Numbered from the stretch's first letter, positions 1 to 64,000 are shown. The stretch is 64,000 nucleotides of DNA from a virus (IMGVR_UViG_3300026320_000001:32001-96000); one strand, 5' to 3'. The notes: generated from the letters alone by a model not told the origin. Made by a program: numbers and translations.

Positions 1-669
1 TTATTTCATAGTGTTTTTCCACAAAATTTATATTATGATGTTTTGAATATTGATTTATGCTATATCTTTGAATTAGTTTCAAATTTTAATAGAGTTGTGA
101 TTCCTTATAATGAAACAGCATTGTACCATATTGGCACTAGAAATATGAAAACCCTAGAAGAATTAGACATTGACATTGGAATTAAAAAACCAAAATTATA
201 TAATTTAACTTCATTAGAAGAAATTTTAGAAATAGTAAAAAAATTACCATTCAATGATGAAGGATATGTTATTTTAGACAAATTTTGGAATAGATTAAAA
301 ATAAAATCATTAGCATATATTTCTGCTCATCATTTAAAAAATAATGGTGTTGTTACAAAGAATCGTGTTCTTGATATGATTAGAACCGGCGAACAATCTG
401 AGTTTCTTAATTATTATCCAGAATATCAAGAAATTTTTAATGAAGTCCAAAATAAAATTAATAAACTTTTGGTATCCATTGAACATGATTATATTCTTTT
501 CAAAAACAGAAAATTTGAAGATAGAAAAGAAATGGCATTATGGGTAAATCAAACTGTTTGTCCGTCTGCTATATATAGTTTATATGATAAAAAAGTATCA
601 GATGTAAATAGTTTTGTTTTCGGATTAACTAATGAGCGTTTATTGAAAATGATTGGAGAAAAAGAATGA
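1..669 (+). CDS. RNA ligase, T4 Rnl1-like (5' partial; frame open from base 1)
   Basis: Nucleotidyltransferase motifs FELVS, EGYVI and RLKIKS; adjacent to a PNK gene. Confidence 0.8.
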   Translation, partial: LFHSVFPQNLYYDVLNIDLCYIFELVSNFNRVVIPYNETALYHIGTRNMKTLEELDIDIGIKKPKLYNLTSLEEILEIVKKLPFNDEGYVILDKFWNRLKIKSLAYISAHHLKNNGVVTKNRVLDMIRTGEQSEFLNYYPEYQEIFNEVQNKINKLLVSIEHDYILFKNRKFEDRKEMALWVNQTVCPSAIYSLYDKKVSDVNSFVFGLTNERLLKMIGEKE

Positions 670-1580
670 CTGAACTAAGATTTCTTGTTGGAATTCCTGC
701 AAGTGGAAAATCTACTTTTGCAAAAGAGATTTTAAAAGATAATAATTATGTTCTTGTTTCATCGGATTCATATCGTGAAAAAATTTATGGTTCGGAAGAA
801 ATTCAAGGAAATAAAAATGAACTTTTTGAAATTATCAATAAAGATATTATTCAATATCTTATGGATGGTAAATCTGTAATTTTTGATGCGACAAATATAG
901 ATTTAAAAAAGAGAATGGAATTAATAAAAAAAATAAATTCAAAAGTTTCAGATATTTATATAACAGCACAAGTTGTTGCAACCCAATATAAAATCTGCTT
1001 GGAAAACAACAGGAAACGGACACGTTTCGTCCCCGAATTCGTTATTAAGCGCATGTATGAAAATTTTACTTTTCCTCAAAATTTTGAAGGTATTCACAAT
1101 GTCTTTATTCGGTATGATTATGATAAATATGATTATCGTCAAGAATGGCTTGAAGAACTAATGGATGATTTCAACCAAGATAATCCCCATCATAGTTCTA
1201 CGCTTGGTCAGCACACACTTAAGGTTTTTGAAAATATTTTGACTGTTGCTCCCGATAATCATAGATTGCAATTGGCCGCTAAATTTCACGATATAGGAAA
1301 ATTATATACAAAGACTTATAAAGATTCAAAAGGAAATCAGAAAGATTTTGCCAGTTATTATAATCATGAGCAAGTTTCGACATATGAATCTATGTTTTAT
1401 CTTAAAGAAAAAAATATTCAAAATTTTGATATGTTCTATATTCTTGGATTGATTCAATTTCATATGAGGTTATATGGAATCAATTCTGATAAAAGCAGAG
1501 ATAAACTTATAAATCTCATTGGTAGACAAATGTATGAAGATTTAATTTTATTAAATGATGCAGATAAAAATGGAAAATAA
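666..1580 (+). CDS. Polynucleotide kinase (AAA_33 P-loop) fused to HD domain
   Basis: GIPASGKST P-loop, SSD..R, FDATN; C-terminal H...HDIGK...H...D HD motif. Confidence 0.85.
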   Translation: MTELRFLVGIPASGKSTFAKEILKDNNYVLVSSDSYREKIYGSEEIQGNKNELFEIINKDIIQYLMDGKSVIFDATNIDLKKRMELIKKINSKVSDIYITAQVVATQYKICLENNRKRTRFVPEFVIKRMYENFTFPQNFEGIHNVFIRYDYDKYDYRQEWLEELMDDFNQDNPHHSSTLGQHTLKVFENILTVAPDNHRLQLAAKFHDIGKLYTKTYKDSKGNQKDFASYYNHEQVSTYESMFYLKEKNIQNFDMFYILGLIQFHMRLYGINSDKSRDKLINLIGRQMYEDLILLNDADKNGK

Positions 1581-2700
1581 TATAGAAAAAATAATAAAAT
1601 TTTTAAATATAAAAAATTATATTTTCATTGATAATTACCATAAAAATAATCAAATAAGAGTTATTATCCAAGACAAACTTGGCTATAAATATGATGTTCA
1701 ATTTGGAAATTTAAGTGTTCAAAAGCCAAAAATTGTCCATAAATTCAATCCCTTTAGTTTAGAAAATATAGGAATATGGATAAAGATAAATAAAAAGAAT
1801 TTTTTATTATTGAAAAATAATATTTATCTAAATGCCAATGAAAAGTTAAGATTTAAATGTTTGGATAATAAATGTAAAGAAATTTTTTTCGCAAGTTGGC
1901 ATTCAATTTTTAGTGGTAGAGGATGCACATTTTGTTCTGGTTTTGAAGTTGGCAGACATAATAATTTAGAATATTTATTTCCTGAAATTGCAAAAGAATG
2001 GGATAAATCAAATTTTATAAAAGCATTTGAAATTACCTGTGGTTCAACAGAAAATATTTTATGGAAATGTAAAAAATGTGGTTATAAGTGGAATGCTTCT
2101 CCGAATCAAAGAACTTATTATAAAACGGGTTGTCCTTCTTGTTCTGGATTAATTGTTTCGGATAGTAATAGATTGTCTATTTTATTTCCAGAAATATCAA
2201 AGGAATGGCATCCAATAAAAAATGGGAATTTGACTCCAAATGATATTAGTTATGGAAGCAATAAGAAATTTTGGTGGCTATGCCCAAAAGGACATGAATA
2301 TTATTCTGCTGTTAATAATAGAATAAATGGAAGGAATTGTAAAAAATGCAAAATTAAAAAAGGTGAAAAAGAAATTATTAAAATTCTTGATATTTATAAT
2401 GTAAAATATAAATTTCAATGTAATGATTTTAAAGATTGCAGAGACAAAATTGTTTTATATTTTGATTTTTATTTACCTGACTATAATATTTGTATTGAAT
2501 ATCAGGGAATTCAACATTATGAACCAATTGATTTTGCTGGTCGCGGTAAGAAATGGGCAAAAGAAGAATTTAAGAAAAATAAAAGAAGAGATAAAATCAA
2601 GATAAAATATTGTCAGAAAAATAATATTAAATTGATTATTATACCTTATTGGAATTTTGATGAAATTGAAAATATTTTAAAAAGGAATTTGAAAATATGA
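1570..2700 (+). CDS. Zinc-ribbon repeat protein with C-terminal PD-(D/E)XK/Vsr-like endonuclease domain (putative homing endonuclease)
   Basis: Repeated PEIAKEW...WKC..CG..W...CP.C units; FDFYLP..ICIEYQGIQHY tail. Confidence 0.7.
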   Translation: MENNIEKIIKFLNIKNYIFIDNYHKNNQIRVIIQDKLGYKYDVQFGNLSVQKPKIVHKFNPFSLENIGIWIKINKKNFLLLKNNIYLNANEKLRFKCLDNKCKEIFFASWHSIFSGRGCTFCSGFEVGRHNNLEYLFPEIAKEWDKSNFIKAFEITCGSTENILWKCKKCGYKWNASPNQRTYYKTGCPSCSGLIVSDSNRLSILFPEISKEWHPIKNGNLTPNDISYGSNKKFWWLCPKGHEYYSAVNNRINGRNCKKCKIKKGEKEIIKILDIYNVKYKFQCNDFKDCRDKIVLYFDFYLPDYNICIEYQGIQHYEPIDFAGRGKKWAKEEFKKNKRRDKIKIKYCQKNNIKLIIIPYWNFDEIENILKRNLKI

Positions 2701-3082
2701 ATGTTTATCATGTCAAAATAAATATAATCATATTAATAATGTGTACAATTCTAGTCTTTTTTGTTGACAATCTATATCATAAACATTATTTAGATTGTGC
2801 ATATAACTTAATGGGTGTTTTGGGATTACTTATAATGTATAATCTAACAAAAGGAAAATAAATGGAGGTAGCAATGAATAGAGAAACTGTTAAATTTCAC
2901 TTGGAAAATATTAGAAATAATAAAAGTAAAGATGGTCACATTCAAGATTTAAAATTAGAGATTAGTTCATTGCGAATTATGGCCTTTAAATATAAAGGAA
3001 GTGGTTTGGCTAAGGTTGCAGAAAAAAGAGCAAACGATATTGAAAAGGAATTAACATTAGCTATTTTGGACGCAAAAAGAAA

Positions 3083-3604
3083 ATGAATTATAATCCAAAA
3101 AATCAAGGTGGTCTTGATAGTTTATGTTCAGTATATAGTATTATCAATGCTTATGGAATAACGATGAATGCCACCGATAATGAACAACAAAAATTATTTA
3201 ATGATATTATTGCATATCTTTCTAAAAAAAGAATTTTGAAAGACGTAATTATTGGTGGTGTTTATCATAAGCATATGGTAATGATGTTGGAAGATGTTGT
3301 TGGAGATAGAATACCAGTAAAAAATCTAATATGGAAAAGTTTTCCAACACCAACAAAAAGAATTTTCTGGAATTCAATTGTAGAACATTTATCAAATGAA
3401 AATAATGCTGTAATTTTAAGTATGGGTGGTAGGCGTGACCATCTATCATCAGCATATCAAGCAACAGATAAATCAATAAAATTATTGGATTCTAATGGAA
3501 TGAAATCAATTAGATATAAAGATTCAACTACTGATACAAGTGTTCACACAATAAAAAAATTCATGCTTTATCCAAGTCAATGTTGGTTTTTATCTAAGGA
3601 ATAA
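3083..3604 (+). CDS. Papain-fold (C39-like) cysteine peptidase-like protein
   Basis: Q.....C near N-terminus, then H and LLDS in the spacing of the catalytic triad. Confidence 0.45.
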   Translation: MNYNPKNQGGLDSLCSVYSIINAYGITMNATDNEQQKLFNDIIAYLSKKRILKDVIIGGVYHKHMVMMLEDVVGDRIPVKNLIWKSFPTPTKRIFWNSIVEHLSNENNAVILSMGGRRDHLSSAYQATDKSIKLLDSNGMKSIRYKDSTTDTSVHTIKKFMLYPSQCWFLSKE

Positions 3605-3605
3605 A

Positions 3606-4496
3606 ATGAAAAATTTAAAAATAATTTTTGAAACTAAAGCAGGTTCACATCTTTATGGAACAAACACTATATCTAGCGATATGGATTATCGTGGTGTTGG
3701 CGTTGTTCCAATTAAAGATATGCTTGACCCCTTCCAAGAATTCAATCAATTTGAAGATAATGAATCTGATGATAGAATTATTTATGGATTGAAAAAATTT
3801 ATGAAATTGGCAAGCGATATGAACCCCAATGTTTGTGAATTGTTATATGCAAACGAAAATTCTATTATTAAATTAACAAAACAAGGTAAAATTCTTTTAG
3901 ATAATAGAAACTTATTTCTATCACAACTTGCACGAAAAACATTTTTTGGATATGCAGTTGCACAATTGAAAAGAATTGAATTACATAAGAATTATCTTTT
4001 AAATCCTCCAAAAAATAAACCTAATCGTGAAGATTATGGTTTGCCAGCTATGCCAAATTTTGGATTGGAAAAAATTGTCAACATGATTCATTCTCCACAA
4101 GAAACTATTGCACCTGAATGGCGTGAATATGCATTAAAAGAAAAATCATATCGTGATGCTTCAGACAATTATCAAAAATATGAACAGTGGAAAAATAATA
4201 GAAATCCAAAACGTGCATTACTAGAAGAAAAATGGGGGTATGATTTAAAGCATTCTAATCATTTATATAGACTTTTGACTGAAGGAAGAGAATTATTAGA
4301 AACAGGAAATATTGTATTTCCTTTAAGAAATGTTGATAAATTAAAATTTATTTTAAATGGTGGTATGACTTACAATGATTTGATGGAAGAAGTAAATGAA
4401 TTAAATAAACTTTTTGAAAATTGTAAATCTAATTTACCAAATAAACCAAATATCAATAAATTAAAAGAATTATATTATAAAATTCTAGGAATATAA
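3606..4496 (+). CDS. Pol-beta superfamily nucleotidyltransferase (RlaP/YcgL-like)
   Basis: GSHLYGT...SDMDYRGV, NPN..ELL and GYDLK...HLYRL motifs. Confidence 0.8.
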   Translation: MKNLKIIFETKAGSHLYGTNTISSDMDYRGVGVVPIKDMLDPFQEFNQFEDNESDDRIIYGLKKFMKLASDMNPNVCELLYANENSIIKLTKQGKILLDNRNLFLSQLARKTFFGYAVAQLKRIELHKNYLLNPPKNKPNREDYGLPAMPNFGLEKIVNMIHSPQETIAPEWREYALKEKSYRDASDNYQKYEQWKNNRNPKRALLEEKWGYDLKHSNHLYRLLTEGRELLETGNIVFPLRNVDKLKFILNGGMTYNDLMEEVNELNKLFENCKSNLPNKPNINKLKELYYKILGI

Positions 4497-4497
4497 A

Positions 4498-7400
4498 ATG
4501 GAAAGAGAAAAAACAAAATTTGTTATACAGGTTAATGGTTATGGCACATTTGAATTTATTGGCAATCTTGAACAAGCAAAATCTTTGCGTGAAAATAAAG
4601 CAAGATGGGAAAAGGCAGTTGCTCATTTGTGGGATGCTCTTCAAGAATGCCAAAAATGTAATCACTTAAACTGGTGGCAATCATCAAAATGTGATTTTTG
4701 TGATGCAGAAATGGGCGACCCAATTTTAATTTGGTAATTCATAAAACATAATTTTATTTAGGAATATAAAATGGAAAAATCTACAAAAACTATTGATGTT
4801 TATAAAACAAAAACCGTGAAAAAGAAAACGGGAGAAAAACAAGTTGAAATTTTTACAGCCAGAGATGGTCGTGAATTTACAACAGAATCAGGTTGTCTAA
4901 AACATGAAACAGAATTAAATAGAATTGATAAATTTAATTCTATTAAAAAGATACAGGACGGTAGCACTTATAGATTTCCTGAAACATGGTATTTTATATC
5001 AGATGAAGAAGAACTTGAAATGATTAAAAATATGGTTGGTTTTTATGATAATTATAATTATGTTCATATTAATGATGAAGATAAAAATAAAGATAGTGAT
5101 ATATTAAAAATTGGTGATTGGATTGGTTCATATAATTTTGATGGTGGAGATTATAGAGGAGATGTATATATTTATACTTTAGAATATCTTTCAAAAAAAT
5201 TTATGAAAATATTAAAAGAAGCAAAATTGATGAAAGTATAATTTTATCAACTAGGAGAAAAAATGAAGGAAATATTTATAATAGATAGTTCAAATAATAC
5301 TGAAGTTGTTGGTATCAATGTCAATGATATTAAAGAAGTTTCATTAATGATTGATATGTTTATTGGTCATGGTTTTGAATATAATAATTTATCTTATGAA
5401 TATAGCCATACTATTATGAAAAATTATGGTTGTGATATTTATGTTACAAAAAAAAGAAAAAGAGAATAGAATGAATTTAGAATTACGAATGTATTTTTTC
5501 GTCCCTTACAATATTTCAGAAATTCAAAAAGGAATACAGGCTGGTCATGCGGCTTTAGAATATGCTTATAAATATGGTCAAACAGAATTATATCAGGATT
5601 TCATTAAAAATCATAAAACTTTTATTATCTTGAATGGTGGAACAACAAGAGATATAATTAATGATGAAGATGATGGTGGAACACTTCAATCCATTCAAAG
5701 ATTGCTTGGCATCAATAAAATTGAACATTCATCTTTTAAAGAACCTGATTTAAATTATGCTACTACAGCACTTTGTTTTATCGCAGATGAAAGAGTTTTT
5801 AATAAAGAAAAATATCCTGATTGGATTCCCGGAGAAAAATGGATTAATATAGATATGCATATTTGGAATTATGATGAATGGATTAATTTTATTGGTGGAG
5901 AAAAAAATCTTTTTCTTAGAGAATTGTTGAAAGATAAAAGGTTGGCCTAATGAAAATATTTGATGGATTATTTTTAACAAATATGATTGGTTTTCAAGGT
6001 GAAAATATTTTTGAAATAAAAACAAAAGATAAACATTATCTTATTGTTTATACAAATAATTGGGACAAACTTATAAAAGATGGTCATATTGAATTCGATG
6101 ATTATCCCACATCTTTACTTGGTTTTCCGGTAAATACTTTCCAATTATACACTGGAATTCCAGTTATTGAAAATGATGAATTGTTATTGGAAATATTAAA
6201 AGAAATATTCCCAATTAAACCAGTGGAATTCAGATATGCTTAGAATAAAAATTGAATTAATTCCTTTTGGTATTTTGCCTGTAAAAAATAGTTGGAATGC
6301 TGAAATATGGAATGATGCAACAGGTGATAGGTCTATTGGAAATTATCAATTTAAAATATTTAGAAAAAATTCAAATTCAACCATTTGGAAAGGCGGAGAA
6401 ATAAAGAATTTTCAAAGACTCCGATGGAATGTCTGGTATTTATTATATCTCTGTTTAAAAAATGTTTACGATGATTAGGAGTAATTTAAATGAAAATTAA
6501 ATTCAATATAGAATGTGAAATGGAAACAAGATGGATTCCATATTTTTTAGCAATGCTTGCTCATATGGAATTTTTAGGAAAAATTGGTTCAAGTAAACTT
6601 GTTACATTATATTCAGATGGTGATGGTGATTTTAGACCATCATTTATTTGGGATACTAATTTGCCAGAACCAACTCTCAATTACGAAGTTGATGAACATG
6701 GTAATACAATTTTTGATGCAGGTTAAAAATTTATAAAGGATAATCATGTGGCAAATAAAACAAAAAATATTTGAAAAAGGTCGTGGCGATTGTGTTAAAT
6801 GTTGTATCTGTTCTTTATTTGAACTAGATTATGATATTGTTCCAAATTTTATAGAAGAAGAAAATAATGATTGGTTATTGGGATTATATAAATTTCTCGA
6901 ACCTTATAACCTAGAACCAATTTATATAAAATATCCACATCCTCTTTATCAAGGAATTGATTATATTGCAACAGGTAAAAGTCCTCGTTCTAATAATAAT
7001 TATAAAACAAATCATGCAGTTATTTATCATGCAAGAAATATGATTTTTGACCCACATCCTGATAATTTAGGAATTGGAATTTTTGAAAATATTATATTGT
7101 TTCATCCAATTTCATTAAATAAATCTTTGAGGAATATAAATGAAAAATAAAAAGAAAGAAATATATTTAATAGTAATATTATCACCATTTGGACTTAGAC
7201 AGGTCACATTTAAATTGGTGGATGAAAAGCCAGAACCATTTCATTATACAAAAGGAGAGGGCAGTTGTATGATTTTTAAATTAGTTGATGGAGATTTTTC
7301 AACAAATTTTAATAAAGCCATCGAAAATGGAACAATTATGAATGAGTTTGGTAATTTTTCAATTGATACCGATTTGTCAAATATTCCTGAAAAGAAAAAG

Positions 7401-8297
7401 AAATTTGATAAAGAAGTTGAAAAAATGAAAAAAGAAAATAAATGGAGTTAATAATGCAAATATCATTAAGAAATTTATATTTTATTATCAAAGAACAATA
7501 TATTCATGATGGATTAACGGGATTTCCAGATATGGCATTTACATCCATAACCGAAGCGATGAGAGCATGTCCTAGAGATTGTAAAGTTATGAATTATGAA
7601 CAAATTTTATTAGAAATATCTCGAAATATAAAGGAAATTGAAAAATGAATAAATATTTTAATAGAATTAAATGTTTAACTTTTCACAGAAAGTATCATCT
7701 TAGTAGTTTTCCAATGGAGTTCTCTCTTTTACAAGAAAAAGATTGTTTAAAATGTGGCTTACATTGGGATGACCAAATGGGAAAATTGACCTATTATGAA
7801 ACAGATGACTATGATGGTATTCCTGTTCAGTATTCAATAATATTGAAACAAATTAGAGGAAAAATATAAATGAATAAAATAGAAGAAGAATTTTTATCAA
7901 GCTTGAAAGCATTATGTGTTAGATATAATGTTGAAGTTAAGTATATTGATTATGATAAAGTTTATTATTTTCATGGAATTAATCTTCAAGATTCAGAAGA
8001 TGATTTCTTTGTGAGTATAGATGATATTATAGAATTTATGGATAAATAAACCATATGAAACAAAAAAAAACTTGTAAACATAATGGCAAAATATTAATTA
8101 CAAAATATTTTAAAACATCAACTCAAATTTCCATTGAAAATAATGAACACGAAGAATTTTATGATGAAGATTATCATGAAGGAAAATATTATAAGGTTGA
8201 AGGATATTGTTGTCAATGTAAAAAAAATTGGTCTGCAAAAAGTATTTCAAAACTTCCAAAATTTTTTGAAAATAGATTGGAAGAATCATCTTACTAG
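4498..8297 (+). other. Array of short, tightly packed hypothetical ORFs (includes the Pth2-like gene listed separately)
   Basis: Overlapping or abutting + strand ORFs of 60-160 aa with AGGA/GGAG RBSs. Confidence 0.7.
5471..5950 (+). CDS. Peptidyl-tRNA hydrolase Pth2-like protein
   Basis: MYFFV...KGIQAGHA, IILNGG, F.EPDLN...TA motifs of phage Pth2-like proteins. Confidence 0.7.
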   Translation: MNLELRMYFFVPYNISEIQKGIQAGHAALEYAYKYGQTELYQDFIKNHKTFIILNGGTTRDIINDEDDGGTLQSIQRLLGINKIEHSSFKEPDLNYATTALCFIADERVFNKEKYPDWIPGEKWINIDMHIWNYDEWINFIGGEKNLFLRELLKDKRLA

Positions 8298-8308
8298 AGG
8301 TTTATAAT

Positions 8309-8758
8309 ATGGACATTGGAAGTGGTAAAGGATTTCCAGCATCAAATTTATCTAATTTTTCACCACACCCTTTTGAAATTGATGGTGTTATGTGTAATAG
8401 CATGGAGGGATTTCTTCAATCTTTAAAATTTAAAGATGTTGCCATGCAAGAATATGTTTGCACATTAGTTGGATTAAAGGCAAAATTTAAAGGCAAAGAT
8501 AAAAAATGGTGGAAGACTCAAACTCTCTGGTGGAGAGGTGTTGAAATTGATAGGCATTCAAATGAATATCAATTACTTTTAGATAGAGCATATAATGAAT
8601 TGTCCAAAAATGAATCTTTCAAAAGAGCATTGTTGGCAACAGGAAATTCATCTTTGAAACATTCCATTGGAAAAAATGATGCTCATAAAACCATTTTGAC
8701 TGTGAATGAATTTTGCGGTAGATTATTAAAAATCAGAGAAGGATTGAAAAATGAATGA
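8309..8758 (+). CDS. NADAR family protein (T4 gp30.3-like ADP-ribosyl hydrolase)
   Basis: LSNF.PHPF..DG..C.SMEGFLQSLKF and ALLATG motifs. Confidence 0.8.
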   Translation: MDIGSGKGFPASNLSNFSPHPFEIDGVMCNSMEGFLQSLKFKDVAMQEYVCTLVGLKAKFKGKDKKWWKTQTLWWRGVEIDRHSNEYQLLLDRAYNELSKNESFKRALLATGNSSLKHSIGKNDAHKTILTVNEFCGRLLKIREGLKNE

Positions 8759-9909
8759 AAATATAGTTAAAATTTTTTGTGATTTATCGGATTATAAACT
8801 TCCAAGAAATGAAAAAAATCTTGATAAGATTAATTTTGAACTTAAAATTGGACAAAAAATTTATTGGTATTATAAAGAAGATTTAGAATTTTTTGAAAAT
8901 GAAGGTGAAGATATAAAAGAAAATCTTGATTATATTTTTAGTGGAATAATTATTCCTATTCCCGGAACGGATAGTAATGCAGAACTTTATATCGAAAACT
9001 GTATTTTAGTTATTACCGATTATCCTACAGAAAAACAATCTCCAGAGATTGATTGGGTATCATTAAACAGATTATTGGACAACGATAGTTTGATTGAAGT
9101 ATTTACTAATGAATAAAAGGATGCTTTTATGAATAAATATAAAAATTTTATAAAAACAATGCCTAATAATACTAAATTATTAGATGTTGTAAAATATTTA
9201 GATGAAGTTGGATTGAAAGGATGGATTCTTTCTGTTGTTATAGTTGGTGATACTGAATCTATTTATTTTTTTCATAGAAAGATTGAAAATGAATAAATAT
9301 AAATGTTCTTGTGGTTGTATTTGGTATGCTAATGAATTCAATTCGGAATGTGAAGATAGTACAGATGATTATACAGGTGCAAGAAATCATATTGTAAAAA
9401 AAACTAAAGCTTTGTTCTCAGAAGATTATATAATATTTTGGGAATCTAATTTAGAAAATGCAAATCGTTATTCTATGTCAAATATGCCAAAAGAAATTTT
9501 AAAAATATTAAATAAAAATATAGAAGACCATAACATTATTAAAAACATTATGAAAGATTGTTATCACAAAGGAATTGGTGTATGAATAATAATTATTGTC
9601 CAATGCATGAAGGTAAAATAGTTCTTCTAAAACTTATGCCAGAATATTCTTCAAGCGGTATTTGGTGTGAATGTGGCCTTAGTTTCGGAAATCCTGAAAT
9701 ATTAGATTTATCAAAAGGATTGATTGATTTAGTTGAGGGCTGGAATTTAATGTGGGAAATGGCGCAAGATGATAAAAATTTAAATAAAGAATATTTTGAA
9801 AGAATATTTGTTGATATGGGCAATGAACTTTGTTCACAAGTTAGTAAAATTATTCCATGTTATTTTGACTCAAATATTATAAATGAAAAATGGTTTTGGG
9901 ATGAAAAAA

Positions 9910-10500
9910 ATGAATATTAATCAACAAAAAGAAATCACTAATGAAGTAATGGAACAAATATTTCCAATAGATTTATATAGTATTGTTGCTGGTGGCGCAC
10001 CTAGAGACTGGTATTTCCATCGTGAAGCTTCAGATATTGATATATTTCTTCATCGTCCAGATTTACAAACATCTTGGAGTTTCGTTGAAACATTTAAATC
10101 TATTGGATTATCAGTATCACAACTTGGAAGCAATTTAACAAATCATCCAATATATGCTAAAAATATGTTGATTGATAAAGTGTTTGAATGTGAATATAAA
10201 AAATTAAAATTTCAATTTATTAATATGAAAGAAAAAACATTCACATCGGTTGTTCCACAATTTCCATTAACTATTTGTAAAGCTTGGTATAAAAATGGAG
10301 AAATAAATACTTATCCTGATTTTGATGCCACCGTAAAAAATAATGTCATAGTAAAAGTAAATGATTTATATGCAGATGGAGATAAGTATATAGAAAAAAT
10401 AAGAAATAAATTTCCTTATTTTCAATATTTTGATAGTTATGAATCTTATGGAAAATATGCTTTGAATCATATTGATTATCATAATAATATACCATTTTAA
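9910..10500 (+). CDS. Nucleotidyltransferase, CCA-adding/poly(A) polymerase head-like
   Basis: VAGGAPRD....SDIDIF class II NTase signature; lacks the body/tail domains. Confidence 0.65.
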   Translation: MNINQQKEITNEVMEQIFPIDLYSIVAGGAPRDWYFHREASDIDIFLHRPDLQTSWSFVETFKSIGLSVSQLGSNLTNHPIYAKNMLIDKVFECEYKKLKFQFINMKEKTFTSVVPQFPLTICKAWYKNGEINTYPDFDATVKNNVIVKVNDLYADGDKYIEKIRNKFPYFQYFDSYESYGKYALNHIDYHNNIPF

Positions 10501-10511
10501 AGGAAATAGAT

Positions 10512-10853
10512 ATGGCTATTTATGTAAAAAATGAAAAGAAAGATGGAGACAAATCTTTTCCGGGTAGAATGGTATATATCGGAAGACCATCAATACTTGG
10601 AAATCCATATTCTCATTTGTCAAATACTTTGGCTGAATTCAAGGTAAAAAATAGAAAAGAAGCCATTGACAAATATAAGGAAATGTTTTATAATAGGATA
10701 TTGTACGATGTTGAATTTAGAACGGCAATTGATTCTATTGTAAAAGATGCTTTTATTGGTCATAATATTTATTTGTTCTGCTGGTGTAAACCATTTGCTT
10801 GTCATGGTGATATTATAAAAGAATATATTGAAAGTAAATTGAGGAATAAATGA
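10512..10853 (+). CDS. DUF4326 family protein
   Basis: VYIGRPS..GNP...CWCKP..CHGD motif. Confidence 0.8.
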   Translation: MAIYVKNEKKDGDKSFPGRMVYIGRPSILGNPYSHLSNTLAEFKVKNRKEAIDKYKEMFYNRILYDVEFRTAIDSIVKDAFIGHNIYLFCWCKPFACHGDIIKEYIESKLRNK

Positions 10854-11422
10854 CCATATTTTTTACGGCTGATACACATTTTGGACATAAGAATATCATA
10901 AAACTTTGTAATCGTCCATTCAATGATGTTGACGAGATGAATAGAGAAATGATTTCAAGATGGAATTCCAAAGTTACAAAAAATGATATTATCTATCATT
11001 TGGGAGATTTTTCTTTTGGTGGATGGAATTTTGCATCATCTATATTTCAACAGCTTCATGGCTCAACTATGGTATTGCAAGGTAATCATGATGATTGGTA
11101 TAGAAATGCTACCAATATCAATGTTCACACAATACCAAATTTGAGTGAAATCAACATTCCTGAATTAAAAATTGATGGTCATGAACAAAAAATAATTTTA
11201 TGTCATTATCCAATGCGTTCATGGAATAAATCTTTTCATGGTTCATGGCATTTATTTGGTCATGTTCATGGAACTTTAGAACCATATGGACTTTCATTTG
11301 ATTGTGGTGTAGATACCAATAATTTTTATCCTTATTCTTTGAATGATGTAAAAGATAAAATGATTATTTTACAATCTGAGATAGATAACAATAAAAAGGA
11401 TTATCATGTGCCTATTGTGTAA
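10850..11422 (+). CDS. Calcineurin-like metallophosphoesterase
   Basis: DTHFGH, HLGD, GNHD, CHYP and GHVH motifs. Confidence 0.9.
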   Translation: MTIFFTADTHFGHKNIIKLCNRPFNDVDEMNREMISRWNSKVTKNDIIYHLGDFSFGGWNFASSIFQQLHGSTMVLQGNHDDWYRNATNINVHTIPNLSEINIPELKIDGHEQKIILCHYPMRSWNKSFHGSWHLFGHVHGTLEPYGLSFDCGVDTNNFYPYSLNDVKDKMIILQSEIDNNKKDYHVPIV

Positions 11423-12776
11423 CACCGATGAACCAACCAGATATTTTGATTTATATATAGTTGGAAGTGAAGGTCTAAATGTTTGCCATGATTGTGAAAT
11501 GAAAATTGTTGAATTTTGCAGAGATTTGAAAAGTGAAAATTCTTCTAAATTATTGAAGAAGGCAAAAAATGATAAATATTGGAAAGAAATTGGGTGGAAA
11601 AAATTTGGAATTGATTTGGATTGGAATGATTTAATTGGTGAACGAATTTTGGTACAAATGAGTCCATATGCCACCGAAGCATTGGATAGAATTGTTGAAA
11701 GAGTTCATCTTGATTTTGTATATTTTAAATATGATAATAACGGTTATGCAAAATTATCATTGAAACTTATACGAATTCATCGAAGTGATAAATTTTTTTA
11801 TGGATATAATTGGTAATAAATGGAGAATAAAAATTGAAAATAGTTGAAAAAGAAAATATAGAAATAGAAAAGTTGATTGCTATTCAATGCGATAAATGTA
11901 AGGTTAGATATAATGATGTAATGGAAACTCAAGAATTTTTATTTATAAATTTTGTTGGTGGGTATAATTCTATTTTTGGAGATGGAGATAAAATTGAAGG
12001 TGATATTTGTCAACATTGTTTCAAAGAAGTTCTAGGAGAATATCTTACAGTAACTTCAGATGATTGAAATCATAAATAAAAAAATTGTTTTATTAATAGG
12101 AGAAAAAACATATGATTATAAATATTCCAGAAAAAATAGAGTATGATATTAACAATAGAGAAGCATATCTTCAATGGAAATCTGATTGCTGGAGAAATGT
12201 GGCAATTTCCCTAAAAGAATCTATTGAAAATAAAAATTCAGATAGTATTCAGAACTCTCTTGATATGTTTGAAACTGTAAAAACTATGTTTCCTTATGTT
12301 GAAATTTAGTTTATAAAATGGAGGTTTCATGAATGACTTGCAAATTGCCTTAACTCATTATAATAAGAAACATGAAAAAGAATTTGAAGATTATGGAAAT
12401 TGCCATATTGAAATATATGAGAATTGTTCTATGATTAGACATGAATATATATATTTAGATAAGATTTTTAGAAAAGAATTTTCAATGATTAATGGTGTCA
12501 ATGGACTATTAAATTATTTATTAAACAATTAATAAAGGAAAACATATGACAACTAAAAGACGTTTTTTCTATCATTATAATAAGCCATATTCACAAAAAA
12601 TGGGTGAGACTTATTGGAGTGTTCATTTTAAAGATGTTTGTTATTTTGTCAAGGGAATTGATTGTCGTGTTCCAACACAAAGCAAAAATCAAAAAATACA
12701 ACCTCGTGCTATTATGATTGGGTTTGCCAATAAGGTTGAACTTCAAAATAATATAGCAATTATTAGTTGAAAAACC

Positions 12777-12805
12777 TTGACAAAATTGAAAAAGTGTGGT
12801 AATAT
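12777..12805 (+). promoter_or_regulatory. Sigma70-type promoter (extended -10) for the tRNA/ncRNA island
   Basis: TTGACA-17bp-TAATAT with TG before the -10. Confidence 0.7.
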
Positions 12806-12810
12806 TATTT

Positions 12811-12987
12811 ATATATTGGTTGTGAAATTGGCACAATAAATTCGTGGGTGTATGGTCTACGATAATTGAATGTTGACTACATTCTCTGAAAAGGTTGTCA
12901 TCCAGTCAACAAATTTGTTTTCGTTGGATGGTGCAGAAATGCAGTTATCGCACAACATGACAAATAGGAAAAGGTTAGCCAATATAT
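12811..12987 (+). ncRNA. Putative structured ncRNA of unknown family
   Basis: Starts at the predicted TSS; terminal stem atatattggtt/agccaatatat; nested stems cgataattg/cagttatcg and tgttgact/agtcaaca. Confidence 0.5.
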
Positions 12988-13063
12988 AATAAATTATCGT
13001 CTTACATATTATTTATTTCTCAATAATGAAATCAATAACACAAGCCGATAATTTATATAAAAT

Positions 13064-13145
13064 GAGAATATGATGGAATGCAGACATGCCAACCTTAGAA
13101 GTTGGTGCTAGAAATAGCATACTGGTTCAAATCCAGTTATTCTCA
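13064..13145 (+). tRNA. tRNA-Leu(TAG)
   Basis: Acceptor gagaata/tattctc; anticodon arm ccaac-ctTAGaa-gttgg; long V arm; TTCAAAT loop. Confidence 0.9.
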
Positions 13146-13149
13146 CTAT

Positions 13150-13224
13150 GCTGATATGAAGGGAATTGGCATACCTATTTCGCTTAAAACGAAATGTTTA
13201 CAGGTTCGACTCCTGTTATCAGCA
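13150..13224 (+). tRNA. tRNA-Leu(TAA), short variable region
   Basis: gctgata/tatcagc; tttcg-ctTAAaa-cgaaa; T arm acagg-ttcgact-cctgt. Confidence 0.85.
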
Positions 13225-13238
13225 CAAACAATCACTAT

Positions 13239-13324
13239 GTTCATGTGGCTGGAATTTGGTAGACGCGGCAGTTTCAAAAACTGTTATCTGAAAAGATGTG
13301 TGAGTTCGATTCTCTCCATGAACA
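13239..13324 (+). tRNA. tRNA-Leu(CAA)
   Basis: gttcatg/catgaac; gcagt-ttCAAaa-actgt; long V arm. Confidence 0.9.
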
Positions 13325-13328
13325 CTAT

Positions 13329-13400
13329 GTCCCATTATTTCAATGGATAGAATAAAACGCTACGAACGTTTTGGTGCGAGTTCGACTCTTGCATGGGACT
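13329..13400 (+). tRNA. tRNA-Arg(ACG)
   Basis: gtcccat/atgggac; aaacg-ctACGaa-cgttt. Confidence 0.9.
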
Positions 13401-14094
13401 CAAAAATTAAATGAAAAGGATGTTTTATGAATAAATTTTGGTGTATATTTAGAATATTTTTTAAGAATACACTAGGAGAACTTTATGCTATTATGATAGG
13501 TGTGCCATTAGTTATAATAGTTTTTTTATTGATTTCTCATTGGATAAGTAATTATGGAATTTATATAAAATCTTTTCTTTATAATATTCTTTATCAAATT
13601 TGTTTATTTTTATATTTATATAAAGATTTTATTATTTATTTTCTATTTTCAATTTTCAATTTATTTTATATTTATGGATTTTATTCTGCATTGAAATATC
13701 AATGGAATAAAGCCAAAAAAGAATACAGTGGTATATTATGAGATTTCAAATTGCACAAAAAGGTGAAAAAAGAGATGTGGAAGGATTTCTTTGGCTTCCA
13801 AGAGGCTTTGATGGCAATGAAATAAGATGGTTAGAACATGCTAAATGGAGAGAATATTATGATGGTATTAATTGGATATTTTACTATTGGAATGATTAAA
13901 CGCAGTTAATAAAGGAAATATTTTATTAATAAAAAAATAGAGTTGGGCATATTCGTATGGATTGTAGTAAGTTTATTGTATTTTATAATTCTAGGATTTA
14001 CTTTACGTCATATAATGTTACTATCATTTGGCTTTATTTATGGGATTTTAAAAATAATTTCATCAATTGATGAAACGTGAATTTTATCAATAAT

Positions 14095-14175
14095 GAGTTT
14101 GTAGCCTATTGGGATGGCATCTGCCTCTTAAGCAGACAGAGTAATCTAGAACAGGTTCGATTCCTGTCAGACTCA
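14095..14175 (+). tRNA. tRNA-Lys(CTT) with long variable arm
   Basis: gagtttg/cagactc; tctgc-ctCTTaa-gcaga; V arm aga-GTAA-tct. Confidence 0.85.
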
Positions 14176-14188
14176 CAGAAATAAAAAT

Positions 14189-14274
14189 GGAAGAATGCAT
14201 TCATGGGAATAACTAGTCTTGAAAACTAGGCTACCGAGTAGCCCTCGATAACGGTTCGATTCCGTATCCTTCCT
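14189..14274 (+). tRNA. tRNA-Ser(TGA)
   Basis: ggaagaa/tccttcc (imperfect); ctagt-ctTGAaa-actag; long V arm. Confidence 0.75.
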
Positions 14275-14449
14275 CTAGTAAGAAAAATTCATTTTCAAAA
14301 GGATATTAAAAATGTCGCCAAAGAATGAAGTTACTAAAAAATATTTGATTACAAGAGATGAAGAAGTTTTCACTGATTGGCTTTTCAAAAGTCAGGTGAG
14401 CGATTATATTCGCAGAGGATATATCGTTGAAGAAATAAAGTAATGAATT

Positions 14450-14539
14450 GGAATCATGACAGAGTAGCAATGTGTATGTTTGCTAAACATAAGCCACCAG
14501 TAACATGATGCGTAGGTGCAAATCCTACTGATTCCGCCA
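14450..14539 (+). tRNA. tRNA-Ser(GCT), CCA encoded
   Basis: ggaatca/tgattcc-G-CCA; tatgt-ttGCTaa-acata. Confidence 0.85.
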
Positions 14540-14542
14540 AAT

Positions 14543-14613
14543 GACACCTATTCCTACCGGGTGGGGAATTGTCTGCAAAACAATTAATAGAGATTCGACT
14601 TCTCTAGGTGTCT
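14543..14613 (+). tRNA. tRNA-Cys(GCA)
   Basis: gacacct/aggtgtc with U73; attgt-ctGCAaa-acaat. Confidence 0.85.
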
Positions 14614-14786
14614 CTTTCAGCATTTGTTGAAACAGGAGCAAATAATGAAAATTGAAAAAGCAAACAAAAGAGATAAAAAACGCTTCAAAAAGAAGAATGG
14701 AATGATTGTTGGAAATAAAAGTATTTTTATAATACAAGAAATACAAATAAAGAAATCGAATAAATTAAAGAAAAATAAATAATTAT

Positions 14787-14859
14787 GTGTTTGTAGTGTA
14801 GTTAGTCTGCACGTTTGCCTGAAGAGCAGAAAGTGCTAGTGCAATTCTAGCCGGACACA
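14787..14859 (+). tRNA. tRNA-Phe(GAA)
   Basis: gtgtttg/cggacac; tttgc-ctGAAga-gcaga. Confidence 0.85.
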
Positions 14860-14863
14860 CTAT

Positions 14864-14940
14864 CCTCCAATATACCCTCGTTCTTATAAAGCGCAGAAAG
14901 GTTAATTGGTGACATGATGGTTCGAGTCCATCTTGGAGGA
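14864..14940 (+). tRNA. Non-canonical tRNA-like RNA with TAT (Ile) anticodon and no 5' D arm
   Basis: cctccaa/ttggagg acceptor; cgtt-ctTATaa-agcg; T arm gatgg-ttcgagt-ccatc; 22-nt V region. Confidence 0.65.
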
Positions 14941-14944
14941 CTCT

Positions 14945-15016
14945 ATTCCTATAACTCAATAGTAGAGTGTCCGTTTTACATGCGGAATGTTGGGGGTGCA
15001 AGTCCCTCTAGGAATA
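14945..15016 (+). tRNA. tRNA-Val(TAC)
   Basis: attccta/taggaat; tccgt-ttTACat-gcgga. Confidence 0.85.
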
Positions 15017-16067
15017 CTAAAATTTAAGGAGAATAAAAATGAATGAAAATGATATAGAACACATTATTAATCAAATGAAATATATTCCTATTAGAAATTT
15101 TTATCATGCAGATAGATATGATACAGATAATGAATATGTTATTCATCTTTGGACTGAAATAGGTCAAAAAAATTTTGACATTAGAATTAAAAAAGAAAAA
15201 ATTAAATGTCCATATTGTGACGATTTTTATTATGAGGGTGGTTGGGCAAATCATTTATTAATGAAACATCATCAACATGCTGGATAAATTATAAAATGAG
15301 ACAAGTTAAACTTTTATATTTCAAATCATATGGTAAATATTATTCTGAAGGTTCGTATGCTACTCAAAAAGAATATGATTTTGATGTTTATACCGAAGTA
15401 GAAAATATGTTTTTAATTGGTAGTTATCCGGGACTATATAACACTGGAAAACCTCATGAATTTGATTGTGTTATTTTCCCTGAAAATGGTGTTCCCGGAA
15501 TTCTTTATGCAAAAGAAATACAAAATTTATTTAAGATGATTAATGGCTAAATTTGATTTAAGACCGATAATGGAATTTCAAGTAAAAGTTGTTTTGACCG
15601 AAGAAGAAGCTAGGGCGTTGCAATATATTTGTAAATATGGTGCAGATACTTTAATCAAAGGCTTGGATACTGTCATGACCACAAAAGAAATTAGCAAGGG
15701 AATCAGAAGTCTTGTTCGTGATACACAAGATTCTATAAATAAACAAATTAGTAAAATTGATGAAGCTAGAAAAGTAGTTGAAGAATAATTGATGAAATTT
15801 ATGTTTTATGGAAATAATATAATTATGTTCAAACAAAAATGTCCAATATGTGATTCAAAATTAGAATATGATATTGATAATTTAGATTTTTATCTAATGG
15901 AAGAGCATTATAATTGCCCCAATAAAGATTATTCTTATTCATATGAATATGGAATGACAAACATAACAATAGGAAATAAAGAATTTAATTATACTTATTT
16001 GGATAGCAATGTAAAAAAAGCTTTAATTTTAAAAGAAATCAAATTAGAGACTGAAAGATTGAAGTCC

Positions 16068-16096
16068 TTGACAAGATTAGAATAATATGGTATAAT
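16068..16096 (+). promoter_or_regulatory. Consensus sigma70 promoter
   Basis: TTGACA-17bp-TATAAT with TG extension. Confidence 0.85.
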
Positions 16097-16346
16097 TATA
16101 TTAAATTAGAAAGGAATTATTTATGAAATCATATCATATTGTTTTATTGTCTGCTTTGGCAACTTTGTGTGCTTTATTTTCTTTTGTTAATTCTGTTCGA
16201 GATATGGAAATTGATAATAATGCTTTCATTCTCGAAACAAATAACTATGACTTAATTATTGCTCATAATGATAATCATGTTGAATTTAATTTGAATTATT
16301 TTTATGGTAATAAAGCATATCAAATAGAAAAAATTTTTATTTTTTA

Positions 16347-16437
16347 GTTATTTATTGACTGTTTTTGGTGCATAGTCAAATTTATATCGTAATGATATAA
16401 GGGACGCTTGGCGACCTACATAGAAAAGCATAGTAAC
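16347..16437 (+). ncRNA. Putative ncRNA, GACTGTTTT...AGAAAAGC family, copy A
   Basis: Shares motifs and a covarying closing stem with 18364-18437; internal hairpin ttatatc/gatataa. Confidence 0.45.
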
Positions 16438-16458
16438 CATATTTATTAAAAATTAAAT

Positions 16459-16530
16459 GCTGTTTTGGTCTATTGGCTAAGACAATTCTTTCTCAAAGAA
16501 TTATGATGGGTTCGATTCCCATAAACAGCA
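16459..16530 (+). tRNA. tRNA-Glu(CTC)
   Basis: gctgttt/aaacagc; attct-ttCTCaa-agaat. Confidence 0.9.
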
Positions 16531-16539
16531 CAAATATAA

Positions 16540-16752
16540 AAGACACGCACAGTAATCAAACCCAATTCAACCGTTAATTGAAAAATAAGTGTCTTGAAAA
16601 ATAATTTATATATGTACAGATAGACTCTCACAGCAAATAAAATCTTTGTCCAAAAGAAAAAATGGAGTCTTGGCTAATCGTCTAACAATCATAAGACGCT
16701 ATACAGCAATTAAAATAATCAACTTTCAAACAGATGAAATAAATTGCGTCTT
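16540..16752 (+). repeat. Three tandem structured RNA repeats AGACNC-N2-3-ACAGYAA...GNGTCT upstream of the DUF2828 gene
   Basis: Units at 16540-16595, 16622-16670 and 16693-16752; closing stems agacac/gtgtct, agactc/gagtct and agacgc/gcgtct covary. Confidence 0.8.
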
Positions 16753-16776
16753 GAGAATTTTCAGAGGAGAAATAAA

Positions 16777-18249
16777 ATGAATTTAAAAAATGCTTTATCA
16801 AATGAATCAAATTGGACTCAAACAGAAAATGATGCTGATGCATTAAAATCAACTCAAAATAGTTTAGTTGATTTATTTGGTGTAATTGGTGCATTGCGTA
16901 CTCGTACTGGAGATGTAGAAAATCTTTTTATTAAGGCTTTTTATGAAAATAAATTGCTTGCAACAAAGATGTCTTTTTATGCTCGTAATGTTCGTGGTGG
17001 ACTTGGTGAACGTAGTGTTTCAAAAATTATTTGGAAATATTTAGCAAATAATTATTCGGATATTATGATTAAAAATATTAATATCATTCCTCTATTTGGG
17101 CGTTGGGATGATTTATATGAGTTTGTTGGTACTCCTGTGGAAAAATATATGTGGGAGTTGATTAGAAATCAATTGAAAGAAGACTTGGAAAATTTTACTT
17201 CGGGAAATTCAATTTCTTTGTTGGCAAAATGGATGAAAAGTATTAATGCTTCTTCAACTGAAACAAATCGTCTTGGAAAATTGACAGCAAAAAATTTAGG
17301 ATATTCAGAACAAGAATATCGTAAAATGTTAAAAACTTTGCGTGACCATATTAATATTGTTGAAAGTAAGATGTCAAATAATCAATGGTCAGAAATTGAC
17401 TATCGTTCTGTTCCTTCTAAGGCTATGATGAATTATCGTAAATCTTTTTCAAAACATGATTTGGAACGTTTTGGAAAATTTATTGAAAAAGTTGAAACAG
17501 GTGAAGAAAAAATTAATTCTTCAACTTTATATCCTTATGACATTTTTGAAAAAATGGGATTAGCAGAAAAATATGGTGGAAGAAGTCAAAGCTTTTATTT
17601 CACAAGTCCAGATAAAGTTTTAGAAGCACAATGGAAAGCATTGCCAAATTATTTTGTTGATGGTGATGTTTTGGTTATGGCTGATACATCTGGTTCAATG
17701 CAAGGTAGACCAATTGCAATTTCTCTTGGATTGGCTGTTTATTGTGCAGAACATAATAGTGGACAATTTAAAGATTCATTCATTACATTTTCAAGTCGTC
17801 CAAGTTTTGTCAAACTTGTTGGAAATACTTTGGCAGAAAAAATTCGTAATGTTCCAGCTATTGTAGAAAATACAAATATTGAATCTGCTTTTAATTTAGT
17901 TCTTAATGCGGCAAAAGAAAATAAGGTTTCATCTGAAGATATGCCAAAAGCGATTATCATTATATCAGATATGGAATTTGATAGATGTTCTGGTTATCGT
18001 ATGACATTTTATGATGCTATGAAATTGAAATTTGAAAATGCCGGACATAAAATTCCTGATATTTTATTTTGGAATGTAAATAGTCGCCAAAATGTATTTC
18101 ATGCATTTTCAGAATATAAGGGTGTTCAATTGGCAAGTGGTTCAAGTCCATCGGTTTTTTCAAGCATTATTAAAAATTTGGGCATGAATCCATATGAAGC
18201 AATGTTGAATGTTTTGAACGATGAAGTCTATAATGTGGTTGTAATTTGA
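16777..18249 (+). CDS. DUF2828-family TROVE/Ro60-like helical domain plus vWA protein
   Basis: TENDA..KST...VDLF, RNVRGGLGER, GRWDDL, LLAKW; vWA MIDAS DTSGSM...T...SDMEFD; GAGGAG RBS before ATG 16777. Confidence 0.8.
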   Translation: MNLKNALSNESNWTQTENDADALKSTQNSLVDLFGVIGALRTRTGDVENLFIKAFYENKLLATKMSFYARNVRGGLGERSVSKIIWKYLANNYSDIMIKNINIIPLFGRWDDLYEFVGTPVEKYMWELIRNQLKEDLENFTSGNSISLLAKWMKSINASSTETNRLGKLTAKNLGYSEQEYRKMLKTLRDHINIVESKMSNNQWSEIDYRSVPSKAMMNYRKSFSKHDLERFGKFIEKVETGEEKINSSTLYPYDIFEKMGLAEKYGGRSQSFYFTSPDKVLEAQWKALPNYFVDGDVLVMADTSGSMQGRPIAISLGLAVYCAEHNSGQFKDSFITFSSRPSFVKLVGNTLAEKIRNVPAIVENTNIESAFNLVLNAAKENKVSSEDMPKAIIIISDMEFDRCSGYRMTFYDAMKLKFENAGHKIPDILFWNVNSRQNVFHAFSEYKGVQLASGSSPSVFSSIIKNLGMNPYEAMLNVLNDEVYNVVVI

Positions 18250-18252
18250 CCC

Positions 18253-18281
18253 TTGACAAACTCAAAATATTGTGGTAAAAT
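18253..18281 (+). promoter_or_regulatory. Sigma70 promoter (extended -10)
   Basis: TTGACA-17bp-TAAAAT with TG. Confidence 0.8.
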
Positions 18282-18363
18282 TGTTTTATAAGCTAGAGAC
18301 AGAAACAAGGTTAAATAACTGGCAATCAAAAAATCTCTCGCGGTTGGATGTCTCAAAAACATC

Positions 18364-18437
18364 CTACAGACTGTTTTCAAAATTCATAGCTACAGACCCC
18401 ATTGGGTAGGCTCAATGGCTAAACCAGAAAAGCGTAG
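18364..18437 (+). ncRNA. Putative ncRNA, GACTGTTTT...AGAAAAGC family, copy B
   Basis: ctac/gtag closing stem; hairpin ccattggg-tagg-ctcaatgg. Confidence 0.45.
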
Positions 18438-18467
18438 AATGGCGACATAAAATTATAAGGATAAGAC

Positions 18468-18878
18468 ATGAGTTCTAATGAATATATGAATACCTATATG
18501 AAAAATAGGTATCAAAAAAGAAAATTATTTGCTCTTGAATATCTAGGCGGCAAATGTTCTAAATGTAATTCGGTAGAAAATTTACAATTTGACCACATTA
18601 ATAGAGATGAAAAGAATTTTACTTTGGCAGATGGAATGTTGTGGTCTGAAAAAAAATTTTTAGAAGAATTAAATAAATGTCAATTATTATGCGTGATTTG
18701 TCATCAAAAGAAAACTTTAATTGATTTAAATCAAAGTGATGGTAAAAATACTCATGGAACATTGACATCTTATAAATATTGTAAATGTGAATTATGTAAA
18801 AAAGCTAAATCTGATTATATGAAAGAATATAGAAAAACATATAAAAGAAAAAGCCGAAGAAAAAATATGGAATTGTAG
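18468..18878 (+). CDS. HNH endonuclease
   Basis: C..C....LQFDHIN...CQLLC..CH; 3' end overlaps tRNA-Lys(TTT). Confidence 0.8.
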   Translation: MSSNEYMNTYMKNRYQKRKLFALEYLGGKCSKCNSVENLQFDHINRDEKNFTLADGMLWSEKKFLEELNKCQLLCVICHQKKTLIDLNQSDGKNTHGTLTSYKYCKCELCKKAKSDYMKEYRKTYKRKSRRKNMEL

Positions 18879-18951
18879 TCAAGAGGTTAACGACACCAGA
18901 CTTTTAATCTGGCGCAGGAATGCTTCGTGAGTTCGAATCTCACCGATTCCA
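18869..18951 (+). tRNA. tRNA-Lys(TTT) with long variable arm
   Basis: ggaattg/cgattcc; ccaga-ctTTTaa-tctgg; V arm gca-GGAA-tgc. Confidence 0.85.
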
Positions 18952-18992
18952 CTTGTAAGAGAAATTATAAAAATAAAAAGGAGAATTATAAT

Positions 18993-19499
18993 TTGAAGAT
19001 TTTGAAGAACTTTGTTTTAGGTGTTGTGTTGTTATTTTCTGTGATTGGCTATAATGTATATGCCGCTCCATTATTTCAACCTTCATTAGTTTTAGCTCAT
19101 CATGATATTGGAAATGGTTCTTGTCAAGAACAATATGTGAATGAAAATGCTGTTGGAAATGGTGAATGGTTTATTGGTGCTTGTCCCGATGTAACTCCAG
19201 TACCAACCGATACATCAACCGTTGTGCCAACCGATACAGATACTCCAGTCGTGACAGATACTCCAGTCGTGACAGATACTCCAGTCGTGACAGATACTCC
19301 AGTCGTGACAGATACTCCAGTCGTGACAGATACTCCAGTCGTGACAGAAATTGCAACTTTTATTGCAGACCATTCACCTCGTAAATATAAGTGTTGGGCG
19401 GCAAAATGGTTTGGATGGGGAAATGGCCCTCTTCCTGTTGATTGCAGATGGCCTGATAATATGCCACAAAGTCCAATTCATGATGGATGGAATGATTAA
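18993..19499 (+). CDS. Secreted protein with Pro/Thr-rich TDTPVV linker
   Basis: AGGAG RBS plus TTG start; signal-peptide-like N-terminus ending VYA; Cys pairs on both sides of the repeat. Confidence 0.65.
   Translation: MKILKNFVLGVVLLFSVIGYNVYAAPLFQPSLVLAHHDIGNGSCQEQYVNENAVGNGEWFIGACPDVTPVPTDTSTVVPTDTDTPVVTDTPVVTDTPVVTDTPVVTDTPVVTDTPVVTEIATFIADHSPRKYKCWAAKWFGWGNGPLPVDCRWPDNMPQSPIHDGWND
19236..19343 (+). repeat. Perfect 18-bp tandem repeat x6 (acagatactccagtcgtg)
   Basis: Read directly; encodes (TDTPVV)6. Confidence 0.95.
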
Positions 19500-19538
19500 A
19501 TAAAAAAAATACCTCTCGATGTACAGGTTAATCGAAAT

Positions 19539-19611
19539 GGGCGTGTAGTTTAACTGGGAAAACAGTTGGTTTGCAACCATCAGAGCGAGGATTCGACTTC
19601 CTCCATGTCCA
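19539..19611 (+). tRNA. tRNA-Ala(TGC)
   Basis: gggcgtg/catgtcc with G3:U70; ttTGCaa loop. Confidence 0.9.
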
Positions 19612-19742
19612 CTAATAGTCATAACTGGTTGTTTTCCAGATAAAACATTATGACGAAGCATATGTTTTTGGTTGAGATAGAGATATTTCAATACCATATG
19701 TAGGATAATAACAAAAAGACTGATAGGAGAGACTATCATTAT

Positions 19743-19810
19743 AGTGGCGTACTGTGGATGAAATGAAATCTCCAAAATTTCTAGAGAGGGTTCGACTCCT
19801 TCCGCTACTG
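19743..19810 (+). tRNA. tRNA-Trp(CCA) with degenerate D arm
   Basis: agtggcg/cgctact with G73; gaaat-ctCCAaa-atttc; T arm intact; no D stem. Confidence 0.7.
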
Positions 19811-19910
19811 CTAATATACAAAAATAACATAGTTGAATTTTTAGGTATCACTTCATTTCGACAAAGATTTATGTATATAATAAAAGATATTCTTGATATG
19901 AATATCTTAT

Positions 19911-19996
19911 GTGTTGGCGGCAAAGATGGTGGGTTGCGGCGGACTGTAAATCCGTTTACCGTAAGGTACTTGATGGTTCGAGTCCATCTCAACACA
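19911..19996 (+). tRNA. tRNA-Tyr(GTA)
   Basis: gtgttgg/tcaacac; gcgga-ctGTAaa-tccgt; V arm tacc-gtaa-ggta. Confidence 0.9.
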
Positions 19997-20002
19997 CAAA
20001 AT

Positions 20003-20121
20003 TTACTATTGACCGAGTGAATAGGTGCAATAAGTCTGGTATCATTCAATGGATTTATATTCTAAATGCGAATGATGATATTGTTGAATCGTGGACATGG
20101 GTTAAATTCCCATATAGTATT
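20003..20121 (+). ncRNA. tRNA-like RNA with anticodon loop replaced by a ~46-nt hairpin
   Basis: tactat/atagta acceptor; D arm acc-gagtgaata-ggt; caata/tattg stem; T arm atggg-ttaaatt-cccat. Confidence 0.55.
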
Positions 20122-20129
20122 TTTTATAT

Positions 20130-20201
20130 AGGCAAGTAGCTCAGTGGTAGAGCGTCCGTCTGATACGCGGAGGGTCAAAAGTTCAATTCTTTTTTTGCCT
20201 A
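20130..20201 (+). tRNA. tRNA-Ile(GAT)
   Basis: aggcaag/tttgcct; tccgt-ctGATac-gcgga. Confidence 0.9.
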
Positions 20202-20239
20202 CAAATTATAAATAAAATATTTGTTTTATTTATTTTTAT

Positions 20240-20316
20240 GGTTTATTAGCTCAATCGGATAGAGCAATACATTGTCAATGTATAGGTTGCGGATTCGAGT
20301 TCCGCATAGACCGCCA
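20240..20316 (+). tRNA. tRNA-Asp(GTC), CCA encoded
   Basis: ggtttat/atagacc-G-CCA; ataca-ttGTCaa-tgtat. Confidence 0.9.
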
Positions 20317-20468
20317 ATATATCTGTTCAGACTCTAGAGTAGTAGAAATCTTTTGAAGGTGATGGGCGTGTGGTTAGGGATTGCTGGACACGGATTGATT
20401 TTGAACTTAGCTACTGGACATGATTCATGGAACATAGAGACTAACATGAATCAAAATAATTTTCATAT

Positions 20469-20551
20469 GTTGAATGTGGCAGACTGGTAATGCGCCTGAC
20501 TGTGAATCAGGGTGTGAAAACACGATGAGGATTCGATTTCCTCCATTCAAC
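20469..20551 (+). tRNA. tRNA-His(GTG) with encoded G-1:C73 and long variable arm
   Basis: G-ttgaatg/cattcaa-C; cctga-ctGTGaa-tcagg; V arm gtgt-GAAA-acac. Confidence 0.85.
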
Positions 20552-20570
20552 CAAATAGGAGTAAAATATT

Positions 20571-21065
20571 TTGGAAAGATTTTGGTCAAAAGTAGATATT
20601 AAAAATAAAAATGATTGTTGGAATTGGATTGGTGCAATTGATACAAATGGTTATGGTGCTTTCAAATATATGGGAAAGAAAATTAATTCTCATAGATTTG
20701 CATGGTTTTTAGAAAATGATTATTTTTCAGAAATAAATATTTGTCATATTTGTGATAATAGATTATGTTGCAATCCAAATCATTTATTTGAAGGAACTGG
20801 AAAAGATAATATGCAAGATGCAAAAAATAAAAATAGATTAGCAACAAGTAAAAATAAAAAACATGGATTTTTTATTCATCCTGAAAAAGTTGCAAGAGGA
20901 GAAAATTCTGGAAAACATATCCTAACTAATGAAAATGTTATAAAAATAAAATTTTTATTAAAAAATACAAACTATAAACACAAAGAAATTGGTAAAATAT
21001 TTGGTGTTGCAAGAAGTACAATAAGTTGTATTGCAATCAATAGGAATTGGAAATCCATTAAATAA
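20571..21065 (+). CDS. HNH homing endonuclease with C-terminal HTH
   Basis: RFWSKV..CWNW...GYG...HR..CH.CDN..CCNP.HL..GT..DN. Confidence 0.9.
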   Translation: MERFWSKVDIKNKNDCWNWIGAIDTNGYGAFKYMGKKINSHRFAWFLENDYFSEINICHICDNRLCCNPNHLFEGTGKDNMQDAKNKNRLATSKNKKHGFFIHPEKVARGENSGKHILTNENVIKIKFLLKNTNYKHKEIGKIFGVARSTISCIAINRNWKSIK

Positions 21066-21074
21066 TTTAATTAT

Positions 21075-21148
21075 GCGTTGGTAGCTCAATTGGATGGAGC
21101 AAAGAGTTTCTACCTCTTAGGTTGCGGGTTCAAATCCTGCCCAACGCA
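21075..21148 (+). tRNA. tRNA-Arg(TCT)
   Basis: gcgttgg/ccaacgc; aagag-ttTCTac-ctctt. Confidence 0.9.
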
Positions 21149-21225
21149 CATTCGGACGGATTAAGAGCTAGACTTACAATTCTAGTAAAATTCCAGATGT
21201 ATATCCGAGTCTGGTAAAATAAAAT

Positions 21226-21297
21226 CAGGAATTGGTGTAGCGGTTGCATGGCTATTTTGGAAATAGGCGGTGGAAGGTTCAACTCCTTCATTCTTGA
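21226..21297 (+). tRNA. tRNA-Pro(TGG)
   Basis: caggaat/attcttg; ctat-ttTGGaa-atag. Confidence 0.85.
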
Positions 21298-21310
21298 CTG
21301 TAATAAATAT

Positions 21311-21383
21311 AACCTCTTCGTATAATGGTTTATTATGTGTGGCTTTGAACCACAAGATAGTTGTTCGATTCAATTAGAGGTTG
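21311..21383 (+). tRNA. tRNA-Gln(TTG)
   Basis: aacctct/agaggtt; tgtgg-ctTTGaa-ccaca. Confidence 0.85.
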
Positions 21384-21417
21384 CTATTAATAAAAATTCA
21401 CATGGAGATTAAATAAA

Positions 21418-22113
21418 TTGCAAATAGATATATTGGATAAGGGATTTGTAAAACTGATTGATAATATGGGGAATGATTTAAGTGTGGTAAATGCCGCACG
21501 AGTTAGTTTAAATAGAAATTCAGAAACATTTCAAGACCAAGATGAAAAATTAATTAAATATTTATTAACCAAGAAACACACGAGTCCATTTGAGCATGTT
21601 GTTTTCACTTTTTTAGTTAAGACCCCTCTTTTTATTCGCTCTCAATGGATGCGTCATCGGATGTGGTCTTATAATGAAATTTCAAGACGTTATACATCTG
21701 AAAATATAGATTTTTATATTCCAGAATCTTTTAGAAAACAGGCTGATAACAATAGACAAGCAAGTATAGATGAAGAAATAGATAATATAAATATTCGTGA
21801 TGGATTTATTTCACATTCAAAATCAGTAAAAAATCACATATCAGATACATCAATATATTTATTTGAAAGTTATAAAAACCTTATTGAACAAGGTGTTTCT
21901 CGTGAACAAGCCAGAATGATATTGCCACAAAATATGTATACAAGTTTTTATGGTACTGTTGATTTATGGAATCTTTTACACTTTTTAGAATTAAGAAATG
22001 ATTCTCATGCACAATATGAAATGAGATTGTATGCACAGGCAATAGAAAAAATTGTTGAATCAATTGTTCCTTCAACCATAAAAATATGGAAAAAATTAAA
22101 ATTAACTCAGTAA
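21418..22113 (+). CDS. thyX: FAD-dependent thymidylate synthase
   Basis: H.SPFEH, RHR..SYNE.SRRY, REQAR..LP and LR...HAQYE motifs. Confidence 0.95.
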   Translation: MQIDILDKGFVKLIDNMGNDLSVVNAARVSLNRNSETFQDQDEKLIKYLLTKKHTSPFEHVVFTFLVKTPLFIRSQWMRHRMWSYNEISRRYTSENIDFYIPESFRKQADNNRQASIDEEIDNINIRDGFISHSKSVKNHISDTSIYLFESYKNLIEQGVSREQARMILPQNMYTSFYGTVDLWNLLHFLELRNDSHAQYEMRLYAQAIEKIVESIVPSTIKIWKKLKLTQ

Positions 22114-22708
22114 TTTTAAGCTGATTAATGAATTTATTAACCCTAATTTATTTAAAAAAATAGAATGGAGAGAGGACTATAGAGATAGGTTAAAATGAAA
22201 AATAAATGTATTGTGATACTCCGGGGGAACTCAGAAGGAAAAAACAAATTTCAAGAAATTGTTAAAAAAAGATATTGGATTTGGAATATATCTCCATCAA
22301 ATTTAGGTGGGGAAGTTGCAAGACTTTTAGGTTGGGATGGAAATCGTGATACTCAATTCAATATATTTATAGATAAATTATTAGATTTAGGTGATAATTA
22401 TTTTGATTTTAGATATTGGTATATATCTAATTATAAAAATAAATTATTGGAATCTGATAAGGCTGAAAAGAATAATATGACTGGTGATTTGATGGTTATT
22501 CATGGGGCTGATGACTTTTTATCAAAAAGACTTCAGGATGATTATAATATATTTGAATTCACTCTCAACAAAACAAAGCAAAATGATTCTGGAATTAATG
22601 GATTTATGTTTTGTTATAATGATGAAGATTTTGAAGAACAAATTTTTAAGAGAATAGAAGAATTAAGTTTTATAGAAAATAAAATAGAAACACAAGGAGA
22701 AAATATAG

Positions 22709-23632
22709 ATGTCACAGTTTAATATCGCACAAGCTAAACGAGAACTAATTTGGACTAAACTTGCTCTTATGGGAGCATCTGGAAGTGGTAAAACTTTTTC
22801 ATCACTTAGACTTGCAAGCGGTATGTTAGAATCACTGGTTGCATTAGGTCAAGGTAAAAATGGAAAAATTCTTTTGGCTAATACAGAAGCATCTCGTGGA
22901 CGTTATTATGCCAATGAATTTCAATATGATATTATTGATATTGGTTCACCTCATAATCCAGAAAAATATGTTGAACTTGTAGATTATGTTGTTGAAAATG
23001 ATTATCCTATTTTAATTATTGATAGTACAAGTCATGAATGGGAAGGAAAGGGTGGTTGTTTAGAATTACATCAACAAGCTGGTGGAACATTTCAATCATG
23101 GGCAAAAGTTACTCCTCGCCATGATAAATTTATTCAAGCAATTGCAGATAGTCCAATTCATTTAATTGCTACTATGCGCGGTAAAGACCAATATGAAATT
23201 GAAAAGAATGAAACCGGCAAAAATAATGTAAAGAAATTAGGTGTTGGAGCGCAACAAAGAAACGGTTTTGAATATGAATTTACTGCAACATTTAGTATTG
23301 ATAAGTCTGTTGCAACAGTTCAAAAAGATAATACACATATTTTTCAAGATTCAAGTGGAGAAATTCTTTCTGAAAAATTTGGCAAAGATATTATCAAGTG
23401 GGCAAATAGTGGAGAGGGTTATACTCCTCCAGTAAGAGTTTCTGAAAAAAGTATTGATAGTTCTGATAAAACAGAAGTAATGAAAATGATTAAAGAAAAA
23501 GGTGGAGCAAAAAATAAGCCACTTGTAGAATTAATTAAGAAATATGAACCATCTGGAAATCCAAATAAAATTACAGATACATCAGCATTTACACAATTAA
23601 AAATCGAATTAGAATCAATTCAATCAATTTAA
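22709..23632 (+). CDS. Sak4-like AAA ATPase / ssDNA annealing protein
   Basis: GASGSGKT Walker A, IIDS.SHEW and EYEFT motifs; upstream of an SSB-like gene. Confidence 0.75.
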   Translation: MSQFNIAQAKRELIWTKLALMGASGSGKTFSSLRLASGMLESLVALGQGKNGKILLANTEASRGRYYANEFQYDIIDIGSPHNPEKYVELVDYVVENDYPILIIDSTSHEWEGKGGCLELHQQAGGTFQSWAKVTPRHDKFIQAIADSPIHLIATMRGKDQYEIEKNETGKNNVKKLGVGAQQRNGFEYEFTATFSIDKSVATVQKDNTHIFQDSSGEILSEKFGKDIIKWANSGEGYTPPVRVSEKSIDSSDKTEVMKMIKEKGGAKNKPLVELIKKYEPSGNPNKITDTSAFTQLKIELESIQSI

Positions 23633-23655
23633 TTTATAACTAGGAGAAAATAAAA

Positions 23656-24087
23656 ATGTGGATTAAAGACCAAACTATTAGGGTAATTGTAACAAGTGCA
23701 GTTGATAAAGGCAAATATGGAGAATTGCGTTTTGTAGATTCTCGAAAAGTAAAAGCAACCGGACTTTATGTAAAATCATATTTTTCTTTTTGGACAGTTG
23801 CAGGAACAGCTTATCAAACTTTTCCAACTTTAGTAAGAGCAATTGAAAATTCTGGAACATTTGAAGGTTCAGATAGAAAAAAGGGTGTTCAAATTATTAT
23901 TAAGGCATTTTCAATCGGTCAAGAAAAATATACTGACAAAGAAGGAAATGAAATATTTTCAAAACAACCTCGTTTCACTGTTTGGGATTGGGATTTTGTA
24001 GAATCTTCTAATAAAGATATGGATACTCCTTCAACTGTTGAAACACCTTTCGACAAAGAACCAGAAATTGAATGGCCTGAAGAATAA
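23656..24087 (+). CDS. Putative ssDNA-binding protein
   Basis: Beta-rich OB-like body, acidic tail, position between Sak4-like gene and primase. Confidence 0.55.
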   Translation: MWIKDQTIRVIVTSAVDKGKYGELRFVDSRKVKATGLYVKSYFSFWTVAGTAYQTFPTLVRAIENSGTFEGSDRKKGVQIIIKAFSIGQEKYTDKEGNEIFSKQPRFTVWDWDFVESSNKDMDTPSTVETPFDKEPEIEWPEE

Positions 24088-24108
24088 AATATACATTTTA
24101 TTAATAAA

Positions 24109-24143
24109 TATGGGTTGGATAATTATATATTATCCAACCCATA
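24109..24143. terminator. Perfect 15-bp hairpin (terminator or processing stem)
   Basis: tatgggttggataat/attatccaacccata; U-tract only on the - strand. Confidence 0.55.
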
Positions 24144-24176
24144 AAAAATTCTTACTTTTATAGACTTGGAGAAAAT

Positions 24177-26114
24177 ATGCTAATACCTAAAGATTTAGTT
24201 ATAGAAGCAAGACAAAAATTTGGTGCTAATGCGGCAGGAATTATAGCCAAAGATTTAAACATCAAAGATTATGATAATGAAAATTTAAAGGGGTGCTGTC
24301 CTTTTCATAATGAGGATACACCATCTTTTGTTTGGTATGAAAAAGGTGATTATTTTAAATGTTTTGGTTGTCAAAAAACATATAATATTATTGACCATTA
24401 TATGAATTTTGATAAACTTTCTTATGTTGATTCTGTTGAAAAATTATTTAAAGAATCACAAACATCTTTTAGATTTTCTGAAAAGAATATAAAAAAGAAG
24501 GATTATCAATATCCAAAATATGAAATAGATGAAAATGAAAAATCATATGATAGAACCAGTGTTGAAAAATATCTTGCAACAAGAGGAATATCAAAAAATA
24601 CATTAGATAAGTTTGATATATTGTCGGATAAAAAAGGTAATATCACATATAATTATAGAAATACAAATGGTGTTCTTACAATGGTGAGATACCGTCTTGG
24701 AAGAATTGCTGAAAAAACAGATTCATCAAAATTTTGGTCACAACCAAATGCAGATACGACTCCATTACTTTTTGGAATGAATAACACTAGTCCGCTTTCA
24801 ACACTTGTTTTGACTGAAGGTGAATTGGATGCGTTATCTGTTTATGAAGCCGGGCATCAAAATTCTGTTTCAGTTCCTTTTGGTGCAAATAATTATTCTT
24901 GGATTGAAGAAAATTTTGATTATTTACAACAATTTGAAACCATAATTGTTTGGTCAGATAATGATGAACCCGGAATAAAAATGCGTAAGGAAGTTTGTTC
25001 TCGGCTAGGTTCTGATAAACAAAAAGTTTTATTTGTCAATCTTCCTCTTGAAATTGAAAATGAAAAAATAAAAGATATTAATCAAGTTCTAGTAAAATTT
25101 GGAAAAGAAAAAGTTTTAGAATTTATTAATAATGCCGAAGAACAAAAGATAGAAGGAATATTAGACCTTTCAGAAGCAGAAGATTTTGACCTTGAAAAAA
25201 GAGAAGGTCTTTATTCTGGAATAAAAGAAATTGATGATATGATTTATAAATTTTTCTTTGGCAATGTTGTTTCTGTTACTGGTTTTGCCGGAGGAGGAAA
25301 ATCAAGTCTTGTTAATCAATTGTTTATCAATGAAGCATTACATCAAGGATATGATGTAACTGTATTTTCTGGTGAACTTCCTTCTGATATGTTACGTCAA
25401 TGGGTTGAAATCAATATGGCTGGAAGAGAACATATTGAAGAACACAAAAATAAATTTAAAAGAATTATTAAAATTGATACCATTAAAAAAATGAAAGACT
25501 GGTATAAGGGCAGAATAAATTATTATGAAGCAGAAGATAATCATATTGATGCTGTTTTAGGCAAGGCCGAAGAAACCATTAGAAAAAAGGGCGTTAAAGT
25601 TTTAGTGCTTGATAATTTAGCCACATTGGGACTAGGTGAAGACGATAACAATACTTATGCAAAACAAAAACAAGCAATTGTAAAAATAAAGAATTTTGCA
25701 AATAAATTTAATATTCTAGTTGTTCTTGTTGTTCATCCTCGTAAACCAGCAAGTGGAATTACAAGTGTTCAATCCGGTTATGAAATGTCAGGAAGCGGTG
25801 ATTTATTCAACTTAGTTCAATATAATTTTTCTGTCAAAAGAATAACAAAAAAAGAAAAAGAAGGTAAGAAAAAAAGAGGTGGGGGATGGGAAATAGAACC
25901 CTGTTTATATGATGTAAGAATAGAATTTTTCAAAAATCGTATAACAGGACAACTTGGTGATTGCTTTTTATATTTTGATTATCCAAGTTATCGCTTTTAT
26001 ATTACACCAGAACAACTTTGGAAAAGATTTTCTTGGGACAAAAATACTTTGCCATTGCGAACAGATGACCCAAATGAGAAATATAGAGAAATGCCAGAAG
26101 AGTTTAAAACATAA
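24177..26114 (+). CDS. Primase-helicase (CHC2 zinc finger, TOPRIM, SF4 helicase)
   Basis: CPFHNE.TPSF..C..C; TEGELDA, DNDEPG; GFAGGGKS, LDNL, HPRK. Confidence 0.9.
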   Translation: MLIPKDLVIEARQKFGANAAGIIAKDLNIKDYDNENLKGCCPFHNEDTPSFVWYEKGDYFKCFGCQKTYNIIDHYMNFDKLSYVDSVEKLFKESQTSFRFSEKNIKKKDYQYPKYEIDENEKSYDRTSVEKYLATRGISKNTLDKFDILSDKKGNITYNYRNTNGVLTMVRYRLGRIAEKTDSSKFWSQPNADTTPLLFGMNNTSPLSTLVLTEGELDALSVYEAGHQNSVSVPFGANNYSWIEENFDYLQQFETIIVWSDNDEPGIKMRKEVCSRLGSDKQKVLFVNLPLEIENEKIKDINQVLVKFGKEKVLEFINNAEEQKIEGILDLSEAEDFDLEKREGLYSGIKEIDDMIYKFFFGNVVSVTGFAGGGKSSLVNQLFINEALHQGYDVTVFSGELPSDMLRQWVEINMAGREHIEEHKNKFKRIIKIDTIKKMKDWYKGRINYYEAEDNHIDAVLGKAEETIRKKGVKVLVLDNLATLGLGEDDNNTYAKQKQAIVKIKNFANKFNILVVLVVHPRKPASGITSVQSGYEMSGSGDLFNLVQYNFSVKRITKKEKEGKKKRGGGWEIEPCLYDVRIEFFKNRITGQLGDCFLYFDYPSYRFYITPEQLWKRFSWDKNTLPLRTDDPNEKYREMPEEFKT

Positions 26115-26920
26115 TGTCTGATTATGATTTTATTATTGATAATATGAAATTTAGTTACTCCAACATAAGCACATTTGAAACATGTGCTTATGCTTGGAAA
26201 TTAACGTATATTGATACGTTAAAAAGAGAGCCAAATTTTTTTGCTGAATTTGGAACTTTATGTCATGATATTCTGGAAAAATATTTTAAGGGTGAATTAG
26301 ATTTATTTAATTTGCCGAATTATTATGAAAAACATTTTTATGAAGTTGTTCAATCAATTTCTCTTTCCGGAACAATGACTCAAAATTATTATGATGCTGG
26401 CTATGATTTTTTTACTAATATTGATATAAATCCTGATGATTTTGAAATATTGGAATCAGAATTAAAAACAAGTTCGATTTGGAATGGAATAGAACTTGTT
26501 GTTAAACCAGATATTGTTTTGAAAGAAAAATCAACCGGCAAAATAATTCTTATGGATTATAAAACATCCATTATCAAGAAAAATAAAAATGGGTCAATAG
26601 CAAAATCTGATATTGATAAACTAAATGGATATAAAAAACAATTATTTTTATATGCTTTCTTTTTATCTCAAAATCAAAAAACTAAAATAGAAGAAATTCG
26701 ACTATGGTTTATTCGCAATAATACATTTGAGATATTTCAATATACAGAAAAAGAAGCAATTGAAACTTTAAATTGGTTTATGAAAATTGTGGCTAAAATA
26801 AAAGAAGAAGAAAAATTTATTGCCAATATAAGCAATCCATTTTTTTGCAATAATTTATGTGGAGTTCGTATGTCCTGTGAATTCAGGATACAAAATCCAG
26901 AAAAAGCATCAGAATCTTAG
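26114..26920 (+). CDS. Cas4/RecB-like PD-(D/E)XK exonuclease
   Basis: SYS..STFETC, G...H, PD..., DYKT, QL..YA and C...C.....C. Confidence 0.8.
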   Translation: MSDYDFIIDNMKFSYSNISTFETCAYAWKLTYIDTLKREPNFFAEFGTLCHDILEKYFKGELDLFNLPNYYEKHFYEVVQSISLSGTMTQNYYDAGYDFFTNIDINPDDFEILESELKTSSIWNGIELVVKPDIVLKEKSTGKIILMDYKTSIIKKNKNGSIAKSDIDKLNGYKKQLFLYAFFLSQNQKTKIEEIRLWFIRNNTFEIFQYTEKEAIETLNWFMKIVAKIKEEEKFIANISNPFFCNNLCGVRMSCEFRIQNPEKASES

Positions 26921-26938
26921 GATTTTGGTGCTTTTTTG
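26901..26938 (+). terminator. Intrinsic terminator
   Basis: aaaaagcatcagaatct/ggattttggtgcttttt hairpin plus U tract. Confidence 0.65.
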
Positions 26939-26941
26939 TTA

Positions 26942-26970
26942 TTGACAAATTGAGTTAAATGTGGTATTAT
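26942..26970 (+). promoter_or_regulatory. Sigma70 promoter (extended -10)
   Basis: TTGACA-17bp-TATTAT with TG. Confidence 0.75.
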
Positions 26971-26978
26971 TATCTTAT

Positions 26979-27152
26979 ATGAGCGTCATGGAGTTTGAGA
27001 TACTCCATATGCAAAGATTTTCGTGATGACATAGAGTCTCCCGGTAGGGCATCAAGTCTTGATGAATCGGCGGGTAAGACTATGCACTCATCAATGCAAA
27101 TAACCTCTCAAAATGACAATGAGAGCATAGATGGAATTCCTGTGACGCTTGT
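26979..27152 (+). ncRNA. 6S-like rod-shaped ncRNA
   Basis: ~174-nt irregular hairpin with central bubble, starting at the predicted TSS. Confidence 0.55.
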
Positions 27153-28150
27153 TTACCATATTTATATTTGGAGAATAAAATGAATAAAACTGTTCAAAAA
27201 ATTCTTGCCCTTTCTCATGTTGAAGCCGTTGATAAAGAAGAAGAAGGATATTTTGTTTATTTTAAAAATGGCTATTGTTGGCAAGGCGACCCTCATGGTA
27301 GTATTCATTTCGTTATGGAAGAAACAGCGACAATAGCATTAAGAGAAGCCAAACGTTTTCGTATTTGTACTAAAGATTGTTGTCCACCAGAAACAGCAGA
27401 GGAGAAATGAAAATGAATCTCAACGTTGGAGATAAGGTTGAACTATTGAAAACAATGCTTGGTAATGATTCTGGCACAGTTGGAATTGTTTTTTATAAAT
27501 ATGATGGTGGGGGTGTTCAAATTATTTTTCCCAATGGACAATATGATGGATTTAGTAAAAATGAACAATATAATTATTTAGAATTTATAGAACATGTTTA
27601 TAAATATGAAAATTATCTATTTGAAAATGTAGTTCAAGTATCAATAGATTTTGAAAAAGGATATTGGAGATTTGATAAGCCATGAAAACAATTAAAGAAA
27701 TTATAGAATTAACAAAACAATATAAAAAAATATTTCAAGATAAATTTGAAAAAGAAAATTTTGATTTATTTAAAGAAATTGAAGAACAAATTATCAACGA
27801 AGCAAAACAAGGTAGCGGTCATTTATTGATTTATAAAAGATATTTTGATTCGTATGATAATTTGAGTATTTATGATTTAGAAACATATTATAAAAATCAA
27901 GGATATTCAACACGTATTACTGATGATACTTTTCAGATATATTGGTTTGAATAAAACAATGATTTCATAAAGGAAAATAAATGACATATTTAATTGATGA
28001 CCTTGTAAAAACTAACAAACAAATAGATGGAAAGTGGGTGATTGCACGCCCATTGCTATCATATGATTTATTAAATCGAATAGTTGATTGCTGGCTTGTA
28101 TTAATTGGAAAAGCCGATGCAGTAATTTATATTAGTGGAAAGAAAAATAA

Positions 28151-28873
28151 ATGAATGATGAACTTGGAACACGTATGAAAGAATTTTATGAAAATAGAAG
28201 TCAATCATATCTTGCACGTAGAATACCAGCCATTATAAGAATTGACGGAAAAGCGTTCCATACTTTTACAAATAAATTTACAAAACCATTTGATAATGTT
28301 ATGATTAAATCCATGCAATTAACAGCTAAAAAATTATGCGCTCAAATTCAAGGTGCTAAAATTGCATATACTCAAAGTGATGAAATTAGTCTTTTATTAA
28401 CTGATTGGGATAATTTAAAAACCGATGCATGGTTTGATTATAATATTCAAAAAATTACAAGTGTTTCTGCAAGTATGACAACACTATATTTTAATAATAT
28501 TTTTGCAGAAATTTGTACGGTTGAACAAAGCGATAAGATTGATACAGCCTTATTTGACGCAAGAGTCTTTTCAATTCCAAAAGAAGATGTGAATAATTAT
28601 TTCTGGTGGAGACAAATTGATTGTATTAGAAACTCAATTCAAATGCTGGCACAATCTAATTTTAGTCATAAAGAATTGCAAGGAAAAAATCAAGACGAAT
28701 TGAAATCAATGTTATCAGAAAAGAATATTGAATTTGATAATATGAAAATTCATTTGCAACGAGGTTCTTCTGTTGTCAAACAATTGACAGAATTTGGTGA
28801 AAATAGATGGACAATTGATGAAGAAATTCCTTTGTTCAAAGATGAAAAATATTATATTGAAAGGTACTTATAA
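28151..28873 (+). CDS. Thg1-like 3'-5' nucleotidyltransferase (tRNA-His guanylyltransferase family)
   Basis: IRIDGKAFHTFT, YTQSDEISL, FDAR and WRQ.D..RNS motifs. Confidence 0.92.
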   Translation: MNDELGTRMKEFYENRSQSYLARRIPAIIRIDGKAFHTFTNKFTKPFDNVMIKSMQLTAKKLCAQIQGAKIAYTQSDEISLLLTDWDNLKTDAWFDYNIQKITSVSASMTTLYFNNIFAEICTVEQSDKIDTALFDARVFSIPKEDVNNYFWWRQIDCIRNSIQMLAQSNFSHKELQGKNQDELKSMLSEKNIEFDNMKIHLQRGSSVVKQLTEFGENRWTIDEEIPLFKDEKYYIERYL

Positions 28874-30101
28874 ATGAAAGATATTGGGCAATATAGAATT
28901 AATTTAATTTGGTGGCCGTTTTTTTATAATGAAGAATATGATGATAAATTAGATTTTATTATTCCAAAAATTCAATTTCATAATTATAAAAATAAGCCAT
29001 GTGATACATGCTGGAATTATGATTGGGATTTTACATTTATTTATTTAACTGTTATGAAAAAACAAAAACGTGGTTCTGTTTATAAGCTTATTGAATCTGT
29101 TTGGAAATCAAATAATGATAAAGGTGATTATACTCATAACAGAATTATTATTCCTCATGATATGTTTGCCAAATGGATTTGGGAACAAAGAAATATTAAT
29201 AAATATTATACTTCAAATTATTGGGGAATAAGAGTTGTTTCAGGTGATGTTCGGGAAATTATTTTTGAATAGGAGAAATATATGAAAAGTTATAATGGTT
29301 TCTATAATGTAAATAAAATAAAATTCAATATATTTTGTATTTTTGGATTTCATCAATGGTGGTGGACTAGAGGAATGGATGATAAGCAAGAAACAAGATG
29401 TGCCGTTAAATGTGATAAATGTAATGAAATAAGAATGCTTTCTCCGAAAAATTCGGATATGCACGATATGAAAGAAATTAGAAAAACAATTAATTTATCA
29501 TCTTGGGAACCAGTATATTTTAATTGGAAACCATTTTCTTTTCATATTAGCGGAAATAAAATTAGTTCACTTGATTGATAGAACAGGAGTTTTATAAATG
29601 GAAGAAAAAAGAACACGAATTATTGAGAAATTAAAAAATGATGATATTAAACAAGGAATAAAAACTTGGATTGTTGTTCATACTAATTACGGTGGATATA
29701 CAGAAGAAGAATTAGAAATACAATTAGGCAATGATGATGTTCTTATTATTCGAGATGGAAATAACTGGATATATTTGAGCGAAGAACAAAAAAATATTTT
29801 AATAGATTTTTTGATTGGGCCAAATAAATCTATGACTATTGATTGATGGAGATATTTTATGTCTTATGAAAAATATGATATAGATGATACAGATTATAAT
29901 GGTCTTAAAATAGCAGAAATTTTTGCTTTGGCTTTTGAATTGGGAATGATTTTTACTTGCATTAATTTTAAATTAAGAGATGAAATAATCTTTAGTTCTA
30001 CAAATAAAAGAAACATAATTGGTTATTGTAATTTTAAAAAAATTCAATATGAAATTCGTGACCATGATGATTTTCCTACTCTTGTCCTGAAATAATGGGT
30101 A

Positions 30102-30130
30102 TTGACAAAACAACTGGTTTATAGTATAAT
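30102..30130 (+). promoter_or_regulatory. Consensus sigma70 promoter
   Basis: TTGACA-17bp-TATAAT. Confidence 0.85.
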
Positions 30131-30360
30131 GAACAGATTAGGAGAAAACATATGGAAATATTTAGTCTATTTATTGGTGGTTTCATAGGTTTGGTAATTG
30201 CATGTTTGATTGTTGCCATTCTATCAACTATTGATTACATTCTTTGGAAAGAATATTATAATTTATATAAATCTATTTATGGATTATATTCTATTTTAAC
30301 TGTTTTTCCATTTGGATTTTATATGTATATCAGATTGAAAATTAATAAGGATATATAAAT

Positions 30361-31557
30361 ATGCAACCATTATATCTGTTGAAAATTGAAGTAGATGGAA
30401 ATGCAAATAAATATTATCGTATGATTCCCAATGGAGATTTATTTACTGCCGAATGGGGCAGAGTGGGTTCTAATTCTCAAACTATGGATTATTCAATTAA
30501 TGATTGGGATAAAAAGTTACACGAGAAATTAAGAAAAGGATATGTTGACCAAACTCATCTAGTATCTGAAATCACATCTAATTCTAAATCAAGAGAATAT
30601 TCTGATATAAAAAACAAATCAATTGCAACTATTGTTCAAAGATTACAATCTATGGCAAAAATAGCCATTGAAGAAAATTATACAATTTCATCCAGTAATG
30701 TTACTCAAAAAATGATTGATGAAGCACAAGCATTAATTAATAATCGTTTTTCTTTGGATTCCAATGTTGATTATTTTAATGAACAATTGATTCAATTATT
30801 TAGAATTATCCCAAGAAAAATGAAAAAAGTTTCTGATAATATTTCTCAATCTAAAAAAGATTTTGGAATTATTATTCAAAGAGAACAAGATTTGCTTGAC
30901 ACAATGAAGGGTCAGGTAATTCAACAATCTGTTTTGAATGCCGATGATAATATTGATAATGACAAGCAAACAATTCTTGATGTATTAGATTTACAATTTT
31001 CCGAAATAAATAAGACAGAAGAAAAACAAATTAAATCACATCTTGGTTCTATTGATAATAAATTTTATCAAGCTTGGAAGGTTGTCAATAATAAAACTCA
31101 AAATATATTTGACAAATTTATAAAACAAAATAATATCAATGAAAAAAAATTACTTTTTCATGGTTCAAAAAATGAGAATTATTGGAGTATCATAAATAGC
31201 GGATTGATTTTACGACCAAATGCAGTTATTACCGGAAAGATGTGGGGTTTGGGAATATATTTTGCGTCTGCGGCAGTAAAAAGTTTAAATTATAGTTCTT
31301 TGAAAGGAAGTTATTGGACTGGTGGAACATCTAATTCTGGATTTTTATCTATATTTGATGTTGCATATGGAAATCCATATAATGTTTATAATTTTGATAG
31401 TAAATATTATGAATTAGATTATAATAAATTACAAAAATTTTCACCAAATGCAAATTGTATACATGCAAGAGCAGATAGGGGAATGTTGAAAGCCGATGAA
31501 ATTGTGATATATAAAGAAGAACAATGTACTATAAAATATTTAGTGGAATTGAGATGA
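30361..31557 (+). CDS. Poly(ADP-ribose) polymerase with N-terminal WGR domain
   Basis: NKYY...WGRVG...K..KGY; IP regulatory helix; H-Y-E triad in LFHGS, GIYFA and DEIVIY. Confidence 0.9.
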   Translation: MQPLYLLKIEVDGNANKYYRMIPNGDLFTAEWGRVGSNSQTMDYSINDWDKKLHEKLRKGYVDQTHLVSEITSNSKSREYSDIKNKSIATIVQRLQSMAKIAIEENYTISSSNVTQKMIDEAQALINNRFSLDSNVDYFNEQLIQLFRIIPRKMKKVSDNISQSKKDFGIIIQREQDLLDTMKGQVIQQSVLNADDNIDNDKQTILDVLDLQFSEINKTEEKQIKSHLGSIDNKFYQAWKVVNNKTQNIFDKFIKQNNINEKKLLFHGSKNENYWSIINSGLILRPNAVITGKMWGLGIYFASAAVKSLNYSSLKGSYWTGGTSNSGFLSIFDVAYGNPYNVYNFDSKYYELDYNKLQKFSPNANCIHARADRGMLKADEIVIYKEEQCTIKYLVELR

Positions 31558-31562
31558 TATAA

Positions 31563-32249
31563 ATGCCAGTTAAAGAAAATGAAAAATATACAAAATTGAC
31601 TGTGATTGAACTAGTTGGAAAAAATAAACATGGTCATAGAATGTGGAAATGTTTATGTGATTGTGGAAATATAGTGAATGTTTCTACCGGAAGTTTAACG
31701 AGTAAGAATACTCAATCTTGTGGATGTTTATTAAAAGAATCAAAAAGAAAATCTGGTGAAAAGTTAAGAATTTTAAATAAATATGAATTCTTTGATAATT
31801 ATGGAATTGGATATACAAAGAAAAAAGAGCCATTTTATTTTGATTTAGAAGATTATGAAAAAATTAAAATATACACTTGGAGATATAATCCAGATGGATA
31901 TATAATTTCAATATCATTTGGAAAGATTATTAGAATGCATATGTTGATTATGAATTCTGATGGTTCAAAAGATGCTGACCATATAAATCATATGATTCAT
32001 GACAATAGAAAATCAAATCTTAGAATTTGTGAACATTTTGAAAACATTATTCACAGTAAGATTTATTCAAATAATACATCTGGTGTAAAGGGTGTTTATT
32101 GGGATAAAAATAGAAATAAATGGATGGCATTGATAACAGTAAATAAAAAAGATATTCATTTGGGTAGATATGATGAATTTGATGATGCTGTAAAAGCAAG
32201 AAAAGATGCCGAAGAAAAATATCATAAAGAATTTATATATAAAAATTAA
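31563..32249 (+). CDS. HNH-AP2 homing endonuclease
   Basis: WKCLCDCG; DHINH...DNRKSNLR; SGVKGVYW...W.A.I...HLGRY. Confidence 0.85.
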   Translation: MPVKENEKYTKLTVIELVGKNKHGHRMWKCLCDCGNIVNVSTGSLTSKNTQSCGCLLKESKRKSGEKLRILNKYEFFDNYGIGYTKKKEPFYFDLEDYEKIKIYTWRYNPDGYIISISFGKIIRMHMLIMNSDGSKDADHINHMIHDNRKSNLRICEHFENIIHSKIYSNNTSGVKGVYWDKNRNKWMALITVNKKDIHLGRYDEFDDAVKARKDAEEKYHKEFIYKN

Positions 32250-32267
32250 AAACAAGGAGATAATAAA

Positions 32268-35125
32268 ATGAAAGACATGAACAAAACAACTATCATATAT
32301 CATCCCGTATATCAAAAATTTACAGAATATGATGGTCAAGGTCAAATTATACAAGAAGGTTCTTTTAAGATAGATGGAAGGCAAGAAACTATTTTTGAAA
32401 ATGATAGAGCAACAGTTATGTTTCTTGGTGACAATTCAAAAGGTGTGGCAAAAATTCATCCAGACGATATTCCCAATCTTAAAATGGGAAGAAGTATTGC
32501 TTATCTTCGGGCAAGAATTTCATCTTATAAAAAGTTGTTGAGAAATAAAATAAAAGAAACACATGGCAAATGAATAATTATGATATAGAACATTTATCAT
32601 TAAAAAAACTTTATGAATTAGTTGAACATCATGCTGGTTTAGATGATAGACTTTGTGATGGTGATTGCGATGAAGAATTTCCATATATAAAATGTGATAT
32701 TTGTGAATCTAGACATTTTATAAATGAATTTGCAGAAGATATTAGAAATCATTTTCGCAATATGAATAATAATGATTTAAAAAAATATAGACATCCATCA
32801 TTGATAAAATCTTAGTTTCATAAATAAAAGGAAAAATTAAAATGTATATTTGGAATGTTATCGTTGAAGAAAAATGGAATTATCATGCTATAGATGATGA
32901 TGGTGAGACAGATTTGGAATATTATGTTGTTGCCGCAGAAGATTTTAATGAAGCATTTAATAAGGTTGTAAAAATCGCTCTTGATAATTCAAGATGGTGG
33001 AAAGATGAACATGATGAAGGCAATGGAAAAGGATTTATAAATAAACCTATTTCATTGGAATTGGTATCCATTGAAAGAGGTGATTGGTTAGATGGATAAT
33101 ATAACCCAAAAACAATTAGATGAAATTTTCAGAGACAATGATAAAATAATTACAGATGGTCTTGAAATTTTCGATTCAATGATGAAAAAACTTATCGTAG
33201 ATGTTTTTACGGGTGGAAATGAAGAACATCAAAAAAGATTAAAAATTATATTAGATAATTTTTTGGTTGATATAAATAACCGAATGGATAGAATGAGGTT
33301 TTCATAAATGAGAATTGATATAGAAGATATAAATAAAATCACGCATATTAGAAAGTTATACAATCAAATTCCATTAGAAAAAATTATATTTTATAAGAAT
33401 GAAAAACCTATGGAAATTGATTCTCGTATAATTGAAGAATTTAAATTCACTGGATTAAATAATATTGACTTTATTACAACTGGTTATTATTTAAGAAAAT
33501 ATGGTGAAAACGAATCAAGTGAAGAAATTGATACCGGATTAGAAGAATTAAAAATTCAACATATTAGTTTTCCAACAACTGGTCTTATTTTAGAATTAAA
33601 TGAATATCAAGCTAAAAATTTATTGGCTTTATTACAACTAATTGGAACAGGGTTAATTATGGAAAAATCTGAACAATATAATTCAAATGTTATTAGTGCA
33701 AATAATGGTGATTGGATTGGTGAAATTCGTTGGCAACTTGAAGATTATATAAAAGAAGATGGTCAAACAAACTTTGGTAAAGAACTTCCTGATTGGGCGG
33801 CGCAAAGAGGCCAATGGATTACCAAAAAACAATGGAAAGAAAAATATGGATAATTTATCATATTATTCAATACCAACAATCAGAATAGAATCTGATGATG
33901 AAAATGAATTTTTTGGTCTACCAAGAAAATTAATTTGGAAAAATAAAAAATGGTTATATCATGTTCATTGTGATGGTTCTGTATTTCATGTTGTTTCTTA
34001 TTATTTAATTTGGGATGGAGTTAATAAAAAAGTTGCAATGCCTTGTTCTGAAAAAAATTGCATTATGAATGCTCCAGTAAATATTCAAATTGAAGCATGG
34101 AAACTTTGTCGTGACAATGGAACGTTGATAAAATAGAATTTTTATGGAGAAAAAATGGAAGATAAAACGAAAGTGATTGAAGGAATTTCTAAAGAAGAAG
34201 CAGAAAAGATATTGAAAGAATTTGACAACACTGTTTTAATGGATTTGGCAAATAAAGAAAATGTTGTCATTTATAATGGATTAAAATTTGAAATTAAATT
34301 TTTCAATCCTAGAAATGGTGAAATCAGAATGAGATTAATTAAAGAAAATCAAGTAAAGATTGGATAATAAATGATTATTGAATTTTATGGCGACCAAAAT
34401 TTAAAAGAACTTCATAAAAATGTTGTTTTTGTATTTAAAAGATTGACAGAAAATAGAAGATGTCCAAAAGATAAATGTTCGCTATGCGATAAATTCAATA
34501 AAATTAATTTTTCAAAATGGCATCCAGAACAATCTGGAAAATATAATGACACTTGGAATATTATCGAATTGATGGAACATTATGGCTATCATTCATATGA
34601 ATATGATACCGTTTTATATACATCTAAATTTATATATCAAGAAACAGTTGGTAAACCAGATGTTATTATAACTGGAGATGGGTTGAGTTTTAATCAAGCT
34701 GTTTGCAATATGTTTGTCAAATATGGAAGATATTTAAAGGTTTTGCCAGCATGAATAAAATTAGATTAAATTGGCATGGAGATACAAAAATAGAAATTGA
34801 TTGTCACTTCTTTTCTTTTGAACCCGGTCAAAATGATGAAGTAATTAAAGATAATATAAGGGTGAGATACTTTGGAGATGATGATGATTTTCAACATTTT
34901 TCTCCAACACTTAAGGATATTTCAATTATAATGCATACGATGGTAGGTCATGGTGTTACTTGGCAATTAGCTAATGAGCTATCTAAAAGATTTAAATTAA
35001 ATCCATATGAAGTTTCTGAAAATCTTAGTGAAATTTTTGAAGAATATTATAATATTTCCGAAGATGAATCAGACCAAAGATGGGAAAGCAAAGAAAATCC
35101 ATCATTATATGCACCAATGACTTAA
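32268..35125 (+). other. Array of short hypothetical ORFs
   Basis: Abutting + strand ORFs without recognisable motifs. Confidence 0.65.
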
Positions 35126-35369
35126 GGAAACGTACATTTTATTTAAAAAATAAGAAAGAGAAATAATATGAATGGAAAGATAAAGTTAAAAAAAGGAGAT
35201 ACTATATTAGTATATGGTTCTTCTGTTGCAGTTGAATTAGAAGTTGATACAATTATATTGGTAACAGAGGATACCTTCTTATCATTTATAAAAAACTTAC
35301 CTAAAGACGCTGATTATAGAATTACATTACAATCTGATTAATAAAATAAGTGTTTTATGGAGAAAATAA

Positions 35370-35903
35370 ATGAGTGTTGTTGCAGTTAAAATTATTAATA
35401 ATGAAAAAAATATTGGATTTGAAATATCTAGTGATTCTATTATGACCAGAAATGCAACTCAATCTAAAAATAACACATCTGATTTTGTAAAACTTTATGA
35501 AATAAATGATATTGTTGTTGGAACTGCTGGATATGCAGAAGATTCTTCTTTAATGAAATTATTTATTGAAACAACAAAACCATCTAGTTCTACTGAAACA
35601 GGTTTACTCGAATTTATATCCAGATTTCAAGATTGGAAAAAAAAGAAAACTGATAATGGAAGCATAAATAGCACTTTTTTTATTGGGTATGAATATAAAA
35701 TTTTTTATATAAGTGGATGGCATATCCAACAAATAACAAAATATGATGCAATTGGTGCAGGACAAGATTTTGCATTGGCATCATTATATCTTGGACACAA
35801 TACTAAAGAAGCCGTAAAAACTGCAATTGAACTTTCTGTTTATTGTGAAGAACCCATAATAACAATAGAAAAATATATAACATTAGGAAAACAATATGTT
35901 TGA
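35370..35903 (+). CDS. Ntn-hydrolase / HslV-proteasome-beta-like protease
   Basis: N-terminal (M)SVVAV, SDS, K, GTAG and AIGAG...A motifs. Confidence 0.65.
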   Translation: MSVVAVKIINNEKNIGFEISSDSIMTRNATQSKNNTSDFVKLYEINDIVVGTAGYAEDSSLMKLFIETTKPSSSTETGLLEFISRFQDWKKKKTDNGSINSTFFIGYEYKIFYISGWHIQQITKYDAIGAGQDFALASLYLGHNTKEAVKTAIELSVYCEEPIITIEKYITLGKQYV

Positions 35904-36413
35904 AAATAATGAAAGAAAACAATTAACAGAAGAACATATGGAAAATCCAAAAGTAGGGGATAGGTTTTCTGAAATGTTGGCTTTTTGGGTTTATGTTTTA
36001 CATGTCAATAATGATTTAAAAACAATTATTACTTTATCTGCACACGCTCCTGCCGAACTTCCAAAAGACGGAAAAATTGAATATCAAACTTTTGATGAAT
36101 TTCGCACAAGATTTCATTATAGCGGAGGAGAAGATTATTGGGTATCTTATATAGATGGAAATAATGATGTTGAAGGTTGGTATTAATATTATGAACAATA
36201 TGTGGACAGCAAAATATTGGAATAAAAATCAATGGATAGATATTGAACTTATAAATATAAAATCTGGAATGACTATATATGTAGTTGAACCGGATGGAAA
36301 TGTTGTTTGGAATAATGTTTTTAATTCATCACGATTAAAAGTTACTAAAGATGCTTGTTATAATGAAGATGGAAATATAGAAATAGAATTTATTAAAGGA
36401 GAAGTTGAATTAA

Positions 36414-36851
36414 ATGACTGAAAATATTTCGATAGTATATCATGATAAAGATATGCCTCATATTGAATATGTAGATGGAAAATCTGATTGGTTAGATTTA
36501 AGGTCTGTTGAACGATACCATTTATTAAGAGGAGAATATAAACATATTTCTTTGGGAGTTTCCATTAAATTACCAGATAATTATGAAGCTTATATCATTC
36601 CAAGAAGTTCACTTTTTAAAAATTATGGGTTAATGCAAGCTAATTCATTTGGTCTTATTGATAATAGTTATTGTGGAAATGAAGATATATGGAAATTCAC
36701 AGCCTATGCAACTATGGAAACTATTATTAATAAATATGATAGAATTTGCCAATTTAGAATAATGATAAAACAACCCGATATTAATTTTGTTGTGGTTGAT
36801 AAATTGGATGGTGATACTCGTGGTGGATTCGGCAGTACCGGAAAAAAATAA
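36414..36851 (+). CDS. dut: Trimeric dUTPase
   Basis: DL, PRSS, GLIDNSY.G, RICQ and RGGFGSTG motifs. Confidence 0.95.
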   Translation: MTENISIVYHDKDMPHIEYVDGKSDWLDLRSVERYHLLRGEYKHISLGVSIKLPDNYEAYIIPRSSLFKNYGLMQANSFGLIDNSYCGNEDIWKFTAYATMETIINKYDRICQFRIMIKQPDINFVVVDKLDGDTRGGFGSTGKK

Positions 36852-36896
36852 TCATAAGGAAAGGTCATATATGACTTTTCCTTATTTATTTTAACC

Positions 36897-36925
36897 TTGA
36901 CAATTTGTGTAAAATATGATAGAAT
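36897..36925 (+). promoter_or_regulatory. Sigma70 promoter (extended -10)
   Basis: TTGACA-17bp-TAGAAT with TG. Confidence 0.75.
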
Positions 36926-39837
36926 CAAATATATTAAAAACAGGAGAATTATTATGGCAACCCTACAGATTGACCTTGAAATATCTATTGAATGTGAAAA
37001 ATGCGGGAATAAATCTAAACCAAAATTTAATGAATCTTCTGCGCGTATATGGGCAATTACAAATGGTTGGCATATAAATTATATTAACGATACTGCCATT
37101 TGTTCTTCATGTCGAACAAAAAATCTTTTAGGAATAAAAAATGGAAAAAACTAATTTTATAAATTTTTGTGGAATAGCTAATTTTGATGAGATAATTACA
37201 TCGCAATTTTTATTATATGTTTATTATAATAAATTAGAAAATAAAAATGAAATTGAATTATCTGAGTTTATTAAAAAAGAAAGAACTATTACTGAATGGC
37301 AATTTATTTGTGATGGATTTTTAGAATCTCTAACTATTGTTAAAAACGCTTGGGATATAAAATAATAAATAAAATGTGCATTTCATAATTGAGGAATAAT
37401 GGCAAAAAGAATTAATATTGATGGAAAATTTTATCGTAATCGCAGAGGGAAACTTGTTCAAATTCCTGATGAATGGCTTGGTAAAACTACTGACCGTCAA
37501 ACAATAAAAAAAAGAAATTCTATTTCTAGACGGACAAGAAAGAATAAAAATAAATCAACATAGGAAACAATAATGATAGGTATAGGTAAAGTAATTAAAT
37601 CTGTTGCTGGTGGATATGCATATTTTGAAGTTGAAAAAGATTATATAGAATATATAGATACTAAAAAAATAAAATTTCTAGTTCGTAAAATTGAAAGAAA
37701 AAATGAACATGATTTTGATATAGAAATGTTTCCGTATAAGTATGATAAGCCTGATTATCAAAACCCCGAATTTTTAACCCTATATTGTGATATAGCAATC
37801 ATAAGATATAAATAAAATACAGATTTTATCAAGGAAAATAAAATGACAATATTAAATCAAACTTACACTGGAATGCCTTGCCCACTTTCTATTCACTATC
37901 TTAAGGATACGATTAAAAACAGAGGTAACTCATCAATGATGATGCAAATATCTGTTTCAGCTTGGGAATTAGCAATAGTTTTGGACAGACTAGATTATCT
38001 TGAAAGATATGAAAAATATGTTCAAACAGCAATTGAAAAAGGTGTTCCTTATAAATGAAAATTAATATGATTAATAGCATAAATAAATATAATCAAGAGT
38101 TAAAAAATTTAAATTATCAAATAATTATTGCAACAAATGAAACTCAAATTTTTATAAATCTTATATCTGCTTATATTTATAAATCTTGGTGGCAACGAAT
38201 TCAATATTGGTTGAGATTAAAATGAAAGAAACCGTGTCATTATGAATGATTCACAAAAGTTATTATTAGATATTTCAAAAGACCCTGAAAAATCAGAAAG
38301 ATTTTTTAAGATTGTTGCGGCTGATAAATTAATTCGCAAAGGAAAATTATTGTTGATTGTTTGTTTATGTTTGTTTATTGGATTTATGTTTGGGAAAATA
38401 TTATGAAAATACAATATCATAATTGTGAAGAATTAAAAAAAGAAATTCATGGTTTGAAATATCTTGATGCATTACATGCAATAACAATATGGCATCATGA
38501 TGTTCAAAAATTTTGGATAATGTCTTTATATCAACACGCAGATATAATTATTAATTATTGTCCATTTTGTGGAGTTAAATTAAAATGAATTGTGATTATT
38601 GTAATAGTAGAATTATTGAAGAAGATGAAAATTGTTCTCATTGTGGTGCGCCAATAAAAGACTATTATTCTACAAAAGAATGGATTTCTAAATTAAATAT
38701 TTATAATAATCTAAAAGATTTTAAACTTGGAAATGAAATACATATATCTTCTCTTTCAAATTCAATAGAATATTTTGAAAAACATTCATAAAATGAAAGA
38801 TTCATAAAGGAAAACATGATTATAGAGAAAAGAAAAAATCCATCATATCAAGTTGGAGATATAAGATTAAAAAGAGGATTTATTTTTTTAAAAACAATAA
38901 ACAATATAACAAAATTTTTATCTAATGAAATTTGGACTGAAAAATTATTAGATAAAAATATATGGGAATCCTTACAATGGGGATGGAGTATGTCGAATAT
39001 AGGTGAAAGAGTTTTTATAAACAATATTCAATTAATGCATACTAGAGGTTTGGGATTCAAAGAAGGTAAAAAAAATTTTATAGAAAATATTTTGATATAT
39101 GGAAGTGAAAATAGAATAAAATATGAAATTATAAATTATTTCTTTGAAAATACATATCCAAATAAAGAATATACAATTGAATCAAGAGAAGATAGAGCAG
39201 TTTTAGTGAAATTCACAAATAATCCATATGTTCAATCAATTATCTATGATACATATAATAATTTTTTAGAAGGTATTGGAATTGATAAAAAAATTATTAA
39301 TAAATATAAGTTAAAAAATTACAATGTTTTTCATAGCAAAGGAAAAAATGAAACCACTTAAATACATAAAAGAATTATCCAAAAAAACAATTGAATGGTA
39401 TAATATTTTAAAGATTTCTGAAACAGGAACAATTCCACCTAAAGAAGAATGGGCTAAACATTTCAATGTTTCCATTGGACTTTATGAACATGTTCAATTA
39501 GAAATGAATAAATGAAAAATCCTAAAACGGTTTATTTTTGGTGGAGTGTTGGTCATGTCTATCAAGCAGAATTTGTTCGATGGGTTATTAAGAGAATGCA
39601 TAATGGCAGAGATGATACCAATAAATTAGGAGTTGCTGTTTTACTTGAATCTGATTGGTTATTTAATAATGTCAAAATATCTTATGGTTGCAAAAGAGGG
39701 CAATATATTCTTAGACCGACCATATACAGATTTATATCGTTCGTATAATAAAGCTTATAGTGGAATTGATAAAATAAGAAGACCAACTGTTGAACAAATA
39801 CGATTAATAAAATAAATCTTTTATAAAGGAATCTAGT

Positions 39838-40317
39838 ATGTCGTACAAAAATTTTAATAAAGATTTGCCAGCATCTATAAGAAATGAAAATGATATTTCA
39901 AATAAATTTTTAGAATTTTATGGATGGAAAACTTTAGGACGCGGTGGAAAAAGTAATAAATTTGATTTATTAATTCAAACAAATAAGCGTCAAATAAAAG
40001 TAGAAGCAAAACAAGATTTCACCTGTAAAAAAACTGGCAATGTTGGATTAGAATATCATTGCAGAGGAAAGCCAAGCGGAATCAATGTTACGGAATCTGA
40101 TTATTATGTTTATACAATTCACAGAAAAAATGAGATTGTTTTTAGAATTGCAAAAACCGAAGTATTGAAATACATGGTTGAGAATAACCTGTATCATCGT
40201 TGGGTTAATGGTGGAGATAAAGGTAGTGATAGTTTGAATTATTTATTTACATATAATGTATTCTGCACAGGTTCTAGCAGAATATTTTTTGAGAAGGGAA
40301 CACCAAAAATTGAGTAA
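39838..40317 (+). CDS. PD-(D/E)XK-like nuclease fold protein
   Basis: FDL...VEAKQD..TGNV.LE....PSGI..T.SDY. Confidence 0.5.
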   Translation: MSYKNFNKDLPASIRNENDISNKFLEFYGWKTLGRGGKSNKFDLLIQTNKRQIKVEAKQDFTCKKTGNVGLEYHCRGKPSGINVTESDYYVYTIHRKNEIVFRIAKTEVLKYMVENNLYHRWVNGGDKGSDSLNYLFTYNVFCTGSSRIFFEKGTPKIE

Positions 40318-43300
40318 CTATATAAATTACCATAGTCATTCGCACTATAGCAATGTGATTGTTCCAGATTCGACAATTTCAAATAAAGATAGGGCGAATA
40401 GGGTTTTAGAATTAGAACAAAATGTTTTGAGTTCTGTAGAACACGGCTATGTTGGTCGTCCAATAGAAATTATTGAATTATCAAAACAATATAATTTAAA
40501 GCCTTTATTGGGTGTTGAAACATATTATGTTCGAGATAGAAAAGAAAAAGATAAAACAAATGCACATTTAATTCTTTTGGCAAAAAATGAAGAAGGTAGA
40601 AAAGAAATAAATTGGGCATTATCTGAAGGAAATGTTTCTGGATATTATTATCGTGCCAGAATTGATGATGAACTTTTATTTAATATAAATCCAAATAATG
40701 TTTGGGTTACTTCTGCATGTCTTGGTGGAATTTGGAAATACGAAGATGCAGATGATATTGTTTTAAAAATGAAATCATATTTTGGTTTGAATTTTTTCTT
40801 AGAAGTTCAGGCACATAATGTTGAACCACAAAAAGAATTGAATCAAAGAATTGTAAATCTATCTAAGAAACACAACATTAAAATTATAGCTGGTGCAGAT
40901 AGTCATATGATTTTTCCAAATCAGGCAAAAGACCGTGATGACTATTTATTATCAAGAGGAATTGAATATCCAGAAGAACAAGGTTGGTTTTTAGATTTTC
41001 CTTCATATGATGAATTTAAGAATCGATTTGAAATTCAGGGAATTTTAAATAAAAACCAAATTGTAGAAGCATTGGACAATACTAATATATTTCAAAATGT
41101 TGAAGAATATAGTTCAATAATTTTTGATAATACAAAAATTAAACTTCCAACAATTTATCCAACTAAAAATCAAGAAGAAAAAGATAACATATTTAAAAAT
41201 ATGGTTTGGAATTTATGGAGTCTTGAAAAAGATAATGTGCCAGAAGAAAAATGGAATCATTATGAAGAAGAAATTCAAAAAGAAATGGATATTATTCTTG
41301 AAACCGGAATGTCTGATTATTTTCTATTAAATTATGAGGTTGTAAAAAAGGGAAAAGAATTAGGTGGTTCAATTACCTTAACTGGTAGAGGTTCAGCACC
41401 ATCATTCTATATTACAAAATTACTTGGACTAACAACTATTGATAGAATTTCTGCATCTGTAAAAATGTTTCCAGAAAGATTTATTTCCAAAGAAAGATTG
41501 TTGGAAACAAAGTCACTTCCAGATTTTGATTTCAATCTTGGTACTCCAGAAATTTTTGCACAAGCACAGGTAGAGATAGTGGGTGAGGGTAGAAGTTATC
41601 CCATGATTGCATTTGGAACAACTAAAAATTTAAGTGCTTGGAAATTATATGCCAGAAGTGCTGGAATTGATTTTGATACTTCAAATCATGTATCAGAACA
41701 ATTAACACAATTTGAATTAGATTATAAGCACGCAGAAGAAGATGATAAAGAAAATTTAAATGTTCTTGATTATATTGACAAAGAATTACATCAAACATTT
41801 TTAGAAAGTAGAAAATATATCGGACTCGTAAATTCTTTGACTATTCATCCATGCGGTTATCTTCTTGCAGATTTTGATTTACGAAAAGAATTTGGTCTTA
41901 TAAAAATAAAAACAGGAAATGTAGAACATATCTGTGTTGCTTGTGATGGACTATTTGCAGAACAATATAAATTACTTAAAAATGATTTATTGAAAGTTGC
42001 CGTTGTTGATTTAATTTATAGAACTTATAAAAGAATTGGAATTAAACCACATCCATTACCAGAACTTTTAAAAATTTGTGAAAACAATGAAAAAGTTTGG
42101 AATATTTATAAAAGTGCTTGTGGTATGGGAATTAATCAAATTGAACAACCCGGAACTGTTGGCAGAGTTGCAAAATATGCGCCAACAAATATATCAGAAC
42201 TATCTGCTTTTGTTGCGGCTATCAGGCCGGGTTTTAAATCAAATTATAAACAATTTGAGGCACGTGAAAAATTTGAATATGGGATTCCAACTCTAGACAA
42301 ATTGATTCAAACTGATGAATTTCCACAGAGTTATATGCTTTATCAAGAAAATGCAATGAGTGTTATGGCATATGCAAAAATTCCTATGTATGAAACATAT
42401 GAGATAATAAAAAATATTGCCAAAAAGAGATATGCAAAAGTTATAAAATATAAAGAACAATTTACTGGAGGAATGAAAGAAAAACTTATTGAGGAAAAAG
42501 TTTCAATGAGAGATTCCGAAGAAACAGCCAGTATGACTTGGCAAATTATTGAAGATAGTTCAAGATATAGTTTCAATTGTAGTCATTCTTACAGTGTTGC
42601 TGGTGATAGTTTATATGGAGCATGGCTTAAAGCGAATTATCCATATGAATTTTATGAAGTATTTCTTCAAATGCTTGAAGATGATGCAGACAAAGAAAGA
42701 CTTGCAAAAACAAAGATTGAAGCTGAAAAACATTTTGGAATTAAATTTCCTCCATATCGTTTTGGTCAAGATAATAGGGGAATCATTGCCGATAAAAAGA
42801 ATAAAACAATTTCATCAAGTTTGAAAAGCATAAAAAGTTTCAACCATCAAATCAGTGAAGATTTATATGAATTAGGAAAAAACAAATATAATACATTTAT
42901 TGATTTTTTAATTGATGCCGAAGAAAATGGATATATATCTTCTAAATTTGAAAAACTTATTAAAATAAAATATTTTCAATCATTTGGAAACAATAAAAAA
43001 CTTTTGACAATTTGGGAAGAATTCAAAAAGGGTAAAAATAGATATGCTAAAAAACTTTCCGATAAATCAAAAGAAAAAAGAATTCCATTGTTGTTAGAAA
43101 TAGAAAAAAATACACCAAATGATAATTTGACTTTTAGAGAACAAATATTGGCAGAACAAGAAATTCTTGAACATGTACAAGCTGTATATCCAAATGTAGA
43201 TAAAAAATATATTTATGTTATGGGATTGAACGATAAATATGCTCCAAGAGTTCAAGCATATTCTATCAATGGTGGAACACAATCAACCCTAAAAATATAT

Positions 43301-43480
43301 AAGGCACAATTTGCAGAAAAACCATTTGGATTTGGTGATATTCTTTATTGTAAATCTTTTGAGAAAAAATTTGCTGTAAAATATGTTGATGGAGAATATC
43401 TTGAAAATAAAGAACAAATTGTCTGGTGGCTAACAGATTATAATGTTATTCAGGATGTTGATAAAATAATTGGGGGTTGA
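40310..43480 (+). CDS. dnaE: DNA polymerase III alpha subunit (family C)
   Basis: PHP H.HS.YS, GRGSA, PDFD, HPCG, YQE and FNCSHS; probable TTG start at 40310. Confidence 0.93.
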   Translation: MSNYINYHSHSHYSNVIVPDSTISNKDRANRVLELEQNVLSSVEHGYVGRPIEIIELSKQYNLKPLLGVETYYVRDRKEKDKTNAHLILLAKNEEGRKEINWALSEGNVSGYYYRARIDDELLFNINPNNVWVTSACLGGIWKYEDADDIVLKMKSYFGLNFFLEVQAHNVEPQKELNQRIVNLSKKHNIKIIAGADSHMIFPNQAKDRDDYLLSRGIEYPEEQGWFLDFPSYDEFKNRFEIQGILNKNQIVEALDNTNIFQNVEEYSSIIFDNTKIKLPTIYPTKNQEEKDNIFKNMVWNLWSLEKDNVPEEKWNHYEEEIQKEMDIILETGMSDYFLLNYEVVKKGKELGGSITLTGRGSAPSFYITKLLGLTTIDRISASVKMFPERFISKERLLETKSLPDFDFNLGTPEIFAQAQVEIVGEGRSYPMIAFGTTKNLSAWKLYARSAGIDFDTSNHVSEQLTQFELDYKHAEEDDKENLNVLDYIDKELHQTFLESRKYIGLVNSLTIHPCGYLLADFDLRKEFGLIKIKTGNVEHICVACDGLFAEQYKLLKNDLLKVAVVDLIYRTYKRIGIKPHPLPELLKICENNEKVWNIYKSACGMGINQIEQPGTVGRVAKYAPTNISELSAFVAAIRPGFKSNYKQFEAREKFEYGIPTLDKLIQTDEFPQSYMLYQENAMSVMAYAKIPMYETYEIIKNIAKKRYAKVIKYKEQFTGGMKEKLIEEKVSMRDSEETASMTWQIIEDSSRYSFNCSHSYSVAGDSLYGAWLKANYPYEFYEVFLQMLEDDADKERLAKTKIEAEKHFGIKFPPYRFGQDNRGIIADKKNKTISSSLKSIKSFNHQISEDLYELGKNKYNTFIDFLIDAEENGYISSKFEKLIKIKYFQSFGNNKKLLTIWEEFKKGKNRYAKKLSDKSKEKRIPLLLEIEKNTPNDNLTFREQILAEQEILEHVQAVYPNVDKKYIYVMGLNDKYAPRVQAYSINGGTQSTLKIYKAQFAEKPFGFGDILYCKSFEKKFAVKYVDGEYLENKEQIVWWLTDYNVIQDVDKIIGG

Positions 43481-43505
43481 CAAAACAATCTTAATATGGT
43501 AGAAT
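43477..43505 (+). promoter_or_regulatory. Sigma70 promoter embedded in a hairpin
   Basis: TTGACA-17bp-TAGAAT with TG. Confidence 0.7.
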
Positions 43506-43526
43506 CATATTAAGATTGTTTTTTTA
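43482..43526 (+). terminator. Intrinsic terminator after dnaE
   Basis: 17-bp IR aaaacaatcttaatatg/catattaagattgtttt plus U tract. Confidence 0.65.
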
Positions 43527-43576
43527 TGGGGAAAAATTGATAAAATAGTTCTTTTATTAATAGAAGGAAAAAATTA

Positions 43577-44050
43577 ATGTACAATTATTTAATTGATAGA
43601 TATGGAAAAATTTGTTTGGAATTGGCAAAACAATGTAAATCTGATGTGGGATTTGGTTCTGTGCTTGTAAAAAATAATAAGATATTAGGACAAGGTAGAA
43701 ATAGACTTTCAACAGCAGAAGAACGGAAATTGTTATCACATGTTGATTATGCTATTCATGCAGAACAAGCGGCAATCCTTGATGCAATAAAAAATGGATA
43801 CAATATTTCTAATGCAAAAGTATATGTTTTAGGGTTGGCATTGCGTGGAAAAAATAAAGGAAATTTAACAATAAGAACAGAACGTGTTTTTATTTGTCAC
43901 AAATGCCCTCATGCTTTTATAAAACATAATGTATCAGTTAATATACCTCATGTAAATGGATGGATGAATATCTCAAAAGAAGAATCATTGATAATTGGAA
44001 AACAATTATCTCAAAAAGGATATTGGAAAGATTTTGTAAATAAAAATTGA
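43577..44050 (+). CDS. Zinc-dependent cytidine/dCMP deaminase-like protein
   Basis: HAEQAAI ... C..C motif. Confidence 0.75.
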   Translation: MYNYLIDRYGKICLELAKQCKSDVGFGSVLVKNNKILGQGRNRLSTAEERKLLSHVDYAIHAEQAAILDAIKNGYNISNAKVYVLGLALRGKNKGNLTIRTERVFICHKCPHAFIKHNVSVNIPHVNGWMNISKEESLIIGKQLSQKGYWKDFVNKN

Positions 44051-44059
44051 CACAGGAGA

Positions 44060-45709
44060 ATGATGATTAAGTTTTTGGCAAGTATTTTATTTGTAATTAG
44101 ATTTTTTAAAAAGAATAAAAAAGTATCACAATATTTAATAACAACACTTGTATTATTTTCTATATTTTATTTTTTCAATTCAGATATGGCTATCACAATG
44201 ATTTCCTTAATTCTGAGATTGGGATTTTCTGCATTATTATTAATATCTCAGTTTGCATTTTTATTTATGTTTATGGCTCGTTCAAAAACAATTACAATTA
44301 TTCCGGGAGATAAAAATCAATTAACATTGAATGATTATAAAGGCCAAGATATTCTTGTCGAAAATATGAGACAATGGATAAAAACGCTTCGAGGAGACAA
44401 AAAATTTCAAGAAATGGGCGGTGAACCACCAAGAGGATTATTGCTCGTTGGAAGAGCGGGAACTGGCAAGACTCAGTTGTTAAAGTGTTTAAGTGGTGAA
44501 GCAGGGATTGCAATGCACGCAATTGAAGGAAGTGGATTTAAGGCAATGTTTTGGGGAATTGATATTTTAAAGATGAATCAATTTGTTAACAAAGCAAGAA
44601 ATCTTGCATTAGAATATGGTAGTGCAATCTGTTATATTGATGAAATTGATGCTGTAGCTTCTTCTAGAGGGGGAGTTATGGGAGGACAAAATCAACCAGC
44701 CGGAATGATGGGCATAGGTGGAGGTTCTCTATCAACATTATTAACTCAAATGGATGGTCTTTCAGAAGAACGCGAATTTATTAAATGCCAAAATATTATT
44801 AGAAAATTGTTTGGTATGAAATCAATAAATGAAGGATATGTAATGTTTGTTGGTGCAACAAATAGACCTGATGTTCTTGACCCTGCAATTGTCAGAGCCG
44901 GAAGATTAGATAAAACAATTACTGTTGAACCACCAGACGCAAAAGGAAGAAAAGAAATATTTGAATATTACTTGAATAAAATCAAACATGATGATATAAA
45001 TGTTGATAGTGTTGTTGCATTTTCTCATGGAATAACTCCGGCAGAAATTGCAATGTCTGTTCAAAGAGACAGCGTTAGAAATGCAAGATTTGCAAATAGA
45101 AATTCTGTAACACAAGAAGATTTAGAGTGGGCATTAGTAGAAGAACGTGCTGGATTTTCAAATCCAATTGATAACATGCCAATAGAACAACAAAAACAAG
45201 TATGTATTCATGAAAGTGGACATGCTGTTGCATTATATCATCTTAGAAAAGATAGATTAATTAGTTTTGTTTCTACCGTTAGAAGAGGTTCAGCTTTGGG
45301 AATGGTTATTCCTGTTGATACAGAAACTAATTATGCAATTCCTTTAAAAAGCTTTATTGCAGATATTAGAATTTCTATGGCTGGAGATAAGGCAACAGAA
45401 GTTCTTCTCGGAGAACGTTGGACTGGTGCTAGGGGAGATATTGAACATATTAAAAATTATGTTTCTTACTTGGTTCATCATGGAGTTTTTGGTCAAATAC
45501 CATTTGGAAATAGTGAAAGTATTATGAATAATGAACAAGTACAAAAATGGATAATCTCACAATGGGAAGCAACACAAGAATTCTGTGAAAATCATATTGA
45601 TGAAATTAGAGTTTTATCAGACGTTCTAATGGAAAAGAAAGAACTTCCCGGTAGAGAAGCAATTAAAATTATTGAAAGTGTTATAGGAGAAAGAAAAAAT
45701 GAATCGTGA
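44060..45709 (+). CDS. FtsH-like membrane AAA+ metalloprotease
   Basis: N-terminal TM helices; GRAGTGKT, IDEIDA, ATNRPD.LDPA..R.GR and HESGH. Confidence 0.88.
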   Translation: MMIKFLASILFVIRFFKKNKKVSQYLITTLVLFSIFYFFNSDMAITMISLILRLGFSALLLISQFAFLFMFMARSKTITIIPGDKNQLTLNDYKGQDILVENMRQWIKTLRGDKKFQEMGGEPPRGLLLVGRAGTGKTQLLKCLSGEAGIAMHAIEGSGFKAMFWGIDILKMNQFVNKARNLALEYGSAICYIDEIDAVASSRGGVMGGQNQPAGMMGIGGGSLSTLLTQMDGLSEEREFIKCQNIIRKLFGMKSINEGYVMFVGATNRPDVLDPAIVRAGRLDKTITVEPPDAKGRKEIFEYYLNKIKHDDINVDSVVAFSHGITPAEIAMSVQRDSVRNARFANRNSVTQEDLEWALVEERAGFSNPIDNMPIEQQKQVCIHESGHAVALYHLRKDRLISFVSTVRRGSALGMVIPVDTETNYAIPLKSFIADIRISMAGDKATEVLLGERWTGARGDIEHIKNYVSYLVHHGVFGQIPFGNSESIMNNEQVQKWIISQWEATQEFCENHIDEIRVLSDVLMEKKELPGREAIKIIESVIGERKNES

Positions 45710-46802
45710 CAATATTATAAAATATGAAACTTATTTATTGATTATTTCAGTTATTATTGGGTTTTCACATTTACCTCCAATTAAAAAATTAATTGATAAT
45801 AAAAGACAGGAAATAAAACAATCTTATGTGGAAAATAGAATCATAGATTGCTTTAATCAAAAACAAACTAAAACATATAACTATTCAATTGGTGTAAAAT
45901 ATGATGAAAAATTATCTTATACATATATTTATATTGTCGTAAATCATGATGAAGTTAAAAGAGAAGTATTAAGAAATTATTCTATTGCTTTAGCTTGTGT
46001 TGTAAAATATACGGACAATGTAAAAACAATTGCTGTTATTGACCATTATTTTTTTCCTTTCTATAATATTGAAACAAATCAAGTAAGTTATGAATTACGT
46101 GTATTTGGAATATTGAAAGTTGATAACATTCAATCTGCGAATAATTTTATAGATGCATTTGCAAAAAAGGATGTTGTATTAAAAGATGACCCAAATATTG
46201 CATTTTTAAATTTTTATACTTTTGAAAATTATTTTGGAATTCAATTGGCTGACCTTAGATTTATTAATCATTCTCTTATAATGAATGCTTTGAAAAAAGT
46301 TATTTCACAATATGGTGCAAATAGCGCAAGAGGATTATAATGAATATTATAAAAATTATTATTTGTTTATTATTTCATTGGATGCCCAAAGAAGGATATT
46401 ATATTAAAGATGGATATGGATATAATTATCCACAATATCATTGGGGTTGTAAATTTTGTGATAGAACATGGACAACTGAAAATTTTAGATAATTTATAAA
46501 AAAGGATAATGAAATATTTAAAAATACTTGGAAGAGATTTAATAATTTTATTTACTTTCTTTTTGAAATTGATTTCATATGGTGGAATACTTTTTTTTGG
46601 ATTTTTCTTGATTATGGATATTCCAATTAAATTTGCAATGGAAAATCCAAATGAATTTTTTACTATTGTATTCTATATTGAAAATGTCATTCTTATTTCT
46701 TTACTTTTATTTTTTCCTGTATTGACTATAAAATTATATATTGAAGATGTAAAAGAAAGAGCAAACGAAGAATAATTGTTTTGCACAATACAAAAGGATA
46801 TA

Positions 46803-47435
46803 ATGATAACAACAGATAATTATAAAACACTTGATGATGCTTATTCATATTTTAATAAAAAATTATTTGATGATAAATTACCAGATTGTATTATAACATT
46901 TCAAAGACAATCTAGAACATTGGGATATTATCATCATGAAAAATTTGAAGAACGTGATGCCAAAAATAAAATCAGTGAAATAGCATTAAATCCAGACCAT
47001 TTTAAAGAACAAACTGATATGGATATATTAGATACTCTAGTTCACGAAATGGTTCATTTACTTCAATGGTATTTTGGAGAACCATCAAGAAAAGGTTATC
47101 ATAATAAAGAATGGGGGACTATGATGAAATCTATTGGCTTATATCCTTCATCAACTGGTGAACCCGGCGGAAAAGAAACTGGTCAAACTGTAAGTGATTA
47201 TGTTATTTCAGGTGGAAAATTTGAAATTGTTTGTGGTGCTTTTCTATTGAAAAATAGTTTGAAATGGAATAGTTTACCCGTTGTTAAAGTTTTGAAAGAT
47301 GAAGTTAAAAATAAAACGAGAGAAAAATATTGCTGTCCTAAATGCTTTTTAAATGTTTGGGGTAAGAAAAATATAAAAATAATTTGTGGAGAGTGTAAAA
47401 TAAAAATGGAAATAGAAAAAGAAAATGATTGGTGA
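46803..47435 (+). CDS. SprT-like zinc metalloprotease
   Basis: TLVHEMVH...GYHNKEW; C-terminal C..C...C..C. Confidence 0.8.
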   Translation: MITTDNYKTLDDAYSYFNKKLFDDKLPDCIITFQRQSRTLGYYHHEKFEERDAKNKISEIALNPDHFKEQTDMDILDTLVHEMVHLLQWYFGEPSRKGYHNKEWGTMMKSIGLYPSSTGEPGGKETGQTVSDYVISGGKFEIVCGAFLLKNSLKWNSLPVVKVLKDEVKNKTREKYCCPKCFLNVWGKKNIKIICGECKIKMEIEKENDW

Positions 47436-48114
47436 ACTTAGCAGAAATTCTGGAATATACTGTTTTGAAAATATAATTAATGGAAAAAAATATATAGGAA
47501 AATCAATAAATATTAAACAAAGAGTAAATTTTCACATTAGAGAGTTAAATAAAAATTCTGACTCATGTTCCTATCTTCAAAATGCATGGAACAAATATGA
47601 CGAAAATAGTTTTTTAATATATGTAATAAAACTATGTAAAGAAGAAGATTTAATAAAAAAAGAAATTTTTTATATTAAAAAATTCAATACCAAAAGACCT
47701 AATGGATATAATTTAACAGATGGAGGAGAAGGTGTTGCAGGATTAGTTTTTAGCGAAGAAAGAAAAAAATTAATGTCTGGAAAAAATCATCCTAAATATG
47801 GAACACACCATTCCGAAGAAACAAAACTGAAAATAGGAAAAGCCCAATCAAGATTTAAAAGTTATATTTTTGGTAAAAAGAGAAAAAATAGTAAATCAAA
47901 ATATTTTGGTGTAAGATACTCAAAAGTTAACGGAATAATTTATTGGCGAGCGCAAATTAGAGAAAATAAAAAAACAATTGGTATTGGAAATTTTAAAAAA
48001 CAAATTCATGCCGCACGAGCATATGACAAATATGTGGTTGATAATAATTTACCAAGACCTCTGAATTTTCCAAAAGATTATAAAAATTTCATAATTGAAA
48101 AGGATGATGAATAA
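47425..48114 (+). CDS. GIY-YIG homing endonuclease with NUMOD3 and AP2 domains
   Basis: SGIY...KYIG, GYN...GG, HSEETK.KI and SKYFGV...AARAYD. Confidence 0.88.
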   Translation: MIGELSRNSGIYCFENIINGKKYIGKSINIKQRVNFHIRELNKNSDSCSYLQNAWNKYDENSFLIYVIKLCKEEDLIKKEIFYIKKFNTKRPNGYNLTDGGEGVAGLVFSEERKKLMSGKNHPKYGTHHSEETKLKIGKAQSRFKSYIFGKKRKNSKSKYFGVRYSKVNGIIYWRAQIRENKKTIGIGNFKKQIHAARAYDKYVVDNNLPRPLNFPKDYKNFIIEKDDE

Positions 48115-48486
48115 TGAATAAATGCATACTTTGTACATTTTTTAAAATGATTTGGCAAGGTTTGAGAGATAATACCTGCCCAAGCATTGATAAGAAAAAA
48201 GAAGAAAAGAAAACACCAACCTTAAAGATTGTTAGAGAATATTTTTTCGCTATTGTTTTCGGTATTATTTTAACTTTTTTGCTTTGGGGTGTCGGATATT
48301 TGATTTTATGGGTCATAGCATTATTATTAAATGTAACAATTGGCACTATATTGTCTTGGTTAGGGATTTTTATTTTTCTTCCAGTCGGTTTAATTGTGTT
48401 GGTGATTCTCATAGTAGAATTTGCTAAAATTAGAATTGCTTGCATCAAGGCATATTGGCGAAAAGCCAAAGAAGAATGTGAATAAA

Positions 48487-48717
48487 ATGTATCTTGATTG
48501 GATTCTAAGTATATTAACAATTGCAATGAATATAATGTTGGGAAAGAAAATTAAATGGGGGTGGATTATCATGTTTATTTTAAGTTTATTGTGGATATAT
48601 TATGCATTATCTTTAAATCCTCCACAATATGGTTTACTTCCAGCAATCATTGCAAACCTAATTATTTCTGTTCCTAGTGCAATCAAATGGTTTAAGGAAG
48701 ATAAAGCGAATCAATAA
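48487..48717 (+). CDS. Small PnuC-like membrane protein
   Basis: Three hydrophobic segments, K..WGW motif, terminal KW. Confidence 0.4.
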   Translation: MYLDWILSILTIAMNIMLGKKIKWGWIIMFILSLLWIYYALSLNPPQYGLLPAIIANLIISVPSAIKWFKEDKANQ

Positions 48718-49272
48718 AATTTCACTTTTATCAATATAGAGGCAATAATGTTTACTAAAAGAAAATCAGAATTAGAATTTGGAATTAGTGCTGGAAAAAA
48801 TGTTTATAATGCAGAATTAAAAAGTAACGGTGTTAAAAAAATAATATTACAATGGATTGAGGGAAGAGAATCTATTTATATTAAATTTGCTGATATTTTT
48901 GGTTATAAAGAAATGTGGGGAGTGTTTGGTATTGATGAGTTTATTGTAATGGCAGAAGAATTAAAAAAATTAAAAGAAGAAAATAAAGGAAAATAATTAT
49001 GGATGAATTTATTGCTGGAATAATTGTCGGATTACTTGTTGCATATCTTATTTGCATTGTCATAGTGTGGAGTTAATTATGAATAACGAAGATGATTTAA
49101 TAGTATCAAATAATGAAAACAAAGAAAATAAGATAAGAGTATTTCCACAAATTAAAAAAATGATTCGTAGAGAATTATTGAATGAATTGATAGTTGTATT
49201 TTCAGATATAAATACTGATTGGTCAACCAATGACTTGATTAATTTCTTAACTTCTTATGATGAGAAATAAAA

Positions 49273-49479
49273 ATGTACATAGAAAATGTAATTGAAGAAT
49301 TGAGAGTTGGCGGGAAAATAAGAAGAACCATGTGGTTAGAAGATGCCCATATAAAAATTATTATTTTGAATGGTGATTTTTCTTCTGACATATTGATGTA
49401 TCATAAACGTGATGAATCTTTTTATGATTTTTCTACAGAAGATTTATTAGCAAATGATTGGGAAATTTATCGTAAATAA
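49273..49479 (+). CDS. DUF2829 / Tad2-like anti-defence sponge protein
   Basis: E.LR.G.KIRR..W ... S.EDLLANDWEI signature. Confidence 0.65.
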   Translation: MYIENVIEELRVGGKIRRTMWLEDAHIKIIILNGDFSSDILMYHKRDESFYDFSTEDLLANDWEIYRK

Positions 49480-50338
49480 AAGGAGTAAAATTATGTTTAA
49501 TAAAAATAAAAAAGAACAAAAACCAGTAGAAAAAAAGTTATCGGATTTTGATGAAAAAACTTTGAATGATATGAGAGATAAAACGACAAAGCAAGTAGAA
49601 GAATTGACAAAAATTGATGACATCATTAAGCCAGTATGTAAACAATGCGGTGGATTATTGCATGAATTAAATCCCAAAATAAAAATGGAAGATTTGATTT
49701 TGAATGAATGTTCTAGCTGTGGAGAAAGAGAATATTTAAAGGTGTTGAATTAATGAAAAAGGTTACAATTTATTCAAATGAAGATAATTTATATATTTCC
49801 AGATATAAATATGATGAACTTTATTATACTGTTCTTGTGAAAGATTATGATTTGGCAACAGATTTTAAAAATTATGGACTTTTAAAATATTGGTTTATTT
49901 GGAGATTTAATAAAAAATATAATTTAAAATTTAGAATAAGAAATTTTGAATTTTTATCATGGCACATAGAAGATAATTTGCAATGGAATATGAATAATTG
50001 GTGGAAAAATATTATATTAATTTGGAATGAAATCAAACATGAATTCAAAAAAGAAATGAAAAGGATTAAGAATGAACAAACCAATTAAAGTTTGGCATTT
50101 TATGAAAGAATTTGCGGAAGCACTAGAAGAACAATTGAGAAGTGATGATTTAAGATGGGGAGATACTTGGTTAGATAGAACAATAACTGGACAAACAGAA
50201 AGAACAGAAATTGAATTCATGAAATATTTTGACCAATATAAACATGTTGGTAAAGATGTTAATTGGCTTGCTGTTGCCGGAAATGCAATGATTTGTTGGA
50301 TAAGAACAAAGCACCCTGAAATGTTTAAACCATAACCT

Positions 50339-51022
50339 ATGATTTCATATTATGGGTCTAAAAGCAAAGTAATTAAATATTATCCAAAACCAATACATGA
50401 TTTGATAATTGAACCATTTGCAGGAAGTGCCAGATATGCATTAGAATATTTTGAAAAAGATGTAATACTTATTGAAAAATATGAGACACTTTATAAAATA
50501 TGGAAATATCTTCAACAATGTTCACCTAAAGATATTCTTGGTCTTCCTAAAATGAAATCTGGTGAAACAACAGATGATTATAATTTTGATTGTATTGAAG
50601 CAAAATGGCTTATGGGATTCATGGTTCAACAGGGAGTTAATGCACCTCGAAAGACTGTTTCAAAAGTTGGTAATTTTGGCAAATGTATAGAGCGTGATAA
50701 AATGCGAATTTCATCAAGTCTTTATAAAATCAAGCATTGGGATATAAGACTCGGTGATTATAGAGATTTGAAAAATAAAAAGGCCACATGGTTTATTGAC
50801 CCTCCTTATCAATATGGGGGAGAATATTATCATTCAAGTGTTAATAATTCTCATTTAGATTTCAAAGAATTGTCAAAATGGTGCAAAAAAAGAAGGGGGC
50901 AAACGATAGTCTGTGAGAATACAAAAGCTAATTGGATGAATTTTAAACCATTAAAAGAAATGCATGGAAGTAAAAATACAACCACTGAAGCAATATGGTA
51001 TAAGGAAAATAATGGAATTTAA
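50339..51022 (+). CDS. DNA adenine methyltransferase (Dam/D12 class)
   Basis: YYGSK, EPFAGS and DPPY motifs. Confidence 0.85.
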   Translation: MISYYGSKSKVIKYYPKPIHDLIIEPFAGSARYALEYFEKDVILIEKYETLYKIWKYLQQCSPKDILGLPKMKSGETTDDYNFDCIEAKWLMGFMVQQGVNAPRKTVSKVGNFGKCIERDKMRISSSLYKIKHWDIRLGDYRDLKNKKATWFIDPPYQYGGEYYHSSVNNSHLDFKELSKWCKKRRGQTIVCENTKANWMNFKPLKEMHGSKNTTTEAIWYKENNGI

Positions 51023-51215
51023 AGAATTTAAATTATTTGATGAAACTTATTATTTATGTAATGGATTGATATATTCCAAGAATGGAAGCAATGTGAATGA
51101 TACTTATCATGTTGTTGACAGTCAAAAACTTGCTTTTATAATAATAAAAATATATGGAATTATGACTGGAGAAAGTCTACATATTCCTCCAGCTAATCCA
51201 TAATATTTTTGGGTC

Positions 51216-51244
51216 TTGACAAAATCCAAATAATGTGATACAAT
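51216..51244 (+). promoter_or_regulatory. Sigma70 promoter (extended -10)
   Basis: TTGACA-17bp-TACAAT with TG. Confidence 0.75.
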
Positions 51245-51269
51245 TCTATCTTACTTAAAAAGGATAAAT

Positions 51270-51869
51270 ATGCCAGCAAAAACAAAAAAATATAAGATTA
51301 TATTGGCAGACCCGGCTTGGACTTTCAAAACCTACTCTCTTAAAGGTAAAGAAAAAAAATCAGCAGAAAATCATTATGATTGTATGACTATTGAAGATAT
51401 TTATAATCTTCCAGTACAAAATATATCTGATGATGATTGTGTTTTATTTTTATGGGTGACTTCACCTATGTTACGAGAAGGTTTAGAAACAATGAAACAA
51501 TGGAGTTTTACCTATAAAACAATTGGTTTTAATTGGGTTAAGAGAAATAAAATTGCAGATAGTTGGTTTTGGGGATTAGGATATTGGACTCGTCAAAATT
51601 CAGAATTATGTTTGATTGGAACAAAAGGAAAGCCAACAAGAATTTCTAAAGGTGTTCAACAACCTTTTGATACCGATAATCCCTTTGTTTTTTATGATAC
51701 AGAAACAATCACAGATAGAATCGCCCGTCATAGTCAAAAACCAGCAATTGTAAGAGATAGAATTGTTGATTTAATGGGGGATATTTCTAGAATAGAATTA
51801 TTCGCTAGAGATAAAACTAAAGGTTGGGATGTTTGGGGAAATGAAGTAAAATCTGATATTAAATTATAG
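51270..51869 (+). CDS. MT-A70 family adenine methyltransferase
   Basis: ADPAW, LFLWVT, GYWTR.NSE, HSQKP, ELFAR and GW..WGNE. Confidence 0.9.
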   Translation: MPAKTKKYKIILADPAWTFKTYSLKGKEKKSAENHYDCMTIEDIYNLPVQNISDDDCVLFLWVTSPMLREGLETMKQWSFTYKTIGFNWVKRNKIADSWFWGLGYWTRQNSELCLIGTKGKPTRISKGVQQPFDTDNPFVFYDTETITDRIARHSQKPAIVRDRIVDLMGDISRIELFARDKTKGWDVWGNEVKSDIKL

Positions 51870-52095
51870 GAAAATAATATGGATACAACACTCATTGATA
51901 AGATATTTCCAAATGGCGTAAAAGAAGATGATACAAAAGTTATTGCTGATGTTATTATATTTGCCATAAAAAATAGAGATTCAAGCGCATGGGAAAAAGC
52001 TGGTTTGATGCTTATTGATAAACAAATAATTGATTGGGGAAAACATTGTATCAACATTGCCCATAGATTAGATAAGCAAAAGGAAAAAATTAAAA

Positions 52096-52296
52096 ATGCC
52101 ACTGTATGATTATTTTTGCGATTCATGTGAAAATGAATTTGAAGAAAAAATTTCATATGAAGAAATAGACAATAAAAAAATTAAATGTCCAAAATGTAAA
52201 AGTCAAAAAACAAAGAGAATTATTAATGCGAAACCATTTGTTCGTTATATTGGAGATGGTTGGACACAAGGAATTGATAGGTTGACTGATGAATAA
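52096..52296 (+). CDS. FmdB-family zinc ribbon protein
   Basis: MPLYDY.C..C...FE...CPKC...G.GW. Confidence 0.85.
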   Translation: MPLYDYFCDSCENEFEEKISYEEIDNKKIKCPKCKSQKTKRIINAKPFVRYIGDGWTQGIDRLTDE

Positions 52297-52852
52297 TCAA
52301 AAAATATTTGCTAGTGATATTGATGATGTCTTATTGAAATTAATACCTCATTGTTTAGATAAATATAATTTAAATTGGAATGATAATTTAAAAGAAGAAG
52401 ATATTACAGATTGGGCAATTTCTAGTTTTGTTAAACCTGAATGTGGAGAAAAATTTTTTAATTATTTTTCACCAGAAATTTATGATGATATTGATGTAGT
52501 TGAAAATTCATTGTGGGGAATTAATTGTTTAAGAACTCTCGGATATAGGGTTGTCTTTCTAACATCCAATGCTTTTTCTATCGGAAATATAAAGTTAAAT
52601 GCTCTAAATATTAGAGGATTTAATATTGATGAAAAAGATTATTTTGAAACTAGTGATAAATCCATTGATGGTTCACCAATAAAATATGATTGGTTATTAG
52701 ATGATAATATGGATAATATTTTATCAGCACAGGAAAAAGGAATATTATTCACAAGAGCATGGAATAAAAAATATGATTATCAACCTCGTGTTAATGAATG
52801 GATAGAATTAATTGAAAATTTAGAAAATATAACAAATAGGATTCTTGTATGA
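52289..52852 (+). CDS. HAD-family 5'(3')-deoxyribonucleotidase
   Basis: DIDDVL, LTS, K, LLDDN and WN motifs. Confidence 0.8.
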   Translation: MNNQKIFASDIDDVLLKLIPHCLDKYNLNWNDNLKEEDITDWAISSFVKPECGEKFFNYFSPEIYDDIDVVENSLWGINCLRTLGYRVVFLTSNAFSIGNIKLNALNIRGFNIDEKDYFETSDKSIDGSPIKYDWLLDDNMDNILSAQEKGILFTRAWNKKYDYQPRVNEWIELIENLENITNRILV

Positions 52853-53235
52853 CAAAAGATATAAAATTAAAAGATTCTGGAGAAAGAAGTTCATATAGTT
52901 CTGGTGCGGTTAGAGATAATTCTGAAGGAAAAGGAAGATTTGATTTAATACCGTATCAGGGAATGATTAGATTGGCTAGGCATTATGAAGCTGGTGCAAA
53001 GAAATATTCTGATAGAAATTGGGAAAAGGGAATGAATATTTCAAGATATGTTGATGCCGCATTAAGACATCTTTTTAAATATGTCGCCGGTTGGAATGAT
53101 GAAGACCATTTGGCCGCTGTAGCATGGAATGTGTTTAGTATAATGCATCACGAGCATTCATTACCAGAATTCCAAGATTTACCAATTTGGAAAGATAGAA
53201 AATCAAATTGGATTGTTGATGAAACAATTGAATAA
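52849..53235 (+). CDS. dATP/dGTP diphosphohydrolase-domain protein (DUF5664-like)
   Basis: GAVRD..GK.RFDLIP...GAKKY..RNWEKG...RH...HLAA..WN. Confidence 0.8.
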   Translation: MTKDIKLKDSGERSSYSSGAVRDNSEGKGRFDLIPYQGMIRLARHYEAGAKKYSDRNWEKGMNISRYVDAALRHLFKYVAGWNDEDHLAAVAWNVFSIMHHEHSLPEFQDLPIWKDRKSNWIVDETIE

Positions 53236-53239
53236 ATAT

Positions 53240-53277
53240 AAATAATAATCCGAAGAAATTTGGATTATTATTTTTTC
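53240..53277 (+). terminator. Intrinsic terminator-like hairpin
   Basis: aataataatccgaa-GAAA-tttggattattatt plus U tract. Confidence 0.6.
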
Positions 53278-53333
53278 TTAAATTTCAATAGAAGGGAGAT
53301 TGTTTGTAAAAAATAAAAATTTATGGAGGCTAT

Positions 53334-54953
53334 ATGGGATTTGCAGATGATATAATGAAATTGAGATATTCTTGGGATAAAAAAGATGGAACAAAAGAAG
53401 AATGGCCTGATATAGCCAAAAGAGTAGTTAAAAATGTTTTCTCTTCAGTTGAATTTGAAAATAAAAAAGAAATTTCTGATAGAATTATACAATTAATTTC
53501 TGAAAGAAAATTTATTCCGGGTGGCAGATTTCTTGCACAATCAGGAAGAGATTATCATCAGGTGAATAATTGTTTTTTATTAAAAGTTGAAGATACAAGA
53601 GAATCTTGGGGTGATTTGGCAAATAAAGCTACAATAATGTTAATGTCCGGCGGTGGATTAGGTGTGGATTATTCTGAACTTAGACCTAAAGATACTCCAT
53701 TAAAAAGAAGTGGGGGTGTCTCTTCAGGAGTTATTCCTTTGATGAAAATGATAAATGAAATTGGCAGAGGAGTTATGTCTGGTGGAAAACGAAGAAGTGC
53801 AATTTGGGCTGGACTTAGATGGAATCATGGAGATATATTTGATTTCGTAAATATTAAAAATTGGTCTGAAGATATTAAAAAATTGAAACAAAAAGATTTT
53901 GATTTTCCAGCACCTATGGATATGACTAATATATCTGTTATATTAGATAAAGATTTTTTTGATGCTTATGAAAATAAAGAAAACGAAAAACATAAACATG
54001 CACAAAATGTTTATTGGCAAGTAATAGAAAATATGACTAAATCTGGAGAACCCGGCTTTAGTATTGATTATGAAAATAAAAAAGAATCTTTAAGAAATGC
54101 ATGCACTGAAATTGTATCGGAAGAAGATTCGGATGTATGTTGTTTAGGTTCTATAAATTTATCTCAAATAAAAGATATAAATGAATTAAAAGAAGTTACT
54201 GAGTTGGGACAATTATTTTTGATTGTTGGAACTGAATATTCTGATGTTCCACATCCAAAAGTAAAAGAAATACAAAAAAGATTAAGAAGAACTGGATTAG
54301 GATTGATGGGGTTTCATGAATGGTTAATTCGTAGAAATTATAAATACGAACCAAATGAAGAATTGGGAGAATGGTTATCTGTTTGGGAAAAAGAATCTAA
54401 TAAATCAGCTAAAAAATGGTCAAAAATATTAGGTTTTAATGAACCGATTAAAAAACGTGCCATTGCACCAAATGGAACTATTTCAATTGCCGGAGGACAA
54501 ACAACATCTGGCATAGAGCCTATTTTTAGCGTAGCATATCAAAGAAGATATTTGACCCCTGATGGATGGAAAAAACAATATGTCGTTGATTTTGTAGCAG
54601 AAAAATTACATGAAGAAGGATATGATGTCTCACAAATTGAAGATGCATATTCATTAAGTTTAAATGTTGAAAAAAGAATATCATTTCAAGCATTTGTTCA
54701 AAAATATGTTGATAATTCAATTTCATCCACGATAAATATGCCAGCTTATGAAACATTGGGAAATAATGATTATAAAAAATTTGGTAAAATATTAATGAAA
54801 TATTTGCCTCAACTAAGAGGGATAACCGTATATCCCGATGGAAGTAGGGGCGGGCAACCATTAACTCCTGTTTCATTTGATTTTGCTATATCAAAAAAGA
54901 ACGTTGTTTTTGAAGGAAGTGAAGAATGTGCAGATGGTATTTGTGGTGTATAA
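53334..54953 (+). CDS. nrdJ: Ribonucleotide reductase, probably class II (B12-dependent)
   Basis: PGGR, NNC, GGG.G, NACTEI, CCLGSIN, APNGT and C-terminal C....C; no beta-subunit gene nearby. Confidence 0.8.
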   Translation: MGFADDIMKLRYSWDKKDGTKEEWPDIAKRVVKNVFSSVEFENKKEISDRIIQLISERKFIPGGRFLAQSGRDYHQVNNCFLLKVEDTRESWGDLANKATIMLMSGGGLGVDYSELRPKDTPLKRSGGVSSGVIPLMKMINEIGRGVMSGGKRRSAIWAGLRWNHGDIFDFVNIKNWSEDIKKLKQKDFDFPAPMDMTNISVILDKDFFDAYENKENEKHKHAQNVYWQVIENMTKSGEPGFSIDYENKKESLRNACTEIVSEEDSDVCCLGSINLSQIKDINELKEVTELGQLFLIVGTEYSDVPHPKVKEIQKRLRRTGLGLMGFHEWLIRRNYKYEPNEELGEWLSVWEKESNKSAKKWSKILGFNEPIKKRAIAPNGTISIAGGQTTSGIEPIFSVAYQRRYLTPDGWKKQYVVDFVAEKLHEEGYDVSQIEDAYSLSLNVEKRISFQAFVQKYVDNSISSTINMPAYETLGNNDYKKFGKILMKYLPQLRGITVYPDGSRGGQPLTPVSFDFAISKKNVVFEGSEECADGICGV

Positions 54954-54989
54954 TATAATTGATAGAATCAAAATTTTATAAATAGTAAA

Positions 54990-55021
54990 AAAAATACCCT
55001 AGAATTTTCTAGGGTATTTTT
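54990..55021. terminator. Bidirectional terminator between convergent gene blocks
   Basis: aaaaataccctaga/tctagggtattttt. Confidence 0.85.
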
Positions 55022-55023
55022 AT

Positions 55024-55845
55024 TTAAAACATTATGAAAAATGATGATGCAAGTAACGTAGGAGCAACAAAAGTACCATTTGAAGTAAATGAATGAATAG
55101 TTTTTCCTCCAGAATGTGTAATTGTTCCTCCGGTTCCATCAACTACACCAGCAGAAGTATAGGATAAAACGCAAATTCCTGAGCCACCATTACCTCCATT
55201 ACTTGCGCCAGCACCACCACCACCGCCGCCGCCAGTATTTGCTGTTCCATTACTTCCTGCTCCTGATGATGCTCCATTTCCGCCTCCACCGGTTCCTCCT
55301 GTTCCACCAGTTCCACCATTTATTCCTCCGCCACCACCGCCAGCATATGTAACCGATGCTCCTGTTATTGATGATGCAAGCCCGGCTCCACCGTTACCTC
55401 CCACACTTGTTGTTCCATTATTTCCTACTGCATTTTTTCCACCACCACCACCAGTTCCAAAGTTTGCAGATGTAACGCCAGTACCACCACTTGAACCTTG
55501 TCCACCTGTACCTGCACCAGCGGTTCCACTAAATCCAGCACCACCGCCAGAACCTCCAGTACGTCCCGGATATTTACTTGTATCAGCACCAGACGCAGTT
55601 CCACCACCACCACCTTTTGTTGATGTATGGCTATTCCATGTCGAGTCATTTCCATCTGTTCCTTGTGTTGCCGTTCCTCCAGTTGCACCAGCACCTCCAC
55701 CTCCAACAACAACGGGTAGAGATGCTGAAGTAGCAACGGCATCTGTTCCGGTAATCATTCCACCGGCACCACCGCCACCTCCAATAATATTTGCTCCACC
55801 ACCTCCACCAGCCACAAGTAAATAATCTATATTTATGTTTGCCAT
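55024..55845 (-). CDS. Glycine-rich virion/tail-associated protein
   Basis: YLLVAGGGGG...GGGGAGG...NTGGGGGG...GGSG...IH.FTS.GTF pattern. Confidence 0.7.
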   Translation of the reverse strand: MANINIDYLLVAGGGGGANIIGGGGGAGGMITGTDAVATSASLPVVVGGGGAGATGGTATQGTDGNDSTWNSHTSTKGGGGGTASGADTSKYPGRTGGSGGGAGFSGTAGAGTGGQGSSGGTGVTSANFGTGGGGGKNAVGNNGTTSVGGNGGAGLASSITGASVTYAGGGGGGINGGTGGTGGTGGGGNGASSGAGSNGTANTGGGGGGGAGASNGGNGGSGICVLSYTSAGVVDGTGGTITHSGGKTIHSFTSNGTFVAPTLLASSFFIMF

Positions 55846-57597
55846 TTAAGCCTCTTGTGCCGATGCAACCAAGTCCCACTTTGTATCTGTTGAATTATAG
55901 ATAAATCCAAGATATAAAGTTTTACTTATTACAGTTGTTGTTGGCAATGCCGTTCCCATAGCCCTATAGATTGCATTAAAAGCTAAGGCTCTAGCTGTAG
56001 CATTATCTTTTATACGAATAGTTAATTTATATCCTTGTTTTGGACTTCCTCCGGGAATACCAAAAGTAGGTGCGGTAGCAAGAGCGGTAACAGTAAATAA
56101 TAAATTATTAATTGCCGCTGTTGGAGTCGGGGTTGAACTTGAAGTAATTGTTTCTGTAGGAATATCTATACTTGGTAATCCACCACTGTAATATAAATTT
56201 GTTCCATCAGAAATAAATTCCAATACAGTTACAGAACTGGCAACTAAATTAACTTGAGGAACATTGATAAATACAGCGTTCCATGTTGGATTTCTTCCTC
56301 CAGTTCCATCCTGTGTTAAAACAAGCGTGTATATGCCACCAACTTTCAAATTTGTTGGAGCGGCAAATGTTCTGCTTCCACCAAATGTAACTGTAGCATA
56401 ACTTCCACTATTTGTATCCCAAGATATTGTTGCACCATCGGTAAGTGCAAACGATGTTTGAGCAGGATTTGTAAGTGTTTTATTTGTTAAAATATCGGTC
56501 GTTGCTTTTCCAACTAAAGTATCAGTTGCATCTGGCAATGTCAATGTTCTATCATTTGTATGAGATGAAAGTATTGTCATTGTTTTTCCGGTAGTTGCAC
56601 CACCTAGAGATGTTTTTAATGCTTTTGTTACATCAGAAACATTTCCAAAATAAGATGTTGAATCTGACAATATTTTATTTGTTAAAGTATCTGTTGTTGT
56701 TTTTCCAATTAAAGTATCTGTTATATCTGGCAATGTCAAGCTTCTATCGTTTGTATGAGAAGAAACAATAGTCATTGTTTTTGCTGTTGTTGAACCGCCT
56801 AAAGATGTTTTTAATATTTTTGTAGCATCAGAAACATTAACAAAATATGATGTTGAATCAGAAAATAATTTATTTGTTAAAGTAGATGCTACCGCATCAT
56901 AATAAGTTTTTATGGTTGCTTTTAAATTTGCCCATGTTAATTTTTTAAGGACATTTGATGCCGCACTATCCACCAATGGAATTTCATCAGCATCTACGGG
57001 AGTTGCTTTTGTTGTTGCGGCATGAGTGGTATCTGCAAGCATTCCTGCTTGTGTGGTTGTTCCTAATAATGTATTATCAGAATTGACCGTAACAAGATTT
57101 CCTGAAGTACCAACTATATTTATTTGGTCTGCACTATTTGCTGACACCCATAACCATCTAGTCCCATCAAATATAAATAAATATTCTCTTCCAATTGTTA
57201 AATCTGAACCAGTTAAATTTATAGCAGTGCCAGAACTATTATTTTTCATTACGGATTTAATTCCCAATGAATTTATATTTAAAGTTACAGTTCCACTAGA
57301 TGTAGTATCTAAAGTTAATATTATTGTCATACCAGTTACATAAGATGTTATCGCTGTTATACCTGTAACGGCATAAAAATTTGCAGATTGAAACAATGCT
57401 GTTACTGGAATAGAACCCCTTGTAGATTGCAAGCTTGTAATTTGTGCGGCTTGGACACCATATGCAGTATCTATTTTATAAAAATTGCTTGTTGATGATG
57501 GGCCATCAATAACAGCCCTCCAAGTTGCAAAAGTTGCCGCTTGGTCGCCAGTTGAATCATATAAGACTAATCCTAAATTCGGAGTTGTAGTAGTCAT
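55846..57597 (-). CDS. Tail fibre-like protein
   Basis: TTPNLGL N-terminus, Thr-rich, LTNK repeats, tail-module context. Confidence 0.7.
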   Translation of the reverse strand: MTTTTPNLGLVLYDSTGDQAATFATWRAVIDGPSSTSNFYKIDTAYGVQAAQITSLQSTRGSIPVTALFQSANFYAVTGITAITSYVTGMTIILTLDTTSSGTVTLNINSLGIKSVMKNNSSGTAINLTGSDLTIGREYLFIFDGTRWLWVSANSADQINIVGTSGNLVTVNSDNTLLGTTTQAGMLADTTHAATTKATPVDADEIPLVDSAASNVLKKLTWANLKATIKTYYDAVASTLTNKLFSDSTSYFVNVSDATKILKTSLGGSTTAKTMTIVSSHTNDRSLTLPDITDTLIGKTTTDTLTNKILSDSTSYFGNVSDVTKALKTSLGGATTGKTMTILSSHTNDRTLTLPDATDTLVGKATTDILTNKTLTNPAQTSFALTDGATISWDTNSGSYATVTFGGSRTFAAPTNLKVGGIYTLVLTQDGTGGRNPTWNAVFINVPQVNLVASSVTVLEFISDGTNLYYSGGLPSIDIPTETITSSSTPTPTAAINNLLFTVTALATAPTFGIPGGSPKQGYKLTIRIKDNATARALAFNAIYRAMGTALPTTTVISKTLYLGFIYNSTDTKWDLVASAQEA

Positions 57598-57615
57598 TAT
57601 TTTTTTCCTTTCTGA

Positions 57616-58101
57616 TTACGTTAATGTGTAATCCATAGTTCCTAAAGTTTGTGTATCTAATGTCCCTAATGTTTGAGGGTCAAAATCTCCCAATAAATTA
57701 AAAATAGCATAAATTGCTGTTGCAGTTACATGAATTTTTCCTTCATTTATTATTGTAATTATTTTTTGTTTAGCACGAGAAATAAATATAATATCTATTT
57801 GACTGTTTATAATAACTACAAATTTCATTATTTGTTTCATTGAATAGTTTATTTTAATATATTTAGCATTAATTGTTTGTGTAATTTTTGTTATCAATTT
57901 TACAATTGAAACTAATAATTTAATTTTTTTTACATTTATTGTAGCACTTGCTTTACTTAATATTGTGGCAACAAATAAAATATCTAATTGTTGTATAATT
58001 CTAAAAATAAGTGTTGTAGCAAATTGAAATCCAGATATGAATAAAGAAAAAGTTTTATTTTTTCTATTTATTAATTTAAAAGATTTTTTATTTATATTCA
58101 T
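57616..58101 (-). CDS. Hypothetical tail-module protein
   Basis: Co-oriented; L.D.D..TL..LD C-terminus. Confidence 0.45.
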   Translation of the reverse strand: MNINKKSFKLINRKNKTFSLFISGFQFATTLIFRIIQQLDILFVATILSKASATINVKKIKLLVSIVKLITKITQTINAKYIKINYSMKQIMKFVVIINSQIDIIFISRAKQKIITIINEGKIHVTATAIYAIFNLLGDFDPQTLGTLDTQTLGTMDYTLT

Positions 58102-58118
58102 AACGAATAATTCCTATA

Positions 58119-58526
58119 TTAAGAATTGTTCATTTGAACAGTAATAGCACCAATAGCAAATAAAACTGTTGTTGCAGATGCAACGGCTCTTGATGGTGTC
58201 AATACGTCAAAAAACCAAATATTTCCTGATGTCAATGCATCAGAAATAAATACATAAGTTATAGTTCCCCATGATGCCGTACTTTCTGCAAATGTTACTG
58301 CCGCTGAATTTGTTAAAATTCCATTTGATGCTGTTCCCCAATTTGTTTTATCATTTACCAGTGCAACTCTGGCATAAGAACCACCAGAAGGTTCAGTTGC
58401 TCCCGTACCATCAATAGCAATAGCTGTTGTTGATAATCCAAAATACATTGTTCCGGGTGGAGTATATGCAACCGAACCAAAATTTCTATCTATAATTTTA
58501 TTTGCGCTAAAATATGTAATCGCCAT
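58119..58526 (-). CDS. Phage tail-associated protein
   Basis: Y.GLST...E.SGGSYARV...N...F...T..WGTIT...D..T.GN motif. Confidence 0.7.
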   Translation of the reverse strand: MAITYFSANKIIDRNFGSVAYTPPGTMYFGLSTTAIAIDGTGATEPSGGSYARVALVNDKTNWGTASNGILTNSAAVTFAESTASWGTITYVFISDALTSGNIWFFDVLTPSRAVASATTVLFAIGAITVQMNNS

Positions 58527-58527
58527 T

Positions 58528-59451
58528 TTATTTTTTCTCCTTTTTTATTCCATTTGGAAAATTTAATTTTCTTGATAAATCATTCTGAATAACATAATTA
58601 TCATATGATATTGCAGAATCTATTTCATTTTTAAAATATCCCAAACATATTCTTTTATTTTTTATTGTTATTCTAGTTCTCCATAAATTACAACGAGTAT
58701 CAAAAATAACACCAATATAAATACTCGATTGTCTTGAAATATGTTCTTGTTCTAATTTATCAATTATTTTTTGATTTTTTTTAATTTCTTTTTTCGTTAT
58801 TTTATTTAATTTTGATTTATCATATCCATAATATTTTATTAATCCATCATTATATGCTAAAGCCGCAGAAATTTCAGTTTTATGATAGCCGAGAGAATGT
58901 TTTATTTTTAAATACATTATTTCTGCGTGCCATGAATTATTAAATCTATCCCAATAAACACCGACATATTTACTTGATGTATTTGAGTGTTTAGAACCTA
59001 AACTTGAAATAACCCTAGAATCTTTTTCTTTTTGAGATTGTTTTCTTCCCTTCGTATTGGTATTACCCATCATTGCAATGGACATTTTTTTGTTTCTCTC
59101 TTTTGTATGTCTTCTTCCAAGCATCGGAGCTATTCCACCCGGAGAAATATTATATCCATTTGGTTTTTGAGATTTTAATTTTTTTATCAAATGAATCTCT
59201 CTTATGTGTAATTTTTCCACTTTGCAGAATTCTAAAACACCAATTTCAAAATTTTCTTCACCATATTTATTCCAAGAATTTTGTAATATTAGACAATCAT
59301 CATCATTTTTCCTCAATTCTCTGAGATGTCCCATTATTCTATTCCTCAAATCTTTAGCTTGACCAATATATAATTTTTCATTTATTATGTTTTTAAAATA
59401 ATATATTCCAGACTTGCCTTCTAAATCTTCAAATAAATTTATCTTTTTCAT
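58528..59451 (-). CDS. GIY-YIG homing endonuclease with two AP2 domains
   Basis: SGIY...LYIG, GYN..GG; SKYVGV...AALAYN and SIYIGV...SAISYD. Confidence 0.88.
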   Translation of the reverse strand: MKKINLFEDLEGKSGIYYFKNIINEKLYIGQAKDLRNRIMGHLRELRKNDDDCLILQNSWNKYGEENFEIGVLEFCKVEKLHIREIHLIKKLKSQKPNGYNISPGGIAPMLGRRHTKERNKKMSIAMMGNTNTKGRKQSQKEKDSRVISSLGSKHSNTSSKYVGVYWDRFNNSWHAEIMYLKIKHSLGYHKTEISAALAYNDGLIKYYGYDKSKLNKITKKEIKKNQKIIDKLEQEHISRQSSIYIGVIFDTRCNLWRTRITIKNKRICLGYFKNEIDSAISYDNYVIQNDLSRKLNFPNGIKKEKK

Positions 59452-59457
59452 TTTGTT

Positions 59458-59814
59458 TTATGTTAATTCTATGCGGGGAAGAATGAGGCAGATTCCCTGT
59501 GCTGGACGATACTCACTTCCACCAAAACTTGTGATGATAGGTTGTTGAATATATTTTCCAAAAAATGTTTCTGTATTTGTAGCCGATAATTCAATTTTAA
59601 ATTTATTAGTAGCCGTTATTGTTCCAACAATATGTAGAACAGTAAAATCTGGTTGTCCATAAGGACATAAAACCCAATCTACTGTTGCTCCACCTAAATC
59701 TAAAGGAGTAACACCATCTTCTTCAAAAACTTCAAATTCAAGAGTATAAGTATTTCCAGCAATAAATGAAAATTCTTCGAGTGAATTTAAGGTTTTAAAA
59801 CTTATAAAAGACAT
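59458..59814 (-). CDS. BppU N-terminal-like baseplate protein
   Basis: G.T..L.F.V...G.PLDL.GATV...L....T pattern. Confidence 0.5.
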   Translation of the reverse strand: MSFISFKTLNSLEEFSFIAGNTYTLEFEVFEEDGVTPLDLGGATVDWVLCPYGQPDFTVLHIVGTITATNKFKIELSATNTETFFGKYIQQPIITSFGGSEYRPAQGICLILPRIELT

Positions 59815-60041
59815 TTAATTTTCCTCCTTTTTTTCTTCAGGTTTATTTTCTTCAATATTTTCAACAACAATCAAATTATCAAATATATTTTTTAATGCAA
59901 CTTTAGATAAAAAAATATGTTCTACTCCATTCCCTTTTACCTCTATTTCTGATAAATTGTTATTTATTTTTATTATTATTTCTTTTATTTCTATCTCGCT
60001 CTTATATTGAAACATACTATATTTTCCTTTTAAAAATTTAT

Positions 60042-62738
60042 TTAAGCTGTATATTGAACTAAAATTCCATTATCAAATCTCATAAATCTATTTCCAGCCG
60101 GAGTAGTTACATTGACTGTTTGATTTAAGCCTCTTCCAGAAACAAAACCATCGGGAGAATAAGTATATAATTTTCCTTCAATATTTATATGTGCAGAAGA
60201 TGGAACATTAAATATGATACCAAATTCAGAATGCATATTTATTCCACCACTATCTTGTAACATAAAATTAGCTCCTGAATTTGATGAAATTTCTATTTCT
60301 AATGGAGCCGCTATTGAAATAAAACCAGAAGTACCAGATGTAACACTAACTCCTCCGGGCCATTGTAAAGCAACTCCTGTTGGTGCAACTCCTGTTGATA
60401 TTTTTTGAAATGGTATGTTGGTCAATTGAGAATAATCAACAAGACCTAATAATTTTACTGCCTGAATATTTCCAGTAAAAGTTCCAGATGCTCCAGATAT
60501 ATTTCCACTAAAAGTTCCAGTAGCGGCACTCAATGCGCCTGCAAATGTTCCTGTTGCCGCAGATAAACTCCCTGCAAATGTTCCTGTTGCCGCAGATAGA
60601 GAACCGCTAAAAGTTCCAGTAGCGGCACTTAAAATACCAGCAAAATTTACATTACCAACATTATCAACCCAAAATTTATCAACAAAAGTTCCGCCTTGAT
60701 TTTTTTGAATATTCAAAACTTTGATTGCTGTTGGGTCAATAAATATTTTAGTATTTGTTGAAGTTAAAGTAAATTTAGCATTAGTTAATGTTGCACCTGT
60801 TTGGTCTAATACAAAATTATTTCCACCATTAGAAATTCTTAAAGAATTACCGGCAAGAATATTTCCGACGATAACACCACCAACAACACCATATGCTGTT
60901 CCACCGCCGGGAACAGATACCTCTCCAAGTGCTAATTTTGATGTTAAAAATCCATCATCTGAAAATGCTAAAACATTATTTACAAGCCATGCTTGTTTTA
61001 GACTATAAGTACCACCACTATAATTTCTTGCTCTTAATCCATTTTCATTAATAAGAATTTCTTGATTTGAATTGCTTATTAAATTATTTGTTGTTGTATT
61101 TAAATCAGATGTAATAAAATTTGTTACATCATCTTTATAATTATTACTCCAATTACTCCAATTATAATTATCAAAACTTACAGCAGAACCAGTTTTAACA
61201 ACATTTCCTACTAAGTCAGAATACATAAATCCACTTCCGTCAATTCTAACTCTATTACTAAATAGCATAGAAAAATTAATTGGGTCATTAAAACCAAATG
61301 TAATTTTTAATAACACTGTTTCTATAAAAACATCTGTTTCTATTTCAGCAATTACGGTTGCACCAACTTCTGTTTGAGTCGTAAAAACAGAGAATTCTTC
61401 CAATGCAATATAATTTGCTGAATTCATAGAAATTTCATATCTTGGTTGAGAAACTCTTGCCAATACTGTTATAGCTTGGTCATATAATGCTTGTTCAGCA
61501 TGTTGAATTTCTACTAAGGTCATAGAATCAGTTTGAATTATATTTTCATTTTTATATGTGTTTTCATATATGAAATTATTCAATTCTAATAATTGTGATG
61601 GACTAAAATTTGTTGAAAAACTAACCTGATTATTTATTGTAACTATACTAGTTGTTGTTGAATTTATTTGAGTTTGTTTATTTGTAATTAAAATTTGTTG
61701 TGCTGTTATTTGAGATTGTTTTGCGACCATTAGGGCGACAATATCAGAATAGGGGAGTCCCTGTTGTATTCTTACTTTTTGAACGCCCTCCAATGCTAAC
61801 AATTCAGAATTCAAAGTATCTAAAGTACCATTTAAAACTATTAATTCTGAATTATAAGTTATTAATAAAGTCAATAAATTAGCATAACTCAACTGAAGAG
61901 AATCAATTAAATTATTCCAATTATTAACTGCTGTTACAAGACTGGAACTCATCCAATTAGAATTTGTATAATAAGAAAAATCATATATCTTATCTGTTCC
62001 TAAAGGATTTACTGCACGTATATTTAAAACACCTCCACCATAAACAGATAGACATGTGGTTATTTCATCACTTTTTTCAGAAAATGTTGCATCTTTTATT
62101 ATGTTATCAAAACTTAAAAATATATCAGTTTGTATTGTTGCATTTTCTATTGTTTTTGCTGAAATAGTTTTATTATCAGTATCAAAAAAGAAAACACATT
62201 CAAATGCTTTACACACATCTACCATTAAAAAATTATAAATGTTTGTATCTGAAACATTGAATGTTCTAAATTTAACCATTAATTCTGTATCAATATTTCC
62301 AATAGACCATGTTGGTGCAAGCTTAATCATATCATCAAGAAGTGTTCCAGCAGGACTAACAATGTTATATAAAGCAACTGTTCCACCATAGGCAACCAAT
62401 CTTTTTGAAATTAAATCTGCTTCTAAAGAATTGCATGTTACTTTTTTTATTGGAATTGAACCATTCAAATCTTCTTCAGAATCAATAATTAAAAAATATC
62501 CATATCCTTCAATTCTAACAAGTCTTTTGTTTTGAATATAATCATATGCTTCTATGTTTGTTGTTCCACCATCTATACTTTTAGGAAAATCAAATTTGAA
62601 TTCACTAAGAGAATTAAAATTTAAATTTATTTCTGTATTATATGCAAGACCCAATGAATATAATTCCGATTTATCCGGGTTGCACAGAAGGATAAAAGGT
62701 ATTTCAGGTTGACCAAAGAAATCAAATTGGACATCCAT
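60042..62738 (-). CDS. Tail-associated (Tal/hub-spike) protein
   Basis: Follows Dit; hub domain, coiled coil, SKLALG...G..G...G and GTFxGxLSAAT repeats. Confidence 0.75.
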   Translation of the reverse strand: MDVQFDFFGQPEIPFILLCNPDKSELYSLGLAYNTEINLNFNSLSEFKFDFPKSIDGGTTNIEAYDYIQNKRLVRIEGYGYFLIIDSEEDLNGSIPIKKVTCNSLEADLISKRLVAYGGTVALYNIVSPAGTLLDDMIKLAPTWSIGNIDTELMVKFRTFNVSDTNIYNFLMVDVCKAFECVFFFDTDNKTISAKTIENATIQTDIFLSFDNIIKDATFSEKSDEITTCLSVYGGGVLNIRAVNPLGTDKIYDFSYYTNSNWMSSSLVTAVNNWNNLIDSLQLSYANLLTLLITYNSELIVLNGTLDTLNSELLALEGVQKVRIQQGLPYSDIVALMVAKQSQITAQQILITNKQTQINSTTTSIVTINNQVSFSTNFSPSQLLELNNFIYENTYKNENIIQTDSMTLVEIQHAEQALYDQAITVLARVSQPRYEISMNSANYIALEEFSVFTTQTEVGATVIAEIETDVFIETVLLKITFGFNDPINFSMLFSNRVRIDGSGFMYSDLVGNVVKTGSAVSFDNYNWSNWSNNYKDDVTNFITSDLNTTTNNLISNSNQEILINENGLRARNYSGGTYSLKQAWLVNNVLAFSDDGFLTSKLALGEVSVPGGGTAYGVVGGVIVGNILAGNSLRISNGGNNFVLDQTGATLTNAKFTLTSTNTKIFIDPTAIKVLNIQKNQGGTFVDKFWVDNVGNVNFAGILSAATGTFSGSLSAATGTFAGSLSAATGTFAGALSAATGTFSGNISGASGTFTGNIQAVKLLGLVDYSQLTNIPFQKISTGVAPTGVALQWPGGVSVTSGTSGFISIAAPLEIEISSNSGANFMLQDSGGINMHSEFGIIFNVPSSAHINIEGKLYTYSPDGFVSGRGLNQTVNVTTPAGNRFMRFDNGILVQYTA

Positions 62739-62756
62739 ATTATTTAACCTCCTTTT

Positions 62757-63554
62757 TTACCCACCAATTTTTTTGGCGATTGTTTGAGTTGTCATAGAAA
62801 ATTGTGCGATATTTCCTTGTATTCTTAATCTATTAACTCCCGGAACTAATCTCAAAAAATGTTTATTGAATTTTGATAATCTTTTCAATCCAGTTGAAGA
62901 AGATATTGTTTGTAAACTATTATCTATAGTAATTACTTCATTAGCAGAAAGGGCGGTAAAAGTAAACATTCTATTATTATCATCAAGATTTGTTATATTT
63001 ATATTTCCACCAAAAGAATTACAAGTAAGAATATTGGATGGATATAAATAAGAACCTATATCATCTGAAATATTATTAAAAGTAATTGTAGCATCAACAA
63101 CAGGAACAACATAATTATACACAACAGTTTTTGGAAAATTAAAAGCAAATGGAGCATTACAATTAACTGTAAATTTTACTCCTGTTAATAAATTACCAAT
63201 TCTAACAATTTTTGGGTCATTTAATATTGCGTCAAAATAAACTAATTGCATATCATCTTCATCAATTTGAAGACGTTGATATGTTCTACTAGAAAAAAAG
63301 ACTTTTTGAATTAATTGAAAAAAATCAGCATCAATTTCTTCGTTACTAAAAGCTGTCATTTCAAAAGATAAAACTGGAGATGGAGTTGCACCATAAAAAA
63401 ATGGTGTTGCCCGTCTATATAATTTTTGATTTAATATTTCCATTGAACTTGAACCCATTGATTCATTAACTGCTTGTGCATCTATATTGGAAATTCTTAG
63501 TCCATATAATTCCGAAGGAATCCCCCCGTAGAGGAAAGAGCTACCATAAAACAT
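62757..63554 (-). CDS. Distal tail protein (Dit)
   Basis: F.YGG..S..YGL, C.APFA, YP and FLRLVPG.N; lies between TMP and Tal. Confidence 0.8.
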   Translation of the reverse strand: MFYGSSFLYGGIPSELYGLRISNIDAQAVNESMGSSSMEILNQKLYRRATPFFYGATPSPVLSFEMTAFSNEEIDADFFQLIQKVFFSSRTYQRLQIDEDDMQLVYFDAILNDPKIVRIGNLLTGVKFTVNCNAPFAFNFPKTVVYNYVVPVVDATITFNNISDDIGSYLYPSNILTCNSFGGNINITNLDDNNRMFTFTALSANEVITIDNSLQTISSSTGLKRLSKFNKHFLRLVPGVNRLRIQGNIAQFSMTTQTIAKKIGG

Positions 63555-63610
63555 ATTTTCTCCTTTCTATATATAAACCCTTATTTATTATAATAAGGGT
63601 TTATAATTAA

Positions 63611-64000
63611 CTATTCTTGAAATAAATCTGCGCGCCTATTAAAACCACGATTTTGCATTGTTTTATTTAATTCTGAAATAACTTTTTGTGCTATTTTTTC
63701 AATATCTGGAAGAACTGAACGGTCAAGATTTCCAGAAACAGTTATATCCATTAATTTCTCAATATTTATTCCTCCTGAACCAGATGATTGAACCATTGAT
63801 TGAGGTAAAATATTTGACATAAAATTATGCATTTGTTTAGGATTTATAACAAGTTCTCCGTCCATAAGCTTATTAAATTCTTCATTGGATTTTAATTTCG
63901 GTGCGCCTCCAACAAATCCAGATTTTATACCATCATGTCTATGTGGAACAACGGGAGTGATGGTAGAAGATGGTGTAAACGCTCCAGCACCTCCAGCAAC
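63611..64000 (-). CDS. Tape measure protein C-terminus (partial; extends beyond the window)
   Basis: Frame open to the window end; HDG...VGG...KSNE...L..GE.V motif; upstream of Dit. Confidence 0.7.
   Translation of the reverse strand, partial: VAGGAGAFTPSSTITPVVPHRHDGIKSGFVGGAPKLKSNEEFNKLMDGELVINPKQMHNFMSNILPQSMVQSSGSGGINIEKLMDITVSGNLDRSVLPDIEKIAQKVISELNKTMQNRGFNRRADLFQE

Follow-up and report, generated by a model that had tools for sequence, protein, structure and literature searches.

Dispersed palindromes with individual 6-bp spacers as probable crossover joints for gene exchange among SPbeta/Tsamsa-like phages

The window analysed here, a stretch of 64,000 nt from the 148-kb genome of an SPbeta/Tsamsa-like siphovirus, contains many copies of the palindrome ATRAAA-N6-TTTYAT, often located between genes. 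The sites are listed below by window position (1790 to 54979); strand is given as "." for all of them.

1790-1807 (.): exact site with weak outer arms, possibly a chance match, inside an HNH/homing endonuclease gene
4741-4757 (.): weak, degenerate N5 variant at a gene junction
5227-5250 (.): 9-6-9 site that overlaps ORF 4771-5241 at its 3' end
9113-9130 (.): site overlapping the stop of ORF 8751-9116, its spacer and right arm overlapping the next RBS and ATG
12076-12093 (.): junction site
12313-12330 (.): junction site, flanking with 12076 a single 65-aa gene (12112-12309)
13411-13428 (.): site after tRNA-Arg (13329-13401)
13909-13926 (.): one-mismatch junction site
14067-14090 (.): 9-6-9 site before tRNA-Lys (14095)
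15792-15809 (.): exact site following ORF 15543-15788, past its stop codon
20212-20229 (.): site between tRNA-Ile and tRNA-Asp
24084-24101 (.): site before the primase-helicase gene
27951-27968 (.): junction site
28380-28397 (.): exact site within the Thg1 gene; the outer arms are good
29578-29595 (.): one-mismatch junction site
32804-32821 (.): junction site
33288-33305 (.): one-mismatch site at the 3' end of ORF 33092-33307
34128-34145 (.): junction site
35125-35142 (.): one-mismatch junction site
35341-35358 (.): junction site, flanking with 35125 a single 57-aa gene (35168-35341)
37369-37386 (.): junction site
37812-37829 (.): junction site
38788-38805 (.): one-mismatch junction site
39807-39824 (.): junction site lying two genes ahead of that for DNA polymerase III alpha
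43540-43557 (.): site after the DNA polymerase gene; a near-consensus -35 box starts 63 bp upstream
45600-45617 (.): exact site within the 3' end of an FtsH-like gene; the outer arms are good
48714-48731 (.): junction site
50697-50714 (.): exact site inside ORF 50339-51022
54962-54979 (.): one-mismatch site following the ribonucleotide reductase gene, at the point of convergence between early and late transcription

Exact matches number 22 in the window, against 0.83 ± 1.04 expected (maximum 5) in 100 dinucleotide shuffles; the original prediction had put the chance number at less than one by a rough estimate. Gaps other than 6 bp, tested from 0 to 15, give between 0 and 4 matches each. All 17 exact and six near copies reported earlier were recovered at their positions, that at 4741 being an N5 variant as claimed, and five exact copies were added (1790, 15792, 28380, 45600 and 50697). 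Over the whole genome, 43 exact copies carry 43 different spacers, bearing out the remark that spacers are essentially all different. The 9-6-9 extension of the best copies holds as well, with TT at positions -3/-2 in 72 and 63 of the genome's 86 half-sites. The site thus described consists of an invariant inner 5-6 bp and a weaker outer 3 bp in each arm, at a 6-bp gap only, which is the layout of a tyrosine-recombinase core (an inverted pair of arms flanking a 6-8-bp centre of fixed length). Among palindromes, the core motif ranks first in SPbeta, phi3T, Tsamsa, E3 and Perkons; it is not enriched in one Clostridia genome (20 matches versus 66 for the reversed control), which is not that of the phage's host, so that a host factor may still be involved. 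The motif is confirmed as real, and no published description of it was found in the literature searched, which lay mostly outside subscription journals.

Absence of a recombinase, noted originally, is true of the window but not of the genome, which encodes two tyrosine recombinases elsewhere, both with R-K-HxxR-H-Y intact:

Genome 99382-100386: YomM-family protein, tail-linked
Genome 27434-28282: XerD-like protein, standalone gene

The nearest solved relatives of both are XerA, XerD and XerH. No site lies beside either gene, and no resolvase-family serine recombinase was found. Only the YomM-family protein is present in every near-complete motif-rich phage examined, and it is our tentative candidate for the enzyme, at somewhat less than even odds. 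It also occurs in motif-poor phages (Lactococcus AM1, 45% identity; G006 and G011), and in SPbeta, E3 and Perkons it has HxxK in place of HxxR, so that co-occurrence of gene and motif is imperfect for the recombinases. Its AlphaFold model is confident (pLDDT 93) but has no bearing on the DNA target. The XerD-like gene was downgraded from first choice on account of its absence from SPbeta, Tsamsa, E3 and Perkons, and is an unlikely candidate.

The sites have a marked preference for gene ends: a stop codon is found no more than 15 bp from 27 of 53 relaxed sites with the 6-bp gap, versus 4 of 63 at other gaps. The remark that every copy found marks a gene or tRNA boundary does not extend to all sites, since four of the five added copies (1790, 28380, 45600 and 50697) fall within coding sequences. 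Likewise, the late region is site-poor, in keeping with the reported lack of copies among tail genes, but strong copies are present at genome positions 102876, 118966 and 127334. Location between stop codon and RBS might suit an RNA hairpin formed by the two arms and acting as a processing site, terminator or translational element, and GenBank AF020713 annotates one SPbeta copy as a stem_loop (116406-116431). The stem, however, would be nearly all A-U and the loop rigid in length, and variable arm positions in this genome show 11 A.C and 7 G.T combinations and no G.C. We rejected the hairpin on this missing covariation and consider it virtually dismissed.

Fixed spacing and a frequently adjacent RBS could also indicate operators, unconnected with recombination, of one dimeric phage protein, which might be a repressor, one of integrase fold like MrpR or SroF, or an HU-like protein, whose gene (genome 127629-128006) occurs in most relatives. 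There is a parallel in the same phage group, SPbeta having an integrase-fold repressor on dispersed sites, the SPBRE/MrpR/SroF system (PMC10516654; 10.1101/2025.11.27.690993). That system differs in that MrpR is catalytically dead and recognizes another motif, of 15 bp, at 9 peaks, the target of SroF is a 26-bp box to which it binds singly, as a monomer, and the function is repression; the integrase-fold proteins of the present genome are intact. Moreover, 41 near-consensus sigma-70-type promoters were compared with the sites without a single overlap, a promoter scan gave no excess over shuffles, and the HU-like gene was not found in G009, a genome 91% complete with 59 sites. Lack of overlap with strong promoters weakens the operator reading as lack of covariation does the hairpin. 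Nor would operators predict crossovers at sites, or account for the position-specific conservation and over-dispersion of spacers described below. The regulon originally envisaged is therefore very improbable.

Spacers within one genome avoid each other. In this genome, four pairs lie within one mismatch against 18.3 expected, and none of 2000 permutations gave so low a number. Pooling G000, G001 and G009, we counted no identical pairs versus 4.5 expected (P=0.01) and 37 near-identical pairs versus 69; SPbeta, phi3T, Tsamsa, Izhevsk, E3 and Perkons have no identical pair within a genome either. Because neighbouring spacers never match, spacer-matched recombination would join two genomes rather than excise a cassette from one and, spacers being unique, would neither delete nor invert parts of the genome itself.

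Between relatives the reverse is seen: spacers and their order are kept while the intervening genes are replaced, and alignment of related phages, as the original prediction had advised, showed sites to mark gene-replacement breakpoints. In G001 and G008, five successive spacers are identical and collinear with unrelated or added genes between them, and two of the sites are 18-bp islands of identity with background identity on either side. In G009 and G012 (a 78%-identical pair), nine of 11 collinear spacers are identical and the other two have one mismatch; fourfold-degenerate sites of this pair are 51% identical, so that 0.018 would be expected per neutral 6-mer. One gene between two sites is 289/296 identical, yet its left flank is unrelated. 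Among sites paired through one flank only, 18 of 22 spacers are identical, and identity drops from 0.92 to 0.33 just beyond the far arm. By a blast-block junction test, small-gene junctions were broken in 14 of 24 cases with a site versus 72 of 240 without (P=0.01); this enrichment was significant in SPbeta/phi3T and in the pooled data only, not in G009/G012 or Tsamsa/Izhevsk alone, and the test missed the G001/G008 array. The majority of breakpoints lie at junctions without a site. For the genome studied here, the relatives found were either near copies at 99.9-100% identity or, as the next nearest, genomes that have no collinear spacers in common with it, leaving none suited to show a swap; that it uses its sites as its relatives do is highly likely.

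Some arrangements recall integrons, in which circles excised between adjacent sites would be re-inserted in the same or another genome by a recombinase tolerant of spacer mismatch. G001 has arrays with one gene per site (0.9-9 kb and 54-58 kb) and an extra 53-aa gene between a site and a degenerate N5 copy of similar centre. Two indels (G009 56852 versus G012; SPbeta 87598 versus phi3T 80189), bring in one new spacer; both switch no more than 2 bp from the boundary between arm and spacer, and the common sequence is only about 8 bp. Against this, spacer order is constant in every pair compared, genes being replaced in place and not reordered, neighbouring spacers never match, attC-like covariation is absent, and the recombinases do not adjoin the sites and are nearer XerA/XerD than IntI. 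We regard an integron-like system as improbable.

Laboratory hybrids offer a further view. SPbeta and phi3T have 24 spacers in common, all collinear, five of them as identity islands. Among the 17 SPbeta x phi3Ts recombinant junctions of Dragos et al. (10.1101/2020.05.06.055103, Supplementary Table 1), 15 lie within 400-19760 bp of homology and lend no support to site use; the two outside long homology both map to shared-spacer sites. Junction 7 (30 bp) contains the island site SPbeta 69423/phi3T 62422. Junction N1 is exact on its SPbeta side, starting with 116414, where another island site begins; its phi3Ts side stops 14 bp short of the matching site at 107396, with 13 bp of phi3Ts missing from the published coordinates. 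The ends of the phi3T/phi3Ts replacement are not at sites. Spacers match at natural and laboratory junctions alike, the exchange point being resolved no more finely than an 18-bp identity. Since about half of the short collinear SPbeta/phi3T identities are sites, the two junctions fit a site-specific enzyme and micro-homology equally.

According to the latter explanation, protein-binding elements kept for regulation or DNA architecture would serve as micro-homology linkers of 18-30 bp for general or single-strand-annealing recombination, with no site-specific enzyme. Identity islands and spacer conservation are explained just as well; selection against identical 18-mers within one genome is also expected, and the poor match between distributions of motif and recombinases fits. 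A precedent exists in the PeSLs of T4-type phages, which recur between genes and mark modular shuffling of accessory regions (PMC2839356). PeSLs, however, are cassettes of sigma-70 promoter and terminator stem-loop that recombine within one genome and form mini-circles, whereas the phage sites are 18-24 bp long, have no such content and avoid mutual identity. Micro-homology leaves unexplained a palindrome with a strict, unread 6-bp centre, the avoidance of one-mismatch spacers as well, and the two indels that switch within about 8 bp of common sequence; another function for the sites was looked for, and none was found. On balance we consider it rather unlikely.

Altogether, a motif between genes and swaps at matching centres point to a gene-exchange system with a putative enzyme. 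We propose that the palindromes are crossover joints, addressed by their spacers, at which related phages exchange genes in register and which a phage tyrosine recombinase probably cuts; to this reading we assign a probability of about 0.6. The 6-bp spacer would be the address of a genome position. With two related phages in one cell, a site would pair with the same-spacer site of the other genome; a single crossover would yield a hybrid genome, and crossovers at two adjacent sites would swap only the intervening gene or genes, in register. Such a swap would need no homology in the genes and would leave reading frames uncut. Occasional exchange at unlike spacers is suggested by the two indels that bring in one new spacer. 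Strand exchange is probably carried out by a site-specific tyrosine recombinase. The recombination originally suggested thus gains from breakpoints in relatives and from the two SPbeta/phi3Ts junctions, but its excisable cassettes do not fit neighbouring spacers that are unlike.

Known systems share parts of this design. The A-tract arms face a 6-bp centre as in difH/XerH and difSL/XerS (PMC2731167, PMC5241119), where recognition by XerH involves the five innermost base pairs of either arm, with hardly any contact to the 6-bp centre (PMC5241119). Those sites, in contrast, occur once per chromosome, usually near their own gene, for dimer resolution, and position 5, counted outward from the centre, is G in difH versus T or A in the phage sites. 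Closer in use are the pdif/dif modules of Acinetobacter plasmids, served by host XerC/XerD and replaced via a cointegrate at identical or one-off spacers (PMC13141974): there too, many core-type sites with 6-bp spacers border accessory genes, and replacement of modules between spacer-matched sites is what relatives of this genome show. Unlike pdif, the phage arms are symmetric and do not resemble XerC/XerD boxes, there being no distinct XerC and XerD arms and no alternation of C and D modules; ~30-60 sites are spread over the genome of a phage, with a putative enzyme; and spacers are unique per genome, whereas pdif spacers recur, permitting inversions and deletions. Tyrovirus gp50, of the same tail-linked recombinase family, adjoins a putative attP, a single site with an 11-6-11 inverted repeat (PMC9703825). 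No such repeat follows the homologue in this genome; the inverted repeat behind gp50 in Tsamsa was considered as a copy of the present motif and rejected, its sequence being different. The phage system would also resemble, as a natural, many-site version with the same arms and different spacers, a laboratory method. That method is recombinase-mediated cassette exchange with heterospecific lox or FRT sites, in which like spacers pair and a segment is swapped, not excised.

It has long been asked how phages exchange non-homologous genes precisely at gene boundaries, and the customary answers are illegitimate recombination plus selection, or short linker homologies. Gene boundaries here bear individually addressed sites, common to a wide group of phages with the model phage SPbeta among them, and junctions at such sites are present in recombinants already published. 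A direct test is now possible in B. subtilis, using phages that exist and one or two gene deletions. The chances are about even that one phage tyrosine recombinase and some 30-60 heterospecific sites amount to programmed crossing-over, a slot-by-slot exchange of unrelated accessory genes among SPbeta/Tsamsa-like phages. If true, spacers would be population-wide addresses, and the enzyme with its sites would be an orthogonal tool for multi-site engineering.

The palindrome ATRAAA-N6-TTTYAT, in which inverted half-sites TT(A/G)ATRAAA flank a 6-bp spacer, occurs in 22 exact copies in the window against 0.83 expected, and gaps other than 6 between the arms give only 0 to 4 matches. The site coordinates of the original prediction were all correct on re-examination, although five exact copies had been overlooked. 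Four of these five fall inside genes, so not every copy sits at a gene or tRNA boundary. Usually, a site overlaps a stop codon or comes right after it, ahead of the next RBS. Some strong sites lie within coding sequences (window 28380, 45600 and 50697; 57800 in G001 and 60737 in G009, two related viral contigs); two of them are kept between relatives, so that crossover joints may also occur within genes. The whole genome carries 43 exact sites, 40 outside the 48-kb late region and three within it.

The virus record is complete (147,693 bp, 28.5% G+C; the window is its bases 32001-96000). Its DNA polymerase III alpha, primase-helicase, 21 tRNAs and tape-measure tail module group it with large siphoviruses like Tsamsa, E3, Perkons, SPbeta and 949. 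A block of genes common to G001, the viral contig G014, SPbeta, Tsamsa and AM1 is missing from this genome and from G009; both have an AAA_24/primase-helicase/PD-(D/E)XK block (window 22195-26920), possibly a replication-module swap within the phage group. Beside the tRNAs lies an RNA-repair and tRNA-maintenance set (window 666-4496, 16744-18249 and 28151-28873; genome 17898-18995 and 31575-32669) comprising two RNA ligases, a kinase-HD protein, an RlaP-family nucleotidyltransferase, Thg1 and a 501-aa phrog_850 RNA-binding protein. A WGR-PARP domain protein and an FtsH-like AAA plus M41 peptidase protein are encoded at window 30361-31557 and 44060-45709, and ORF 18927-19499 contains a perfect tandem repeat (window about 19236-19348) whose period, from self-matches, appears to be 18.

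All 43 spacers of the genome are distinct when both orientations are compared, and only four pairs lie within one mismatch of each other against 18.3 expected. Pooling with two relatives yields no identical pair (4.5 expected) and 37 near pairs (69 expected). The same motif is found in 44 copies in G001 and 59 in G009. G001 and the relative G008 share five successive spacers, identical and collinear, with unrelated or added genes between them; two of the sites stand as 18-bp islands amid unrelated DNA. G009 and G012 agree at just 51% of fourfold-degenerate sites, yet of 11 collinear spacers at gene junctions, 9 match fully and each of the remaining two has a single mismatch. When sites were paired via one flank alone, so that the spacer was not used for selection, 18 of 22 spacers were identical, with sequence identity collapsing immediately beyond the far arm. 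The spacer carries information. The stretch 41077-41270 of G001 has an extra 53-aa gene with a full site on one side and, on the other, a degenerate copy whose spacer is 5 bp long and similar in sequence; an insertion that duplicated the site may have left this arrangement.

Covariation is absent at the two variable positions of the arms (11 A.C, 7 G.T, no G.C), as fits independent DNA half-sites and not an RNA hairpin. Of 41 near-consensus sigma-70-type promoters, not one overlaps a site, and the sites are probably not operators. In the SPbeta group the known dispersed operator, SPBRE, has another motif, 15 bp long, and the integrase-fold protein that binds it is catalytically dead (PMC10516654).

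De novo palindrome searches of cultured phages rank TAAAA-N6-TTTTA first in SPbeta (34 copies), phi3T (30), Tsamsa (23), Izhevsk (22), E3 (30) and Perkons (17). The motif is weak or missing in Lactococcus AM1 and in the viral genomes G006, G010 and G011; in G006 a different palindrome, TGACA-N2-TGTCA, occurs 18 times where 0.25 would be expected. SPbeta and phi3T have 24 spacers in common, in the same order, five of them as islands, and Tsamsa, Izhevsk and the relative G007 behave likewise. In the SPbeta stretches inspected, no site is annotated as a repeat and one carries a stem-loop annotation.

For recombinant DNA from SPbeta x phi3Ts, Dragos et al. (10.1101/2020.05.06.055103) tabulate 17 junctions, which we mapped onto the sites after converting chromosome coordinates with a single offset that reproduces the ends of long homology blocks. 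Fifteen lie within at least 400 bp of homology. Junction 7, with a stated 30 bp, spans an island site (SPbeta 69423, phi3T 62422). At junction N1, labelled non-homologous, the SPbeta side begins at 116414, exactly where a second island site starts, and the phi3Ts side stops 14 bp short of the matching site. From these positions, at least one and probably two crossovers occurred at spacer-matched sites in living cells. The ends of the phi3T/phi3Ts replacement coincide with no site. Roughly one in two short collinear identities shared by SPbeta and phi3T is such a site, so the junctions alone do not demonstrate a site-specific enzyme and would also suit micro-homology recombination at sites retained for another reason, an explanation we think unlikely; catalysis by a tyrosine recombinase seems somewhat probable. 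The original prediction saw no recombinase in the window, and indeed both tyrosine recombinases of the genome are encoded outside it:

Genome 27434-28282: XerD-like tyrosine recombinase, 282 aa (R140, K163, H232, R235, H258, Y267)
Genome 99382-100386, directly before the tape-measure gene: YomM-family tyrosine recombinase, 334 aa (R166, K212, H284, R287, H311, Y320)

Either is a candidate for an enzyme that would act on the sites. The closest solved structures for both are XerA, XerD and XerH; on difH, whose layout the phage site shares, it is the inner 5 bp of the A-tract arms, and not the 6-bp centre, that XerH reads (PMC2731167, PMC5241119). Only the YomM family is found in all near-complete motif-rich phages examined, and it also occurs in motif-poor ones. 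The second catalytic Arg is replaced by Lys in the homologues of SPbeta (AF020713 40301-41302; HxxK), E3 and Perkons, while in those of G009 and G012, Trp takes the place of the second His, as in Cre. No site flanks either recombinase gene in the genome. Where the Tyrovirus paper deals with the YomM-family recombinase, its role is left open and late expression is held probable (PMC9703825).

Altogether, the sites are very probably addressed crossover joints (probability about 0.85). With two genomes in one cell, like spacer would recombine with like, a double crossover at neighbouring sites would swap the slot between them, and unique spacers would guard each genome against self-deletion. The system would thereby resemble the dif modules of Acinetobacter plasmids, which are swapped singly between spacer-matched pdif sites (PMC13141974), but the phage sites differ from pdif in arm sequence and symmetry, and they belong neither with integrons nor with PeSL (PMC2839356). 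For this genome, slot swapping is suggested by its relatives, as every copy of the genome that was found is nearly identical to it. Of the small-gene junctions, 14 of the 24 that carry a site are breakpoints, as are 72 of the 240 that lack one; thus, the majority of breakpoints are not at sites, and these are one additional route of exchange rather than the sole one.
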